Below are positions 1 to 64,000 of a stretch of 64,000 nucleotides of DNA, one piece after another. Below the pieces are notes generated by a model that did not search any database, was not told the origin of the DNA, and saw nothing but the letters and a program-made list of their open reading frames with translations. The stretch is from an uncultured delta proteobacterium. Its GTDB lineage: Bacteria; Desulfobacterota; Binatia; UBA9968. A program made the translations under genes and the position numbers. The DNA is taken from the NCBI GenBank assembly GCA_963804165.1, contig CAWDPO010000040.1, forward strand, positions 32,001-96,000. Reading direction: 5' to 3'. Numbering within the stretch: position 1 is the stretch's first letter; each line of letters begins with the position of its first letter.

Positions 1-65
1 CTTCTGGCTCATTCACAAGATTCTAGGGTCCGGCGGTTTTTGAGCGGCGGGGAAGAGGAAAGAGT

Positions 66-1061
66 ATGAAGACGAGAATCAGCCCGACCGTTATCGGCTT
101 GTTTGTCATTGGGGGCCTGGCCGTACTAGTCGTGGCGGTGGTGGGTCTGGGATCGGGCAGGTGGTTCCGAAAACCATACGAGTTCGTGCTGTACTTTCAG
201 GGCTCGGTGAACGGGCTCAATGTAGGTGCTCCTGTCAAGTACAAGGGCGTGGAAATCGGTTCGGTCACCGATATCCTGCTGCAAGTGGACCAAGTAGAAG
301 TCGATCGGATTCCCGTCATCATTGAGCTCGATGCAAAAAAGATTGCAGGTAGGGGATTGAAAGCCAACTTGTTAGGTGATCCAAGCGCATTACAAACGGT
401 CATTGATCAGGGTCTGCGCGGGCAATTGCGCATGGAGAGTTTCGTCACCGGCGTGCTTTACGTGGCACTTGACCACTATCCGGAAACCTCTGCGCGTTTG
501 GTCCAGCCGGAAGGTTCCCGGTATCGCGAGATCCCGACCCTTCCGACGGAGTTGGAACAAGCGCAAGATCAAGTCAGGGAGGTTTTCACCAAGCTCGCGA
601 AGATCGATTTCAACGCGGTGACTCTCGCCATGACCCGCGCATTTGAAGGAGTTGATCGACTCACGAATTCACCCGCGCTGAACGCCTCGCTCCGGTCGCT
701 CGAGCACGTGATGCCGAAGGTTGATGAGGCGGTCGTGAATATCCGGCGGCTGGCCGTGACGCTCGACAAGAACGCCAGCGATCTTTCGGCCGATCTTCAA
801 CAGACTTCGGCCGCCACCCGCACAGCGCTCGCGCAAATCGAGATTGCAATAAAGCAAGTGGGCATAACGATGAAGGAAGCAGAGGGGACCATGATCAGTG
901 CGCGGGCCGCCATTGATCCGGACTCTCCCTTTGCGTACGAGCTCACAAAAAGCTTGCGCGAAATCTCCGGCGCGGCCCGGTCGCTGCGACTGTTGGCCGG
1001 CTATTTGGAACGCAACCCTAGAGCGCTTATTTTCGGCAAGCCAGAAACGAGCAAGGATTGA
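66..1061 (+). CDS. MlaD/MCE-domain protein (PqiB-like)
   Basis: N-terminal TM helix, then MCE motif 'FQGSVNGLNVGAPVKYKGVEIGSV'; helical C-terminus ending 'YLERNPRALIFGK'. Confidence 0.9.
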   Translation: MKTRISPTVIGLFVIGGLAVLVVAVVGLGSGRWFRKPYEFVLYFQGSVNGLNVGAPVKYKGVEIGSVTDILLQVDQVEVDRIPVIIELDAKKIAGRGLKANLLGDPSALQTVIDQGLRGQLRMESFVTGVLYVALDHYPETSARLVQPEGSRYREIPTLPTELEQAQDQVREVFTKLAKIDFNAVTLAMTRAFEGVDRLTNSPALNASLRSLEHVMPKVDEAVVNIRRLAVTLDKNASDLSADLQQTSAATRTALAQIEIAIKQVGITMKEAEGTMISARAAIDPDSPFAYELTKSLREISGAARSLRLLAGYLERNPRALIFGKPETSKD

Positions 1062-1690
1062 TGCACTCATTAAACAGGATCCTATTCTTTTTTGGGCTTG
1101 CCTATCTGTCGATCTCAGGCTGTATGAATTTTTCGCCCATGTCCGATCCCTCGCGGTTTTTTACGTTGACGTCTTTACCCCAAACCGAGCAATCGCAAGC
1201 GCGCGATCCGGATGAAGTAAACGGTCTAGCTCTCGGTATTGGCCCGATTCGATTCCCTGCCTACCTGGATCGGGAACAGATCGTTACGCGTGCCGCTCAA
1301 AACCGTCTTCATATTTCGGAAAACGATCGGTGGGCAGAACCCTTGGAAGAAAATTTTACCCGGGTTTTGTCGCGCAATCTCGGGATGCTCCTCGGCGGTG
1401 CCAGGGTCATCCGATATCCTTGGCACACTAGCCAACGGCCTACATATCAGATCCGGATGGAAGTGCTTCGTTTTGAATCGAACACACAAGAAGTCGAACT
1501 GGTGGCAGGCTGGGCCCTAACTGATCTGAGCAACAAAACGTCTCTGGTGTCCAAGGAATCCCGCATAGCACGGCAGACCGGGATAAAATCCATAGAAGCA
1601 TCGGTAGCCGCGTTGAGCGAGACATTGGGCGATCTCAGCCGGGAGATCGCGGATACTATCCTGGCGAGGTTCAGGCCGGACGATCGATGA
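1058..1690 (+). CDS. PqiC-family ABC-transport auxiliary lipoprotein
   Basis: Lipobox-like 'ISGC'; motifs 'PAYLDREQIVTR' and 'RWAEPLEENF'; overlaps the mlaD stop. Confidence 0.85.
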   Translation: MMHSLNRILFFFGLAYLSISGCMNFSPMSDPSRFFTLTSLPQTEQSQARDPDEVNGLALGIGPIRFPAYLDREQIVTRAAQNRLHISENDRWAEPLEENFTRVLSRNLGMLLGGARVIRYPWHTSQRPTYQIRMEVLRFESNTQEVELVAGWALTDLSNKTSLVSKESRIARQTGIKSIEASVAALSETLGDLSREIADTILARFRPDDR

Positions 1691-1825
1691 CGCCTCGCCC
1701 GTCGACTGGCTACGGTTTAGTTTCCTTCTCCGGCCAAACAAATCACTTTTCACGAAACTCGTAAATTTACGAGTGGCTCGACACCGCACGCTTACGGAAT
1801 CGTCGATATCTCAACCGGTTCCGAT

Positions 1826-1840
1826 TGGCATTTGCATTGC
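1826..1840 (+). promoter_or_regulatory. sigma54 -24/-12 promoter motif
   Basis: TGGCAT-TTGCA-TTGC, ~22 bp upstream of the ATG at 1863. Confidence 0.6.
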
Positions 1841-1862
1841 GCAAGTAAGAGGAGGAGCCGCA

Positions 1863-2390
1863 ATGCGCAACGCGAGATCATTTTTCATAGTTCTATTTTT
1901 GGCCGGCAGTTTCGCGGGCGCATGGCCGGCCATCGCAGCCGAAGTTACTTCGCCGCCGTCGGTCACGAGCAATCCAGTTAACGTTGTGCGGCAAGTTGCG
2001 ATTGCGCTCGCGGCAGCGAGAGACGCTATAGAGGATCTCCGCGGCCCGGCGATTGAGGATTCTAACCTGGACCGGCTCAAGCTTCCCACGCCCGGAATGG
2101 ATTGCGGCATTGCTCGATCCTTGCTCTATGTCGCATGCCACAGCGCTAGGCTTAACAAAAATGAAGCCGAGGCTATGTTCGCCCGAATCATTGATGATGT
2201 GCAGACTGCCTTGCCGTCCGACAGCTGGACACCGGTTGAAGCCGTACCGCACGGTGATTTGATCCGGATTAGAAGTTATTACCATCTGAAGTCCGGCGCC
2301 AAAATCGACATTGACTTGGTGGCTCATCAGCCGGGATGGGCGGCACAACCTCTGTACTGGCTCAGGGTTTACGGGTGGAAAAGGTTTTAA
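1863..2390 (+). CDS. Hypothetical secreted protein
   Basis: AGGAGGAG RBS before ATG 1863; signal peptide ending 'AIAA'; two Cys. Confidence 0.65.
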   Translation: MRNARSFFIVLFLAGSFAGAWPAIAAEVTSPPSVTSNPVNVVRQVAIALAAARDAIEDLRGPAIEDSNLDRLKLPTPGMDCGIARSLLYVACHSARLNKNEAEAMFARIIDDVQTALPSDSWTPVEAVPHGDLIRIRSYYHLKSGAKIDIDLVAHQPGWAAQPLYWLRVYGWKRF

Positions 2391-2789
2391 ACAGCGACTC
2401 ACACTACGAAAACGCAACTCTTGCCAGGCTTGTATGGAGAACCTTTGCGTTTGTGAGTACAGAGGGGAGCAATGACTATCTATACCTTGACTCGTTGTTT
2501 TGTCGTTGATTTTCGTTGGTTGCCAGCACTTCGAATCCAGACACTCGACATCCACGGGGACCGGGGTGATCTGCAAGCCCCAGTGCAGCGAGCAACAAAT
2601 AAACGAGCTGGCGGAGCCGATATTCTGACGCGCCAGACTGGCTGTCAAGCTGTCAGCTAGTCACAGCATTTTTAGGTAAGAGTTAACATTCGGCGATTCA
2701 GTCAAACCCGTTCGACCTAGCTGAGCGCGGCGACAAGATCTTGCCGGTAACAGTAAACAGCGGAACAGCAAGTTAGAAAGGAGCACGCG

Positions 2790-5303
2790 GTGAAAGCACA
2801 AAACCACAAAAGCTCCCGGTTCGCGGGACTGACGGAATCGGAACTGGCCAAGCTGATTCAACAGTATGGTTGCGGCCCTGTGCGGTTTACGGGAACCGAC
2901 GAGGCGCTTTACGAACGCCATCTCATCTTCGACAATGTCATGGACATGACCGCCATCGGCGTTCGCGAACGCTTCGAGGCGATCGCTCACTCCGTGCGCG
3001 ATGTATTGTCGCAGCGCTGGATCCATACGGAAAAGACCTATGAGCATCAAAATGCCAAGCGCGTTTACTATCTCTCGATGGAATTTCTCATCGGCCGCTC
3101 ACTTTCCAACAACGCTACGAATCTTCTTCTCGATCCGGTGGCGAAAGCAGCCATAAAAGAAAAGAACCTCGACTGGTTCGAGTTGCTGGAACAGGAGCCG
3201 GATGCCGGTCTGGGCAACGGAGGTCTCGGACGTCTTGCGGCTTGTTTTCTCGATTCCATGGCAACGATGGAAATTCCGGCCATGGGTTATGGCCTGCGCT
3301 ACGAATACGGCATGTTTAAACAATCCATCCAGGACGGCTGGCAGCGCGAACTGCCGGACAACTGGCTTCGGCGACCCGACCCGTGGGAAGTCGCGCGTCC
3401 GAACGAAACGGTGGATGTAAATCTTAACTGCTCGTTCGAAGTGCGCGGCGGCGCTTTGCATCCGGTTCCCGGTCGTCCATTACGGCTCATCGGTGTTCCC
3501 TTCGATCGCCCCGTCGTCGGCTATGGCGGGAAGACCATCAATACGCTGCGGCTCTGGGCCGCCGCGGCACAGGACTACTTCGACTTCCAGGAATTCAGCA
3601 GCGGTGATTTCGTCGGCGCTTTGGCGGAAACCCTCGGCGCCGAATCACTGACCCGGGTGCTCTACCCCGACGACCACACAACCATGGGGCAGGGCTTGCG
3701 TTTTATTCAGGAATACTTTCTGGTTGCGTGCTCCCTCGCGGACCTCGTGCGCCGTTTTCGCGTGGCCAACTCCGACTGGCACACATTCCCGGACAAAGTC
3801 GCCATCCAGCTCAATGACACGCACCCGACAATCGCTGTGCCCGAGCTGATGCGGATTTTGCTCGACGAGGTTCATCTCGGTTGGGAGGACGCGTGGGTGA
3901 TTACAGTGAAGACACTAGCGTACACCAACCACACGTTGCTGCCCGAAGCTCTGGAGAAATGGCCGGTCGAATGGTTCCGGATCTTGCTGCCGCGTCATCT
4001 CGAGATCATCGAGGAGATCAATCGGCGCTTGCTCGATGACACGCGAGCGAGATTTCCGGGCGATGAAGGTCGGCTACAGCGTGTGAGCCTCATCGAGGAA
4101 GGCGCGGAACGGAAGGTGCGGATGGCCAATGTGGCCATCGCCGGTTCGCACAGCACAAACGGCGTCGCGGCAATTCATTCACAGTTGCTGAAGACAACAA
4201 CAGTCAGAGACTTGGCCGAAATGTTTCCGGAGCGTTTCAACAATAAAACCAACGGCGTCACCCCGCGCCGCTGGCTGTTGATGTCGAACGCCGCTCTCTC
4301 AAAAACCATTACCGAGGCGATCGGTGATGGTTGGATCAAGGATCTCAACCAATTGAAGCATCTGAAAGCCATGGCCGATGATCCCGGTCTTCATGAGGCG
4401 GTCCTCAAGGCGAAACGCGAAGCCAAATCGCAGTTCGCCAATTGGCTCGACCGCACCATCGGCCTGCGCCTGAATCCTGACAGCATCTTCGATTCACAGA
4501 TCAAGCGCATCCATGAATACAAGCGGCAAATGCTCAATGCACTGCGCATCGTCGCGCTTTACAATCGGCTGCGCGAAAATCCACAGATGGATATGACGCC
4601 GCGAGTTTTCTTCTTTTCAGGGAAAGCCGCGGCCGCGTACCATCTGGCTAAACTCATCATCAAGTTCATTAACAATCTTGCCGGCGTGATTGATGCCGAT
4701 CCTCACGTCCGCGGGCGCTTAAAGGTTCTGTTCCTGCCGGATTATTGCGTTTCACTGGCCGAGCGGCTGATCCCCGCGAGCGATGTATCTAACCAGATCT
4801 CGACAGCCGGTTACGAAGCCAGCGGCACGAGCAACATGAAGCTCATGATGAACGGCGCGCTCACGATCGGCACCCGCGATGGCGCAACCATCGAGATGGC
4901 GGAAGAAGCCGGCGAAGAAAACTTTTTCCTGTTCGGGCTGACGGCGGAGCAGGTGGCCGGCTGCCGCGGTTGGTACAACCCGCAATGGCACTATGACAAC
5001 GAGCCGGAAACCCGCGCTGCGCTGGACCTGATTTTTTCCAACCACTTCAGCCGTAACGAACCGGGTGTGTTCGAGCCGCTGCGCGATGCTTTGCTGACGC
5101 ACGGCGATTATTACATGCATCTGGCGGATCTGAAGTCGTACCTGGAAGCGGATGGACGCTTGTGCCAGCTTTACGCCGACTCCGCGGGATGGGCGCGGAA
5201 AGCGATTTTGAATATCGCCGGATCGGGAAAATTCTCCAGCGACCGGACGATTGCCGAATATGCCGCAGACATCTGGAACGTGAAGCCCTGTCCGGTGGAG
5301 TGA
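2790..5303 (+). CDS. glgP: Glycogen/maltodextrin phosphorylase
   Basis: '[21 protein letters not shown]', 'QLNDTHP', PLP-lysine motif '[15 protein letters not shown]'. Confidence 0.97.
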
Positions 5304-5358
5304 AAGGGGCAAGAGCTTCCAGCGGACGGAGAAGGCGTTACAGAACCGAGGTGATTCA

Positions 5359-7011
5359 ATGACGATCCATGCGCTTGCGGGTAAGCCCGCGCCCGAGGAG
5401 CTTCTGGTCGATATAGACAAGCTGCGAAAGGAATACTACACGCGCAAGCCGGACATAACCAACAGCGCAGAGCGGGTTAGTTTTGGCACCAGCGGTCACC
5501 GCGGCTCGTCACTTCGCGGCGGGTTCAATGAGGCACACGTTTTGGCGATCACGCAGGCGATCTGCGAATACCGCAGTCAGCAAGGCATCACCGGCCCGCT
5601 GTACATCGGCAAAGATACGCACGCGCTATCCGGTCCGGCGTTCATGACGGTCTTGGAAGTGCTCGCGGCAAACGGTGTTGAGACCATGGTCGATCGCGTT
5701 GACGGCTATACGCCTACGCCCGTGATCTCTCATGCCATTCTTTCTTATAACCGGGGCCGAACCTCGGGTCTGGCGGACGGTATAGTAATTACGCCGTCGC
5801 ACAATCCGCCGGAAGACGGCGGTTTCAAATACAACCCACCGCATGGTGGACCGGCGGATACAGATGTAACACGTTGGATCGAAGATAAAGCCAACCTGCT
5901 CCTTTCGGGCGAGCTCAAGAGCGTGGCGAGAATCGCTTACGAAAGAGCTCGCCGCGCCGCCACAACCCACAATTATGATTATGTCGGCTCGTACGTACGC
6001 GACCTGGGTTCGGTGGTGGACATGGAACTTATCCAAAGCGCCAAGCTCAAGATCGGCGTCGATCCGCTGGGCGGCGCCAACGTCGCGTACTGGCGCCCCA
6101 TTGCGGAACGTTACGGAGTTGAGGTGGATGTGGTGAACACCACGGTGGACCCGACCTTCCGCTTCATGTCCTTGGATTGGGACGGCAAAATCCGCATGGA
6201 CTGTTCCTCTCCCCATGCCATGGCTAAGCTCATCGGACTCAAAGACAGCTTCGACATCGCCTTCGGCAACGATACCGACAGCGACCGGCACGGCATCGTC
6301 ACTCGTGGCGCAGGCCTGATGAATCCCAATCATTACCTCGCGACGGCGATTTTTTATCTCTTCACCCATCGTCCAGGCTGGCGCCCGGATGCGGCGATCG
6401 GCAAGACCGTAGTCAGCAGCAGCATCATCGATCGCGTGGCTTCTAAAATCGGTCGCGTTCTCGTCGAAGTGCCGGTGGGATTCAAGTGGTTCGTGTCCGG
6501 CCTGCTCGACGGATCGCTGGGCTTTGGCGGCGAAGAAAGCGCGGGCGCCTCATTTCTCCGGCGCGACGGAACGGTGTGGGTGACCGAGAAGGACGGCATC
6601 ATCATGGATCTGCTCGCGGTCGAGATCATGGCTAAGACCGGTCGCGATCCGTCCGAGATTTACCATGAGCTTACGCGCGAGCTCGGCGCGCCGGTTTACG
6701 AGCGCATCGATGCACCGGCGACGGCGGAACAAAAGGCGGTTCTCCTAAAGCTTTCGCCGGAACATGTTAAAGCCTCCGAGCTTGTCGGTGACCCGATTCA
6801 AGCGATGCTCACGAGCGCGCCGGGCAACGGCGCGGCTATTGGCGGCCTCAAGGTTGTCACCGCGCAGGGGTGGTTCGCGGCGCGTCCGTCTGGCACAGAA
6901 GAGGTCTACAAGCTTTACGCGGAAAGCTTTCGCGGGAGCGACCACCTGCGCCGCATCCAGGAGGAGGCACAAGCGCTCATCAGCAAGGCGCTGGCAGGAG
7001 TCATGGGATGA
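5359..7011 (+). CDS. pgm: Phosphoglucomutase (alpha-D-glucose phosphate-specific)
   Basis: 'FGTSGHRGS', catalytic 'TPSHNP', metal loop 'DTDSDRH', 'GEESAG'. Confidence 0.97.
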
Positions 7012-7084
7012 AGCAGGAAGCGTCTGTCACGACAGCACTGCTCCGCAAAATCTCGGTTATACCGAATGGACGTGAGTCACGGAG

Positions 7085-7669
7085 ATGAATATGCCGATCC
7101 AGGAAGTTTATCTCATCCGGCACGGCGAGACGGAGTGGAGTTTGAATGGGCGGCACACTGGCACGACCGACATCCCGCTTACGGAGAACGGCCGGAGGGT
7201 GGCGAAACTTCTGGCGGCGGCGTTGGCCAAGGAAAAATTCGTGCTGGTGTTGACGAGTCCGCTGAAGCGAGCGCGGGAAACTTGCGAGCTGGCCGGTTTC
7301 GGCGCGCGCGCCGAGATCGACCGCGATCTGATGGAATGGAATTACGGCGCATACGAGGGGCTGACGCCCGAGGAGATCCACGCGCAGGCGCGCGGATGGA
7401 TGATTTTCACCGACGGCTGTCCAGGAGGGGAAAGTCCCGCTCAAGTCAGCGCGCGGGCCGATCGGCTGGTCGTGCGAGTCCGCTCGGTGGAGGGAGATGT
7501 CGCCCTTTTCGCCCACGGACATCTTTTCAGAACTCTTGCGGCCCGATGGCTCGGACTTCCCGCGGCGGCCGGAAGTCATTTCCTTCTCGATACGGCGACG
7601 CTGAACGTCCTGAGCTACTACCGAGATGTCCCAGCGCTCAAGCGCTGGAACGCTATGCTCACGTCGTAG
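7085..7669 (+). CDS. Histidine phosphatase family protein (possible sugar-bisphosphatase)
   Basis: 'RHGETEWS..GRHTG.TD.PLT', 'EWNYGAYEG', 'AHGH'. Confidence 0.9.
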   Translation: MNMPIQEVYLIRHGETEWSLNGRHTGTTDIPLTENGRRVAKLLAAALAKEKFVLVLTSPLKRARETCELAGFGARAEIDRDLMEWNYGAYEGLTPEEIHAQARGWMIFTDGCPGGESPAQVSARADRLVVRVRSVEGDVALFAHGHLFRTLAARWLGLPAAAGSHFLLDTATLNVLSYYRDVPALKRWNAMLTS

Positions 7670-7733
7670 GACGAACGTGGAGCGGTACGCACCACGAATA
7701 TGTGACAGCGAATAAACAGTAGGAGGAAACAAT

Positions 7734-8762
7734 ATGGCAACCGATTTAGAAAATACCGCGCGGCTGCTCGTCGCCGGCGCGAAAGGCATATTGGCGGCCG
7801 ACGAGACTCCAGGGACCCTGACAAGACGCCTCGACGCTCTCAAGATCGAATCGACGCCGGATAGCCGGCGAGCCTACCGCGAGATGTTCTTCGCCACACC
7901 CGCGATTGGCGAATTCATCAGCGGCGTCATCATGCAAGATGAGACGATCCGCCAAAAAAGCTCGACCGGAATATCGCTAGCCGATCTGCTGGCGCAGCAG
8001 GGCATCATCCCCGGCATCAAAGTCGATAACGGCGCAAAACCGCTCGCCGGCTCGCCGGGAGAAAACATTACTGAAGGACTCGACGGCCTACGCGAGCGCC
8101 TCAAGGAGTATCGAGACATGGGCGCGCGCTTCGCGAAATGGCGTGCGGTGATCGCTGTAAGCGATACGCTGCCGAGCGCGACCTGCGTGGATGTGAACGC
8201 GCACGCGCTCGCTCGATATGCCGCCCTTTGCCAGGAGCAGGGCATGGTGCCCATCGTCGAGCCCGAGGTGTTGATGGACGGAGCGCACACGATCGAGCGT
8301 TGCGAAGAAGTGACGGGCCATGTCTTGCACGAGGTTTTGAACGCGCTTTTTGATCAGAAGGTCTCTCTCGAAGGTATGTTGCTCAAACCCAACATGGTCA
8401 TCTCAGGTATAAAGTGCACCAGACAAGCTCCCGTCAAAGAAGTCGCACTCGCCACTGTGCGCTGTCTACGCCGGCATGCGCCGGCCGCGGTTCCCGGGAT
8501 CGTCTTCTTGTCAGGCGGCCAAAACCATCTCGTCGCCACCGCGCATCTCAGCGCCATCAATCAGATCGAGGAACCAAGGCCCTGGACGCTCAGTTTTTCG
8601 TATGGGCGCGCATTACAGGACGAAGCGCTCAGGGCTTGGCGTGGAAAGAGCGAAAATCTGAAAGCTGGCCAGCGAGCTTTTTATCATCGGGCCAAGTGCG
8701 ACAGCGCAGCCGCCCTGGGCAAATACACCGAGTCCATGGAAAGCGAGCCAGCGGCAGCTTGA
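7734..8762 (+). CDS. Fructose-bisphosphate aldolase class I (eukaryote-like)
   Basis: 'KGILAADE', 'ARFAKWR', 'VPIVEPEV', Schiff-base 'LLKPNMV', 'FSYGRALQ'. Confidence 0.95.
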   Translation: MATDLENTARLLVAGAKGILAADETPGTLTRRLDALKIESTPDSRRAYREMFFATPAIGEFISGVIMQDETIRQKSSTGISLADLLAQQGIIPGIKVDNGAKPLAGSPGENITEGLDGLRERLKEYRDMGARFAKWRAVIAVSDTLPSATCVDVNAHALARYAALCQEQGMVPIVEPEVLMDGAHTIERCEEVTGHVLHEVLNALFDQKVSLEGMLLKPNMVISGIKCTRQAPVKEVALATVRCLRRHAPAAVPGIVFLSGGQNHLVATAHLSAINQIEEPRPWTLSFSYGRALQDEALRAWRGKSENLKAGQRAFYHRAKCDSAAALGKYTESMESEPAAA

Positions 8763-8870
8763 AGCCAGATAAACCAAGGAGGAGGACACAAAGAAGCACG
8801 AAGGAAAGAATTAGAAAGAAATAAGTGGCGGCAATGCCACAAACCGACGTCAGGAAGAAGGAGTTTTACC

Positions 8871-11318
8871 ATGAACGAACGAACACACGAAATCGAACGT
8901 TATGCCAGGCCAGCCACAGGGCAACCTGAAGCACAAAAAACGAAGGATGCAAGGCGAAATCCATTAAGCGACAAAGAACTGGATCTGATGAACGCCTACT
9001 GGCGGGCGTGCAACTACCTTTCTGTGGGGATGATCTATTTGAAAGACAATCCGCTGCTCAAGGAGCCGCTGAAGAGCGAGGACGTGAAGCACCGGCTGCT
9101 CGGCCATTGGGGCGCGAGCCCGGCACTGTCTTTCGTCTGGCTGCACTGCAACCGGATGATCGTCAAGTATGATCTCGACATGATTTTCGTCGCCGGACCA
9201 GGCCATGGTGCGCCTGGTGTGTTAGGTCCGGCATATCTCGAAGGAACGTACTCGGAAATTTATCCGGACAAGAGCGAAGACGCCGAAGGCATGCAAAAGT
9301 TTTTCAAGCAGTTCTCCTTTCCCGGACACATCGGCAGTCACGTCACGCCGGAAACGCCCGGCTCGATTCACGAAGGCGGAGAGCTCGGCTACAGCCTCTC
9401 GCATGCCTACGGGATGGCGCTCGACAATCCTGATCTCATTGTCGCATGCGTCGTGGGTGACGGCGAGGCGGAGACCGGGCCGCTCGCGACCGCCTGGCAT
9501 TCCAACAAGTTCATCAACCCCGTGCGCGATGGCGCGGTGCTGCCGATCCTGAACTTGAACGGCTACAAGATCGCCAATCCAACCATCCTTTCGCGGATCA
9601 GCCACGAGGAGCTGGAGGCACTGTTTGTCGGCTACGGCTACAAGCCTTATTTCGTGGAAGGAAGCGATCCGACGGAGATGCATCAGAAGATGGCCGCCAC
9701 TTTGGAAGAGGCCATTGGCGAGATACGCGCACAGCAGAAGGCCGCACGCGAGTCGAACAACCCCTTCCGGCCGCGCTGGCCGATGATCGTGCTCCGATCA
9801 CCCAAAGGTTGGACCGGACCGAAGGAGATCAGGGGACACAAGGTAGAGGGCTTCTGGCGCTCGCATCAGGTGCCATTTGCCGATGTCCGCGACAATCCGG
9901 CGAACCTGAAACTTCTGCAAGATTGGATGCGGAGCTACAAGCCCGAAGAGCTGTTCGATGCAAACGGCAAGCTCATTGCGGAACTCAAGGCGCTCGCGCC
10001 CAAGGGCAATCGCCGCATGAGCGCCAACCCGCACACCAACGGCGGGCTCCTGCGCAAAGAACTCAAGCTTCCCGATTTCCGCAATTACGCCGTCGAGGTT
10101 CCGACCCGCGGCACGATCGAATACGAGAATACCAAACCACTCGGCGAATTCCTACGCGACGTGATGAAACAGAACATGACCAGCTTTCGCGTCTTCGGCC
10201 CGGATGAGACCGCCTCGAACAGGCTCCAGGACATTTACAAAGCCAGCAAGAAAACCTGGATGGCCGACCTTCTGCCGGAGGACGATGATGGCGGCGAGCT
10301 GGCGCGTGACGGGCGCGTCATGGAGATGCTTTCCGAGCATACGCTCATCGGCTGGCTGGAGGGATATCTGCTGACAGGGCGGCATGGTTTTTTTCACACC
10401 TATGAAGCCTTCGCTCACGTTATCGATTCGATGATCAACCAGCACGCTAAGTGGCTGGACATCTGTAAGAACCATGTGCCGTGGCGCGCTTCGGTCGCAT
10501 CAGAGAACATTCTGCTGTCGTCCACCGTCTGGCGTCAGGACCACAATGGTTTTTCCCATCAGGACCCCGGTTTTATCGATCTGGTCACAAACAAGAGCTC
10601 GAGTGTGACCCGCGTCTATTTGCCGCCGGATGCCAATACCCTGCTTTCTGTGGCGGACCACTGCCTGCGCTCGACCGACTACATCAACGTCATCGTGGCC
10701 GACAAACAAAAGCACCTGCAATTCACGACCATCGACGAGGCGGTCGTGCATTGCTCCAAGGGGATCGGCATATGGGCGCGGGCGAGCACGGATGCGGGCG
10801 AGGAGCCGGACGTGGTTTTGGCGTCCTGCGGCGACGTGGCGACCATGGAGGCATTGGCCGCTGCTGCAATTTTGCGCGAGCGGGCGCCGGATCTGAAGGT
10901 TCGATTCGTAAACGTCGTGGATCTGTTCAAGCTGCAGCCGGCCTCCGAGCATCCGCATGGTTCCACGGATCGCGAGTTCGACAGCCTGTTCACTACGGAC
11001 AAGCCGATCATCTTCAACTTCCACGGCTATCCGTGGCTTATCCACAAGCTCTCCTACCGCTTCACGGGACACGAAAATATGCACGTGCGCGGCTACAAAG
11101 AGAAGGGCAACATCAACACTCCGCTGGAACTGGCGATGTTGAACGAAACCTCCCGTTTTCACCTGGTCATCGACGTGATCGATCGGGTGCCGAAACTGCG
11201 CACGAAAGCCGCGCACTTAAAGGAGGAGATGAAGAACGCCATTATCGAGAACCTGCGCTACGCGCACGAACAGGGCACGGACCGGCCTGAGCTCATCAAC
11301 TGGACGTGGCCGTACTGA
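8871..11318 (+). CDS. xfp: Xylulose-5-P/fructose-6-P phosphoketolase
   Basis: 'RLLGHWG', 'GPGHG', 'HEGGELGY', ThDP motif 'GDGEAETG', '[12 protein letters not shown]'. Confidence 0.97.
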
Positions 11319-11423
11319 AAGACAAGCGCGAAAACGGAAGTTCCCGTTGACAGTTCAGATTCAGGGTTTGGAACCGGCGCGTTTTTAACACCTGAAGGAA
11401 TCGATTTAGAAAGGTTGTGTACC

Positions 11424-12887
11424 ATGGCTGAAACAAGATCACTGACTAAGGTTCCCGCCGGAGATATTCAACTCGTTCGCTACCTCATGAAGGCCGCGGA
11501 TGGTGACACGGCCTACCGTGATGTTTATCTGCAGCGCGCTGTTGAAAAGTTGGAGCGGTCAATCTCCAGAGCGGATTATGAGCAACTCAAAACGCACGGC
11601 GCGACGGTCGAGCAGCTCCTGCAGGAGACGCGTCGAGCGGTGTCACGGCAGAACTGGACCCGGGTGCAGGAACTGTCGACGCGAGTCTCTGCGCTGCGCA
11701 GCGGGGTTGAAGAAAGGCAATCCGACCTTCAGCTTGCCGAGGCGGTCTATGGAGCGCCGGAAGTGGTCGTGGATCCTTTTTCTCCGGGTCTTGACCTTTT
11801 GCTGGGAAGAACCGCTCAAGCCAACGCCGCGCTGCGCGACGAAGCGGTCGCCGCTCTGAGCGCATTAGAAAAAGCGGACCAAGACATGGCCTCCTTCTAT
11901 GCTGCCAGGCGCGGTCATGTCGCAAAGATAACGATAAGCGCAAGCGAGCCGTCCGCCAGCCCCTCAGCCAACGATGACGATGTCGGACGGCTGCAGCAGC
12001 GTGCCGCCGAAGCGGCCGAGAAGGGCAATGTAGATGAGCTGCAACGCATCGCACAAGAAATGCTCAAAGGTCGCCCCTCCGCAAAGTCCGCCGGTGCCGT
12101 CACCGACCAGAGGACAGCGGCTGAGCGACCAATCGCGTACCCACCTCAATTAGCCGAGCGTTTTCCCGCTGACGTGGTTGAGCGCGCACGCCGGTTCGGG
12201 CTTGCGGAGATGGATATGAAATTCCAGCTTCCCAGCCTTCCGCAGCTCGCACAAGAGACTTTCGAGCGGTATGGCTGGCGCCCATCTTTTCCGGCGGAGG
12301 TAGCGAGGGAAGGGGAACTCTATCTGCGGCCTTTACTAGAGCAGGCGAAGTTTCCCCAAGAAATCGTCGAGCCGCTGCTCGAAGCAGCCATGCTGTTTGC
12401 GCTTCATCCGTTCGTGAACAGCAGCGGCATCCGTTACTTCCCGCTGTTCCCCGATAGCGAAGCCGCGCTCGTCGAGGATTTCGCTGAAGACGCAGTGCCG
12501 CCGGAACCCTCTGAGTTGCTGCGCGCCCTCGGGCTTACGCGCCGTACTGGACTGTCGCGCGCCGAGATCGAAGTCCGCCTGGGACGGAACGGAGCAAAGC
12601 TGCTCAAAGAGGGGCTTGGCGTCGATCCGACGAAGTTCCGCCTCGTCTGTATCCCCTATGATGTTTATGCGCGTGCTGGGCAGGAGCGCCAATGGGGCCG
12701 GCAGCCAAGATGGACTCACGTGGATGGTTACCAACTTTTGAAAGGAGGGAGAATGCGGGCGCTGGTTGCCGGCGATGTCCGCTTTGGCGGTCTTTACGAC
12801 CTGTGCAGCATCAGTCAGTTCGACGGACGTGAAAACGTCTTGGCGCGCTTCGCGATTGTCCATCGCGAAAGGCTGATGGTGCGCTAA
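11424..12887 (+). CDS. Hypothetical protein, ~487 aa (helical N-half, globular C-domain)
   Basis: Long ORF with AAGG RBS between xfp and ackA; no family motif recognised. Confidence 0.8.
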   Translation: MAETRSLTKVPAGDIQLVRYLMKAADGDTAYRDVYLQRAVEKLERSISRADYEQLKTHGATVEQLLQETRRAVSRQNWTRVQELSTRVSALRSGVEERQSDLQLAEAVYGAPEVVVDPFSPGLDLLLGRTAQANAALRDEAVAALSALEKADQDMASFYAARRGHVAKITISASEPSASPSANDDDVGRLQQRAAEAAEKGNVDELQRIAQEMLKGRPSAKSAGAVTDQRTAAERPIAYPPQLAERFPADVVERARRFGLAEMDMKFQLPSLPQLAQETFERYGWRPSFPAEVAREGELYLRPLLEQAKFPQEIVEPLLEAAMLFALHPFVNSSGIRYFPLFPDSEAALVEDFAEDAVPPEPSELLRALGLTRRTGLSRAEIEVRLGRNGAKLLKEGLGVDPTKFRLVCIPYDVYARAGQERQWGRQPRWTHVDGYQLLKGGRMRALVAGDVRFGGLYDLCSISQFDGRENVLARFAIVHRERLMVR

Positions 12888-12906
12888 GCGCGGTGCGGCG
12901 GGAGTC

Positions 12907-14091
12907 ATGTCCGACGCGTTGCTCGTTCTGAATGCAGGTTCATCAAGCCTCAAATTTTCCGTCTTCCTCAATCAAGACCTACCGCAGCCGGTTGTGCGCG
13001 GCCAAATCGAGGGGCTGACCGGTCAGCCGCGGTTCGTTGCGCGCAATGACAGCGCTGTTATCTCACAAAAAGAATGGCCGCCGGAAACACAGCTCGGGCA
13101 CAGCGGCGCCATCGAGTTCCTTTTCACTTGGGGTCGCGGAGGTGCGCTAAGCGGACACCGCATCATCGCGGTGGGTCATCGCGTCGTCCACGGCGGAACA
13201 AAGTTCCATGCGCCCGTCCTCGTCAACCCGGAAACGTTGGCCGAGCTGGAAACTCTTAACCCGCTCGCTCCTTTGCACCAGCCGCACAATGTGGCTGCGA
13301 TTAGAGCGGTGGCGTTGATGGCGCCGAACCTGCCCCAAGTGGCCTGCTTCGATACCGCATTTCACCGCACCCAACCGGCGGTGGCGCAGGCTTTCGCGTT
13401 GCCGCGGCGCTATGCGGCAGAAGGGGTGCGGCGCTACGGATTTCACGGTCTGTCTTATGAATACATCGCCTCGGTGCTGCCAACGATCGACCGCCGCGGG
13501 GCTGAGGGCCGCACCGTCGTGGCGCATCTCGGCAACGGCGCGAGCATGTGCGCGCTGAGCGGCGGTCGGAGCGTCGCTACGACCATGAGCTTCACGGCGC
13601 TCGACGGGCTGGTGATGGGCACACGCTGCGGCGCCATCGACGCCGGCGTGCTGCTTTACCTGATCGATCGGCACGGTATGGACCCCCGCTCCCTGCAGGA
13701 ACTGCTTTACGAAGAATCGGGGTTGCTCGGAGTCTCAGGAATTTCCAGCGATATGCGCACGCTGCTGGCGAGTTCAGAGCCGACTGCCGCCGAGGCGATC
13801 GAACTATTCGTCTACCGCATCAAACGGGAGCTCGGCTCGCTCGCGGCAACTCTCGCCGGGCTCGACACAGTGGTGTTCACGGGTGGCGTCGGCGAAAACG
13901 CGGCTTCCATCCGTGCCCGCGTATGCGAGGACGCGAGTTGGCTTGGACTGGAACTCGATGAGGGCGCCAACGCATCGGGCGGTCCGTGCATCAGCCGCAA
14001 GGGAAGCCGCGTCTCGGCATGGGTGATACCTACGAATGAGGAATTAATGATTGCGCTGCATACGCGGCGCCTGCTCGGCTCGAGGATTTGA
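12907..14091 (+). CDS. ackA: Acetate/propionate kinase
   Basis: 'LNAGSSSLK', 'GHRVVHGG', 'LAPLHQP', 'RRYGFHG', 'FTGGVGEN', 'PTNEE'. Confidence 0.95.
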   Translation: MSDALLVLNAGSSSLKFSVFLNQDLPQPVVRGQIEGLTGQPRFVARNDSAVISQKEWPPETQLGHSGAIEFLFTWGRGGALSGHRIIAVGHRVVHGGTKFHAPVLVNPETLAELETLNPLAPLHQPHNVAAIRAVALMAPNLPQVACFDTAFHRTQPAVAQAFALPRRYAAEGVRRYGFHGLSYEYIASVLPTIDRRGAEGRTVVAHLGNGASMCALSGGRSVATTMSFTALDGLVMGTRCGAIDAGVLLYLIDRHGMDPRSLQELLYEESGLLGVSGISSDMRTLLASSEPTAAEAIELFVYRIKRELGSLAATLAGLDTVVFTGGVGENAASIRARVCEDASWLGLELDEGANASGGPCISRKGSRVSAWVIPTNEELMIALHTRRLLGSRI

Positions 14092-14128
14092 AACGATCGG
14101 GGCGCCGCGGCCACAGGATACCGAAACG

Positions 14129-16195
14129 ATGAATAACAAAATCGATGAATTGTGTGTTAACACCATCCGCACGCTGGCGATGGATGCGGTGCAGCAGGCC
14201 AACTCCGGCCATCCCGGGACGCCCATGGCGCTGGCACCAGTGGTCTATTGTCTGTGGCAGCGGGTTTTGCGCTTCGATCCGAACCATCCGATTTGGCCCA
14301 ACCGAGATCGATTTGTCTTGTCCGTTGGCCATGCATCCATGCTGCTGTACGCGATGCTTCACCTGACGGGTGTCAAAGCGGTTAACCCGAAGTACGAAAC
14401 GCTGGGGCATCTGTCGGTGGAGCTGGACGACATCAAGCGTTTTCGCCAGCTCGAAAGCAAATGCCCCGGGCATCCCGAATACCGATGGACGTCGGGTGTC
14501 GAGACCACCACGGGTCCCTTGGGACAGGGCGCGGCGACGAGCGTCGGCATGGCCATCGCCGAGCGCTGGCTGGCGAGCTATTTCAATCGGCCGGGATTCG
14601 AGCTGTTCGATTATGACGTTTACGCGTTGTGCGGCGACGGCTGCATGATGGAAGGAATCTCCGGCGAAGCCGCTTCGTTGGCCGGTCACCTGAAGCTCAG
14701 CAAACTCTGTTGGATCTACGACAACAACCACATCACCATCGAGGGAAACACGGCTTTGGCGTACAGCGATGACGTGGCGACGCGCTTCATCGGTTACGGC
14801 TGGAACGTCATGCGGGTGGGCGATGCCAACGATCTGGAGATGCTCGAGCGCGCTTTTAAGACGTTCAAAAATACCACGGACCGGCCGACGCTCATCATTG
14901 TCGATAGCCACATCGCATACGGCGCTCCCAACAAACAAGACACCAGCGCCGCCCACGGCGAACCCTTGGGCAAGGAAGAAATCAAGCTGGCGAAGCGCAA
15001 TTACGGCTGGCCGGAGGATGCGCAATTCCTCGTGCCCGACGATGTCCGCGCGCATTTCCGAGCCGGGATCGGCGCGCGCGGCCAGGTACTGCACGAGGCC
15101 TGGTGGAGTAAATTCGAAGCGTACAAGCGCGAGTATCCAGAGCTCGCCGATCATGGCTATCGCATGCTGCGCCGCGAGCTGCCGGAAGGCTGGGAAAGCG
15201 AGTTGCTCGTCTTTCCCCCCGACAGCAAGGGGATGGCAACCCGGGATGCGTCAGGCCTAGCGTTGAATGCAATTGCCCGGAAGGTGCCGTGGCTGCTTGG
15301 CGGCTCGGCTGATCTCGGCCCTTCGTGCAAAACTCGGCTGACCTTTTCGGGTGCCGGAGATTTTAACGCCGAGAATCCTGCAGGACGAAACTTCCACTTT
15401 GGGATCCGGGAGCACGCCATGGGCGCTGTTCTCAATGGTTTGTCCCTGTCGAAGATTAGACCCTTTGGATCGGGCTTCTTGGTTTTCAGTGACTATGGTC
15501 GCGCGGCGATCCGGTTGAGCGCCTTGATGGAAATTCCCGTGATTCACATCTTCACTCACGATTCCATCGGCGTGGGAGAAGACGGGCCGACGCATCAACC
15601 GGTAGAACATTTAACCTCGCTGCGCGCTATTCCCGGCTTGATCATTTTGCGGCCGGCGGATGCCAACGAGACCGTGGAAGCCTGGCGCGTGATCATGCAG
15701 TTCCGCCATGAGCCGGTGGCGCTGATTTTGACGCGGCAGGCGTTGCCGATTTTGGACCGTAACAAATACGCCGCCGCGCAAGGTGTCCGGCGCGGCGCGT
15801 ACGTTCTTGCGGATGCCGACGACGGCAAACCCGAAGTGCTGTTGCTTGCCAGCGGGAGTGAGGTGTCGCTCTGCATCCTTGCCTACGAAAAGCTCACAGC
15901 GGAGAACATCAGAGCGCGGGTCGTCAGCATGCCGTCCTGGGAAATTTTCGAAGAGTATTGCCACGAGCATCCCGAGTATCGGGAGCAAGTTTTGCCCGAG
16001 TCGGTGAACGCGCGGGTGTCTGTGGAGAAAGCATCGACCCTGGGTTGGGCGCGTTATGTCGGCCGGCTTGGCCAGAGCATCGGCATGGAGACATTCGGAG
16101 CGTCAGCGCCGCTGAAAGAATTGCAGAAGAGGTTCGGCTTTACGCCCGAGAACGTCATGCAGGCCGCCAAAGAACAGATCGCCAAAGCGAGGTGA
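14129..16195 (+). CDS. tkt: Transketolase
   Basis: 'DAVQQANSGHPG', 'TTGPLGQG', 'GDGCMMEG', 'THDSIGVGEDGPTHQ'; start taken at ATG 14129. Confidence 0.97.
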   Translation: MNNKIDELCVNTIRTLAMDAVQQANSGHPGTPMALAPVVYCLWQRVLRFDPNHPIWPNRDRFVLSVGHASMLLYAMLHLTGVKAVNPKYETLGHLSVELDDIKRFRQLESKCPGHPEYRWTSGVETTTGPLGQGAATSVGMAIAERWLASYFNRPGFELFDYDVYALCGDGCMMEGISGEAASLAGHLKLSKLCWIYDNNHITIEGNTALAYSDDVATRFIGYGWNVMRVGDANDLEMLERAFKTFKNTTDRPTLIIVDSHIAYGAPNKQDTSAAHGEPLGKEEIKLAKRNYGWPEDAQFLVPDDVRAHFRAGIGARGQVLHEAWWSKFEAYKREYPELADHGYRMLRRELPEGWESELLVFPPDSKGMATRDASGLALNAIARKVPWLLGGSADLGPSCKTRLTFSGAGDFNAENPAGRNFHFGIREHAMGAVLNGLSLSKIRPFGSGFLVFSDYGRAAIRLSALMEIPVIHIFTHDSIGVGEDGPTHQPVEHLTSLRAIPGLIILRPADANETVEAWRVIMQFRHEPVALILTRQALPILDRNKYAAAQGVRRGAYVLADADDGKPEVLLLASGSEVSLCILAYEKLTAENIRARVVSMPSWEIFEEYCHEHPEYREQVLPESVNARVSVEKASTLGWARYVGRLGQSIGMETFGASAPLKELQKRFGFTPENVMQAAKEQIAKAR

Positions 16196-16198
16196 AGT

Positions 16199-16510
16199 AT
16201 GCGCATTGCGATCGGCTCAGATCACGCGGTATTTGATTTGAAGGAAGAGGTGAAAGCCTTTTTGCTCGAAGAGAACCATGAAGTCCTTGACGTCGGCACC
16301 TACAGCAAGGCTCCCGTCGATTATCCCGACTATGCCGAAGCCGTTGCCACAGCCCTGCGCGAAAACCGCGCGGAGCGCGGCATCATTCTTTGCGGCAGCG
16401 GCGTGGGCGCGTCGATGGCGGCGAATCGGATTCCCGGTATTCGCGCCGGTCTCTGCCATGACACCTACTCCGCGCACCAGGGTGTGGAGCATGACGACAT
16501 GAACGTGCTC
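16199..16510 (+). pseudogene. rpiB: Ribose-5-phosphate isomerase B, C-terminally truncated and fused in frame to a tal/pgi relic
   Basis: '[28 protein letters not shown]'; RpiB similarity then stops and the usual C-terminal helices are absent. Confidence 0.8.
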
Positions 16511-16534
16511 ATGGTCCACGGGGATCAGAACGCT

Positions 16535-16789
16535 GGCGGCTTATCCAAGGCGCACCGAAACCGTCTCGACGCGGACGATTATTTTGCGCTGCTCGCTTAC
16601 GTGGAGATGAATGGTGCGCATGAGCGCGTGTTGCAGTCGATGCGCCACAGCGTGCGCGATGCCCAAGCCCGAGGAGATTTTTAGGTTCTCTTGGAGCGCG
16701 AGCGCCGCGCTTTGCGCGCTCATTTCGGCGCAGATGTCGCTGCCGGGCTCAAGACATTGCAAGCAACCATCATGGCGGCGTTGGAATAA
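16535..16789 (+). pseudogene. C-terminal relic of bifunctional transaldolase/phosphoglucose isomerase
   Basis: '[29 protein letters not shown]' joined to 'QARGDF*VLLERERRALRAHFGADVAAGL'; in-frame TAG at 16682-16684. Confidence 0.7.
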
Positions 16790-16803
16790 TGGAGTACTGG
16801 AAC

Positions 16804-16943
16804 GGTTCCGAAAAACATACCAGTTTGTGCTGTACTCCAGGGCTCCGTGAACGGACCCAACGTAGGTGTTCTCGTTAGGTACAAGGGCGTGGAATCGGTT
16901 CAGTCATCGATATCCTGCTGTCAGTGGAAGAAGTAGAAGTCGA
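16804..16943 (+). repeat. Degenerate partial copy of the mlaD 5' region (163-304)
   Basis: Shared blocks 'ggttccgaaaa..catac', 'agggctc.gtgaacgg', 'gtacaagggcgtggaa', 'cgatatcctgctg', 'aagtagaagtcga', with indels. Confidence 0.85.
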
Positions 16944-17050
16944 AACGTGTCTAGCTGTGTCGCAGGATCCGAAATTCGAACCAATTCCAAGTTAGCAAAA
17001 ATAACAAGCATACTAACCCACCGCCGTGTGGAGCAGAGGACGAGACAGTA

Positions 17051-18616
17051 ATGAGCCGACACGCTGAATCCCCTGATGTGGCGCCCTTCCCCGAAGGTTA
17101 CCGCGCCTCGGGTTTGCTTCTGCACGTTACGTCGTTGCCGTCACCGTACGGGATTGGCGACGTGGGACCGGGTGCGGTCAAGTGGATCGATAAACTTTCT
17201 GAAGCAGGACAAAGCTGGTGGCAGGCGTTGCCGCTCGGGCCGACCGGGTACGGCGATTCTCCGTATCAGTCGTTATCGTCTTTCGCCGGCAATGGACTCC
17301 TGATCAGCCCCGACTGGCTCATCGAAGAGGAACTCCTGGAGGAAAGCGAATGCGCGCCGCCTTTGTTTCCTCCGGCGGCGGTGGATTATCCGGCGGTGAT
17401 CACGTTCAAGCGCCGATTGCTCGAGAGGGCCTGGGTCAATTTCCAGATTGTCCGCCGTTCGGATCTGCGCGTGGCCTTTGAACAATTCTGTCACGAGCAG
17501 GCGCATTGGCTTGAAGATTATGCGCTCTTTCGAGCCTTGAAAGAGAAGCATAACGGCGCCTGGTACGTGGATTGGCCGGCCGATCTGGTGCGGCGCGAGC
17601 CCGCAGCTTTGGACCGCGCGAGGCGCGAGCTGACGAGCGAAATCCAGCAGGTTTGCTTCGCTCAATTCCTACTGTTCCGTCAGGGCGAACGCCTCATGCG
17701 GCACGGTCGGGCAAGAGGTGTGCGTCTGATCGGCGACCTCCCTTTTTTCGTTTCTCCCGACTCCAGCGACGTCTGGGCCAACCCCGAGCTCTTCCTGCTC
17801 GACGAATATCGCCGTCCGACTTTTGTCGCGGGCGTGCCGCCTGATTACTTCAGCTCGCAGGGACAGCTTTGGGGGAACCCCGTCTACAACTGGGAAGTCT
17901 TGCGGCAGAGCGGCTATCGCTGGTGCATCGATCGCCTGCGTGCGCTTCTCGCTTTTGTCGATGTCATTCGTCTGGATCATTTTCGCGGGTTCGCAGCGGC
18001 GTGGCATGTGCCGGCCGGAGCAGCAACCGCCAAGACAGGTGAGTGGGTGCCGGGCCCCGGCGCGGATTTTTTTCATGCGGTAAAAAAAGAACTGGGCGGA
18101 CTACCATTTATCGCCGAGGATCTCGGTATCATCACACCGGACGTTTCCAAGCTCCGCGATGATTTCGAGATCCCCGGTACTCGCGTGCTTCAATTTGCTT
18201 TTGACGGTCACCCCGATAATCCATATCTTCCCGAAAATTTCATCCCGAACACAGTCGTCTACACCGGCACGCACGACAACCCCACGAGCCGGGAATGGTA
18301 CGAAGCGCTGCCCGAAGTCGAACGAAACAACCTGTGGCGTTATCTAAAGTCGCCGGAGCGTGAAGGCGCAAAGGTTTCATGGGAATTGCTGCGCGTCGCA
18401 TGGTCGTCGCTAGCTGCGATCGCCATCGCTCCTTTACAAGATTTGCTCAACCTCGGGGCCGAGGCGCGGATGAACATCCCCGGCCGCGCGGACGGCAACT
18501 GGAGGTGGCGGTGTACCGAAGAGATGTTGTCGGCTGCGAACTTTTACTCGCTGCGCGAGCTCACAAGAAGCTCAAAGCGCATAGGCATGCCGCAAATTCA
18601 TGACGAGCGAAAATAG
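17051..18616 (+). CDS. malQ: 4-alpha-glucanotransferase (amylomaltase)
   Basis: 'GLLLHVTSLP', 'GVPPDYFS..GQLWGNP', 'RLDHFRGF', 'AEDLG', 'YTGTHDN'. Confidence 0.97.
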   Translation: MSRHAESPDVAPFPEGYRASGLLLHVTSLPSPYGIGDVGPGAVKWIDKLSEAGQSWWQALPLGPTGYGDSPYQSLSSFAGNGLLISPDWLIEEELLEESECAPPLFPPAAVDYPAVITFKRRLLERAWVNFQIVRRSDLRVAFEQFCHEQAHWLEDYALFRALKEKHNGAWYVDWPADLVRREPAALDRARRELTSEIQQVCFAQFLLFRQGERLMRHGRARGVRLIGDLPFFVSPDSSDVWANPELFLLDEYRRPTFVAGVPPDYFSSQGQLWGNPVYNWEVLRQSGYRWCIDRLRALLAFVDVIRLDHFRGFAAAWHVPAGAATAKTGEWVPGPGADFFHAVKKELGGLPFIAEDLGIITPDVSKLRDDFEIPGTRVLQFAFDGHPDNPYLPENFIPNTVVYTGTHDNPTSREWYEALPEVERNNLWRYLKSPEREGAKVSWELLRVAWSSLAAIAIAPLQDLLNLGAEARMNIPGRADGNWRWRCTEEMLSAANFYSLRELTRSSKRIGMPQIHDERK

Positions 18617-18629
18617 CGGAGGCCGCGTC

Positions 18630-19352
18630 ATGATCCCGAGCCCAATTGTTTTTTTAGTTGACGTTGACAATACGCTGCTGGATAACGACCGCGTCCAGAA
18701 CGACATCAAACGTTACCTCGATCGTGAGTTCGGAGTTGCCAGTCGTGAGCGGTACTGGGCGATTCTCGAACAACTGTTCACGGAGCTAGGCTACCGCGAT
18801 TATCTCGGCGCGCTGCAGCGTTTTCGCGTTGAGCACCCTCGAGATATTCACCTGCTGTCGATGTCGTCGTTTTTAGTCGACTACCCTTTCGCCAATCGCC
18901 TGTATCCCGGATCGCTCGACGTCCTTGAGCGGTTCCGCTCGTGGGGGCAGACGGTCATCCTTTCGGACGGCGACGTGGTTTTTCAACCGCGTAAAGTCGA
19001 ACGCTCGGGCATCTCTGAAGCTGTGGAAGGCAACGTGCTCATCTACATTCACAAAGAAGAGGCGCTGGATGACGTCGAGCGCCGTTACCCCGCTGAGCAC
19101 TATGTTCTCGTGGACGATAAGCTGCGCATCTTGACTGCGGTCAAGAGGGCATGGAGGTCGCGTGTAACCACGGTATTTGCATGTCAGGGCCAATATGCCC
19201 ATGACCGAAATACGATTGTCGCCTGCCCACCGGCGGACTTAACGGTAGAGCGCATCGGCGATTTACTTAGCTATGACATATCCGCTCTACTCGCGGGTCA
19301 ATCGCAAGTGTCTCAGGAGGTAACAGATGAAAGCAACCCAACTGCTTCATAA
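18630..19352 (+). CDS. HAD-family hydrolase
   Basis: Motif I 'DVDNTLLD', 'LSDGD', 'VDDK'; GGAGG RBS before ATG 18630. Confidence 0.85.
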   Translation: MIPSPIVFLVDVDNTLLDNDRVQNDIKRYLDREFGVASRERYWAILEQLFTELGYRDYLGALQRFRVEHPRDIHLLSMSSFLVDYPFANRLYPGSLDVLERFRSWGQTVILSDGDVVFQPRKVERSGISEAVEGNVLIYIHKEEALDDVERRYPAEHYVLVDDKLRILTAVKRAWRSRVTTVFACQGQYAHDRNTIVACPPADLTVERIGDLLSYDISALLAGQSQVSQEVTDESNPTAS

Positions 19353-19688
19353 CCTGGGCCAGAGTCTCTGGCTCGATAACACTACACGTGATTTGGTCAA
19401 TAGCGGCACGCTCAAGCGTTATGTTGATGAGCTGTCGGTGACCGGGCTCACTTCGAATCCCACGAGCTCTGAACGATGTCCGAGGCAACGCGAAATCACT
19501 GACATCATGTCAGCCGATGGTGGAGATTGCGACACGGTATTGGATCAATTCGCGACGGCCGGCATTGACGTCTATATGAGTTGGCCGCAAAGCTGCAGGA
19601 CGAAGGCGCCAAATTGTTCGTCAATTCGTGGAACGAACTGATGGATGTGATCGCCTCAAAGACCTCCAAGCTCGCGAAAGCGAGTTGA
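19327..19688 (+). pseudogene. tal: Transaldolase, internally deleted and frameshifted
   Basis: N-terminus 'GQSLWLDNTTR..GLTSNPT' joined almost directly to C-terminal 'AGIDV/ELAAKLQDEGAKLFVNSWNELM'; catalytic core missing. Confidence 0.85.
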
Positions 19689-19717
19689 TGGGATGCTAGT
19701 GACTTAAGGAGCAGAAA

Positions 19718-21361
19718 ATGGCAAAACCAACGATACCGCTCTCGCACCGCCCGGCGTGGAATGACCTCGCGGCGCATTATCAAAAAGTGCGCGACCAGCA
19801 TTTGCGAAAGCTCTTCGCCGATGATGCTAAACGCGGCGAACGTATGACGGCCGAGGCGGTCGGCCTGTACCTGGATTACTCGAAGAATCGCATCACAGAC
19901 GAAACCCTCCAGCTCCTCCTGCGACTCGCGAATGAATCTGGCCTGCGCGCGCGCATCGATGCCATGTTCCGCGGGGAAAAGATCAACATCACCGAGAACA
20001 GAGCCGTTTTGCATGTGGCTTTGCGCGCGCCGCGGGGCGCATCAATCGTTGTTGATGGCGAGAACGTCGTGCCCCGGGTCCACGCTGTGCTCGACAAGAT
20101 GGCGGACTTCTCCAAGCGCGTGCGCAGCGGCGCATGGAAAGGGCAGACCGGAAAACCGATTCGCAACGTCGTCAATATCGGCATCGGTGGCTCCGACCTG
20201 GGCCCGGTGATGGCCTACGAAGCGCTGAAGTATTACAGCCAACGGGCCCTGACCTTTCGCTTCGTATCCAACGTTGACGGGACAGACTTTGCGGAAGCGG
20301 TCCGTGATCTCGATGCGGCAGAGACGCTCTTCATTATCTCCTCGAAGACTTTTACGACCCTGGAGACAATGACGAACGCCCACACGGCGCGCGACTGGTC
20401 GCTCCGTGCTTTGGGCAGCGACCCAAAATCGGTGGCCAAGCATTTCGTCGCAGTATCGACCAACGCCGAAGAGGTCGCCGGGTTCGGCATCGATACCGCG
20501 AACATGTTCGAGTTTTGGGACTGGGTTGGCGGCCGCTATTCCATGGAGTCAGCGATCGGCTTGTCCACGATGATCGCTATTGGTCCGCAACATTTTCGCG
20601 ACATGTTGGACGGCTTCCATCAGATGGACGAACACTTCCGGACTGCGCCCTTCGAGCGCAACTTGCCGGTGCTCATGGGGCTCTTAGCAGTGTGGAACAA
20701 CGATTTCCTCGGCGCGGAAACCATGGCGGTCCTACCCTACGACCAGTACCTGAAGCGCTTCCCGGCCTATCTCCAGCAATTAACGATGGAGAGCAACGGT
20801 AAGCGGGTGACGATCGACGGCGATGACGTCCGGTGCGCTACCAGTCCCGTCTATTGGGGCGAACCCGGAACCAACGGCCAGCATTCCTTTTATCAGCTGA
20901 TTCATCAGGGCACGAGATTGATTCCGTGCGATTTTATCGCGTTCACCAAAACACTCAAGCCGCTCGGCCGCCACCACGATATCCTGATCGCCAATGTGTT
21001 TGCTCAAACCGAAGCGCTCGCATTCGGGAAAATCGCCGAGGAGGTCAAAGCTGAAGGCACGCCGGAGTGGCTCGTGCCCCATCGAGTTTTCGAAGGGAAC
21101 CGTCCATCGAATACCATTTTGGCCGATCGTCTCACTCCCGAGAGCCTCGGCAGGCTCGTGGCTCTGTACGAACACTCCGTGTTTACGCAAGGGGTGATCT
21201 GGAACATCAACTCCTTTGACCAGTGGGGCGTCGAGCTGGGAAAAGTCTTGGCTCAGCGCATTATCCCGGAGCTCGAGAGCAAGGCCGAGCCGGCTCTGAA
21301 CCACGACAGTTCGACAAACACTCTAATCCGGCGTTACCGAAGATTTAAGGAGGGGTCATGA
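19718..21361 (+). CDS. pgi: Glucose-6-phosphate isomerase
   Basis: 'GIGGSDLGP', 'SKTFTT.ET', 'DWVGGRYS', 'MESNGK', '[10 protein letters not shown]'. Confidence 0.97.
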
Positions 21362-22260
21362 AAACTACTGGCATCAATGAGAATCAGTTTCAAAAAATCA
21401 AAACACAGCCGGGTTTCATTGCGGCGCTCGATCAGAGCGGCGGCAGCACGCCTGGCGCGCTGAAAGCTTACGGGATCGAGGAGTATGCGTGGTCCAACGA
21501 AGAAGAAATGCTTCGGCTCGTCCATCAGATGCGGACGCGCATCATCACGAGCCCGAGCTTCACCGGCGATCGCATTCTCGGCGCGATCCTGTTCGAGAAT
21601 ACGATGGATAGAGACATCGAAGGGCAGCCCACGGCGGATTATCTCTGGAACGTCAAACGCGTTGTGCCGTTCCTCAAAATAGATAAAGGACTGGCAGCGG
21701 AGAAAGACGGTGTTCAGTTGATGAAGCCGATGCCTGATCTTCCAGCGCTGCTCGAGAAGGCTAAAGCGAAGCGCATCTTTGGAACCAAGATGCGATCGTT
21801 CATCAAACAATGCAACGGATTCGGTATCAAGGACATAGTGAGCCAGCAGTTCGAAGCCGCGCGCCAGATCATCGACGCCGGCCTCGTGCCGATCATCGAG
21901 CCCGAAGTGGATATTTATTGCCCGCTGAAAGGCAAGGCGGAAGAGTTGTTACAAGCGGAGATGATTAAGAACCTCAACGAACTCCCGGCGGGTGCGTGGG
22001 TCATGCTCAAGATCACGCTGCCGGATCGAGACGATTTCTATGCCGATTGCATCAACCATCCCAATGTGTTGAGGGTCGTTGCTCTGTCCGGCGGTTACAC
22101 GCGGGAACAAGCCAACGAAAAGCTGCGGCGGAATCATGGAATCGTGGCGAGCTTTTCGCGCGCCCTGGTCGAAGGCTTGTCGGCCCAGCAATCCGATGCC
22201 GAGTTCAACGCGGACCTCGATCGCTCTGTGCAAAGTATCTATGAGGCGTCGAACACCTGA
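21358..22260 (+). CDS. Fructose-bisphosphate aldolase class I (short bacterial type)
   Basis: '[13 protein letters not shown]', 'GTKMRS', 'PIIEPEV', 'ALSGGY', 'ASFSRAL'. Confidence 0.93.
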
Positions 22261-22408
22261 GCAAAAGCAATACTAATCGTAAGCGGGGAGGTTCAGTTCG
22301 CCCGAGCCGTACCGAAAATGATTCGATCGCATCGGGGGTGAACTTGACGTTGCCCTGGAAGCGCATGAGAAACTCAGCGCGGAGGACATTCGATCACGCA
22401 TTACATCG

Positions 22409-24472
22409 ATGGTAGAAGAAAACACAAAAGGCCGGAGTTCTCCCTTAGGTGCAACTGTTTCTCGGGAAGGAGCGAACTTCAGCGTCTACTCAAAGCACGC
22501 AACCGGAATCGAGCTCCTCTTGTTCGATCGCGCCGACGATGCTTGCCCCTCGAGCGTCATTCGCATCGATCCGGCGACGAACCGCACGTATCATTATTGG
22601 CACGTGTTCGTGCCTGGCGTAAAAGCCGGACAGATCTACGGCTACCGGGTTTCAGGAACATTCGATCCATCGAGCGGAATGCGTTTCGACGACCGTAAAC
22701 TTCTCCTCGATCCTTACGGGCTCGCCATTGCTGTGCCGCAAAATTACAGCCGCGATGCTGCGCGGCAGAACGGCGACAACACCGCAAGCGCCATGAAAAG
22801 CGTGGTGGCGGATGTGTCGGCTTACGATTGGGAGGGCGATATGCCACTACACCGACCGTCCTCCCGGACGATCATCTACGAGATGCACGTGCGCGGCTTC
22901 ACCCGCCATCCGAGTTCCGGTGTCGCGGTCAATAAACGGGGCACGTTCGCGGGGCTGATCGAGAAAATTCCTTATTTGCGTGAGCTCGGCGTGACTGCCA
23001 TCGAACTGATGCCGGTGTTTCAGTTCGATCCCCAGGATGCTCCGCCCGGGCTGGTCAATTACTGGGGTTACGCGCCGGTCTCGTTCTTTGCTGTGCATCA
23101 CACATACAGCTCGCGACGGGACCCGCTCGGCCCGCTGGACGAGTTCCGCGACATGGTCAAAGCACTGCATCGCGCCGGCATCGAGGTCATTCTCGACGTG
23201 GTCTTCAACCATACCGCCGAAGGCGACCATGGCGGGCCAACGCTGAGCTTCCGCGGCCTCGATAACAGCACGTATTATATTCTTGAACGGGATCGCTCCC
23301 GTTATGCCGACTACAGCGGCACGGGAAACACGCTAAACGCCAACCATCCGATCGTTCGCCGGATGATCATCGACAGCCTTCGCTACTGGGTCGAACAGAT
23401 GCACGTGGATGGATTCCGCTTTGATCTCGCTGCGATCCTCCAGCGCGACGACGAGGGCCAACCGATAAGAAACCCGCCCGTACTGTGGGACATCGAATCG
23501 GATCCGGCGCTCGCCGGTACCAAGCTCATCGCCGAAGCCTGGGACGCGGCGGGGCTCTACCAGGTCGGCAGCTTTCTAGGCGACAGTTGGAAAGAGTGGA
23601 ACGGACGATTCCGAGACGACGTACGGAGTTTCTTACGTGGCGATGAAGGCTTCGTAGGATACTTTGCTGACCGCTTGCTGGGCAGCCCCGCGATTTACGC
23701 CCATGAGGAACGCGAGGTCGAGCAGAGCGTCAATTACGTCACATGCCACGACGGATTTACCCTGAACGACCTCGTCTCCTACAGCCACAAACACAACGAA
23801 GGGAACGGGGAGAACAACCGCGACGGCACAGACGATAACCGAAGCTGGAATTGCGGCGTGGAAGGTCCGAGCGATGATCGCGCGGTCGAAAAAATCAGAA
23901 ACCGTCAGGTTAAAAATTTTCTGACGATAACAATGCTTTCTGCGGGAATACCGATGATTCTTATGGGCGATGAGGTGCGGCGGACGCAGTTCGGAAACAA
24001 CAATGCCTATTGTCAGGATAATGAAACCAGCTGGTTCGATTGGGATCTCCTCACGAAGCATGCAGACGTGCATCGGTTCGCTACGCTGCTGAATGCGCGG
24101 CGCCGTTTGCGGAATACGGCGATCGAACGCCAGCGCATAAGCCTCAACCGGCTCCTTCGTGCGGCCAATTTGACCTGGCATGGTGACAAAGTTGCCCAGC
24201 CCGACTGGGCCACATCTTCGCACAGTATCGCGCTCACAGTAGAAATGCGCGACGAGAGATTAAGGATTCACCTGATCGTGAACGCCTACTGGGAAGCTCT
24301 CGAGTTCGGGCTGCCGCAGGTCGACCGTCCAGAAAGCGCATGGCGCCGCTGGATCAACACTGCGCTCGACTCGCCGCAGGACATCGTCCACTGGGAAGCT
24401 GCTCTACCGATAACTTCATCCGCCGTACGGGCGGGACCCCGGTCGGTGATCGTTCTTTTCGCAGAGATTTGA
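22409..24472 (+). CDS. glgX: Glycogen debranching enzyme (isoamylase)
   Basis: GH13 motifs 'NYWGY', 'DVVFNHTAEG', 'DGFRFDLA', 'AEAWD', 'HDGFTLND'. Confidence 0.97.
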   Translation: MVEENTKGRSSPLGATVSREGANFSVYSKHATGIELLLFDRADDACPSSVIRIDPATNRTYHYWHVFVPGVKAGQIYGYRVSGTFDPSSGMRFDDRKLLLDPYGLAIAVPQNYSRDAARQNGDNTASAMKSVVADVSAYDWEGDMPLHRPSSRTIIYEMHVRGFTRHPSSGVAVNKRGTFAGLIEKIPYLRELGVTAIELMPVFQFDPQDAPPGLVNYWGYAPVSFFAVHHTYSSRRDPLGPLDEFRDMVKALHRAGIEVILDVVFNHTAEGDHGGPTLSFRGLDNSTYYILERDRSRYADYSGTGNTLNANHPIVRRMIIDSLRYWVEQMHVDGFRFDLAAILQRDDEGQPIRNPPVLWDIESDPALAGTKLIAEAWDAAGLYQVGSFLGDSWKEWNGRFRDDVRSFLRGDEGFVGYFADRLLGSPAIYAHEEREVEQSVNYVTCHDGFTLNDLVSYSHKHNEGNGENNRDGTDDNRSWNCGVEGPSDDRAVEKIRNRQVKNFLTITMLSAGIPMILMGDEVRRTQFGNNNAYCQDNETSWFDWDLLTKHADVHRFATLLNARRRLRNTAIERQRISLNRLLRAANLTWHGDKVAQPDWATSSHSIALTVEMRDERLRIHLIVNAYWEALEFGLPQVDRPESAWRRWINTALDSPQDIVHWEAALPITSSAVRAGPRSVIVLFAEI

Positions 24473-24827
24473 GGAGGCCCGGAAGAGTTCGTATCGTCGC
24501 GGCGTGCGGCTGGGCACCGTGAGTCGCGTGCGCGAAGAATTGCCGGCTGTCGACCGAAACTCCGGGTTATGCATGCAAACCGATCTGTGCGTCCTCTCTG
24601 CCCGATGACTGCAGAAGCGAGCTTACATACCCTTGCGTCGTCCGGGACGGCCAGGGAACAACAGAACGCGCAATCACCTGTCAGAACCCGCAACGACCCT
24701 CAGTCTGAGTCTCCCTCCTGAGCGCCCACGTAATTCTCGCCTGTCAATCCCCTCGAGTTCAGTGCGAACTGCCGATCTCGAATCGACTAGATCCGATCGG
24801 CGGTAGCGCACTGCCAGAGCCTGACTG

Positions 24828-25080
24828 TCATCTACCTTTCCTAGTTGACTTCCGCGCAGCGAGTTGCCCTTTGCGCGAGGCGTCGATCGACTCGCCGAGA
24901 ATGCGCGCGGCTTTGGCTTCCTGGGGCGCGTGAAAGCCCGTGGAGTTCTCCGCTTCGACGAAATCGAGATAGAACTGCGCCGTGCGCTGGAAGTTACGCG
25001 CGGCGTCGAGTTGTTTGTCTTCCGCGCCAGACGCTTTAGCCTTCTTCAAATCATCGGTCAGAGCGACCAGCGCATCCGTG
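24828..25080 (-). pseudogene. nrfA: C-terminal fragment of ammonia-forming cytochrome c nitrite reductase (NrfA/c552)
   Basis: 'DALVALTDDLKKAK..QRTAQFYLDFVEAENSTGFHAPQEA..ARILGESID'; no CXXCH region upstream. Confidence 0.75.
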
Positions 25081-25979
25081 GCCAGTTGTGGTCGCTGTCG
25101 GACCTGTCATCAAGATTCCCGAGCAAGAGCTCCAAGGCAGCATTGAAACGATGCAGAAAATGGTCATCATATTGGATGCAGCAGGCGCTAGCAGATTCCA
25201 CTTTGCTGTTTCTGTGCACTCGCCCGACGATTGAACGGTACGAGTTCCAATGTCTAGCATAGTCTTAAACTGTCCGGCTAAAGCTAACATCGATGGTGGG
25301 CAACTTTGGGGGCATGAGACATTTTGCGGGAGTCAAACATGAGTCCAATTGATCACTTACACCCGAAGTATAGTTTCCCCCGCCTCCACCATTCACTCAT
25401 CCCACCTAATCCGTCAGTTGGCGAATTATTTGGACTGGGCGGGAGATTGCGGGAAAGCCGGGCGGACGGCGAGAAATTAAGCTAAACCGGCCAATTAGTC
25501 CATCCATTTACGGCAACAATCGCAGCCGAAGGCTGACACCCAATCCTTCCATTATTTGAAAATCCAACGGACAGTGGCGAGCTGTTTGAGACCAGCGGGG
25601 CGGCGGGTTCCCAGCGTTCACAGCCTAAGCACGCGAAATTAACCCTATTTCGACGCGCGGCGTGCGCTCCGATCGCGCTTCGACGCGCGTCCGTAGAATC
25701 TGAATCCAACGGAAATCCTACGGGAAGTCATTTAAGGCCGATATTAAGGGAAAGCTAATCGACGAAGCCTATGGAAGAACCAAAATAGGCTTTCAATCGA
25801 AGCAGAGAAAAACCCAAAGGCATGGAGGAGTGTGAAGCATGGCGAAAATCGAGGTAGGGGCCTAATAAGCATCCGACCCTCCTCAGTCGCCGGTGCCGCG
25901 GATTGCAGCTGAGTAGCATTCTAAGATGGGCTATGCTACGGTCACCGGATTTAGCAAAACAACCAGGAGGAAAGGTAGT

Positions 25980-26303
25980 ATGAAGCCCACTGCATGGGAT
26001 TTTCGTAACAAACTAATGGCTATTCTGAACGTGGCGAAGCATAGTGGCAAGCCTTACGTAGATGTAGAATCGGGGCATCTCCACAGAGAGCTCGGGGGTG
26101 ACTCAAACTCCCATCATAGGCTGCCTATTTTTCATGAGGTAATGACCAAGATGATGCGTCCCGGTGATTCAATTTTAAAAGAAGCTCGCCACGGGGACGG
26201 CGCAACGATGCTGATTCGTTATATTCTTAATGCCAAGCATGACAACCGAGAAGTTACAAAATCCGCTCTAGGAGACTTGTCGGTCGATAACTCGGCAATG
26301 TAA
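25980..26303 (+). CDS. Hypothetical protein
   Basis: AGGAGGAAAGG upstream; 'GHLHRELGG...HRLP...MRPGD..TMLIRY' pattern. Confidence 0.6.
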   Translation: MKPTAWDFRNKLMAILNVAKHSGKPYVDVESGHLHRELGGDSNSHHRLPIFHEVMTKMMRPGDSILKEARHGDGATMLIRYILNAKHDNREVTKSALGDLSVDNSAM

Positions 26304-26372
26304 TTCTCACGTCGCTATCGGCGCGTAGCCAGCCGGGAGCGCGTCCGTCACTTCGCGGCATTCTTCCCGCAT

Positions 26373-26846
26373 TCACGCAAGGCGTAACTGCTCCAGTGAT
26401 GCGCGGGCGGCTCCGCCACTGATGTCTGGAACGATGCTCAGTTCGAGTGTGGTCACCTCGTCGAGATCCACACGATAGTCCTCGTACTCGCTAGTCGTAC
26501 CGGGAGGGCTGAAATTATACTGCTGCCGGACGATTTCCCGATAGGACTGCCCACCGTTTGATGACCAACGCAGCACAAACTGCTGAGTGCGCTCCAACTC
26601 ATCTTCGCGAAACTCTAAGTGCATACGTTTGATTCTCTGCGGCGGGTCAAACATAAGGCGCACGGTCTGTGGTCCCGATTGAGCCGCTCGCCAACCCGAT
26701 TCGCTCCCCGGCAGTAATCCTGACTCGATAGGATGGGCCGCGTCCTCCGAGGTTACCTCTACCTGCGCCAAAACGTCTAAGTTCAACCAATCCTGATTCG
26801 AGGCCGCTACGTGGCGCGGATGTTGGGCGACAATCCGTTTGAGCAT
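26373..26846 (-). CDS. Discoidin/galactose-binding-like carbohydrate-binding protein
   Basis: AAGGAGG RBS; 'VEVTSED..HPIE..GWRA..GPQ..R.QQFVLRWS..REIVRQQYNFSP'. Confidence 0.75.
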   Translation of the reverse strand: MLKRIVAQHPRHVAASNQDWLNLDVLAQVEVTSEDAAHPIESGLLPGSESGWRAAQSGPQTVRLMFDPPQRIKRMHLEFREDELERTQQFVLRWSSNGGQSYREIVRQQYNFSPPGTTSEYEDYRVDLDEVTTLELSIVPDISGGAARASLEQLRLA

Positions 26847-27424
26847 GACTTACCTCCTTACGATCAATCGCAGCTAGGACAGATCCAAGTGTGCACCAAA
26901 TTTCTTGAGCATTAAAGAGCATCGGTTGGCTAGAGTTTCGGAGCTAAACCCGTCGCTTTTGCTGAAAGCAAAAGGCGAACAGTGAGTAACCAAGCCAGAT
27001 TCTTGGCTCCAAACCCGTGACGCGGCGGACTTCCGAATACCTAGAAAGAGAATCCCCCAAAACGTGCTTCCGCGCGGAGCAAATTCTCAACTGACGGCTT
27101 TGGTATCGATGATCCGCAAAGACTAAAAAACCCTCGGGCGGCGTTATCACGCCGATCATCTCTTTCCTTAACCGGGAGTACGGTGATATGGCGCGTGCCA
27201 TCCTGAGAGTGCCGTGAAACAAGTGTCGCTGGGAGTTGCATTGTGAGTGCCTGCCATAAACGCATGCAGGATGGCCTTGGTCCCTCCATACGCTCTCGCC
27301 TACTTCGCGATGGCGAAAGATCCGGAGAGCTCAGGCCTCAGTGCTGTTGACGGTGCATGCTAATTTTATATGACGTGAGATTTTGCACTTCGGTCGGTAG
27401 ACTATACAGACAGCACCAGTTGTC

Positions 27425-27535
27425 TTATGTGCAGCCGCGCACGAGAAACAAAATCACTAAGATTGGAACCGGTATACCGATCAGCCAGAGTAACACCCAA
27501 CCGATAGCGCCCGTCTGATTTTTTAGTATTTCCAT
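27425..27535 (-). CDS. Small membrane protein, 36 aa
   Basis: MEILKNQTGAIGWVLLWLIGIPVPILVILFLVRGCT; AAAGGAG RBS; sigma54 motif upstream. Confidence 0.75.
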   Translation of the reverse strand: MEILKNQTGAIGWVLLWLIGIPVPILVILFLVRGCT

Positions 27536-27561
27536 AACTTCTCCTTTCACTGGTGAATAGC

Positions 27562-27576
27562 GCAATCGATATGCCA
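27562..27576 (-). promoter_or_regulatory. sigma54 promoter motif
   Basis: TGGCAT-ATCGA-TTGC on the minus strand. Confidence 0.65.
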
Positions 27577-27818
27577 GAGCGAAATTCGTTAATTTTCGCG
27601 CGAATCGGGGAATCGTCCTATTGATATGCGTAGACATTTACCTTAACCGGAAGAGAAAATCGGACGAATAGTTTGAGACTGAACTCAAGCCCATATTGGC
27701 TTTAAATCGCGCTCGCGTCAGGCTTTTCCAAACCAAAGAAGATACACAGCATTTCTTAAGGAGGATGCGATCGCCGGCGCTGCCGTCCATGCCGAAGCGC
27801 GAGCAAAGATTTCCTCTC

Positions 27819-27855
27819 AAAAAAATGGGGAGGAGATCGCTCTCCTCCCCATTTT
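27819..27855 (-). terminator. Intrinsic terminator
   Basis: ATGGGGAGGAGA-TCGC-TCTCCTCCCCAT hairpin with a T-tract on the minus strand, after the 27878 ORF. Confidence 0.8.
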
Positions 27856-27877
27856 ATCTCAGTCCCTCTCGAACGCG

Positions 27878-28183
27878 TTACGTCAGATCAAATTCTTGTT
27901 CCATTTCGTCGTCAGAGCACAGCACGTAAAGATCGACGATCTCACCAGTGGTTGGGTCAACTACGCTTCCCTGGTAGCAGTAATCGACGGCCACTATTTC
28001 AAAAGGCTCTGTCCGATTGTCTTGGTCAACCGACTCCTTGGTCGGGGACTCCCATGTGTATGCCTGCACCGCATTGCTGTCAGGATTCATGGGGCCTGGA
28101 ATACCGTCTGCAAGCGCTTTCGTTGGATGAGTCAACAATGCTCCTGTCAAAATCAGACTTCGCACATAAGTATGTCGCCTCAT
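27878..28183 (-). CDS. Hypothetical secreted acidic protein
   Basis: AAGGAGG RBS; signal peptide ending 'ALA'; two Cys; flanked by promoter motif and terminator. Confidence 0.7.
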   Translation of the reverse strand: MRRHTYVRSLILTGALLTHPTKALADGIPGPMNPDSNAVQAYTWESPTKESVDQDNRTEPFEIVAVDYCYQGSVVDPTTGEIVDLYVLCSDDEMEQEFDLT

Positions 28184-28220
28184 GATTTCTCCCTCCTTTC
28201 TGTCCCATTTAGATCAATCC

Positions 28221-28235
28221 GCAAACTCAGTGCCA
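28221..28235 (-). promoter_or_regulatory. sigma54 promoter motif
   Basis: TGGCAC-TGAGT-TTGC on the minus strand. Confidence 0.7.
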
Positions 28236-28760
28236 AGCTAGCGGCGCTATTTTATCTTGTTTCTCGCAGGCAGAAATTGATGTGTCTCAATCAATGGACA
28301 GTGGATTTGCCAATGTTCACGTTCTCGGACATGGCGATCCGTGGACCGATGCTCGACGACGCGCAGAGAGAACGTCTCCGGTAGAAATATGAAAAAAAGC
28401 TAGGTAGCGCGCGGCTCGAGGCGAAAACGACTCGACTAAACGAGGGAAGTTTTTCGGATTACCGGCATTTCACACCAGCAGTCCGTTTCAACCAATGTGG
28501 CTAGCACGTACCAATGCGGCGGGCCTGTATTGTGATCGCCAGCGCGCTGCGCGAAGCGCAGCGCGCGAAAGATCGAGGTTGCTCGGAATTAGCGGCGCGA
28601 TTTTCTCGCTTTCGCCGCCTGTTGTCCAAGCGCGAGCAGGGTTCTTTTTGGCAAGCGCTTCAGAGTTTGCTTGCGTTTAGCGGCGCGAGCAGCTGCCTTT
28701 CACGAGCATCAACAAATTGATATGCTGAGCGTTTCGATGAGTGTCTTCAGCGACCTTGAA

Positions 28761-29363
28761 TCAACCCGGGTTCCCTGTTTTCACCTCGGCGCGTGAGATC
28801 AGCCACCGACCCTCGCGTCTAATTTGATGCAGAACATACGATCCCGTCGCGGAGTTGGTAAACCCCAGTATTTTTAAGCCCTCGAGCTGGTACGTGCCTT
28901 TCACGGTCGCGCGATCAGCGTCCGATTGAGAAACATCGTCCACGGTGTTGCTCAGCGTCGTGTCCTTCAACATGCCGGCACGTTTATCCGCGATCGTCCT
29001 TTCGATTTCCGCGCGAGATTGGATCTGAGAACCTGCGGGAATGATGAGCACGCCGTCGGATGAGAACATCTTCGCAATATCGTCGGCGTGTCCTTGGTTC
29101 CAAGCACGCACCAGTTCTTTGATGGTTCGATCCGGTGCCGCTGCCGAATTTTCGGACGGCAACACGTTTTTCTCGCCGGGTTTACTTCTTTCGGCGGTTT
29201 TGGATGGTGATTTTGACCGGGAGGACTTTTCGTAGCCTGTCGTTCGTTGGTGATGTAAATGACGCACGGCGACCAGCGTAAGCAGAGCGATAGCCACTGT
29301 CAAAATTCCTAGGATGATCCAGGAATCGGATGAGTAGCGCCGCTTTTGTGACTCCATTGTCAT
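28761..29363 (-). CDS. Membrane-anchored NTF2/SnoaL-like (DUF4440-type) protein
   Basis: N-terminal TM; 'RAWNQGHADDIAKMFSSDG' ... 'RREGRWLI'. Confidence 0.75.
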   Translation of the reverse strand: MTMESQKRRYSSDSWIILGILTVAIALLTLVAVRHLHHQRTTGYEKSSRSKSPSKTAERSKPGEKNVLPSENSAAAPDRTIKELVRAWNQGHADDIAKMFSSDGVLIIPAGSQIQSRAEIERTIADKRAGMLKDTTLSNTVDDVSQSDADRATVKGTYQLEGLKILGFTNSATGSYVLHQIRREGRWLISRAEVKTGNPG

Positions 29364-29548
29364 TTCTTTTTCGATTTCCTTTGTGGAACTTTGCCACCCG
29401 CGCGCCGCGCTTCAGATAGCCCAATCGCAATTGCTTGCTTACGACTTTTCACTGTTTTTCCGGAGCGACCGCTTTTCAGTTTGCCTCGTTTGCGTTCGTG
29501 CATCGCTCGCTTAACTTTTTGCTGTGCCTTCTTGCCATATCTAGCCAT
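29360..29548 (-). CDS. DUF6496-type small basic protein
   Basis: 'KVKRAMHERKRGKLKSGRSGKTVKSRKQAIAIGLSEARR'; AAGGAGG RBS. Confidence 0.85.
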   Translation of the reverse strand: MARYGKKAQQKVKRAMHERKRGKLKSGRSGKTVKSRKQAIAIGLSEARRAGGKVPQRKSKKK

Positions 29549-29710
29549 TAGGATTGACCTCCTTTTGCATAAACTAGTGCGGTGTTCCTACATCTCTTGC
29601 CTTCGGTTTGCTGCCTTCGTTCGAACAGTTCCTTTTACTTTATGATGATCTTGTTTGAGAAGTTCTAGTGCGTCCATTGGGAGCACCACAATATTTTATT
29701 ATCGGAGGTG

Positions 29711-29725
29711 GCAAGAGATGTGCCA
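29711..29725 (-). promoter_or_regulatory. sigma54 promoter motif
   Basis: TGGCAC-ATCTC-TTGC on the minus strand, upstream of the DUF6496 gene. Confidence 0.65.
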
Positions 29726-30079
29726 ATAGCTCTATGGACGAATGCTGCATGCGAAAACCTTCTCGAGATGCGGCAAATCGCCGTGAGCCGGAAAGCGAGT
29801 CGCTCTGTACCATTCGCCGGACGACGTTAGTTTTTCTGTTTAAGATTCGCGACAAAGATCATTGTCCGCGATCTCAGGCTTGCATCAGCCATATCTTTGG
29901 TAGAACCGAAGTACGTCATTTCCATACGAGCTGTAGACTTTATGTTACAAACCGCCGCTCTCTAACGCGGCTAATTCCCGACGCGAAAATCAGTATTTTC
30001 GCTGACAATGATTCCGGTATTAACGGACACTTTTTCGGGCACCTCAGGATTTTTACAAGGAGGGTGGGCCATGCATTGG

Positions 30080-30094
30080 TGGCATGGGCCTTGC
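30080..30094 (+). promoter_or_regulatory. sigma54 promoter motif
   Basis: TGGCAT-GGGCC-TTGC upstream of the PG-binding gene. Confidence 0.65.
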
Positions 30095-30152
30095 GTTTTT
30101 ACGTTGCAGAGAACGCAAGTTCTCTAAAATATTTTTGGGAAGGAGACGGAAC

Positions 30153-30632
30153 GTGAAAAAACATAAAGCCATCTTGAGAGTGGTTCTTGTCGGAGGAGTT
30201 ATTGGAGCTCTGGCGAGTCCGGTATTGTCACAGGAAGTTCCGGGAGAACGTCGACAACCTGGCCAAAATCTAGCGCGACCCGGCGATAACGAGAATATTC
30301 CCGGCATGCGCGGCCAGGGAACCCCTGAACTATCAAAAAATGATATGCGGATGGTTGAGGAAGCATTGAAGTCCAAGGGATATAATCCGGGCCAAATCGA
30401 CGGAGTGGTAGACGATACAAATCGGTCCGCGATTCGCTCGTTCCAAAAGGACAACGGTATTCCACTCACTGGTGCTGTCGACCAGAGTACGGCCGAAAAG
30501 CTTGGCTTGAGTGTTAGCTCGCGCTCAAGTACATCAAAAAATCGTCCAGGTCGCGAAGGCTCGCCAACTAACGAAGGTCGAAGTCAGGGACGCGATTCAG
30601 ACCAAAATGTCCCGCAAGATACTCGCAAATAA
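30153..30632 (+). CDS. Secreted peptidoglycan-binding domain protein
   Basis: AAGGAG + GTG start; signal peptide; 'EALKSKGYNPGQIDGVVD..TRSAIRSFQKDNGIPLTG'. Confidence 0.85.
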   Translation: MKKHKAILRVVLVGGVIGALASPVLSQEVPGERRQPGQNLARPGDNENIPGMRGQGTPELSKNDMRMVEEALKSKGYNPGQIDGVVDDTNRSAIRSFQKDNGIPLTGAVDQSTAEKLGLSVSSRSSTSKNRPGREGSPTNEGRSQGRDSDQNVPQDTRK

Positions 30633-30682
30633 CCCGGCGGCCGCTTTGCGCGGCTAAGCAAATTGACAAGGGGCAAGCAAGC

Positions 30683-30712
30683 AATGCGGCGGCGGAAAAT
30701 CGCCGCCGCATT
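30683..30712. terminator. GC-rich hairpin (possible terminator or stability element)
   Basis: AATGCGGCGGCG-GAAAAT-CGCCGCCGCATT; no long T-tract. Confidence 0.45.
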
Positions 30713-30783
30713 ACTGCACCGGTCCTGAGGGGAGCTGCACAATCCGCCGTAGTAGAATTCAGCATAAAAGCAGGAGAGTTTCC

Positions 30784-31278
30784 ATGGAGACTTCAGCAGA
30801 CGCAGATCGCGTAAGAGCCAACACGGCAGCGGAAATTAATTGGCGCATCGATCGGCAGATCGAGGAGAACGTCCGCCGCTATACCAACCGGCCAAAGGAA
30901 GAGATTGCTCGCCGTATCTGGGAATTGGAGCAAGAGTGGGACATCGAGCGTGTTTTACAACTTTTGGCGTCTACCATCTCAGTCACCGGGATTTTCTTGA
31001 GTGTTGGGCGCGATAGACGTTGGATCATCCTGCCGGGCCTGGTGCTTTCATTCTTGTTTCTACATGTCGTTCAAGGCTGGTGCCCTCCTGTCCCGGTGCT
31101 TCGTCGTAGCCTCGACGCACTGATTTCTTGCTGTCCCATTTACTACAGCAGTCACTTTCCGTCTGCCGCGCGCTTTAGGTTCACGAAAATCATTTTCCAT
31201 CAACCCCTTTTTCGGGACGACTCCGGCGAAGATCACTGGCGTTTCGCGAATATGCGCGAGTTGTTAGCTAGTTGTTAG
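30784..31278 (+). CDS. DUF2892/YgaP-like membrane protein, C-terminus probably replaced
   Basis: 'ELEQEWDIERVL', 'FLFLHVVQGWCPPVPVLRR'; the tail after this looks non-homologous. Confidence 0.65.
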   Translation: METSADADRVRANTAAEINWRIDRQIEENVRRYTNRPKEEIARRIWELEQEWDIERVLQLLASTISVTGIFLSVGRDRRWIILPGLVLSFLFLHVVQGWCPPVPVLRRSLDALISCCPIYYSSHFPSAARFRFTKIIFHQPLFRDDSGEDHWRFANMRELLASC

Positions 31279-31286
31279 CCGATCTA

Positions 31287-33839
31287 TTAGCGAATCGCGA
31301 TGTTCTCCGCTGCCAAAGCCCTGCTGATAGCAATCGCCAGCTCACTGCGGATTTGCATCCATTGCCCGCTGTAATCGGTCCATGCACGTAATTCCAAGGC
31401 GAGCGCATCCGCACCGAGCTTCACGACCAGCGCTTGTGGCGGCGGATCCTTGACAATTAGGGGATGCGCCGCTGCCGTGCGCTCTAACACAGCGATCACA
31501 CGCTCGGGATCATGTCCCTGTGCCACCGCAACCGGGAGCTCGATGCCATGTTGCAGACTGGAAAGGGTCCAGTTGATCACGCGTTCGGATATCAATTTGC
31601 CGTTGGGCATGATGATGTCGGAACCGTTGGTCGTACGAATGATGCTGGCGCGAATACCGATTCGTTGGACGACGCCGGCGGCATCATCGATCTGAACCAC
31701 ATCGCCTATATTGATCGGGCGCTCGAACAATAGGATCAAGCCGGAAATGAAGTTGTTGAAGATGTTCTGCAGTCCGAAACCGACACCGACGCTGAAGGCA
31801 CCCGCGAGAATCGTGATTCGTGTCATGTCGATGCCTAAGGCGGCCACCGCGAGAAAAAATCCAACGACTAAGATGAGATAATGGAGCGTGTTTGAAATTG
31901 CGTAGGCCAGGCCTCGCTGAAGTTGAACCCGCGGATATATGTCCTCATCGAGCAGAAAGCGAACGAATCGGGAAACTAGAAAGGCGGCCCAGACGGTGAC
32001 CGCAAAAGCCAACAGATCGCCCAGTGAGGCTTGAATTGAACCGACGCTCAACTCGCTGCTTAGCAACTCGCGAACCGCAGTGAATGCTTGTTCGCGAAGT
32101 AAAACTTGCTGCAGCAAGGCGGCTACCCACATCCCCACCGCGAGCACCTGAAAAATTCGGCGAACGCGATGACGCAAGAGCGATCGATGGCGGTCGACAA
32201 CGCGGAGTGCTGCAAACGGGCGCCCGCTCAGCGCGATCATGATCAGTCCGTCCACGACTTCGATGATGGCGTAGAGAATCAGCGCAAGGTAGCTGCTCTC
32301 TAGGAGAGCATTGCCGAGCAGAGTGGCTAGAGTGACATATCCCAGCGCATTGGCGAAAAACACCAGGGAGGAAATCACCAGTACGACCCAGGCGGCAAGG
32401 ATGATTGGTTTGTGGGCACGCGGCGTTCCGTCTGAAACTGAGCTTCTCCGTTGGGCAAAGGACCGCGCGAGCCAGAATGAAAAAAGCATGGCGCCAAGCA
32501 TCTCGAGCAAAAACAGCAACCGAGGTAAAAACTGAACCGCTGCGGCGAAGGTGCGAAGTTGGTCGACAAAAAAGAATCCAATCAAGGCATACAATATCGG
32601 ATAAAGGTCCGACGCGATGATGCGACGAAGGATAATAACGCTTGGAATCAGCGCAATCGCGCCGAGCGCCGTCCAGAACGGGCGAGGGGCTTCCGGATAG
32701 ATCCACTGGCTGGTGAGTAGCGTCAAAATGAGCGCCGTGGCAATCGGCATTTCGAACACTGGCGTCACGCCGGCCCGACCGGTGTTCTCGACCGCCAACC
32801 CACGCATGCGCCCACGTGTCCAATAAAGCGCTGCAGCCAATAGGGCGAAGATGACGACAGGGAGTACAAAGCGCATCGCCTGGCGACCTGCGTACTGGGA
32901 CAACACCGCCCATTGCGTGGAAAATGATCCCAGGCTTTCCTCTTGAAGTTGTTGAGGCGGCAGTGACTCAATCTCCAACCTCCAGATCGGCGCGCCGTCC
33001 TGCAGGAACAGGCGGTTCAACGTGTTCTCCCGGGCTTGACCGACTAACCTGAGCGCGTCGGCGATCCGAGAATCTTGCACGCTAAGACGATTTTGTATCG
33101 CCAATGCTCGCGCCCGTTGCTTCTCGACCGCGTCGCGGCCTCGTCCGATTTCGCCGATGACGAACTTTATTCGATCAAGAACTTCCGGCGGCACGTTGGA
33201 ATCCTTAGCCACGGCAAAAGTTTGATTCCATGCCTTGCCAAATTCCTCGATCCGAGTGGTGTAGCGTTCAAGCTCGTTCACCCGCGCTGTCAAATTCTTG
33301 TTCAGCTTGGTCAGCTCTCGTCGCCGCCGGTCCCACTCTGTTTCAAGATTGCGCAGTATTTCAATCGTTGGGTTTTGCGCGACGATCTTTCGGCTCTCTC
33401 GGAGCCGAGCGTCGATCTCTCGCGCAATCGCCGGCAGCTCTTGCGCCACTATTTCCGTGACTCCGTTCGACGATGAGTCGGCCACGATGTCACGGACAAT
33501 GGTGGTTACCGACTCCGCCTCTAAAGCCACGTCTGCGAGGGGGATCGCCGCTGTCGCTTTGTCAGCCGCCGTCGGTGGGGTCTGCGGTGTCTCCTGTCCG
33601 TACACCGGACCACCCAACACGATGATCGCTGCAGCGAGCACGCCTCGCCATAACGAACGATCTCTTATTCTCGCAAGCGATGGAATCTGTTGTGTGCTTA
33701 AATATCTGAGACTTTTTAGTAATTTTCCCGGAATAATTCCTACCGGTGGGTTTTCATATGCACGTTTACCAAAGGCGAGGACAAGCAGTTTCCATCGTCG
33801 CTCGTGTGACGAACGGAACTTCGGACAGCAACAGCGCAT
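31287..33839 (-). CDS. Large MscS/MscK-type mechanosensitive channel (true start probably downstream, near 33640-33700)
   Basis: Periplasmic coiled coil, many TMs, 'GVGFGLQNIFNNFISGLILLFERPINIGD', 'IGIRAS', 'PNG..VINWT'. Confidence 0.92.
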   Translation of the reverse strand: MRCCCPKFRSSHERRWKLLVLAFGKRAYENPPVGIIPGKLLKSLRYLSTQQIPSLARIRDRSLWRGVLAAAIIVLGGPVYGQETPQTPPTAADKATAAIPLADVALEAESVTTIVRDIVADSSSNGVTEIVAQELPAIAREIDARLRESRKIVAQNPTIEILRNLETEWDRRRRELTKLNKNLTARVNELERYTTRIEEFGKAWNQTFAVAKDSNVPPEVLDRIKFVIGEIGRGRDAVEKQRARALAIQNRLSVQDSRIADALRLVGQARENTLNRLFLQDGAPIWRLEIESLPPQQLQEESLGSFSTQWAVLSQYAGRQAMRFVLPVVIFALLAAALYWTRGRMRGLAVENTGRAGVTPVFEMPIATALILTLLTSQWIYPEAPRPFWTALGAIALIPSVIILRRIIASDLYPILYALIGFFFVDQLRTFAAAVQFLPRLLFLLEMLGAMLFSFWLARSFAQRRSSVSDGTPRAHKPIILAAWVVLVISSLVFFANALGYVTLATLLGNALLESSYLALILYAIIEVVDGLIMIALSGRPFAALRVVDRHRSLLRHRVRRIFQVLAVGMWVAALLQQVLLREQAFTAVRELLSSELSVGSIQASLGDLLAFAVTVWAAFLVSRFVRFLLDEDIYPRVQLQRGLAYAISNTLHYLILVVGFFLAVAALGIDMTRITILAGAFSVGVGFGLQNIFNNFISGLILLFERPINIGDVVQIDDAAGVVQRIGIRASIIRTTNGSDIIMPNGKLISERVINWTLSSLQHGIELPVAVAQGHDPERVIAVLERTAAAHPLIVKDPPPQALVVKLGADALALELRAWTDYSGQWMQIRSELAIAISRALAAENIAIR

Positions 33840-33985
33840 ACTTAACGGCTAACAAAAATGCCATCCCGTTTGAAGGTTCGAACTCGAGTCTTACTGGGGA
33901 GGTAACTGCGCCTCGGATAGCGTCATCGGCCGTAAGGCAATGCGATCTGTCGCATCCGGCAGTGAAAAATTTACCTGAACGGATA

Positions 33986-34451
33986 TCAATCGCGTCTTTT
34001 TTCAATGATGGGCAAGATAACCCATAAGGATGAGAACAGGAACAAGAGCCCAACCGCGGACGCAACGGCCAACCAAGAAAGGCCGGTTATCAAGTTAGCG
34101 ACCAGATAGATCTCCAAGCAAATACTTATCGCGAGTGGAAACATCCCTAAGAGCAGAAGGACTGTACTACATCGGATAAACCGATGATAACTTGCAGCAA
34201 ATGGATCGACGTGGCGATGAAGCGCAGCGGGAGTCATTACCAGAGCAATGGCAATTACCGTGAGAACGGTCGAAACATAGTGAAGCTCCTGCTCCACGAT
34301 TGATAATCGTTTCTCGAATCCCTCATTAAATGACTATCAATTGAAAACCAAACAGCGCTTGAATGCCTGGCAGAACCATTCTGCATTCCTCCAGGATGTA
34401 TCTAAGCGCCGAGTCTAATGACAACTTTTCTTTGTTTGATTCAGTGCTCAC
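33986..34451 (-). pseudogene. DUF6328-family membrane protein, frameshifted
   Basis: 'LEECRMVLPGIQALFGFQLIV', frameshift near 34328, then 'NEGFEKRL..MTPAALHR'. Confidence 0.75.
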
Positions 34452-34609
34452 GGACGGCCGCTGCATTTGGCTAATTTGCGTTGCGTTTGGCTGGAGCTCT
34501 CAATTAATTGTGTACGCTTTAGAACAGATTTTTTGTAACGGATCTGCAGAGCGCTCGTGTTACATCGCCAACGTTGGAACAGCCGCGATGTTTACCGGTC
34601 CGCCTGAAA

Positions 34610-34939
34610 TTAGCTTCCGCTACCCTGCACGGCTATGATCCGATCCTTAATCCTTTTGAACGTGGCATCAGGAACGATCTTCTTTGAGATGAGTTCGTCC
34701 TTTTTCTGGTAAGGACGGTTGTCGACAATTTTTTGTGCATAAGCTGCGTCAATGCCCGGAAGCGCTTTTAGGTCGTCAATCGGTGCAGAGTTAATGTCGA
34801 GCGGCTTGATTTTAGTAGGGACAACAATGCGATCAGCTAGAGGTTGATTTATGGCCTCGGCTGCCTGAATCCAATCTGGCGCGACGCCAATAAAAACGCT
34901 GGCAATGAACGATCCGACCACAGTCTTGGATAAAGTCAT
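34610..34939 (-). CDS. ComEA-like helix-hairpin-helix protein
   Basis: Signal peptide; 'LDINSA..DLKALPGI..AYAQKIVDNRPY'. Confidence 0.85.
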   Translation of the reverse strand: MTLSKTVVGSFIASVFIGVAPDWIQAAEAINQPLADRIVVPTKIKPLDINSAPIDDLKALPGIDAAYAQKIVDNRPYQKKDELISKKIVPDATFKRIKDRIIAVQGSGS

Positions 34940-35128
34940 GCTTTTACCTCGCTATTGCACTCTCCGCCTGAGAATAACACAGGGCGAAGGTCAATTTAAC
35001 GGTGCATCAGGTGCACAACCCGCCGGCGGAAGATTGATTGATTGTTCAGAACCACCGGCGAGTTGTTAGAAGTAAGTTCCAAGTCTCAAGTCTCGCGGTC
35101 GAAGGCGTATTGGCATTCGTCTGGCGAG

Positions 35129-35290
35129 TTATGCGCATTCTTCGTGACCGCATCCACATTCTTCCGAGTTAGTGGACGGTCCGGCTTTTGCGCAATACCT
35201 GCTGCAAAACGTTTCATCCCCTGCGATGATGCCATCGCCGTCTTGAACGATGCAATCGCAGTCCTCGTGAGCGCAATTATGCTCTGCCAT
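35129..35290 (-). CDS. Bacterial metallothionein-like protein, 53 aa (not in ORF track)
   Basis: Manual translation MAEHNCAHEDCDCIVQDGDGIIAGDETFCSRYCAKAGPSTNSEECGCGHEECA; 8 Cys, 3 His; TAATG overlap with the upstream gene. Confidence 0.85.
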   Translation of the reverse strand: MAEHNCAHEDCDCIVQDGDGIIAGDETFCSRYCAKAGPSTNSEECGCGHEECA

Positions 35291-35751
35291 TATTTTTCAC
35301 CTTCTCTCGAGAGTGTATGGAAAGACTTGTGCGCCGACGGGTAAGCCATTTTCTCGCTAGCTAAGTGTTCGCCTAGGTCGTGCAGATTGGGCCCGTCTGT
35401 CAGGCTTCGGACCTGTGGAAAGATTTCGCTTTCCTCAGTGATGACATGCAACTGCACTTCGGCTTTGAGCGTTTGGAAATTCTTCTCGAATTCTTGCCCC
35501 TCTTGAGTTTGCATGTCGCGCAGGAGCTCTTTGACCAGCCGGTGTTGCGCTCTAGCGTCCTGCACGAGTTCTTTTAGAAACTTGCGATTTTGAAACTGAG
35601 GGTAGAAGTGCGTTTCTTCGAGTTGAGTGTGAGCTTCGAGCTCGGCTCTTATTGTTTCGAAGAGCCGTTTCATGGCGTCATAGGTATTTGAGTCGGCGAA
35701 AAGCTTTTTGACGATATCATGGTCCTTCTTTAAGAGCTCCAGCGCGTCCAT
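35290..35751 (-). CDS. Hemerythrin (HHE) domain protein
   Basis: 'MDALELLKKDH', 'HTQLEETHFYP', 'QH', 'HVITEESEIFP'. Confidence 0.85.
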   Translation of the reverse strand: MDALELLKKDHDIVKKLFADSNTYDAMKRLFETIRAELEAHTQLEETHFYPQFQNRKFLKELVQDARAQHRLVKELLRDMQTQEGQEFEKNFQTLKAEVQLHVITEESEIFPQVRSLTDGPNLHDLGEHLASEKMAYPSAHKSFHTLSREGEK

Positions 35752-35770
35752 AGACTTGTCGCCTGCGACT

Positions 35771-36856
35771 TTAGCTGTTTTGCGGAGGAAGCAACGGTGA
35801 CGGCGTGCCCGCTGCGGACAATTCATTGTTGCGCTCAGCAGCGCGATCGGCGGGTCGGGTCAACAACGACGGTGCCAGCACCGATCCGCTTTCCCAGCCT
35901 TGTTTCGAAGGGTTTCCCATTCCTTCGCGCGGGCGCGGCAATAGCCGAGTCATGAGCCCGAATGTCTCCGCGACCAATGTGGGAAAGAGGCCATGGGCAA
36001 GTCGAAGCAGCCGAGCTTGCGGCGTGATAGTGATTTCCGCTTTGCCATAGCGGCACGCCTCGAGGATCGCTCGAGCCGCGCGCGTCGATGCGGTGGATAG
36101 TAAGGGCGAGGCATTGGCGATGGCGAACAGCGCGTATTCCTTCTTGTGTTGCCCTTTGAAAAAGGCGTGGAGGTGGGAGCCGGTGCGCATCAAACCGGGG
36201 CAGACGGTGGTCACGTAGATGCCGTCTTTGAGCAGCTCCGCGCGCATGCCTTCGGACAACCCGACCAAGGCAAACTTGCTGGCCGCGTAAGGCAGCAGAT
36301 GAGGGACGGCGACCTTGCCGCCGATGGACGCAATATTGACGATACGCCCTGCCCCGAAAGATTTCATGTGCGGCAGGATTTCTTCCATCAAATATAGCGG
36401 TCCCCAGAAATGCACGCCCATGGTATTTTCGTAGTCGCGGACATCCATATTCTCCAGCGGTCCCACTTGGATGATGCCGGCGTTGTTGATCAGTACGTCT
36501 ATTCGCCCCGCCTTGGCGAGAACATTGGCGATCACCTCGCGGACTTGGCTTCGCTGGCTGACGTCGCAGGAGAATGTCATTACATTGGTGCCCTGGTTCT
36601 GAAGTTCCATTGCCGTCCGCGTTAGGTTGGCTTGATCGCGCGCGAGTAGTACTAGATTCGCACCCTCTTCGGCAAAAGCGCGCGCGAGTTCGAGCCCGAG
36701 TCCGCGCGACGCACCGGAAATCAGCACCGTCTTGCCGGCAAATTCCATACGCCGTCGCTCGCGCACGATACGGATCGCCGCGGCGATGATCGTACCCGTT
36801 AAAGCGAACTTGGCGAGCTTAATCACGAGCGGAAAGGCCGATGAGCGATTGTCCAT
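35771..36856 (-). CDS. SDR-family oxidoreductase
   Basis: 'SGASRGLG', 'LINNAG', 'YAASK'. Confidence 0.92.
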   Translation of the reverse strand: MDNRSSAFPLVIKLAKFALTGTIIAAAIRIVRERRRMEFAGKTVLISGASRGLGLELARAFAEEGANLVLLARDQANLTRTAMELQNQGTNVMTFSCDVSQRSQVREVIANVLAKAGRIDVLINNAGIIQVGPLENMDVRDYENTMGVHFWGPLYLMEEILPHMKSFGAGRIVNIASIGGKVAVPHLLPYAASKFALVGLSEGMRAELLKDGIYVTTVCPGLMRTGSHLHAFFKGQHKKEYALFAIANASPLLSTASTRAARAILEACRYGKAEITITPQARLLRLAHGLFPTLVAETFGLMTRLLPRPREGMGNPSKQGWESGSVLAPSLLTRPADRAAERNNELSAAGTPSPLLPPQNS

Positions 36857-36871
36857 GGCAGCTCCTTGCAA

Positions 36872-37236
36872 TTATTCAGTAGGCCTTTCGACCTTGGTCA
36901 TCCAGCCATTAGGATTCGAATTGTCGCAGAAGGCATGGAGATCGTGCTCGCAGTAGTAACAGTTGCCGCACGCGATCGGAAAAGGCACGATCACGTGGTC
37001 GCCGGCGTGCAAATTGCCGACGCCGGGTCCGACCTCGACGACTTCGCCGACGAACTCGTGACCTAAAATATCGCCAGCGCGCATCGTTGGAATGTTGCCG
37101 CTGTAAATGTGCAGATCGGAGCCGCAAATCGCCGTAAGCTCGGTTTTAATGATCGCGTCGCGCGGATTGATGATCGCGGGATCAGGCACAGTTTCAACAC
37201 GAATTCTTTTTTGCCGTTCCAACAGACTGCTCGCAT
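36872..37236 (-). pseudogene. Zn-dependent (formaldehyde-type) alcohol dehydrogenase, N-terminal relic
   Basis: '[10 protein letters not shown]', frameshift, then '[28 protein letters not shown]'; ends after ~120 codons. Confidence 0.85.
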
Positions 37237-37273
37237 GATCGGTTCCTGCAGGAAAAATTATTTCAAAAAAGGA

Positions 37274-37288
37274 GCAATCGTTATGCCA
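37274..37288 (-). promoter_or_regulatory. sigma54 promoter motif
   Basis: TGGCAT-AACGA-TTGC, ~38 bp upstream of the adh-SDR-hemerythrin-MT unit. Confidence 0.7.
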
Positions 37289-37434
37289 TTGCCCTTGGAC
37301 GCTACTTCAGATTCCGCGGGCTGCCAGGAAACGATTAAGCCAACATTTGCCGCAGCTTCGAACGCGTACGGTGCAAACCGAGTTGCAAAAATACAACCCC
37401 TACGGGATTGGTGTCCTTAAATTAGGACTCGTTG

Positions 37435-37451
37435 GTAGGAAGAATCCCTAC
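37435..37451. promoter_or_regulatory. Palindromic candidate regulator/enhancer site
   Basis: GTAGG-AAGAATC-CCTAC between two divergent sigma54 motifs. Confidence 0.45.
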
Positions 37452-37743
37452 GAAAACTAGGCGAGTTCATTGAGCAGCATAGAAGCAAGTCCCACAGTCG
37501 GCATCACGTCGGCCAGTCATGTCTACCAGACGAGGTGCGCAGATGATCGGTGGGCAATGGTTTTCCGAGCAGACGATTAGCCCATGCGAACTTATCCTGT
37601 AGCCAAGGCATTAACGGTGTTCAAGTCGACGGCTTGTTCTTCTCGTCCACGCAGCCAGCGGGAAAGTTTACACGCAGGAACCCGCATCGTAGAAGTTTCG
37701 CCGGTCGGCGCTCCGTATTGTGCGCTCAATCGTTTCACCTCAA

Positions 37744-37758
37744 TGGCATATCGCTTGC
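37744..37758 (+). promoter_or_regulatory. sigma54 promoter motif
   Basis: TGGCAT-ATCGC-TTGC immediately upstream of yihY. Confidence 0.65.
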
Positions 37759-37773
37759 GCATGCAACGCGGAT

Positions 37774-38724
37774 ATGAAAGATCACTCGGTTTGGCAGGTT
37801 TTTAAGGACACCATCGTGCACTGGATCGATGATGAACCTTTCCAGCTAGCTGCTGCGCTTTCCTATTACACGTTTTTTTCATTAGCGCCACTGCTGATCG
37901 TCGTTATCGCCGTAGCAGGGATTGTTTTTGGCCATGAAGCGGCGCAGAACCAAATCGTCGAAACCATCCAAGGATTGATCGGTTCAGAGGGCGCGCAGAC
38001 GATCCAAAGCATCATGCAAGCTGCGGCCAGTCAGCCCGAGTCAGGTATCATTTCCACTTCGCTCGGTATCGCGGCGCTGGTTGCCGGCGCGGGCGGCGTT
38101 GTCGGCCAGCTTCAGACTTCTCTTAACAGAATATGGGGAGTCGCGCCCAAGCCAGGCCATGGCATGTGGGGCTTTGTTCGCCAGCGCTTCGTCTCATTCG
38201 CGATGGTACTGGGCATAGGATTTTTGCTCGTGGTCTCGCTAGCGGTGAGTGCTTTATTGACCGGTATCACTCAATTAATCGGACTCGTGTTTGGCGGAAT
38301 TGCCTTCATCGCTCATGCTCTGGATTTCTTAGCGTCGTTCGTTGTTGTGACCGTGCTTTTTGCGATGATCTACAAGTTCCTACCAGATATTCAAATCAAG
38401 TGGAGTGACGTATGGATCGGCGCCGGTCTGACGTCGATTCTCTTCACAATTGGAAAAGTTCTGATCGGCATCTATTTAGGCACGAGCGGCGTGACATCGC
38501 CCTATGGAGCTGCGGGTTCACTCGTAACGGTTTTACTATGGGTCTATTACTCGTCGCTGATTTTCTTTTTAGGAGCCGAGTTCACCAAGATTTACGCCAG
38601 CCAATACGGGTCAGGAGTCGCCCCCGCAAAAAATGCCCAAGCTGTTGGCGAACGTGCTGACAACCGACGTCGAATCTTCAGACGACGCCAACATCAACAC
38701 GACCGGAATGTGGGGATCAGGTGA
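37774..38724 (+). CDS. YihY/BrkB-family membrane protein
   Basis: 'AAALSYYTFFSLAPLL', 'LQTSLNRIWGV', 'YGAAGSLV..LLWVYYS'. Confidence 0.92.
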   Translation: MKDHSVWQVFKDTIVHWIDDEPFQLAAALSYYTFFSLAPLLIVVIAVAGIVFGHEAAQNQIVETIQGLIGSEGAQTIQSIMQAAASQPESGIISTSLGIAALVAGAGGVVGQLQTSLNRIWGVAPKPGHGMWGFVRQRFVSFAMVLGIGFLLVVSLAVSALLTGITQLIGLVFGGIAFIAHALDFLASFVVVTVLFAMIYKFLPDIQIKWSDVWIGAGLTSILFTIGKVLIGIYLGTSGVTSPYGAAGSLVTVLLWVYYSSLIFFLGAEFTKIYASQYGSGVAPAKNAQAVGERADNRRRIFRRRQHQHDRNVGIR

Positions 38725-39069
38725 TTTGCATCAAGACGCAATGACACTGCGAGCTATTCGCAGACGGAGCCTTGTGCGTGGACGCTATCGCAGTCGGCGT
38801 GATTGGGGTTGAGCAAACGCGAATCCGACGGCTTGAAATCAACGAACTCGTAGCGTACGCCGATAGAGCCTGAGGGATCCATTCGATCGTCTCCTCAAAC
38901 TAGGTTGTCCTAGGTTGTCGGTTTTTCCGCACATTATAGGGAAAAACCGCTCACTACCTTGATCTCGATATTTAGCGGGTTGTTGACGACTTCGACAATT
39001 TCCCGTGAAAAATCGGCTCGACGGCCCGGTTTTATGTTGTCTGACCTGTTCCCTCTGGGTCTACGGGAA

Positions 39070-39084
39070 TGGTACGTCACTTGC
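39070..39084 (+). promoter_or_regulatory. sigma54 promoter motif
   Basis: TGGTAC-GTCAC-TTGC upstream of the 39126 ORF. Confidence 0.55.
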
Positions 39085-39125
39085 TCGCTGTTCTTTCGCG
39101 ATCGGACAAGGAGAGGAGAGCGAAA

Positions 39126-39338
39126 ATGAAGTCGATCGATGTAAGCCTACACAAACCCAGCTACTGGCAGTCAATATTCTTGCAGAGCAGAGTAAACGGA
39201 GCTGCTTACAACGGTGAACGCCTTCCAAAGCGAAGTTGGGATTGGCCGAAAGATACGTATCTGCAGCGCCGATTACGATGGCATAGGTATCTACACCGTG
39301 GAGAAGATTCAAAGTTGAATGAGTGCACTGCTGCGTGA
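39126..39338 (+). CDS. Hypothetical small protein, 70 aa
   Basis: GGAGAGGAG RBS and sigma54 motif upstream. Confidence 0.5.
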   Translation: MKSIDVSLHKPSYWQSIFLQSRVNGAAYNGERLPKRSWDWPKDTYLQRRLRWHRYLHRGEDSKLNECTAA

Positions 39339-39913
39339 CCCAGAACTCCAGCATTGCGCTGTATCAATGCGATGGTTTAAATCCGAGAGGTTCCACGGTT
39401 AGCTAGGCTTCCGCTCGATCCTCTCTTCACCCGGCATGTGGCATGGCGCAGGTAAGCACTCAGCGGACAATGGAGGTCCATTTGCTCTAAAAGAAATAAG
39501 CGCGGAAGACGCGCAAGAGACCTTAGAATCTGGACCGCCTCCCAACGCTATTCAGTCTCGAAAAATAGCTGGAGTCTTCGATGACAAGGAATGATCCAGA
39601 AGAATATCTATTGGGTAGATTCGCAAAAATTTGCCGTACCATTGACTAATGTTGTGGAACGTTAAAGCTGTCGAGGATCTAACGTCCGGCGATTTTGTTG
39701 AATTCATGCCGGACGTGCACGGCAAGTTGTGCTGTAAAAAGGCTTCAAAACTACATTCGATTAGCGCGATGGCGGCTAGAGATATCCTAAAGGACGAAAC
39801 GCTTACCTTTGACACGAGGAATGACACCCGGGACTTGGTGGGAGTCAAAGATCCATCTTAGTGCTCATGACTGATGTTTTGTGTATGAATCCTGTTCGGA
39901 ACCAGGAGGCTCA

Positions 39914-40339
39914 ATGTCCCTTCTTTTCTTCCTTCCCTTTTTAGCCGCGGCTGCGGACGACGCCGCCAACACTTATGTCCACCAAATGGAAAAGCGCATC
40001 ATGGCGGTCTGGCATTTGCCGCAAAAATCGGCGGGATTGACTGTTGTGCTGCGAATGAATCTCGAACAGTCCGGACGCATTTCCGAGGTCCGAGTAGAGC
40101 AATCGTCCGGCAATGAACACTTCGATGCGTCGGCGGTTGAAGCGGTGCGCCACGCAGCGCCATTCCCTCCCGTGCCTGGTGCGCTGCGACATTTGATCGG
40201 CGATCTAGTCATCGTGCTCGATCCCACGCCCTTGCCGATGGAAGAGACACCGAAAGCGCAGAAACCACCGCGCAGGCCTCAGACTCCGCGGGCACCCGTT
40301 AGGCCGGCACCGAAAAATCTCCCCGGTCAAGAAATCTGA
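39914..40339 (+). CDS. TonB/TolA C-terminal domain protein
   Basis: AGGAGG RBS; 'SSGNEHFDASAVEAVRHAAPFPPVP'; Pro-rich tail. Confidence 0.8.
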   Translation: MSLLFFLPFLAAAADDAANTYVHQMEKRIMAVWHLPQKSAGLTVVLRMNLEQSGRISEVRVEQSSGNEHFDASAVEAVRHAAPFPPVPGALRHLIGDLVIVLDPTPLPMEETPKAQKPPRRPQTPRAPVRPAPKNLPGQEI

Positions 40340-40739
40340 GTCTGAGTTGCTTCCAATCTCGGCAAAAACAAGGTGAATTGCTATTGAATCGATATTCCAC
40401 TGATGCTGTAGAGTTTCCGACAGACACAGTTGGGTATCGCTGATATTTAGAACTCCGATACTTCTCGTCCGCTCCGCTGGGCCACATGTCGCGATGGTCC
40501 CACGATACCGCAGCGTGTTTGCTATTAATTTTCATGCGTGAACAGGTATAAGTTGTCGCATGGACCGGGGAAATGGAGATAAGATTTTAATCGGAGCGGT
40601 ATGAACCCAGAGCAATCGCTTGGATTAGAGGAAGGGTTGTTCACACACTAGGAGCAGCGGCGTTACGTTTCTGCTGTAGGCGATTGCACTGGATGAAGAA
40701 GGGCTCTATTCCCGCCCGTTTTTTTCTGAAGCGAGTATT

Positions 40740-43700
40740 ATGACGATGTCTTCGATCGACAGGCGATCCGCCGAGGTCAAGGAACATGAGCGCCGGGCGG
40801 CAGTTATTCTTGATGGTATGTACCAGTTTGTCGCCCTGCTGAACCCCCGCGGCGATATCCTGGAGGTGAACCGTGCCGCTTTGGAGGGCGCGGGCCATCA
40901 GATTCAGGAGATCCGGGGGAAGCCCTTCTGGACCGCGCGTTGGTGGCAGGTCTCGGAACAGATCCAGGAGGACCTCCAAGTCGCGATCCGGCGCGCATCC
41001 GCCGGCGAGTTCGTTCGCTACGAGGTGAATATCTACGGTGAGCAGTCCGGGCTCGCGCCCATCACGATCGACTTCTCCCTGCAACCGATTCGGGGTGAGT
41101 CCGGCGAGGTCGAATACTTACTGCCGGAAGGCCGGAACATTACCGAGCGCAAACGGGCCGAAGAGCAGGTGGCCAATCAGGCCCAGGAGTTACGCGTCCT
41201 AAACGAGCGCCTCAAGGAGTTGGACCGGCTCAAAACCCAATTCTTTACCAACGTCAGCCACGAGTTCCGCACGCCTCTGACGCTGATGCTCGGACCGCTT
41301 GAAGATGCGCTGGCCAACGCCCACGGCGTTCTCCCCGTGGGCGCAGCCAAGGACTTGGACGTTTCCCACCGCAACGCCCTACGGCTGCTGAAGCTTGTCA
41401 ACACGATGCTGGATTTCTCTCGCATCGAGGCCGGGCGCATGCAGGCCGCGTACGAGCCGGTTGACCTGGCCACCCTCACGGCGGAACTCGCCAGCAATTT
41501 CCGCTCAGCTTGCGAAAAGGCCAGCTTGCGATTGGTCGTGGACTGCCCGCCGCTCAGCGGTGGCGAGCCGGTGTACGTCGATCGCGATATGTGGGAGAAG
41601 ATCGTCCTGAACCTCGTGAGCAACGCCTTCAAGTTCACACTGAAAGGCGAAATCGAAGTGCGCTTGCAGGCAATGGATGGCCAAGCGCGCTTGACGGTGC
41701 GCGACACCGGCGTAGGCATCCCATCTGCAGAATTGCCGCACATGTTCGAGCGTTTCCATCGGATCGAGCACAGCCGCGGGCGCACACACGAAGGCACTGG
41801 CATTGGCCTGGCGCTCGTGCAGGAGCTCGTGCAACTTCACGGCGGAACGGTACGCGCGGACAGCAAGCTGGGCGAGGGAAGCACGTTCATCGTCACCATC
41901 CCTTTCGGCAAGGCGCATCTGGATCCGCAGCGCATCGGCACGGCTTCCGAGCTGGCGTCCACCGCAATCGCTCCGTCCGCCTTCGTAGAGGAGGCGGTGC
42001 GGTGGCTTCCCGAAGCGGAAACGCAAGCGAAGCAAGAAGAGGAGCAGACCTGGACGCCTTCGCTGGCAATGTCTGATCGCGACGTTCCGGAAATTCAGCC
42101 ACAGGACCAGAGCGCCCGCATTCTCTTGGCCGACGATAACGCCGACATGCGCGAATACGTCAGCCGCTTGCTGGGAAAGCGCTTCGACGTGCAGGCAGTT
42201 ACGGACGGGGAGACCGCCTTGGAGGTGGCCCGAGCCGAACCGCCTGATCTAGTGATCAGCGACATCATGATGCCAAGGCTGGATGGGTTCGGCTTACTGC
42301 TCGAGCTGCGCGCCGATCCGCAACTGCGCGAGGTTCCAATCATCCTACTCTCTGCCAGAGCTGGGGAGGAGAGCCGCATCGAAGGCATGGAAGCCGGCGC
42401 GAATGATTACCTGATCAAGCCGTTCAGCGCCCGCGAGCTGCTAGCGCGCGTCGGCGCGCATCTCGCGATAGCTCGCGTTCGCAGGGAAGCCACAGAGAAA
42501 GTCCGGTCAAGCGAGGCCGAACTGCGCGATTTCGTCGAGAACGCCAACGTCGGACTTCACCGCGTCACTTCGGATGGCATTATTCTGTGGGCCAACCAGA
42601 CGGAATTAGATCTATTTGGATACACACGCGAGGAATACATCGGCCATTCTATTGCTCAGTTCCACGTTGATGCTTCGGTGAGTGAGGACATTCTTACCCG
42701 TCTGCGCCGGGGAGAGAGGGTAATCGATCGCGAGGCGCGCATGCGCTGCGAAGACGGTTCGATTCGTCACGTGCGTCATCAATTCCAGCGGGTTTTTCGA
42801 GGACGGTAAGTTCACCCATTCCCGCTCCTTTACTCAAGACATCACCGAACGCAAGTGGGCCCAAAGAGCGACCGGGTTGCTGAGCGCCATCGTCGATTCG
42901 TCCGACGACGCCATCATCAGCAAAGACCTCAACGGGGTCATCACCAGTTGGAACAACAGCGCCGAGCGAATGTTCGGATACACCGCTTCCGAAGCCGTCG
43001 GCCAGCGGATCACCATGCTCATTCCCTCTGATCGACTCGACGAAGAGCCGAAGATTCTCGAGCGGCTCAGGCACGGCGAGCGGATGGACCACTTCGAGAC
43101 GATCCGGATGCGGAAAGACGGGTCCCGGCTGGACATCTCGCTGACCATCTCGCCGGTGAAAGACGCCGATGGTCGCATTGTCGGCGCATCGAAAGTCGCG
43201 CGCGACATCACCGAACGCAAACGGATTGAGCAGCAGCGTCATGAATTCAGGCTCGAGTTAGAGAAACAAGTCCATGAGCGGACCGCAGAATTAGAAAAGG
43301 CGAACCGGGCGCTGCTGAAGGACATGGAGGAGAGAAAAAAGCTCGAAGAGCAGCTTCATCAGTCACAAAAACTGGAGAGCATGGGCATTCTTGCAGCTGG
43401 CGTCGCCCACGACTTAAACAATCTTCTCAACATTATCCAGGGTTACGCTTCTGTTATCGGGCCAGACGCCCCAAGGGACGAGATCGGCGAGAGTGTCGAT
43501 GCCATCACCGAGACCACCAAACGAGGCGCCGCTTTGGTGCAACAGCTTTTGACTCTTGCCCGCAAAACGGAAATCAAAAAAGAGTCTATAGATGTCAATA
43601 CACTTATTCAGCGACTGAGCAGTTTCATCAAGGAAACATTTCCGAAAAACATCGAAACGACGCTGGACTTGTCCCCCATTCTTCCTGCGATCCTGGCCGA

Positions 43701-44073
43701 TGCAAACCAAATGAACCAGGTGCTGCTCAATCTTTGCGTCAATGCGCGCGATGCCATGCCGGGTGGCGGCAAGGTTTTGCTCAAGACTTCGGTCGTGGAG
43801 GAAGAGGGTCTGGAAGTGTATGGCGAGCTGGAGGCAGAGCCGTACGTGTCCATCGAGATCACCGACACCGGCACGGGGATGGACGAATACGTTCAAAGCA
43901 AAATCTTCGAGCCCTTCTTCACCACTAAGGAAATTGGTAAGGGGACGGGACTCGGCCTTGCCGTAGTTTACGGTATCGTGAAAAACCACAACGGATTTGT
44001 TGACGTAACGAGTCAACCGATGCGTGGAACAACTTTTCGTCTGTACTTCCCGAGCATGCGCTCAGAAGGATAA
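40740..44073 (+). CDS. Hybrid sensor kinase PAS-HisKA-HATPase-REC-PAS-PAS-HisKA-HATPase, split by one +1 frameshift near 42774
   Basis: H-boxes 'SHEFRTP' and 'AHDLNN'; G-boxes 'GTGIGL' and 'GTGLGL'; REC 'DIMMP'; PAS reading resumes in the next frame ('VINSSGFFEDGKFTHSRSFTQDITERK'). Confidence 0.9.
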
Positions 44074-44079
44074 TCCGCT

Positions 44080-44496
44080 ATGGACCGCACTTCAGAAAGA
44101 TCCCCGTCGGAAAAACCAGGCCAGGGTCACAAGACCATTCTCATCGTGGAGGATGAACCTCTCATGGTTCGTCTGTTGGAAAGGTTCTTTTCGCGCCACG
44201 GTTACAATGTCTTGGTAGCCTCCGACGGCGAGCAGGCGATCGAAGTGTATTGCCGGTACAAACTGCAAATCGACGCAGTGCTTCTGGATGCTCGTCTTCC
44301 CAAAACCATGGGTGAAGAGGTCTTTCGCAGGATGAAAGATGTGAATGCCGCCGTCAAAGTCGTGATGGCCAGCGGTTTTTTAGAGCCGGAAATAAAGACC
44401 GAGATGACCTTGGCCGGCGTCCAGCGCTTCGTGAATAAGCCCTATATGCTCGATGAACTATTAGAGGTCTTTCGAAGCTTGTTCGCCAACAAGTGA
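44080..44496 (+). CDS. Single-domain response regulator receiver
   Basis: 'ILIVEDE', 'LLDARLP', 'MASG', 'NKPY'. Confidence 0.9.
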   Translation: MDRTSERSPSEKPGQGHKTILIVEDEPLMVRLLERFFSRHGYNVLVASDGEQAIEVYCRYKLQIDAVLLDARLPKTMGEEVFRRMKDVNAAVKVVMASGFLEPEIKTEMTLAGVQRFVNKPYMLDELLEVFRSLFANK

Positions 44497-44543
44497 GGAC
44501 TACGGATAACTGTTGTGTACAGCTGTCTTAAGGTTACCATCAG

Positions 44544-44879
44544 ATGGCCGGAAAAAAGGCTCGTAGTCTAACCCTTAATCGTGACTTGCTCGCCAAAATG
44601 ACCGCCGAGAAAGTATTCGGCTGGAAAAATGTGCGGAAGTACAACGGCGAGCTTGTCGGCAAGAAGCAAGACAAAGCCGGTCGGTGGCGAAAAGCAAGGG
44701 TGCCTGACTACGTCAACGACCAGCGCCAGGCATACGCGATAGATAACCGCATGAAGCAGCTTGGACGTTCGGAGCGATATCTCAAAGAGCTTTCCAGGAT
44801 AACCAAAGCAAAGAAACTTCCGAGCGAATGGGCGACGCCCGAGCAGCGGAGTAGAGCAGCACTCAAGACGTTGAGGTAA
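44544..44879 (+). CDS. Hypothetical basic protein (resembles phage ABA-sandwich/BC1872 type)
   Basis: 'AEKVFGW..VPDY.ND...A..I..TPEQRSRAAL'. Confidence 0.55.
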   Translation: MAGKKARSLTLNRDLLAKMTAEKVFGWKNVRKYNGELVGKKQDKAGRWRKARVPDYVNDQRQAYAIDNRMKQLGRSERYLKELSRITKAKKLPSEWATPEQRSRAALKTLR

Positions 44880-44888
44880 GAACCAATT

Positions 44889-45065
44889 TTATTTTTTCAT
44901 CAGTCGTGGCGGGCCTGTGCCGCTATGTTGCCCGATGCGACGCTTATAGTCTTGCTCAGAGAGTTCATTGGTCTCGGCGGGCGATCGAGTTTTCTCGCTT
45001 CGGTTCCGAGCTGCTGATTTTTCTCGTTTTACTATGCGGGCCACGGCTGTTTTTTTCGACGGCAT
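44889..45065 (-). CDS. Small hydrophilic protein, 58 aa (not in ORF track)
   Basis: MPSKKTAVARIVKREKSAARNRSEKTRSPAETNELSEQDYKRRIGQHSGTGPPRLMKK; AGGA upstream; convergent with the 44544 ORF. Confidence 0.55.
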   Translation of the reverse strand: MPSKKTAVARIVKREKSAARNRSEKTRSPAETNELSEQDYKRRIGQHSGTGPPRLMKK

Positions 45066-45298
45066 AACGTCCTACTATAGAAACTATAACATCCGTGCTC
45101 AGACCGCGCCTCGGCTGTAATTACTAGTGGGCCGATTCACAGCAACATTCGAGTTTCGCGCGATTAGCCCACGGCTCTTCCCAAGCCACCATGCCATTTC
45201 GGTCCCCTACAAGTGTAAGCCAGACAAAGTAAGACTTTCCCTGACTCTTGCAGGGCGTCCTATTTCAAAGAAGTGTAATAGAAACGGCGGAGTACCGC

Positions 45299-45313
45299 GG
45301 GCATAGCGCTTGC
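45299..45313 (+). promoter_or_regulatory. sigma54 promoter motif
   Basis: GGGCAT-AGCGC-TTGC upstream of the SRPBCC gene. Confidence 0.6.
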
Positions 45314-45359
45314 GTCTTTACACTGCTGAAGTGCCGACTAACTTAGAGGAGGTTTTTCC

Positions 45360-45830
45360 ATGGAACGTATAAAAAAATCGATTGAAGTCGATCGCCCGCT
45401 CAGCCATGTCTACAATCAATGGACGCAGTTTGAAGAATTTCCCAAATTCATGGAAGGGGTGAAAGAGGTCCGACAGCTCGACGATCAGCGCCTTCACTGG
45501 CGAGCTGAGATCGGCGGAAAAGAAAAAGAATGGACCGCCAAGATCGTCGAGCAAATTCCTGATAATCGAATTGCCTGGAGGTCCGAGTCCGGCGAATACA
45601 CTTCAGGACTGGTAGATTTCGCGAGATTAGGGATGGATCGGACACGGGTAGCCTTAGAGATCTCTTACGATCCTCAGGGATTTATCGAAAACGCCGGCGA
45701 CGCGATCGGCCTCGTTTCCAGACGCATCGAAAACGATCTTGAGCACTTCAAAGAATTCATCGAAAACCGAGGTCAAGAAACCGGCGCGTGGCGCGGTACG
45801 ATTAGGGAAGGGCATAAATCGATATCTTAA
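45360..45830 (+). CDS. SRPBCC (cyclase/dehydrase) family protein
   Basis: 'VYNQWTQFEEFPKFMEGVKEV', 'IAWRS', 'FKEFIE.RG.ETGAWRG'. Confidence 0.92.
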   Translation: MERIKKSIEVDRPLSHVYNQWTQFEEFPKFMEGVKEVRQLDDQRLHWRAEIGGKEKEWTAKIVEQIPDNRIAWRSESGEYTSGLVDFARLGMDRTRVALEISYDPQGFIENAGDAIGLVSRRIENDLEHFKEFIENRGQETGAWRGTIREGHKSIS

Positions 45831-45917
45831 AATAATGACATGGGATGGAAAAACAGCGCGGAGGAGCTTGGTGCGCCTCCGCGGCGCCCTCGGCACCGAA
45901 GAGTTAGGAGAGATTTT

Positions 45918-46337
45918 ATGACGCGATACAAAAACATCGTCTGGACGGGTCTGTTAGCAGGCGCATTACTTACGCTCCCACAAACGTCGTTGGCCGATCA
46001 CCGTGGGTCCTCGCGGCGGAGTCTTAAGAATGAGATCCAGCAGGATCGCCGGGAATTGCGGGGTAGTCGGCAGGAGCTCAAACGCGACCTCAACGAATTG
46101 AAGAACGATCGGCGAGAGTATCGACAGGATCTCCGATCGGATGCCAGCAAGGAAGAATTATCTCGCGATAAGGCGGAAATCCGTGAGTCGCTGGACGATT
46201 TGCGAGACAGCCGGCGGGAAGTTGATAGAGATCGACGCGAACTCAACCGGGACCTCAGGGAATACGACTGGCGTTACGGCGAGCCGGACCGCGACAATCG
46301 CGGCTGGTGGGATCCATATCCCTGGGGGTGGCGCTAA
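45918..46337 (+). CDS. Secreted charged coiled-coil protein
   Basis: AGGAG RBS; signal peptide; repeated 'DRREL/YR' heptads; Trp-rich tail. Confidence 0.7.
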   Translation: MTRYKNIVWTGLLAGALLTLPQTSLADHRGSSRRSLKNEIQQDRRELRGSRQELKRDLNELKNDRREYRQDLRSDASKEELSRDKAEIRESLDDLRDSRREVDRDRRELNRDLREYDWRYGEPDRDNRGWWDPYPWGWR

Positions 46338-46455
46338 AATCGGCCGACCTTTGGCTCTGCGTTTTTCAACTAGCAGAAAAATGAGCGTGGCGGTTCGACT
46401 AACACTCTGAGTGGGACGACTCAAAGCTTTGGCTAGAGAAATAGCAATCAGTGTT

Positions 46456-46633
46456 CTAGTGTCCTGACCCAGAAGGAAGTTTGTTGAACAAGTGGTTGGT
46501 TCTTTGCCGTCATACCGGCGAATGCCCGGTATCCATATGTTTTTGAAATTCCTGGATTCCGGGTCATGCTAGCTAACGCCAGCTTGCCCGGAATGACGTT
46601 TGACTTATGTTGCAAACTTCTGGGACACACTAG
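46456..46633. mobile_element. MITE-like element with an internal REP-like palindromic unit
   Basis: Imperfect terminal inverted repeats CTAGTGT..CCCAGAAG..TTTG / CAAA.CTTCTGGG..ACACTAG; internal CGTCATACCGG..CCGGTATCCA...TGGATTCCGGG..CCCGGAATGACG. Confidence 0.65.
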
Positions 46634-46659
46634 CTCGGCATGAGACCGGCGCTGAGAAG

Positions 46660-46971
46660 CTACAAGAGATGTGACACATCCAAATCGCCGATCTCTTTTA
46701 TTGACCGGCCCAGGTTAGATTTTAGGATTGTATCGATTTCATAGCAAAATCCGAGGTCGTCGAAATACATTGAGCTAGTAAATTGAAACCCATTATATTC
46801 TATGAACAAAAAAATACAGGTATCCAACCCCTCGTGCAGCCAAGCTTGTTGAAGCGTGCCAACTTCGCCTGTTGGCCAATCTTTTTTATCTCGCCCCGTC
46901 GAACTCCGCCGTGGTGGCCAAGTCTTAACGCCGCTCCTGCGTGTCATGAGCGGATGGTCGCGAAACTTCAT
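46660..46971 (-). CDS. Hypothetical protein
   Basis: 'MKFRDHPLM..WPP..GEVGTL..FDD..FC..GRSIKEIGDLD'. Confidence 0.6.
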   Translation of the reverse strand: MKFRDHPLMTRRSGVKTWPPRRSSTGRDKKDWPTGEVGTLQQAWLHEGLDTCIFLFIEYNGFQFTSSMYFDDLGFCYEIDTILKSNLGRSIKEIGDLDVSHLL

Positions 46972-47160
46972 AACCATTTGCGCGCTTCTTCCCTGTAAAA
47001 GCGGGCACCGAGAAGCCGACCGAGTAAGCAACTATCTCTAATATCGCCCGGCAAACAGCTGCTATCAAGTCGTCTCTGAAAATTTTCAAAACTGTTTCAT
47101 TTTGGCGCTGACGGCGTTCGGTTAGCTTGCCGTTGGTAGTGCCCACTAGCCCAATAACGT

Positions 47161-47307
47161 CGTGTAGAGGCGGACAAGATTGCGGCCCGCTATGAACGTG
47201 GGGTTCTTGAAATCCGGGTGCCGCTTCCGACGCAGCTTGCTGGACGGGAGGTCCCGATTCAGATTGAGCAAACAAATAATAAGAAGCTGGAATCGAAGGC
47301 CGCGTAA
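47161..47307 (+). pseudogene. Hsp20/alpha-crystallin C-terminal fragment (not in ORF track)
   Basis: Manual translation 'RVEADKIAARYERGVLEIRVPLPTQLAGREVPIQIE..KAA*'; no start. Confidence 0.75.
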
Positions 47308-47357
47308 AGCGAGCCCGACTATATTAAATCAAACCGCTCTTCTGCTGGCGGTTTCAG

Positions 47358-47390
47358 AAAGGGGTCCCATGATGGGACCCCTTTTTTTTT
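47358..47390 (+). terminator. Intrinsic terminator
   Basis: AAAGGGGTCCCAT-G-ATGGGACCCCTTT followed by a long T-tract. Confidence 0.85.
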
Positions 47391-47587
47391 GACAAAGCTG
47401 AGCTTATTCGACAACCAATTTGCTATCATTGTCATTGGGGGTTTTCTCAGGACAGTCGCAAAGTGGGCATTTGTTCGCGGGCACATATCAAGCCGTTTCC
47501 GGCGTAATGGTGAGGAGGCTAAGATCTTGATGAGATCTGGTGCAGTCGGTCCGGCTCGCAAGAAAAAACGGGAAGTGAAGATTTGTA

Positions 47588-48484
47588 ATGATTTTTAAGT
47601 TTGACCCGGGCGATGTATTGAAGCATCCGGGTGCTTTCGCGCTGCAAACGCTCAAGGGTTTTCGTGCCAATCAGGGACTTCTTCTGGCGGGTGCAGTTGC
47701 TTACTATGCGCTGCTATCTATTGTTCCGCTACTCATCCTTACCGTCATCGCGCTGTCCTACGTGATCGATCAGGCGGAGTTGCTCGCTACCATCGGCCGC
47801 TACCTCGAGTGGCTGGTTCCGGGGCAATCCAAATTGCTCGTGGCTGAGCTGACGAACTTTCTTGACCATCGCGAAGTCATCGGCTGGCTGCTGCTCGCGA
47901 CAATGCTATTTTTCAGCTCCCTCGCATTCACGGTTCTGGAGAACGCAATGTCGGTAATTTTCATTCACCGGGTTGCCATCCGCAGGCGCCATTTTCTCGT
48001 CTCTGCGCTAATTCCTTATTGCTACATTTTGTCCTTGGGATTCGGCGTGCTGCTGGTGACATTGGTCTCCGGTAGCCTGCAGGCGATGGGGCAGGAAAGC
48101 ATCGATGTTTTGGGGCATAACTGGTCCCTTGGCCGCGTTTCTGGCGTGCTTCTCTATCTGCTCGGACTCGGCGGAGAAATCTTCGTTCTCACGTCCGTCT
48201 ACCTGGTCATGCCGGTGGGACGGCTGTCGTTGCGGCACGCGCTGATCGGCGGTCTCACGGCGGCATTGCTTTGGGAGATCACCCGCCATGTGCTCGTCTG
48301 GTACTTCGCCACTCTGTCGCAGGTCGGTCTTGTCTATGGATCACTGACGACGGCAATCGCAGTATTGCTGAGCTTGGATGTTGCAGCGACGTTGCTGTTG
48401 CTGGGCGCCCAGGTCATCTCCGAATACGAGCGCGCAATCAGAGCCAACCAAGACGCAGCGCCAAAGCCATTGCACACCAACTAA
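47588..48484 (+). CDS. YihY/BrkB-family membrane protein
   Basis: 'AGAVAYYALLSIVPLL', multiple TMs, 'VYGSLTTAI'. Confidence 0.88.
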   Translation: MIFKFDPGDVLKHPGAFALQTLKGFRANQGLLLAGAVAYYALLSIVPLLILTVIALSYVIDQAELLATIGRYLEWLVPGQSKLLVAELTNFLDHREVIGWLLLATMLFFSSLAFTVLENAMSVIFIHRVAIRRRHFLVSALIPYCYILSLGFGVLLVTLVSGSLQAMGQESIDVLGHNWSLGRVSGVLLYLLGLGGEIFVLTSVYLVMPVGRLSLRHALIGGLTAALLWEITRHVLVWYFATLSQVGLVYGSLTTAIAVLLSLDVAATLLLLGAQVISEYERAIRANQDAAPKPLHTN

Positions 48485-48498
48485 GCACTATTTCTTGA

Positions 48499-48738
48499 GT
48501 GGCCAAAGACAGCATGGACGTCCGTGTGGAAAATAACCTGCTGACTATACGCGCCAATGCCGCTCATGTCGCGCCGGGTGATCCAATCTATCGCGAATAT
48601 GGGCTGGTTAATTTCTTCAGGCAGTTTGAATTGAACGAAAGAGTCGATCAGTCAAAAATCTCAGCTGAGTTCAATCACGGCGTGTTGACTTTAAAGTTAC
48701 CCAAGCGGAAGAGGCGAAGCCGAGAAAGATTGATGTGA
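48499..48738 (+). pseudogene. Hsp20 fragment, 5'-truncated
   Basis: 'VRVENNLLTI..FFRQFEL..VDQSKISAEFNHGVLTLKLPK'; N-terminus missing and tail frameshifted. Confidence 0.8.
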
Positions 48739-48833
48739 GAGTCGCTTAGGTAGATTTGTGCAAAGGAAATAGCGGTCACTTTCGATAGATGGTGAATGAG
48801 TTGAGAGGCTATTACGGAAAAGCGAGCACGGAT

Positions 48834-48867
48834 AAAAAAAAGGCGCCCTGCGGACAGAGCGCCTTTT
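48834..48867. terminator. Bidirectional intrinsic terminator
   Basis: A-tract AAAAGGCGCCCTG-CGGA-CAGAGCGCCTTTT. Confidence 0.75.
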
Positions 48868-49534
48868 GAGTTGGCGGTAAACTGTGGTTGCACTTGAGCT
48901 GTGCACTCACTACTCCCCTGCCACAGTGGAGGCTATGATCCTAAAGCAGAGACAACTCGCAAACGAGTTGCGCCAACCCTTGGTTTCAGCATAGCTCTTG
49001 AGCAGCCGAAAAAAAGGTACCCGAGCGTAAAAAAGGCCCCAGCCGGGGATCGATTCTACGGGCGCTAAGTTTTCGAGCGGGAATCTATAATTTGGAAAGA
49101 TCAAGATGTTCGCCGAATAGTGTCGGCACAGAGATGGATGAGGATTAAAACACTCTTGACGAAATCCATCCCAGTCTTGCGGCGGTCACCTGACCAATGA
49201 ATCGTAAACGCGCCAGGTAGCGTATGCGAAAGTTCCGTAAGAGGTGAGGACCAGCAAAACTGCCACGACATGCAAGATCACTCCCCTTTTGAAAAGCTTT
49301 CTGCGACGTGAATCGTTGTGGCATCGCGAGAGGTTTGCTCACGTGTTGCCTTAGGATCGGATGATAGCCCACCGAATACCCGTAACCACATGTCATGCAC
49401 AAACCATCAATGGCTCGAACATTTCTTGTCAGAGAATCGACAATCGCTATCCCCATTGGATGGGAGGGATCGGGTAGGGCCGAGGACGTCAATCAGATTT
49501 GCACCGTAGATAGAAACCCGATAAGTGGAATGGA

Positions 49535-49765
49535 ATGACGAATATTCCAAAAGACATGTTGGCCGACGCAAGCGAAATTAGGAAGGCGGTCAAGTCGCTG
49601 CGAAGAAAGAGTGTAATCGACAGCCTAATTCGCCGTGGTATCGCTCCAGATAGAATCGAACGAACCATCAGGGATGCCGAGGTGGCTGCGGACGCAATCG
49701 CCAATGAGGCAAGGTCACGTATCGCGCACCGAAAACGCGCAAGGCTTAGAATTGTGAAGTCGTAG
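49535..49765 (+). CDS. Hypothetical small basic protein
   Basis: 76-aa helical ORF ending 'RLRIVKS'. Confidence 0.5.
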   Translation: MTNIPKDMLADASEIRKAVKSLRRKSVIDSLIRRGIAPDRIERTIRDAEVAADAIANEARSRIAHRKRARLRIVKS

Positions 49766-50119
49766 TCGTGGACACCGCCATTATCCGCCGCGAACTCCAA
49801 AGCGGGGACGACCAGCTCCACATCCATCCGACGCTGCGGCTTATCTAGACTTCATTCACGGTGTCTTGATTTTTGATTATCCCAATACACGGATCAGTAT
49901 ACTCACTAGTTCGCTCCTCGCCATGATTAGCACACCTACGATTTGAGACCCTGGAAAGTATCGAAAGGGAAGCCCCAACGGGAGTGCCACTGATACCGTG
50001 GGAAATTCCTAACTTTCGTTGTTCTCCGAAGGCTGGCCATTGTCAGCAATTTGGAAACAATCTAGGAAAATTCCTCCAACGAAGCAGGCCGAAACAGTTC
50101 ATTCTCTAGGGTTTTTTGC

Positions 50120-50134
50120 TGGCACTGCTTTTGC
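50120..50134 (+). promoter_or_regulatory. sigma54 promoter motif
   Basis: TGGCAC-TGCTT-TTGC upstream of the 50163 and DUF3309 genes. Confidence 0.7.
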
Positions 50135-50162
50135 CCTTACTTGGTAATAGGAGGAGCAAAAA

Positions 50163-50372
50163 ATGTTAGGCCAACGCTGTCACGCAATGCACAGCATCCG
50201 TGCGCACCAGGGACTGATAACCGCGGACACGCAGGGAACGATTGAAAGGGAAATCAGCAATCTTGGGAGGCATCTGATCGCGGTACGCTGGGATAACGGC
50301 CTGCAGATGTACGTGTTCCCCGAGGAAATCGAAGTTCATCGGACGATGGACAAGTGGCAAGGATCCCGCTGA
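50163..50372 (+). CDS. Hypothetical small beta-rich protein
   Basis: AGGAGGAG RBS; 'GTI..LIAVRWDNGLQMYVFPEEIE'. Confidence 0.65.
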   Translation: MLGQRCHAMHSIRAHQGLITADTQGTIEREISNLGRHLIAVRWDNGLQMYVFPEEIEVHRTMDKWQGSR

Positions 50373-50434
50373 TGCACGACCCGATCGTCGGTGACTCGGA
50401 ACTACTCAGCAAGCGAGAAGAGAGGAGGTGACCC

Positions 50435-50587
50435 ATGGGAACAATATTACTGATCATCCTGATACTTTTGCTCGTCGGCGCGCTACCGACATGGCCGCAC
50501 AGCTCCGGGTGGGGCTATTATCCTAGCGGCGGCTTAGGTTTAGTGCTCGTCATCATCATTGTCTTGTTACTGATGGGGAGAATCTAA
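50435..50587 (+). CDS. DUF3309-family small membrane protein (not in ORF track)
   Basis: MGTILLIILILLLVGALPTWPHSSGWGYYPSGGLGLVLVIIIVLLLMGRI; GAGGAGG RBS. Confidence 0.9.
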   Translation: MGTILLIILILLLVGALPTWPHSSGWGYYPSGGLGLVLVIIIVLLLMGRI

Positions 50588-50625
50588 ATCGTGAGTGAAT
50601 CTCGGATAACTTGAGCAACATGGCT

Positions 50626-50663
50626 AAAAAAAATGCCCGAGCGGTATGAACCGTTCGGGCATT
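50626..50663. terminator. Intrinsic terminator hairpin
   Basis: A-tract AATGCCCGAGCGGT-ATGA-ACCGTTCGGGCATT. Confidence 0.7.
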
Positions 50664-51002
50664 GGATTACCAATCTATATTGTTAGCCTAAACACGGTTT
50701 TTGGTCTGCTCGAAACAGCAGCCCTCGTGTTCGCCACCCGCGATAGTCAGATATGCTACATCGCCTCGGGTCAAACTTAAAAATCCTTACAAATTTTCAC
50801 GTGCGTTTTTTCTTGCGAGCCGACGCGACGGCATCTTTGAAATGACTCGGCCTGCTTAGAACATTTTTGGGAAGACACTGTCCGGTAGTTACCCAATCTC
50901 GCCAGCGACGGTGTGGGCAATTCTCCATCTCTTTGTTCGGCAAGACCAACAACTCTGCTGTCCAATAAAGTGCAACGATGCAATTTAGAACATTTACCAA
51001 TT

Positions 51003-51017
51003 TGGCATGTTCCTTGT
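51003..51017 (+). promoter_or_regulatory. sigma54-like promoter motif (TTGT variant)
   Basis: TGGCAT-GTTCC-TTGT upstream of the receiver gene. Confidence 0.45.
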
Positions 51018-51117
51018 GTGTCTTAAACGTTATCCGCCGTACGCTCGATCTATAATTAGTAAAGACGGATTGAACGAAAGATCAGCATAAAGCACGGCCG
51101 AGCTTTGTGGAGTCACA

Positions 51118-51480
51118 ATGAATGGTTCGATATTGATTGTTGACGACGAAGAGAACCTGCTAGTACTACTTGCCGGACTCTTCACGAAAAATGGCTTCCA
51201 GGTCAAAACGACCAGCAATGGATATCAGGCACTCAAGCTAATAGATCACGACCCTTTTGACCTGGCGATTCTGGATCTCAAAATGTTTCCTGTTGATGGT
51301 ATCAGGCTGCTCGCCGAGCTGAGGAAACGCTCGCCTTCGACTCGGGTCATCATGATCACAGCGTACCCCACCTCTGACGCCCGCAGTGAGTGCATAAAAA
51401 ATGGCGCTGCCGCGTTACTTCCAAAGCCATTGGATCTAAATCAACTCAAAAGCTTTGCTCAGTCTCTCGCCCCTCGATAA
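51118..51480 (+). CDS. Single-domain response regulator receiver
   Basis: 'ILIVDDE', 'LDLKM', 'MITAY', 'PKP'. Confidence 0.9.
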   Translation: MNGSILIVDDEENLLVLLAGLFTKNGFQVKTTSNGYQALKLIDHDPFDLAILDLKMFPVDGIRLLAELRKRSPSTRVIMITAYPTSDARSECIKNGAAALLPKPLDLNQLKSFAQSLAPR

Positions 51481-51861
51481 AATTTTGCGAGGACTTTGGC
51501 AGGGGAGTTTTCCTAAGCACGACGCGCCGGAGCGAATAACAAGATGTCCATTTCCTTCGTCCGTCATGGGCGCATCTGTGTTTGGCGAGACCTCGCCTCG
51601 CGGGGCGCGGATACGGATGCTCAACCCAGTACGGGTCTGCCAGTCCATCCGACGCAACTTAGATGACGATGCATCGCTGGAAGGGGCAAGATACTGCCGG
51701 CCACCGGTGCCGTAGCGCAACCTCTTGCGCACTTTGCATCTCTCCTTGAACGACTGAACGAGCTTTACTGGGTTGTAAGTGGAAACCTCACATGTCCGAG
51801 TTTCTCGTACCCTGATCTCGAACGCGCCGCCGATCTTCGCTGTAATTACTTCGTTAATCGC

Positions 51862-51876
51862 TGGCATGTTACTTGC
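51862..51876 (+). promoter_or_regulatory. sigma54 promoter motif
   Basis: TGGCAT-GTTAC-TTGC, 30 bp upstream of the BON gene. Confidence 0.7.
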
Positions 51877-51906
51877 GCTAGATCAGCCCGAAACGGAGGG
51901 AGTTAT

Positions 51907-52299
51907 ATGAAAGGTATTACGCTAACACTATTTGCGGCGATTCTGGTTTTCGGTTGCTCAAAAGGCCGGGATGGCAACCAAGTGTCTCAATCGAGTCAAG
52001 TTGAGCCTGACAATACCGGCCGCAACGTGCGCGATCGCGACGGCGCAACCAAGACTGCCGGCGATCAGTCCGAGAACGAAGCGGATCGCACTATCACTCA
52101 GAACGTGCGCAAAGCCATTAACGAGGACGATTCACTTTCCACTAACGGCAAGAACGTAAAGATCATCACGGTCGACGGTGAAGTCACACTGCGCGGTCCG
52201 GTCAAGAGTGAAAAAGAAAAGACCAATATTGCGAGCAAAGCCAAGCAGATCGCCGGCGTGAAAAACGTAGATAACCAATTGGAAATCGCTAGTAACTAA
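51907..52299 (+). CDS. BON-domain (OsmY-like) lipoprotein
   Basis: Lipobox 'VFGC'; 'DNTGRNVRDR', 'GEVTLRGPV', 'GVKNVDNQLEI'. Confidence 0.92.
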   Translation: MKGITLTLFAAILVFGCSKGRDGNQVSQSSQVEPDNTGRNVRDRDGATKTAGDQSENEADRTITQNVRKAINEDDSLSTNGKNVKIITVDGEVTLRGPVKSEKEKTNIASKAKQIAGVKNVDNQLEIASN

Positions 52300-52307
52300 G
52301 ATTCATC

Positions 52308-52979
52308 ATGGTTCAAGCAGTCGTATTCGATATCGACGGAACGCTGGTCGACTCGGTCGATCTCCATGCCGAAGCCTGGCGGGCGGCATTCGAGAAATTC
52401 GGCAAGACAGTCGCGTTCGCGGATATTCGCGGCCAAATCGGCAAGGGCGCAGACCAGTTGCTGCCGGTCTTTTTCTCTCCGGAAGAATTTGCGCAATTCG
52501 GCAAAGAGCTCGAAGATTATCGGAGCGAACTCTACAAGAAAGAATATCTGCCGCGTGTAAAGGCCTTTCCGAAAGTCCGCGAATTGTTCGAGCGGATCCG
52601 GCAAGACGGCAAGCGGATTGTGCTCGCGTCATCGGCTAAAGGCGACGAGCTCAACACGTACAAGAGGATCGCGCGGATCGATGATCTCACTGAAGCCGAA
52701 ACATCGTCTGACGATGCGGAAAAATCCAAGCCACATCCGGATATTTTCGACGCCGCGCTCGCGGAGCTCGGGGATGTCGCGCGCGATAGGGTCGTCGTGG
52801 TCGGCGACACGCCTTATGACGCCCAGGCGGCCGCTAAAGCAGATTTGCATACCATCGGATTATTGTCCGGCGGTTGGAACGAAAACGACTTACGCGGAGC
52901 GGGTTGCATCTCGATATATCGCGATCCGGCCGATCTGCTCGCGCGATACGAAGAGTCGCCGATTGGACGCAGCCCCTAG
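52308..52979 (+). CDS. HAD-family hydrolase
   Basis: 'FDIDGTLVDS', 'KPHPD', 'VGDTPYD'. Confidence 0.92.
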   Translation: MVQAVVFDIDGTLVDSVDLHAEAWRAAFEKFGKTVAFADIRGQIGKGADQLLPVFFSPEEFAQFGKELEDYRSELYKKEYLPRVKAFPKVRELFERIRQDGKRIVLASSAKGDELNTYKRIARIDDLTEAETSSDDAEKSKPHPDIFDAALAELGDVARDRVVVVGDTPYDAQAAAKADLHTIGLLSGGWNENDLRGAGCISIYRDPADLLARYEESPIGRSP

Positions 52980-53198
52980 CTCCGACGCAAGAAATACAAT
53001 CTGAGTCCAGCCATATTTGAAGGTGGCCTGTTGAAAACATTCGGCGATCAAAGCGTTCTGGTCCTCTTTATGACTGATTTTTTGTGCCAATGCTTTGGGT
53101 AACAGGCGAGCTTCTTCTGAAATCTGCACATACGGAAACCCTCTTAACTATTACGCGGTGCTTCATTGCCGACGTAACTGATTGACACGCTCAGGAAT

Positions 53199-54747
53199 AT
53201 GGCCGGGGAGGTCATGGGAATTTTGAACTCGGGGAAAAACTGCTTGGATATCGCATCTGCAGACGAAACCGGACTCCTGATCGACGGTTGCGACTACTAC
53301 CGCGCTTTCTATCGTAGTGCTTGCAAGGCGCAGCGTTACATTTTGCTCTCCGGATGGCAGTTCGATAGTGACGTGTCGCTACTGCGCGGGGAAGACAATC
53401 GAGAGGGCGACGATGGACGACTGCTGTCTTTCTTGAATGCACTTTGTGACAAGAATAAGGACTTACGAATATACATTCTTGCCTGGAGTTTTAATATCAT
53501 CTACGGAATCGACCGCCAATGGTTCCAAAAATGTTATTTCAACTGGACGACCAACGAAAGACTTACATTCTGTTTTGATGACTGCCATTGCGTTGGAGCA
53601 AGCCATCACCAAAAATTTGCGGTGATCGATGGTGCCATCGCGTTTGTGGGAGGATTGGATCTGTGCTCGGGGCGCTGGGATGAGCGAGATCATTGCGCTA
53701 ATAATCCCAAAAGGGTCAATGCGGATCAGAATACCTACACGCCCTTCCACGACGTCCAATCGTATCACTGTGGGTCCGTAGCCGGAAAATTGGCTGAACT
53801 ATTTAAAGAGCGCTGGAAGCTAGTTTGCTCCAATGAACTCGATTTACCCGAGGTCAAAGTAAAAACGCCCGCTGATTTCCCAGGCCGGTTCCGTGTCGCG
53901 GCCAGCCAGGTGGGCATCAGCCGGACTCAGGCAAAAACGGATGACGGGAGACAGGATTCTCTTCAGGAGATTCGCCAACTATTTGTCGATGCCATAGAAA
54001 GCGCCGAAAGCTTGATCTACATCGAAAATCAATACTTCAGCTCCAACGCTATCTTTAGAGCATTGTCACGGCGAATGAAGGCCCGCGGGCGCTCCCCTCT
54101 GCAGATCGTGATGGTGCTAGCCAAAGATGCAGACGCGTTTTTTGAGAGGATCTCGATAGGCCTCATGCAGGCAAAATTTATTGGCCATTTAAAAGAACTC
54201 GCCTCGACAACCGGCCATCGATTAGGAGTTTATTACCCGGCGTGTCTCGCAAACGGTGGAGAAGAAGTACCGATTTATATTCACTCGAAGTTCTTTTTGG
54301 TAGATGATCGCTTCCTGAGCGTGGGTTCGGCAAACATGAATAATCGGAGCATGGGATTGGACACCGAGCTAAACGTCACATGGGAAGCCGGGTCTGACGA
54401 AAGTAGTGTGATCCAATCGATCAGGGATATACGGGTCGATCTCTTAGCCGAACATGTCGGCGCAAGAGAAGTTCGTAAACTTACCCGACCCCAAAGGGTT
54501 GGTTGATTATCTTGAGCGGTTAGCAGGAAGTAAATCATGCCGAATTCGGCGTCACCCGTCGTTAGATGTTGATCCAGCAGAATATGAATTCCTAACATCG
54601 TTACTTCCGGACGGATTCCCCTTTGACATGGAGGAGGCGGACTCAAAGGAGGTTCTATACGAGGCGATTTCGGACGAACCGAATGGATTTTTCGCTAAAG
54701 GAATTTCGTCTCTGAAGCATGCCTTTAAAACGTCAGCCGGGGCGTGA
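53199..54747 (+). CDS. Phospholipase D family protein, frameshift near 54490
   Basis: Two HKD motifs, 'HHQKFAVID' and 'IHSKFFLVDD..GSANMN.RS'; tail 'PKGLVDYLERLA' continues in another frame. Confidence 0.85.
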
Positions 54748-55193
54748 CCGCTACCACTACTACTGTCGAGTAGACATGTTGAGTGAGAATCCGGTGTCTC
54801 TCCATCCAGCATCACTGAGTCCCTTATTCCTACAAAATGAGCCCAAGTTCGCCCTTAGGAATCATCCCGCGGATACCCAGCGAATCCACAGGTGCCTTGA
54901 CAACCCTTGGGAGCGTCCTTAACTTTTCCGTGTGCTCGAGACTTTCAATTCTAGCATGCGCCCAATGAGGCCGCTTTTATAATTCGACGGGGAGCCCGCT
55001 GGCTTCTCTCTTTTTGCTTCTGCTCAGCGAGAATATCGGGGTTCCGAACTCCCCCTTATTTTCCATGTCGGGCTACTGAATCTTGTGGCTCCGGCGGTTG
55101 GACCACATCTGCTGCGTTTCTGTGGGAACATCAACTACCTGTCACTGTTTGGAAGTGATAGGGCCGAATAATTGTGCGCTCTGGAGAAAGACC

Positions 55194-55913
55194 ATGGATT
55201 CTAATGTACTGGGAAAAACGAAGAGGACTCTTCCGAAGAAATTAACGCAGCTAAGGAGCCGAAGGGAGCACAGTAGGCGGGTTGTGCGGAGAGTGACCCC
55301 TACGCCAGCTCACGAAAGTAGGATCTACTCCGACTATGCTTTGCTTTATGACAAGATCTTCGGGAAAATTTTCTTCAACCGTATAAAGCAAGTCATTGAG
55401 TCGCTCCACATCCCGCCGGGAGCAGAGGTCCTTGAACTCGGTGTGGGAACTGGCACGTCTTTTCCTGCTTATCCTAGACACTGTAAGGTCATGGGGATTG
55501 ACTTGGCGGCGGACATGCTGCTCCAGGCCCGCGCAAAAATTTCGAAAAACTCCTGGTCCCATTTGCAGGTCATGGAAATGGATGCGCTCAATTTAGCGTT
55601 TCCCGATAATAGTTTTGACTATGTGACAGCGTTTCATACTCTCACGGTAGTCCCGGACCCGGTGCAAATGCTGGCTGAGGCCAAACGTGTTTGCAGGTCA
55701 GGAGGTAAAATCGTGATCGTCAATCACTTTACCACTGATCTCCCGATTATTGGTTCTCTGACTGAGGCGCTTGATCCCCTTACACGTCGCCTGGGCTGGC
55801 GTACGAAACTCAAGTTGGAGCCCTTCCTCCAATCGACAGATTTCACTGTGGAAGAGATTTACAAGCTTTCAAAAGCCTCGCTCTACACCGTAATTCGGGG
55901 AAGAGTGGTCTAA
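55194..55913 (+). CDS. Class I SAM methyltransferase (PmtA-like phospholipid N-methyltransferase)
   Basis: 'YDKIFG', 'VLELGVGTG', 'MDA.NLAFPDNSFD', 'VVPDP', 'IVNHF'. Confidence 0.8.
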   Translation: MDSNVLGKTKRTLPKKLTQLRSRREHSRRVVRRVTPTPAHESRIYSDYALLYDKIFGKIFFNRIKQVIESLHIPPGAEVLELGVGTGTSFPAYPRHCKVMGIDLAADMLLQARAKISKNSWSHLQVMEMDALNLAFPDNSFDYVTAFHTLTVVPDPVQMLAEAKRVCRSGGKIVIVNHFTTDLPIIGSLTEALDPLTRRLGWRTKLKLEPFLQSTDFTVEEIYKLSKASLYTVIRGRVV

Positions 55914-56128
55914 CGAATAGGCTGGAGCACAAGGAAGTGGTCAAGATCAAATAAGCGCGCAGGATGGGATAACCGCGTTGGCACTATTCTGAACGAGTAG
56001 TGATGCTGCAGGCGAAGCGTCCAACTAGATTTCAAGCGGCTCGTCGTTAAGACAGTGACAGTATGGCAGACATGTTACCCGGCTACTGCCACACTCGTGC
56101 CCTTTAGCGCCAAGCTATTGGGATCGGT

Positions 56129-57288
56129 TCAAATTTCGCCATAGGTCTTGAGCATCGTTTGCGTCACTCGATCCCACGTGAAATTGGTGTCCAGCAACTT
56201 TTTTCCATTGAGCCCGTAGCACTGCCTTTTACGATCGTCGGCAAGAAGCGCCTCGATGGCCAAGGCCAATCTTTAGGGATTTCCCGGCTGAACAATGACT
56301 CCGGTCTCCCATGAATAACCAGCTCCGGCAGGCCACCGACGTCGGTCGCGATGACAGGAACAGAATGCAAGTAGGCCGTTTGAGTGAGGCCGCTTTGCCC
56401 GGAAAATCTTATATAGGGCTGAATTAGAAGATCAGCCGCTTTGAAAAATATCGGCACTTCCTCGGAGCTTATATACCGGGGGAAAAGATAGGTCCTTTCG
56501 GCTAGCCCTTTGGTTCGCAGCTGTTCTTGGTATGGCTCCACAGCGGTAAAGAACTCCCCGGCAATGAGCAAAGCGACATCGAATTTTTCTGCGATGATTC
56601 TTAAAGGCCTCGATCAGATCGCCGAGACCTTTATAGCGTCGCACGTAGCCAAAGAAGAGCAGCACGTGTTTTTCCTTTATGCCGAGATGGGCGCGCGCCT
56701 CGGTTTTTCCATAGGCGGATTCAGCGTCCGCACAGATCCCATGAGGAACAACAGTAATCTTTCGCGGGGCCTGACGGAAGTGCTCCACAGCTTCCTCGCG
56801 CAGTTTTTCGGCATGAACCAAAAGTCGATCAGAAAACCGAAAGGCCATGCGCGAGAGCAAGCGATCGAAGTAGGCGGCTCTCATGAGGCTGCACATTGTG
56901 AACCGTGAGAACAATTTTTGCCTTCGATCGAAACCAGTATTTGAGAAGCAGGATCAACGGAATGAGAACAAAACCATGTTGCGGCACAAACCACTGGATA
57001 TCCACCACATCCGGCCGAATGCTATGGTTGATGATCATGCGCGGCTCTTAAAAGACGAAAGCATGGAGTAATATTTGAGAATTTCATGGATCGTGAATTG
57101 CTTCCGGAAACCGCGATTTCTGCTGCGGTTCTTTTTGCGTCTCCCGGATAAAGCCATCGAGGGAATATGTTTTTATAGCTGACGACTTCCACTTCCGCAC
57201 TTTTTACGAGGTTATTGACAAGATGGACCGAGTACTGATGGATACCACCTCGCCAGCGAGACACCGGAGCGACTAAACAGATTTTCAT
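56129..57288 (-). pseudogene. GT4 glycosyltransferase with several frameshifts (decay or sequencing error)
   Basis: Collinear pieces 'MKICLVAP..RGGIHQY', 'TVHNVQPHE', 'LLFFGYVRRYKGL', 'PVIATDVGGLPE', 'FTWDRV' spread over several frames. Confidence 0.8.
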
Positions 57289-57552
57289 TGCGTACGAACA
57301 TGCGCCGGTACAAGGTTGCGAGGGATAGCAGGATCGGCCAGGGGAGTGACCCCTTATACCAGACAAAAGCCTTAACCGCCCAACGGGAGTGCGGAGAAGC
57401 GAAGGTATTTCTTTCCAGCGGCGGCGCCATCGTGTCTTTACTCCATCTTGGCCTAAAGCCTCTCGTTATTTTGCTCCGATCCCCGTAGCAAAATAAGCCC
57501 TTCAGCTATCATACTCTCGGTACTGCATCCTGGCAATCGATCTCGCCGCTTT

Positions 57553-60500
57553 CTAACGCTCGCACTGTCTTTTGATTGGCGTTGATTCTTCTTGCGGAGT
57601 CTGTTGTTTTCTCTGAATCTCCTGCGCGTCGGACAGGGAGCGGCTCAATTCTTTGGCGAGCAGCCGCACGCGCGGTTCTAGAACGATGTGCGCGTGATAT
57701 CCAGGGATCAGGTGAGTTTCGAATCCTCCACCCGCCAATCTACCCCAGCCCATTTCAGGGTCATGATGAATTCCTCCGCCCAGCTCGGTGGCACGAAAGA
57801 GCGTAATCTTTCCCGGATAGCTTCTCGGATTGTAGCGTCTTGCAGCCTGGCTCCCGGCCTTTAGGATGTTGCGACGATTGCGCGCCGCAGGAACCCATCG
57901 GGATCCGAGCCCCATGTAAAGTTTGTAAAGAGCTTTGTCGATCTTTCCCTTCACGTAGGAAAGTCGCTCGCCGGGTTGGAGAACCCAAAGATTGCCGATA
58001 TGAAGACTCACGGTTCTTTCGAACAGGCGAATGGCTCGATAACGATAGCGGCGGAACAGAGAACTCCGCGCGGAACCTCTCCCCGCGCGGCGCGAAAGAG
58101 TCAACCAAAGCCAGCAAAGCCACTCTCTCGCCCTGCGCATGAAGCTGCTGCGCCATTTCAAAAGCGATGAGGCCGCCGATGCAGTGGCCTCCTATGTAAT
58201 AGGGGCCTTCGGGCTGCAGGCGTGCGTATCTCTTTGATGTAATGAGCGGCCATCTCTTCAATCCGACTGTGCAGAGGCTCGCTGCCGTCCAGACCCTGCG
58301 GTTGAAGCGCATAAAAGGGCTGATCCGAACCCAAATGCTTGGCTAGATCACGCCAGAACAAAACCCCTCCGTCATGCGCGTGCACACAGAAAAGCGGCGG
58401 CCGGGACCCGCCGGGTTGAATCGCCACCAAGGATTTCCATTGCGCGGCCTCTTCTTGCTGGCTCATCAATCCGGCCAGTTGCTCGATCGTCGGTGCGTGG
58501 AAGAGAGCAGCCACTGGAAGGCTTTTTCCCATCACCTTTTCGATCTGGGCAAACAACCGAACTGCCAGCAGCGAATGGCCGCCCAAATCAAAAAAGTTGT
58601 CTCTGATGCCTATCGGTCGAACTCTCAGAACCTTCTCCCAGACTTGTCTGAGTTGCTGCTCCAATCCGTCACGCGGGGCCACTGGCGCGGCATCCTGCTC
58701 CTGGCGTGTGTAGTCGGGCGCGGGTAGCGCGCTCCGGTCGACCTTCCCGTTGGGGGTACGCGGCAGAGCGTCCAAATCCAAATACACAAATGCTGAAGGC
58801 ACCATATGGTCGGGCAACTTCCGCTTCAGGAAACTGCGCAAGTCATGGGCTGACGGGGCTCGCTGTTGGTTCGCGACGATGTAGACCACCAGCCGTTTAT
58901 CGCCGAGAACGTCCTCGCGCGCCAGGACCACACATTCCCGCACCCCTGGCTGTTGACTAAGCGTCGCCTCGATCTCTCCGGGTTCAATCCGAACACCGCG
59001 GATTTTTACCTGAAAGTCCTTTCGTCCAGTAAACGCGATGCTCCCATCAGGCAGCAGCCGTCCCAGATCGCCACTCCGGTAGATGCGTTTCGCACGACAT
59101 TCAGGATCGGGCAGGAACGCTGCCCTAGTCATTTCTGGCTTTCGCCAGTACCCTAATGCAACATGAGCGCTCCTTATCCCTATTTCCCCGTAGACTTCCC
59201 CTGGCTTGCCTGCCTTATTGAGTAAGAGAACCTCCGTATCCTCAACCGGATAACCTACTGGGACGATATTCCCGGTTATCTCAGTTTCGTGGTTGACGAA
59301 ATACTGCAGCGTCACAGTGGATTCGCTGGGTCCCAACCCGTTAACAAAAATAGCATGCGAGGAGAAGATCTTTTTAAATAGATCGATATCTTCTCTATGA
59401 ACTTCTTCTCCCCCCAGAACGACAAAGCGGATTTTCGATAGATCTTCCCTACCCGTCAAGGCGTTCATCAAGTAACGATAGACGGTGGGCGTAGAGTGGT
59501 AGACCGTGATCTTTTCTCGGGTCACTCGGTGAAACAGAGCGGAGGGATCTTCCTCTTTAATGTCCATCGGATGCAGGGATGCGCCGTTTAACAAGGCACC
59601 GAAGATATCCATGACAGCCGCGTCGAATCCGTAGGACGAAAATAGCGTCAGTCTGTCATCTGAGTTGAGATGAAGATTATTCGTATAGCTTCTTATGTGA
59701 TGCAGAACATTGCGGTGGTTTTGCATCACCCCCTTGGGCATCCCAGTTGAACCAGAGGTATAGAGGATATACGCCAACGTATCCGGCGAAATGCGCAAGT
59801 TAGGATTGCCAGTCGATACCTCGGCATCGATCTCATCCGCATTGATGAGCTGCAGCCCTCCGTTAGTTAAGCTTTTAGCAAGGGCGATATTCCTGCGGTT
59901 GGTGAGAACGACTGTGGACTGAGAATCTTCCAAAAGATAGGATAGCCTTTCCGCGGGAAAAGTAGGATCGAGTGGTACGTAGGTCTTTCCGGCTTTCAAC
60001 ACCCCCAAGATGCCGGCAATCATTGGCGCATCGTGTTCAAACAAGAGGCCAATCCTTTGCTCTCCAGGCCGGCACGCTTGCAGGAACGTTTGAGCTATCT
60101 GATTGGCGGTCCGATTCAGCTCACTATAGGTCCATTGATGTCTTCGAGTCTTGACGGCCACGTGGTCTGGATATTTTTTTACTTGCTCTTCAAAACGATC
60201 TGCAATCGATTGCTCGATGGACTCTTTCTCAAACTCAACAAAAGGCTCAGTGGAGCACACGAGGTTGTAACGAGTGGACAGTTGGCGCCGTTCATCGTCA
60301 GTTAAGAGGGGTAAGTCCGACAGCCGTTGGTCGGGATCGGCCACAATACCCTGCAGCAGAGTCTGAAAATGTTCCAGCATTTGCTTCATCCGATCGCCAC
60401 GGAAGAGATCGGCATTGTAAACGAAATCAAAGTGAATCGTTTCGCCTCGTTCTCTCACATAAACAGTCAAATCGAATTTCGAATGCTGCCCTGAATGAGC

Positions 60501-61821
60501 GACATGCGTTACCGTCAGACCTTTGCAGTTTGAGGCCCTGACCATCGAGAGTGAGCATATTGAAGAACACCTGAAAAAGCGGCGTGCGACCCAAATCCCG
60601 ATCAGGTTGAAGCTCCTGCAATAACTTCTCAAAGGGGATATCTTGATGGGCGTATGCGTCCAAAGCCCCATCCCGCACACGAGCTAACAGCTCTCGAAAC
60701 GAGGGGTTGCCTGACAAATCGGTGCGCAGAACCAGAGTGTTGAGAAAGAACCCAATTAATTTTTCGGTCTCTCTTCGATTGCGCCCTGCGATGGGGAAGC
60801 CTACAACCAGGTCTTCCTCCCCCGTATGCCGGTGGAGCAATAGCTTGAACGCAGCCAAGAGGGTCATAAAGAGGGATGCGCTTTCTCGATTGCTGAGGTC
60901 TTTGAGCGCGTAGCTCAACGAATGAGGTAGAACCAAGCTGACACACCCGCCGCGAAAGGTTTGCACAATGGGCCGCGGGTTGTCGTGGGGCAACTCTAGA
61001 AGAGGAGGAGCGCCGCTGAGTTGATGTTTCCAGTACGAGAGTTGGTTCTCGAGCACATCTCCTTGCAGCCATCGCCGCTGCCACACTGCAAAATCTGCGT
61101 AGTGGACAGGGAGTTCCGGCAGCGGGGAGGCCTTACGAGCTAAGAAGGCATCGTAAAGAATTGAGAGTTCTTCGAAGAAGACCCCCATTGACCAGCCGTC
61201 GGAGACAATATGGTGCATCGTAACGAGCAACACATGCTGCCTTTCGTCAAGGCGAACCACACACGCCCGAAAAAGGAGGCCTCGGGCTAAGTCAAAAGGA
61301 CGGGAAGCTTCTTCGTTGACGAGTCTCTGAACCTCGTTTTCTCGTTCACTTTCAGGGAGAGGTTGAATATTGATTATCGGCAGTGTCCACTCCGTGATCG
61401 GTGCGACGACCTGGAACGGTTGTCCGTCGACGGCAACGAATGTGGTGCGCAATCCTTCATGGCGCTTCAACACCTCGTTCAGGGCCTGCTCCAGCGCGCT
61501 CAAGTTTAGACTACCGGTGAGACGAAGGGCGGCAGGAATATTGTATGTAGGGTTTGCCGGCTCTAGTTGATCCAAAAACCACAACCGTTCCTGGGCAAAA
61601 GAAAGAGGTAAGTTACTGTCGCGCGAGACGGGTAATATGCTCGGAGCAATATTGCTTGCCTCACGCAAAAGTCCCATGATTTCTGCTTTTCGCTCCCTTA
61701 GCTCTCCGGCCAATTCGGATGTTAATGCACGCGGCGGGGCGCTGTAGCATAGTTTCTCACCCTCAACCCAGAGCTGAATGTCCTGAGTCCTTAGAGAGGA
61801 CAAAAATTCAGCTGTCGTCAT
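57553..61821 (-). CDS. NRPS termination protein: TubC-type docking domain-C-A-PCP-TE, with +1 frameshifts near 60522, 58220 and 58080
   Basis: Docking 'FLSSLR..IQLWVEGEKL', C 'HHIVSDGWS', A 'YTSGSTGMPKG', PCP 'FFDLGGHSL', TE 'GHCIG' ... 'GYH'. Confidence 0.9.
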
Positions 61822-64000
61822 ATTTCTCCCGTCTCACGCGTTGTCGTTGTGTTAACATCCAATCGCCGCGGTTGATTGGACGCCCAACGTATCGCTTCGA
61901 GAGATTCCGCCAACCCCGCAACCGTGGGATGCTCGAAAAGGTTGCGCAACGGCATCTCTGCCTGGAAGACCTCACGGAGCTGCGACATGACTTGAGTGGC
62001 TTTCAGAGAATGGCCGCCTAAATCAAAGAAGTTGTCGTAAATACTAACGCGTTCCAATCTGAGAACTTCTCCCCAGATCTTTGCCAGCTTCTCCTCGATC
62101 GGGGTGCGAGCTGCGACGTAGCTCTGCCCCAGTGCCGCTCGGTTCCGATCCGGTGTCGGAAGCGCGCCACGGTCTACCTTGCCGTTAGGGGTGAGCGGCA
62201 ATGAACCTAAAAACACGAAGGCCGATGGCACCATGTAATCGGGCAGCTTCTCTTTTAAAAAGCGACGTAGCTCGTGGGTTGTAGTGGCAGGCTCCTGCTT
62301 AGATATCACGTAGGCTACCAGTTCCTCTTCGCGAGTGCTTTCTTCAAACGCAGTCACGACAGTTTCCCGCACCGAAGGGTGTTGGCCCAGCACTGACTCG
62401 ACTTCTCCCAGTTCGACTCGAAAACCCCGGATCTTGATCTGATGATCAATACGACCAAGAAATTCAATGTTACCATCGGGCAGGTAACGAGCCAGATCCC
62501 CGGTCCGGTACAAACGTGCTGTCGGATCATTACTGAAGGGATCGGGAATGAACCTTTCGGCCGTCAGTTCCGGGCGCTTGAAGTAGCCGCGCGCCAAGCC
62601 GGCGCCACCAATATGCAGCTCGCCTGGGATCCCTACAGGCACCGGCTGTAGGTTGTCGTCCAGCAGATAAATCCGCCTATCGGCGATGGGACGGCCGATT
62701 GGGATCGATTCACCCTTAGACCCGGTCGATGTGATTCGGCTGATTGCTGCCCAAACTGTCGCCTCCGTGGGCCCGTAAAAATTCCAAACAGAAACACCCC
62801 ATTCCATGGACGGAGAGGCCAGGTCTCGGGGGAAGGCTTCACCGCCACAAATAATCAGCCGAAGGCTCCAGTAATCGGCGTTCTTCGGGCCTTTGGGGAT
62901 TGCCTCGACGAGTTGACGCATAGCCGAGGGGGTTTGGTTGAGAATCGTCACGCGCTCCGAGCGCAACAAATCGTGCAAGGCTGCAGGCGATTGGGCCACG
63001 TGCAGCGGAATAACTATCAGCCGACCACCCTGAAGAAGCGCTCCCCAAATCTCCCAAACTGAGAAATCGAAAGCGTAGGAATGGAAAACGGTCCAAACGT
63101 CGTGTTCATCAAAGCCGAACAATGGCCGAGTCGCCTCCAACAGGCGAAACACGCTACGATGGCAGATTTGAACTCCCTTGGGACGGCCGGTGGAGCCGGA
63201 GGTATAGATCACGTAGGCGAGGTTCTCGGGTGTCATCCGGATGGAAAGGTTTTCCTCGCTTTCTTCAGCGATGATTTCCCAGTCGGCGTCCAGACATATA
63301 ACTTTATCTAGCTGCCTAGGCAGCCTCTCGAGAACATGGTGTTGAGTTAGCAGCAGCGCCGCTTGGATGTCTTTCAGTATGAAGGCCGACCGCTCGGCAG
63401 GATAGGCCGGGTCCAGTGGAACATAAGCGCCACCCGCCTTGAGGATCGCAAGCAATCCCACTATCATCTCCACGGAACGCTCGACGCAGATCGCTACCGG
63501 CACTTCGGGCTTTAACCCGAGCTTCGTTAGATAGTGCGCCAATTGGTTCGCCCGCCCGTTCAGCTCTCCATAGGTGAGCCGTGTTTCCTCATAGACCAGT
63601 GCGATGGCATCGGGGGTCTCCTTGACTCGTGCCTCAAACAGCTCGTGGAGACATCGATCGTGCACATCATCCATCCGACTACCGCTCCACTCGATCAATA
63701 CCTGTTGCCGCTCTGCTTCGGTCAACAGCGGTAAGGTTGAAAGACGCTCATCGGGATCCGCTGCAATGCCTTCCAGCAACGTCTGAAAATGTTCCGCCAT
63801 GCGGCGGATCGTCCCAGCGTCGAAAACATCGGTGTTATACTCCAACGTCCCTATGAGACCTTGTGGGCTCTCTTGTAAATCGAGGGCTAGATCGAATCGG
63901 GCCGTCCCGCTATCCAGTTGCATGCGGCTCGAAAGTGAGCCCGGGCAGTTCCAACAACGGGGTCCCGGTGTTGTTAAGGGCGAATAATATTTGGAACAGT
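61818..64000 (-). CDS. NRPS module (end of C domain-A-PCP), running off the window; frameshift near 63930
   Basis: 'LFQILF', 'ARFDLAL', 'YTSGSTGRPKG', 'YGPTE', 'YRTGD', 'FFDLGGHSL'; 4-bp overlap with the next NRPS gene. Confidence 0.93.
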   Translation of the reverse strand, partial: CSKYYSPLTTPGPRCWNCPGSLSSRMQLDSGTARFDLALDLQESPQGLIGTLEYNTDVFDAGTIRRMAEHFQTLLEGIAADPDERLSTLPLLTEAERQQVLIEWSGSRMDDVHDRCLHELFEARVKETPDAIALVYEETRLTYGELNGRANQLAHYLTKLGLKPEVPVAICVERSVEMIVGLLAILKAGGAYVPLDPAYPAERSAFILKDIQAALLLTQHHVLERLPRQLDKVICLDADWEIIAEESEENLSIRMTPENLAYVIYTSGSTGRPKGVQICHRSVFRLLEATRPLFGFDEHDVWTVFHSYAFDFSVWEIWGALLQGGRLIVIPLHVAQSPAALHDLLRSERVTILNQTPSAMRQLVEAIPKGPKNADYWSLRLIICGGEAFPRDLASPSMEWGVSVWNFYGPTEATVWAAISRITSTGSKGESIPIGRPIADRRIYLLDDNLQPVPVGIPGELHIGGAGLARGYFKRPELTAERFIPDPFSNDPTARLYRTGDLARYLPDGNIEFLGRIDHQIKIRGFRVELGEVESVLGQHPSVRETVVTAFEESTREEELVAYVISKQEPATTTHELRRFLKEKLPDYMVPSAFVFLGSLPLTPNGKVDRGALPTPDRNRAALGQSYVAARTPIEEKLAKIWGEVLRLERVSIYDNFFDLGGHSLKATQVMSQLREVFQAEMPLRNLFEHPTVAGLAESLEAIRWASNQPRRLDVNTTTTRETGEI

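Follow-up and report, generated by a model that had tools for sequence, protein, structure and literature searches.

Do the -24/-12 elements in a 64,000-nucleotide stretch of DNA from an uncultured delta proteobacterium (hereafter the window) act as sigma54 promoters, and do they place a set of stress-type genes under a single switch? A preliminary description had listed twelve such sites and proposed a sigma54-controlled general stress regulon. All twelve could be located, nine as exact and three as one-mismatch matches, and we favour the reading that they are genuine sigma54 (RpoN)-dependent promoters, a prediction from sequence to which we assign a probability of about 0.72, with eleven of them clustered in about 24 kb of a stress-type gene island. 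The host, a soil bacterium, is probably Binatia-like (deltaproteobacterial under the older label).

Number, placement and sequence of the sites

The exact motif TGGCAYNNNNNTTGC occurs 9 times in the 64-kb window against 0.36 expected from 100 shuffles (sd 0.66), none of which reached 9 and the richest of which held 3; allowing one mismatch raises the count to 17, where 8.89 are expected, and 0 of 100 shuffles got to 17. A genome-wide comparison with shuffled intergenic DNA had been proposed as a check; the comparison made on the window came out clearly for enrichment. The background in real DNA, sampled from 80 loci of other bacteria, is 6 exact matches in 1,300,187 bases, or 0.30 per 64 kb, and exact sites are about 30-fold enriched in the window. 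The PWM statistics were trained on the window sites themselves and are thus circular for the window.

Relative to a curated set of 59 genes, each of the twelve sites falls between genes, on the strand of the gene that follows and 10-170 nt ahead of its start, an arrangement that holds for only 3.9% of position/strand combinations. A same-strand start codon follows each site at 15-162 nt, in agreement with the claimed orientation 15-165 bp upstream of starts, and a GGAGG-type ribosome-binding site (RBS) lies downstream of most of them. None of the five remaining one-mismatch matches (35111+, 35863-, 41798+, 49975-, 55451+) is placed in this way. About five one-mismatch matches acting like background, and nothing further, are what could be cited for an origin of the matches by chance, base composition or a dispersed repeat; for the twelve sites such an origin has negligible likelihood, refuted as it is by the shuffles, the real-DNA rate, the placement of 12/12 and the unconserved sequence around the core. 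Across the twelve sites no conservation was seen in the N5 spacers or in the flanks outside the 15-nt core, and with its flanks unconserved the motif is therefore not a repeat element.

Within the core, GG and GC are invariant in 12/12 sites with a fixed spacing of 10 nt, and the sigma54 consensus is matched at each conserved position, the one-mismatch variants being 39070 (TGGTAC), 45299 (GGGCAT) and 51003 (TTGT). The sites thus share with the known -24/-12 class a TGGCAC-N5-TTGC-type core co-oriented with the gene, but differ from it in preferring T over C at the sixth position (8/12) and G after TTGC (8/12, with A in 0/12), the usual consensus of the -12 element being TTGCW. The available text of PMC4641369 gives the D. 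vulgaris consensus as tGGcacg / tTGCt, from which the window sites depart at the base after TTGC.

Genes downstream of the sites

The families previously listed as targets (BON, SRPBCC, YihY, DUF6496, DUF3309, PG-binding and ADH/SDR/hemerythrin) were recovered by Pfam (Table 1). The metallothionein has a Metallothio_Pro match that falls below the Pfam cutoff, and DUF3309 is indeed in the P50120 unit but as its second gene, not its first. With stress labels taken from family names, the promoters appear to lie on a stress-type gene island whose products are mostly small and, by family, in many cases probably located in the envelope. Envelope-type products comprise the BON lipoprotein, the PG-binding protein, YihY, DUF3309 and hydrophobic mini-proteins.

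The motif had also been held to mark small orphan open reading frames (ORFs) as real genes, and the three examined (p69, p70 and p101) all belong to conserved families. Relatives of p101 number 51 cluster representatives at E<=1e-3 and 16 at E<=1e-10, and p101 also occurs as a repeated module within proteins of 1500-5200 aa. There are 165 relatives of p70, with 58-84% identity among the best 120 of 165, and several among the matches listed are named Candidatus Binatia bacterium. For p69 there are 44 relatives at 70-88% identity; its structure model (pLDDT 87.9) has SH3-like matches with TM 0.6-0.7 and E at least 0.016, and an SH3-like fold is predicted. Pfam/NCBIfam searches gave no family for the 36-aa mini-protein, found with the same ends in the protein collection, and no match for the 175-aa protein, whose exact sequence is present in that collection, in a 90% cluster with 4 members on 4 contigs. 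No terminator was seen between the 175-aa gene and glgP at 2790, the start of a co-oriented glycogen-to-acetate cluster that adjoins the island; this cluster has no sigma54-like site on its + strand, and we treat it as context of the promoters, its regulon membership forming no part of our claim.

Table 1. Predicted promoters, downstream units and neighbouring genes in the window
Feature	Position	Strand	Details
P1826	1826..1840	+	TGGCATTTGCATTGC, exact; GAGGAGG RBS, ATG 22 nt downstream
175-aa protein behind P1826	1863..2390	+	Hydrophobic N-terminus, signal-peptide-like by eye; coding potential positive
Glycogen-to-acetate cluster	2790..24472	+	Pfam; first part: GlgP, PGM, His-phosphatase, class I aldolase, phosphoketolase, 490-aa protein without family label, acetate kinase; second part: transketolase, RpiB, MalQ, HAD, PGI, aldolase-like, GlgX
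P27562	27562..27576	-	TGGCATATCGATTGC, exact; AAGGAG RBS, ATG 26 nt downstream
36-aa hydrophobic mini-protein behind P27562	27425..27535	-	Coding potential positive
P28221	28221..28235	-	TGGCACTGAGTTTGC, exact; GGAGGG RBS, ATG 37 nt downstream
p101, 101-aa orphan behind P28221	27878..28183	-	Conserved family
P29711	29711..29725	-	TGGCACATCTCTTGC, exact
Unit of P29711	28761..29677	-	Three genes below
Hemerythrin-like remnant, 29 codons	29591-29677	-	12/15 residues identical to hemerythrin start
DUF6496	29360-29548	-	Pfam
SnoaL/DUF4440-like	28761-29363	-	Pfam
P30080	30080..30094	+	TGGCATGGGCCTTGC, exact; GGAAGGAG RBS, GTG 58 nt downstream
PG_binding_1 protein	30153-30632	+	PF01471, E 5.9e-13
164-aa protein without family label	30784-31278	+	Unit of P30080 (30153..31278)
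P37274	37274..37288	-	TGGCATAACGATTGC, exact; ATG 37 nt downstream
Unit of P37274	35129..37236	-	Four genes below
Zn-ADH remnant	36872-37236	-	Frameshifted and truncated; Pfam ADH_N
SDR	35771-36871	-	Pfam adh_short
Hemerythrin	35290-35751/35826	-	Pfam Hemerythrin
Metallothionein-like protein	35129-35290	-	Metallothio_Pro E 8.4e-7, 29.5 bits, under cutoff 33
P37744	37744..37758	+	TGGCATATCGCTTGC, exact; ATG 15 nt (near-leaderless) or GTG 57 nt downstream
YihY/BrkB-family membrane protein	37774..38724	+	PF03631, E 7e-55; TIGR00765 over its cutoff
P39070	39070..39084	+	TGGTACGTCACTTGC, one mismatch; AAGGAGAGGAG RBS, ATG 41 nt downstream
p70, 70-aa conserved orphan behind P39070	39126-39338	+
Possible unit of P39070	39126..40339	+	p70, then possibly small ORFs 39436-39594 and 39649-39861 and the TonB_C protein
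TonB_C protein	39881-40339	+	TonB_2 (Pfam)
Signalling genes within island	40740..44496	+	Hybrid PAS-HK-REC-PAS kinase, PAS-HK kinase, receiver-only regulator (Pfam)
P45299	45299..45313	+	GGGCATAGCGCTTGC, one mismatch; GAGGAGG RBS, ATG 46 nt downstream
SRPBCC/polyketide-cyclase-like protein	45360-45830	+	PF03364, E 1e-23
Charged 165-aa protein	45840-46337	+	Unit of P45299 (45360..46337)
P50120	50120..50134	+	TGGCACTGCTTTTGC, exact; AGGAGG RBS, ATG 28 nt downstream
Unit of P50120	50163..50780	+	p69 (69-aa conserved orphan), DUF3309, 44-aa ORF
DUF3309	50435-50587	+	PF11752, E 1.7e-24
44-aa ORF	50646-50780	+	Unit of P50120
P51003	51003..51017	+	TGGCATGTTCCTTGT, one mismatch; ATG 100 nt downstream
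Receiver-only response regulator behind P51003	51118..51480	+	PF00072, E 2.5e-27
P51862	51862..51876	+	TGGCATGTTACTTGC, exact; GGAGGGAG RBS, ATG 30 nt downstream
BON-domain protein	51907-52299	+	Lipoprotein-like N-terminus; PF04972, E 1.6e-15
HAD hydrolase	52308-52979	+	HAD_2, E 1.9e-28; unit of P51862 (51907..52979)

Searches for an activator, an enhancer and other promoters

Neither rpoN nor a GAFTGA-type activator, both of which the preliminary description had suggested looking for, was found within the 64-kb window, which is part of a 230-kb contig (Pfam on 88 ORFs and 14 further ORFs; GAFTGA regex). The signalling genes at 40740..44496 have an output domain in 0/3 by Pfam and may conceivably be linked to the promoters, while the receiver behind P51003 has as its top NCBIfam matches the receiver domains of AtoC/GlrR/ZraR/NtrC-type activators, each match scoring far below its cutoff. 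Gibbs sampling upstream of the promoters gave an information content of 10.7 against up to 9.7 in shuffles, a small margin, and the pattern from the Gibbs motif was not found enriched. None of 19,200 dyads was present in at least 3 of 10 upstream regions, the NmpR site GCGCA-N5-TGCGC occurs 70 times in the window against 71 expected, an NtrC-like consensus was not found as a common upstream site at the promoters, and the upstream palindromes differ from promoter to promoter. Because a common upstream site is absent, these promoters would be served by two or more activators, or by a single one that works without a fixed enhancer; in showing neither an activator gene nor a shared enhancer, the window departs from the familiar sigma54 class. 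Sigma70-type promoter patterns are not enriched, and one of the twelve sites overlaps one (P29711, alternatively readable as a sigma70-like TTGGCA-N17-GATAAT that scores 10/12). The EcfG-type pattern GGAAC-N16/17-CGTT is not enriched in the window either, and its three matches are all intragenic.

Comparison with known systems

The P. aeruginosa PA2134-PA2190 region is under RpoS control. In model bacteria, stress families like the window targets are usually controlled by RpoS, SigB or EcfG, for which an EcfG regulon table and the accounts of PA2134-PA2190 give loose backing. Such regulons resemble the island in their small proteins without assigned function, envelope/osmotic-stress proteins and storage-carbohydrate genes (GlgX and DUF proteins appear in the available part of the EcfG table), but differ in promoter type. 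According to the available text of PMC9262955 and PMC13041383, PA2134-PA2190 combines glycogen genes (glgP and others) with many small stress proteins and PA2171, a hemerythrin-domain ribosome/FtsZ-binding persister protein whose regulator is stated as unknown; no sigma54 link is reported in that text. The window hemerythrin scores 67 bits against the PA2171 NCBIfam model, far under the cutoff of 190.

Stress genes driven by sigma54 are less unprecedented than had been implied, with cases in Myxococcus, Desulfovibrio and Planctomycetia. The Myxococcus xanthus NmpR sigma54 regulon of oxygen limitation/hypoxia, as described in the available portion of PMC11841059, includes hemerythrin and USP, and it shares with the window several intergenic sigma54 promoters before small stress-type genes (hemerythrin included) and, in NmpRSTU, multi-component signalling that involves a hybrid kinase as well as a receiver-only protein. 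Compared with that portion, however, the window has no enrichment of the NmpR site, no NtrC-like regulator and no CBS, USP, cbb3 or HemN targets behind its promoters, and its kinases bear PAS domains where NmpRSTU has a protoglobin. Desulfovibrio vulgaris has 87 sigma54 promoters, 37 enhancer-binding proteins (EBPs), one of them labelled 'general stress response', and 5 stress operons, and G. sulfurreducens has 108 sigma54 promoters (PMC4641369, available text), which makes this a type of lineage in which sigma54 covers many non-nitrogen functions including stress operons. Most EBP regulons in sigmulons of the D. vulgaris type hold 1-4 operons, each with a cognate site (same text), whereas the window has 11 promoters in about 24 kb without a recognisable site and with other target families. 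Myxococcota and Desulfobacteria carry many EBPs according to the accessible text of PMC12316311, where sigma54 control of UspA (COG0589) and MscS (COG0668) genes is predicted in Planctomycetia. That prediction is likewise computational, concerns a non-model phylum and places stress families behind sigma54 promoters; an MscS-type channel gene lies in our island, itself without the motif but with an orthologue elsewhere that has a perfect one, and BON, DUF3309, DUF6496, SRPBCC and YihY are not among the families named in the text accessible to us.

Mechanism and competing explanations

Since sigma54 requires an ATP-driven activator, its logic is strictly on/off and independent of competition among sigma factors. 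In the mechanism that we propose, sigma54-RNA polymerase would be parked as a closed complex on each TGGCAY-N5-TTGC element and would fire only upon activation of an AAA+ enhancer-binding protein encoded outside the window. Transcripts would begin about 12 nt past the GC, and the resulting leaders would be short (roughly 4-50 nt in 10 of 12 units), most with a strong RBS. Dependence of the twelve units on sigma54, and their theme of stress or quiescence, would be expected on this view, which suggests that stress-type and envelope genes are switched on via sigma54 and not via the usual stress sigma factors.

A more ambitious version would make the twelve a single regulon under one master activator, with sigma54 in place of RpoS, SigB or EcfG as the switch for general stress or dormancy. 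The tight grouping of 11 sites within about 24 kb, the coherent stress/envelope flavour of the targets and the lack of enrichment of EcfG-like promoters all speak for it, as do a receiver-only regulator behind P51003 and PAS kinases in the island, reminiscent of the NmpRSTU relay, and the parallel between the glycogen-to-acetate cluster and the P. aeruginosa storage/stress region in the available accounts. We nevertheless consider it rather unlikely, as neither Gibbs sampling, pattern tests, dyads nor the NmpR/NtrC-like consensus yielded a common upstream site, each promoter has different palindromes, and the activator is absent from the 64-kb window. The analysis supports the general-stress proposal in geometry, enrichment, placement, stress families and the reality of the orphan genes; the single regulon, with no shared enhancer found, gains no support.

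Far less probable is that a conventional DNA-binding regulator uses the motif as its operator, with transcription from sigma70-family promoters nearby and a coincidental -24/-12 likeness. The lack of rpoN in the 64-kb window, the sigma70-like promoter overlapping the 29711 site and the deviation from A/T after TTGC would fit an operator, but the motif lacks symmetry, always points towards the gene, lies 15-162 nt from the start in 12/12 cases and matches the sigma54 consensus at every conserved position with exactly 10 nt from GG to GC, and the sigma70-like sites are neither enriched nor present at more than one of the twelve. We give marginally less credence still to a role as largely silent or regulatory binding sites of sigma54 holoenzyme, occupied by unproductive poised or occluding complexes. 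Genome-wide mapping in E. coli has reportedly found widespread sigma54 binding outside classical promoters (PMC4591121), and the negative enhancer search here is compatible with such sites; those of E. coli are described as largely intragenic, however, whereas the twelve are all intergenic and co-oriented, with RBS and start close by, as expected of the productive sigma54 promoters that we favour.

Related loci in other bacteria

None of the 80 loci fetched is syntenic with the island or shares its target genes. Anecdotal cases in favour of the sigma54 reading are perfect motifs at three related loci: 112 nt before the orthologue of the island's MscS-type channel (L054), ahead of a tandem USP gene that has a GAFTGA activator in its vicinity (L050), and, in a locus whose channel is 63% identical (L062), 35 nt before an 82-aa orphan.

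Candidate sigma54 promoters

A pattern search of the window recovered all twelve candidate -24/-12 sites of the preliminary description, each at the position and on the strand claimed for it (1826+, 27562-, 28221-, 29711-, 30080+, 37274-, 37744+, 39070+, 45299+, 50120+, 51003+ and 51862+; named P1826 and so on). GG and TTG[C/T] are present in every site, with the GG and GC doublets 10 nt apart as in a TGGCAC-N5-TTGC-like core, and nine sites match TGGCAY-N5-TTGC in full. These nine exact matches compare with 0.36 in dinucleotide-preserving shuffles of the window (largest count 3; nine or more in 0 of 100) and with 0.30 per 64 kb in real DNA (six in the 1,300,187 bases of 80 loci fetched from other bacteria), an excess well outside what chance would give. 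When one mismatch is allowed the window holds 17 matches against 8.9 expected, the variant sites 39070, 45299 and 51003 among them. All twelve sites have a same-strand start codon 15-162 nt downstream. All lie between genes, in the orientation of the gene that follows and 10-170 nt ahead of its start, a placement shared by only 3.9% of position/strand combinations when 59 curated genes (78.6% coding) define the background. None of the five remaining one-mismatch matches is so placed, and they therefore behave like the expected background. A ribosome-binding site of the GGAG/GAGG/AGGA type directly precedes the start in nine of the twelve units, and, with transcription expected to start about 12 nt past the GC, leaders are predicted to be roughly 4-50 nt long in ten units, about 90 nt ahead of the gene for the receiver-only regulator and about 150 nt ahead of DUF6496. 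Scanned with a self-trained PWM, the window showed no other strong site between genes; an intragenic match at 41798, scoring 17.0, lies inside a kinase gene.

Spread of the matches by a dispersed repeat is ruled out because neither the N5 spacer nor the flanks of the 15-nt core are conserved. The base 3' of TTGC is G in eight of the twelve sites. As for other promoter classes, elements set 5 nt apart do not fit the -35/-10 architecture of sigma70-family factors, and the geometry fits sigma54 promoters and, to our knowledge, no other class. Sigma70-like consensus sequences show no enrichment in the island (8 against 10.7 and 8 against 9.5 expected), and P29711 is the only site that doubles as a sigma70-like promoter. 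Nor is the EcfG-type pattern GGAAC-N16/17-CGTT enriched (3 against 1.18 expected), and all three of its matches are intragenic. The invariant GG and GC 10 nt apart, the asymmetry of the motif, the strict co-orientation and the lack of sigma70 or EcfG enrichment lead us to accept, as very probable, that the sites are genuine sigma54 promoters serving an island of stress-type genes.

Within the set, the look-alike pairs 27562/37744, 51003/51862 and 28221/50120 have most of the N5 and post-TTGC bases in common (for example TGGCATATCG[A/C]TTGCGC), and could represent promoter sub-classes or duplication.

Target genes and orphan small proteins

Pfam and NCBIfam bore out the BON, SRPBCC, YihY, DUF6496, DUF3309, PG-binding, SDR and hemerythrin families claimed as targets, and a receiver-only response regulator, absent from the earlier list, joins them. 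The proposed adh/SDR/hemerythrin/metallothionein unit survived in part: SDR, hemerythrin and a remnant of ADH_N are present, while the ORF that follows the hemerythrin, 53 aa long and rich in Cys and His, matches Prokaryotic metallothionein (PF02069, E 8.4e-7, profile positions 5-50 of 51) at 29.5 bits, under the gathering cutoff of 33 bits. By inspection of translations, at least seven of the twelve first genes encode a hydrophobic N-terminus or a membrane protein, which fits a published proposal that sigma54 chiefly governs the cell exterior (PMC3162934).

Features of the window, by position
Feature	Coordinates (strand)	Basis or remark
His_Phos_1	7085-7669	Pfam
490-aa protein	11415-12887 (+)	Between phosphoketolase and acetate kinase; good coding potential; no Pfam/NCBIfam family
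p101	27878-28183 (-)	Orphan behind P28221
DUF6496	29360-29548	Pfam/NCBIfam
29-codon ORF	29591-29677 (-)	Starts MDALELLKQDHHKVK
PG_binding_1	30153-30632	Pfam/NCBIfam
Hemerythrin-domain protein	35290-35826 (-)	PF01814
One-mismatch motif	35863-35877 (-)	TGGCACCGTCGTTGT
Zn-alcohol-dehydrogenase gene	36872-37236 (-)	Behind P37274
ADH_N remnant + SDR + hemerythrin unit	37236 down to 35290	Pfam/NCBIfam
YihY/BrkB	37774-38724	Pfam/NCBIfam
p70	39126	Orphan behind P39070
SRPBCC/polyketide cyclase	45360-45830	Pfam/NCBIfam
Minus-strand ORFs only	46400-47560; 48700-50100	Weak or negative coding scores; no family matches
Hsp20 ORF	48499-48738 (+)	79 aa; adjoins second YihY gene
Terminator-like hairpin	48838-48867	Strong; 13-bp stem
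p69	50163	Orphan behind P50120
DUF3309	50435-50587	Pfam/NCBIfam; second in its unit
Receiver-only response regulator	51118-51480	Pfam
BON	51907-52299	Pfam/NCBIfam
Non-ribosomal peptide synthetase cluster	56432-63998 (-)	Runs past right window end

It had also been suggested that the motif marks small orphan ORFs as real members of the regulon; p69, p70 and p101 do prove to be real genes, each belonging to a conserved family. Eight of ten ORFs with starts supported by a ribosome-binding site occur in a public protein collection with identical ends. We found 44 relatives of p69 (70-88% identity), 165 of p70 (58-84% identity among the 120 matches listed, several of which are named Candidatus Binatia bacterium) and, for p101, 51 cluster representatives at E<=1e-3, of which 16 reach E<=1e-10. 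Pfam searches returned no family for any of the three. The confidently predicted model of p69 is a small all-beta domain (pLDDT 87.9) that retrieved generic SH3-like folds only, none of them significant, and that of p70 is too poor for use (pLDDT 57.7). Giant proteins of 2000-5200 aa from other metagenomes (relatives P0302, P0303 and P0317) carry the p101 domain as 5-17 tandem copies. The promoters are a cheap annotation handle, since three small-protein families without annotation were rightly picked out by them as genes. Combined with a genome-wide scan, they could define a stress sigmulon for Binatia-like bacteria and give leads to its activator and its signal.

The best NCBIfam match of the hemerythrin-domain protein is the PA2171 family of ribosome-binding persister proteins (NF053874), at 67 bits against a curated cutoff of 190 and thus outside the family proper, and it hints at a translation-quieting role. 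The 29-codon ORF, inside the 162-nt stretch between P29711 and DUF6496, agrees with the hemerythrin start at 35751 in 12 of 15 residues (80%), after which the similarity is lost and the ORF ends; this is apparently what remains of a second hemerythrin gene that P29711 formerly drove. The Zn-alcohol-dehydrogenase gene has a frame shift at a six-A run near its start, its product stops after the GroES-like domain (116 aa) and the gene abuts that of the SDR; we read this as a pseudogene remnant or, alternatively, as an assembly indel. The one-mismatch motif, which falls inside the SDR gene near its 3' end, precedes the hemerythrin ATGs at 35826 and 35751 by 36 nt and 111 nt, and could be an internal promoter or background.

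Surrounding region

The island is preceded by 22 kb of co-oriented genes (the sugar cluster) whose products, according to Pfam, are glycogen phosphorylase, phosphoglucomutase, histidine phosphatase, class I aldolase, phosphoketolase, the 490-aa unknown, acetate kinase, transketolase, RpiB, MalQ, HAD, PGI and GlgX, suggesting a route from glycogen to acetate. The PWM scan found no sigma54-like site on the coding strand inside this cluster. P1826 lies 960 nt upstream of glgP, and in the gap 2391-2789 no terminator was recognised and RNA structure is not unusual (z = -0.01), so that read-through from P1826 into glgP would be possible.

G+C content is 58-62% in the core of the sugar cluster (6000-18000) and 50-56% across the island (26000-56000), except for a 2-kb bin over the kinase gene that reaches 59%; either the abundance of short genes and spacers or a separate origin may account for the difference. 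The Hsp20 ORF, whose match to the alpha-crystallin profile starts at position 18, encodes a small heat-shock protein that is either truncated or minimal. The two stretches with minus-strand ORFs only may be non-coding or decayed DNA. The non-ribosomal peptide synthetase cluster, with condensation, adenylation, carrier, thioesterase and TubC-type docking domains, contains no sigma54-like site. Rfam and tRNA scans of the window gave no matches.

Activators and the extent of the regulon

Promoters of the sigma54 class require an enhancer-binding ATPase. The rpoN and enhancer-binding-protein genes that might have accompanied the promoters were not found in the 64-kb window, which is part of a 230-kb contig: the ORFs scanned with Pfam include no Sigma54_activat domain and no rpoN or Sigma54 domains, and GAFTGA is absent from all six frames. 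The activator could be encoded outside the window. Among signalling genes inside the island, Pfam recognised two PAS kinases, one of them a hybrid, and a further receiver-only regulator besides that at 51118-51480. Gibbs sampling of ten non-redundant upstream regions returned a marginal palindrome, CGAAA-N8-TTTCG (information content 10.7 against at most 9.7 in shuffled sequences), and GAAA-N8-TTTC is not enriched (4 matches against 2.1 expected). In an exhaustive enumeration, 0 of 19,200 exact dyads occurred in three or more of the ten regions, and NtrC-like sites are at chance level in the window. Palindromes of their own, each different from the others, accompany three promoters only (1757-1774, 29983-30002 and 38919-38949). 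Since no shared upstream site emerged, several activators, or one that acts independently of any fixed site, are favoured more than a single enhancer of the classical kind. The preliminary description had the general stress response wired to sigma54; sigma54-type promoters do stand before stress-type genes, but without a shared upstream site one general stress regulon lacks support, and a single sigma54-wired regulon of this kind is hypothetical.

Sigma54 control of stress genes itself has precedent, and what is new here is the target families and the lineage. Desulfovibrio vulgaris is described as having 87 sigma54 promoters, of which five belong to stress operons, and an activator that carries the label "general stress response" (PMC4641369). 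The NmpR regulon of Myxococcus xanthus, induced by hypoxia through a multi-component relay, includes a CBS protein, USP, cbb3 oxidase, HemN and hemerythrin (PMC11841059). It is marked by tandem GCGCA-N5-TGCGC within 500 bp of the sigma54 site, whereas this pattern, with up to two mismatches, is at chance level in the window (70 matches against 70.95 expected) and its promoter-adjacent matches are only two-mismatch ones overlapping -24/-12 cores (27560, 37746 and 37757). For Planctomycetia, a 2025 survey predicts that sigma54 sites are enriched upstream of UspA and MscS genes (PMC12316311). The genes of the window are similar in kind to those of PA2134-PA2190 of Pseudomonas aeruginosa, described as holding glycogen and stress genes, including the hemerythrin-domain persister protein PA2171 (PMC9262955, PMC13041383), although the window hemerythrin scores far below the PA2171 family cutoff. 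None of the papers listed by our literature searches describes a link of sigma54 with the BON domain, OsmY or desiccation, or of DUF3309 with the general stress response, and none listed for the latter names DUF3309; sigma, glycogen, phosphoketolase and dormancy have no occurrences in the Binatota genomics paper.

In the textbook view, general stress and dormancy programmes depend on competition among sigma factors (RpoS, SigB, EcfG). Under sigma54, a stress island would need ATP-dependent activators to be switched on and would have next to no basal expression, so that entry into quiescence would follow another control logic, in a widespread soil lineage without a cultured member. A joint reading, unlikely in our estimation (a probability of about 0.15), is that sigma54 serves as the stress or quiescence sigma factor of the lineage. 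A single signal, which might be a shortage of oxygen or energy detected by the PAS kinases of the island, would act through an activator that has no fixed enhancer, lacks a DNA-binding domain and works from solution, or through a dedicated RpoN variant, which the unusual G after TTGC in eight of the twelve sites would fit. The whole island, with its small envelope and ribosome-quieting proteins, would then come on at once, possibly together with the sugar cluster by read-through from P1826; such all-or-none switching would be beyond the reach of RpoS- or EcfG-type competition.

Related loci

The closest named relatives of the MscS-type channel in the island, from MAGs labelled Candidatus Binatia or Deltaproteobacteria, are 58-64% identical over most of its length, other matches reaching 79%, which makes the assignment to this lineage a tentative one. 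A profile search of genome contigs with an alignment of MscS-like channels supplied the 80 loci, from many phyla; the target genes are present in none of these 80, which were selected through the channel and not through the targets. Three loci are single supportive cases, anecdotal in nature. In the closest relative (L062) a perfect motif precedes an 82-aa orphan adjoining the channel, and in L054 a perfect motif precedes the channel orthologue itself. In a Deltaproteobacteria MAG (L050, 18784-19726, +) a perfect -24/-12 motif stands 25 nt before a tandem universal-stress-protein gene, and a GAFTGA-type activator lies at about 21.3 kb (-), by estimate some 1.6 kb past the end of that gene.
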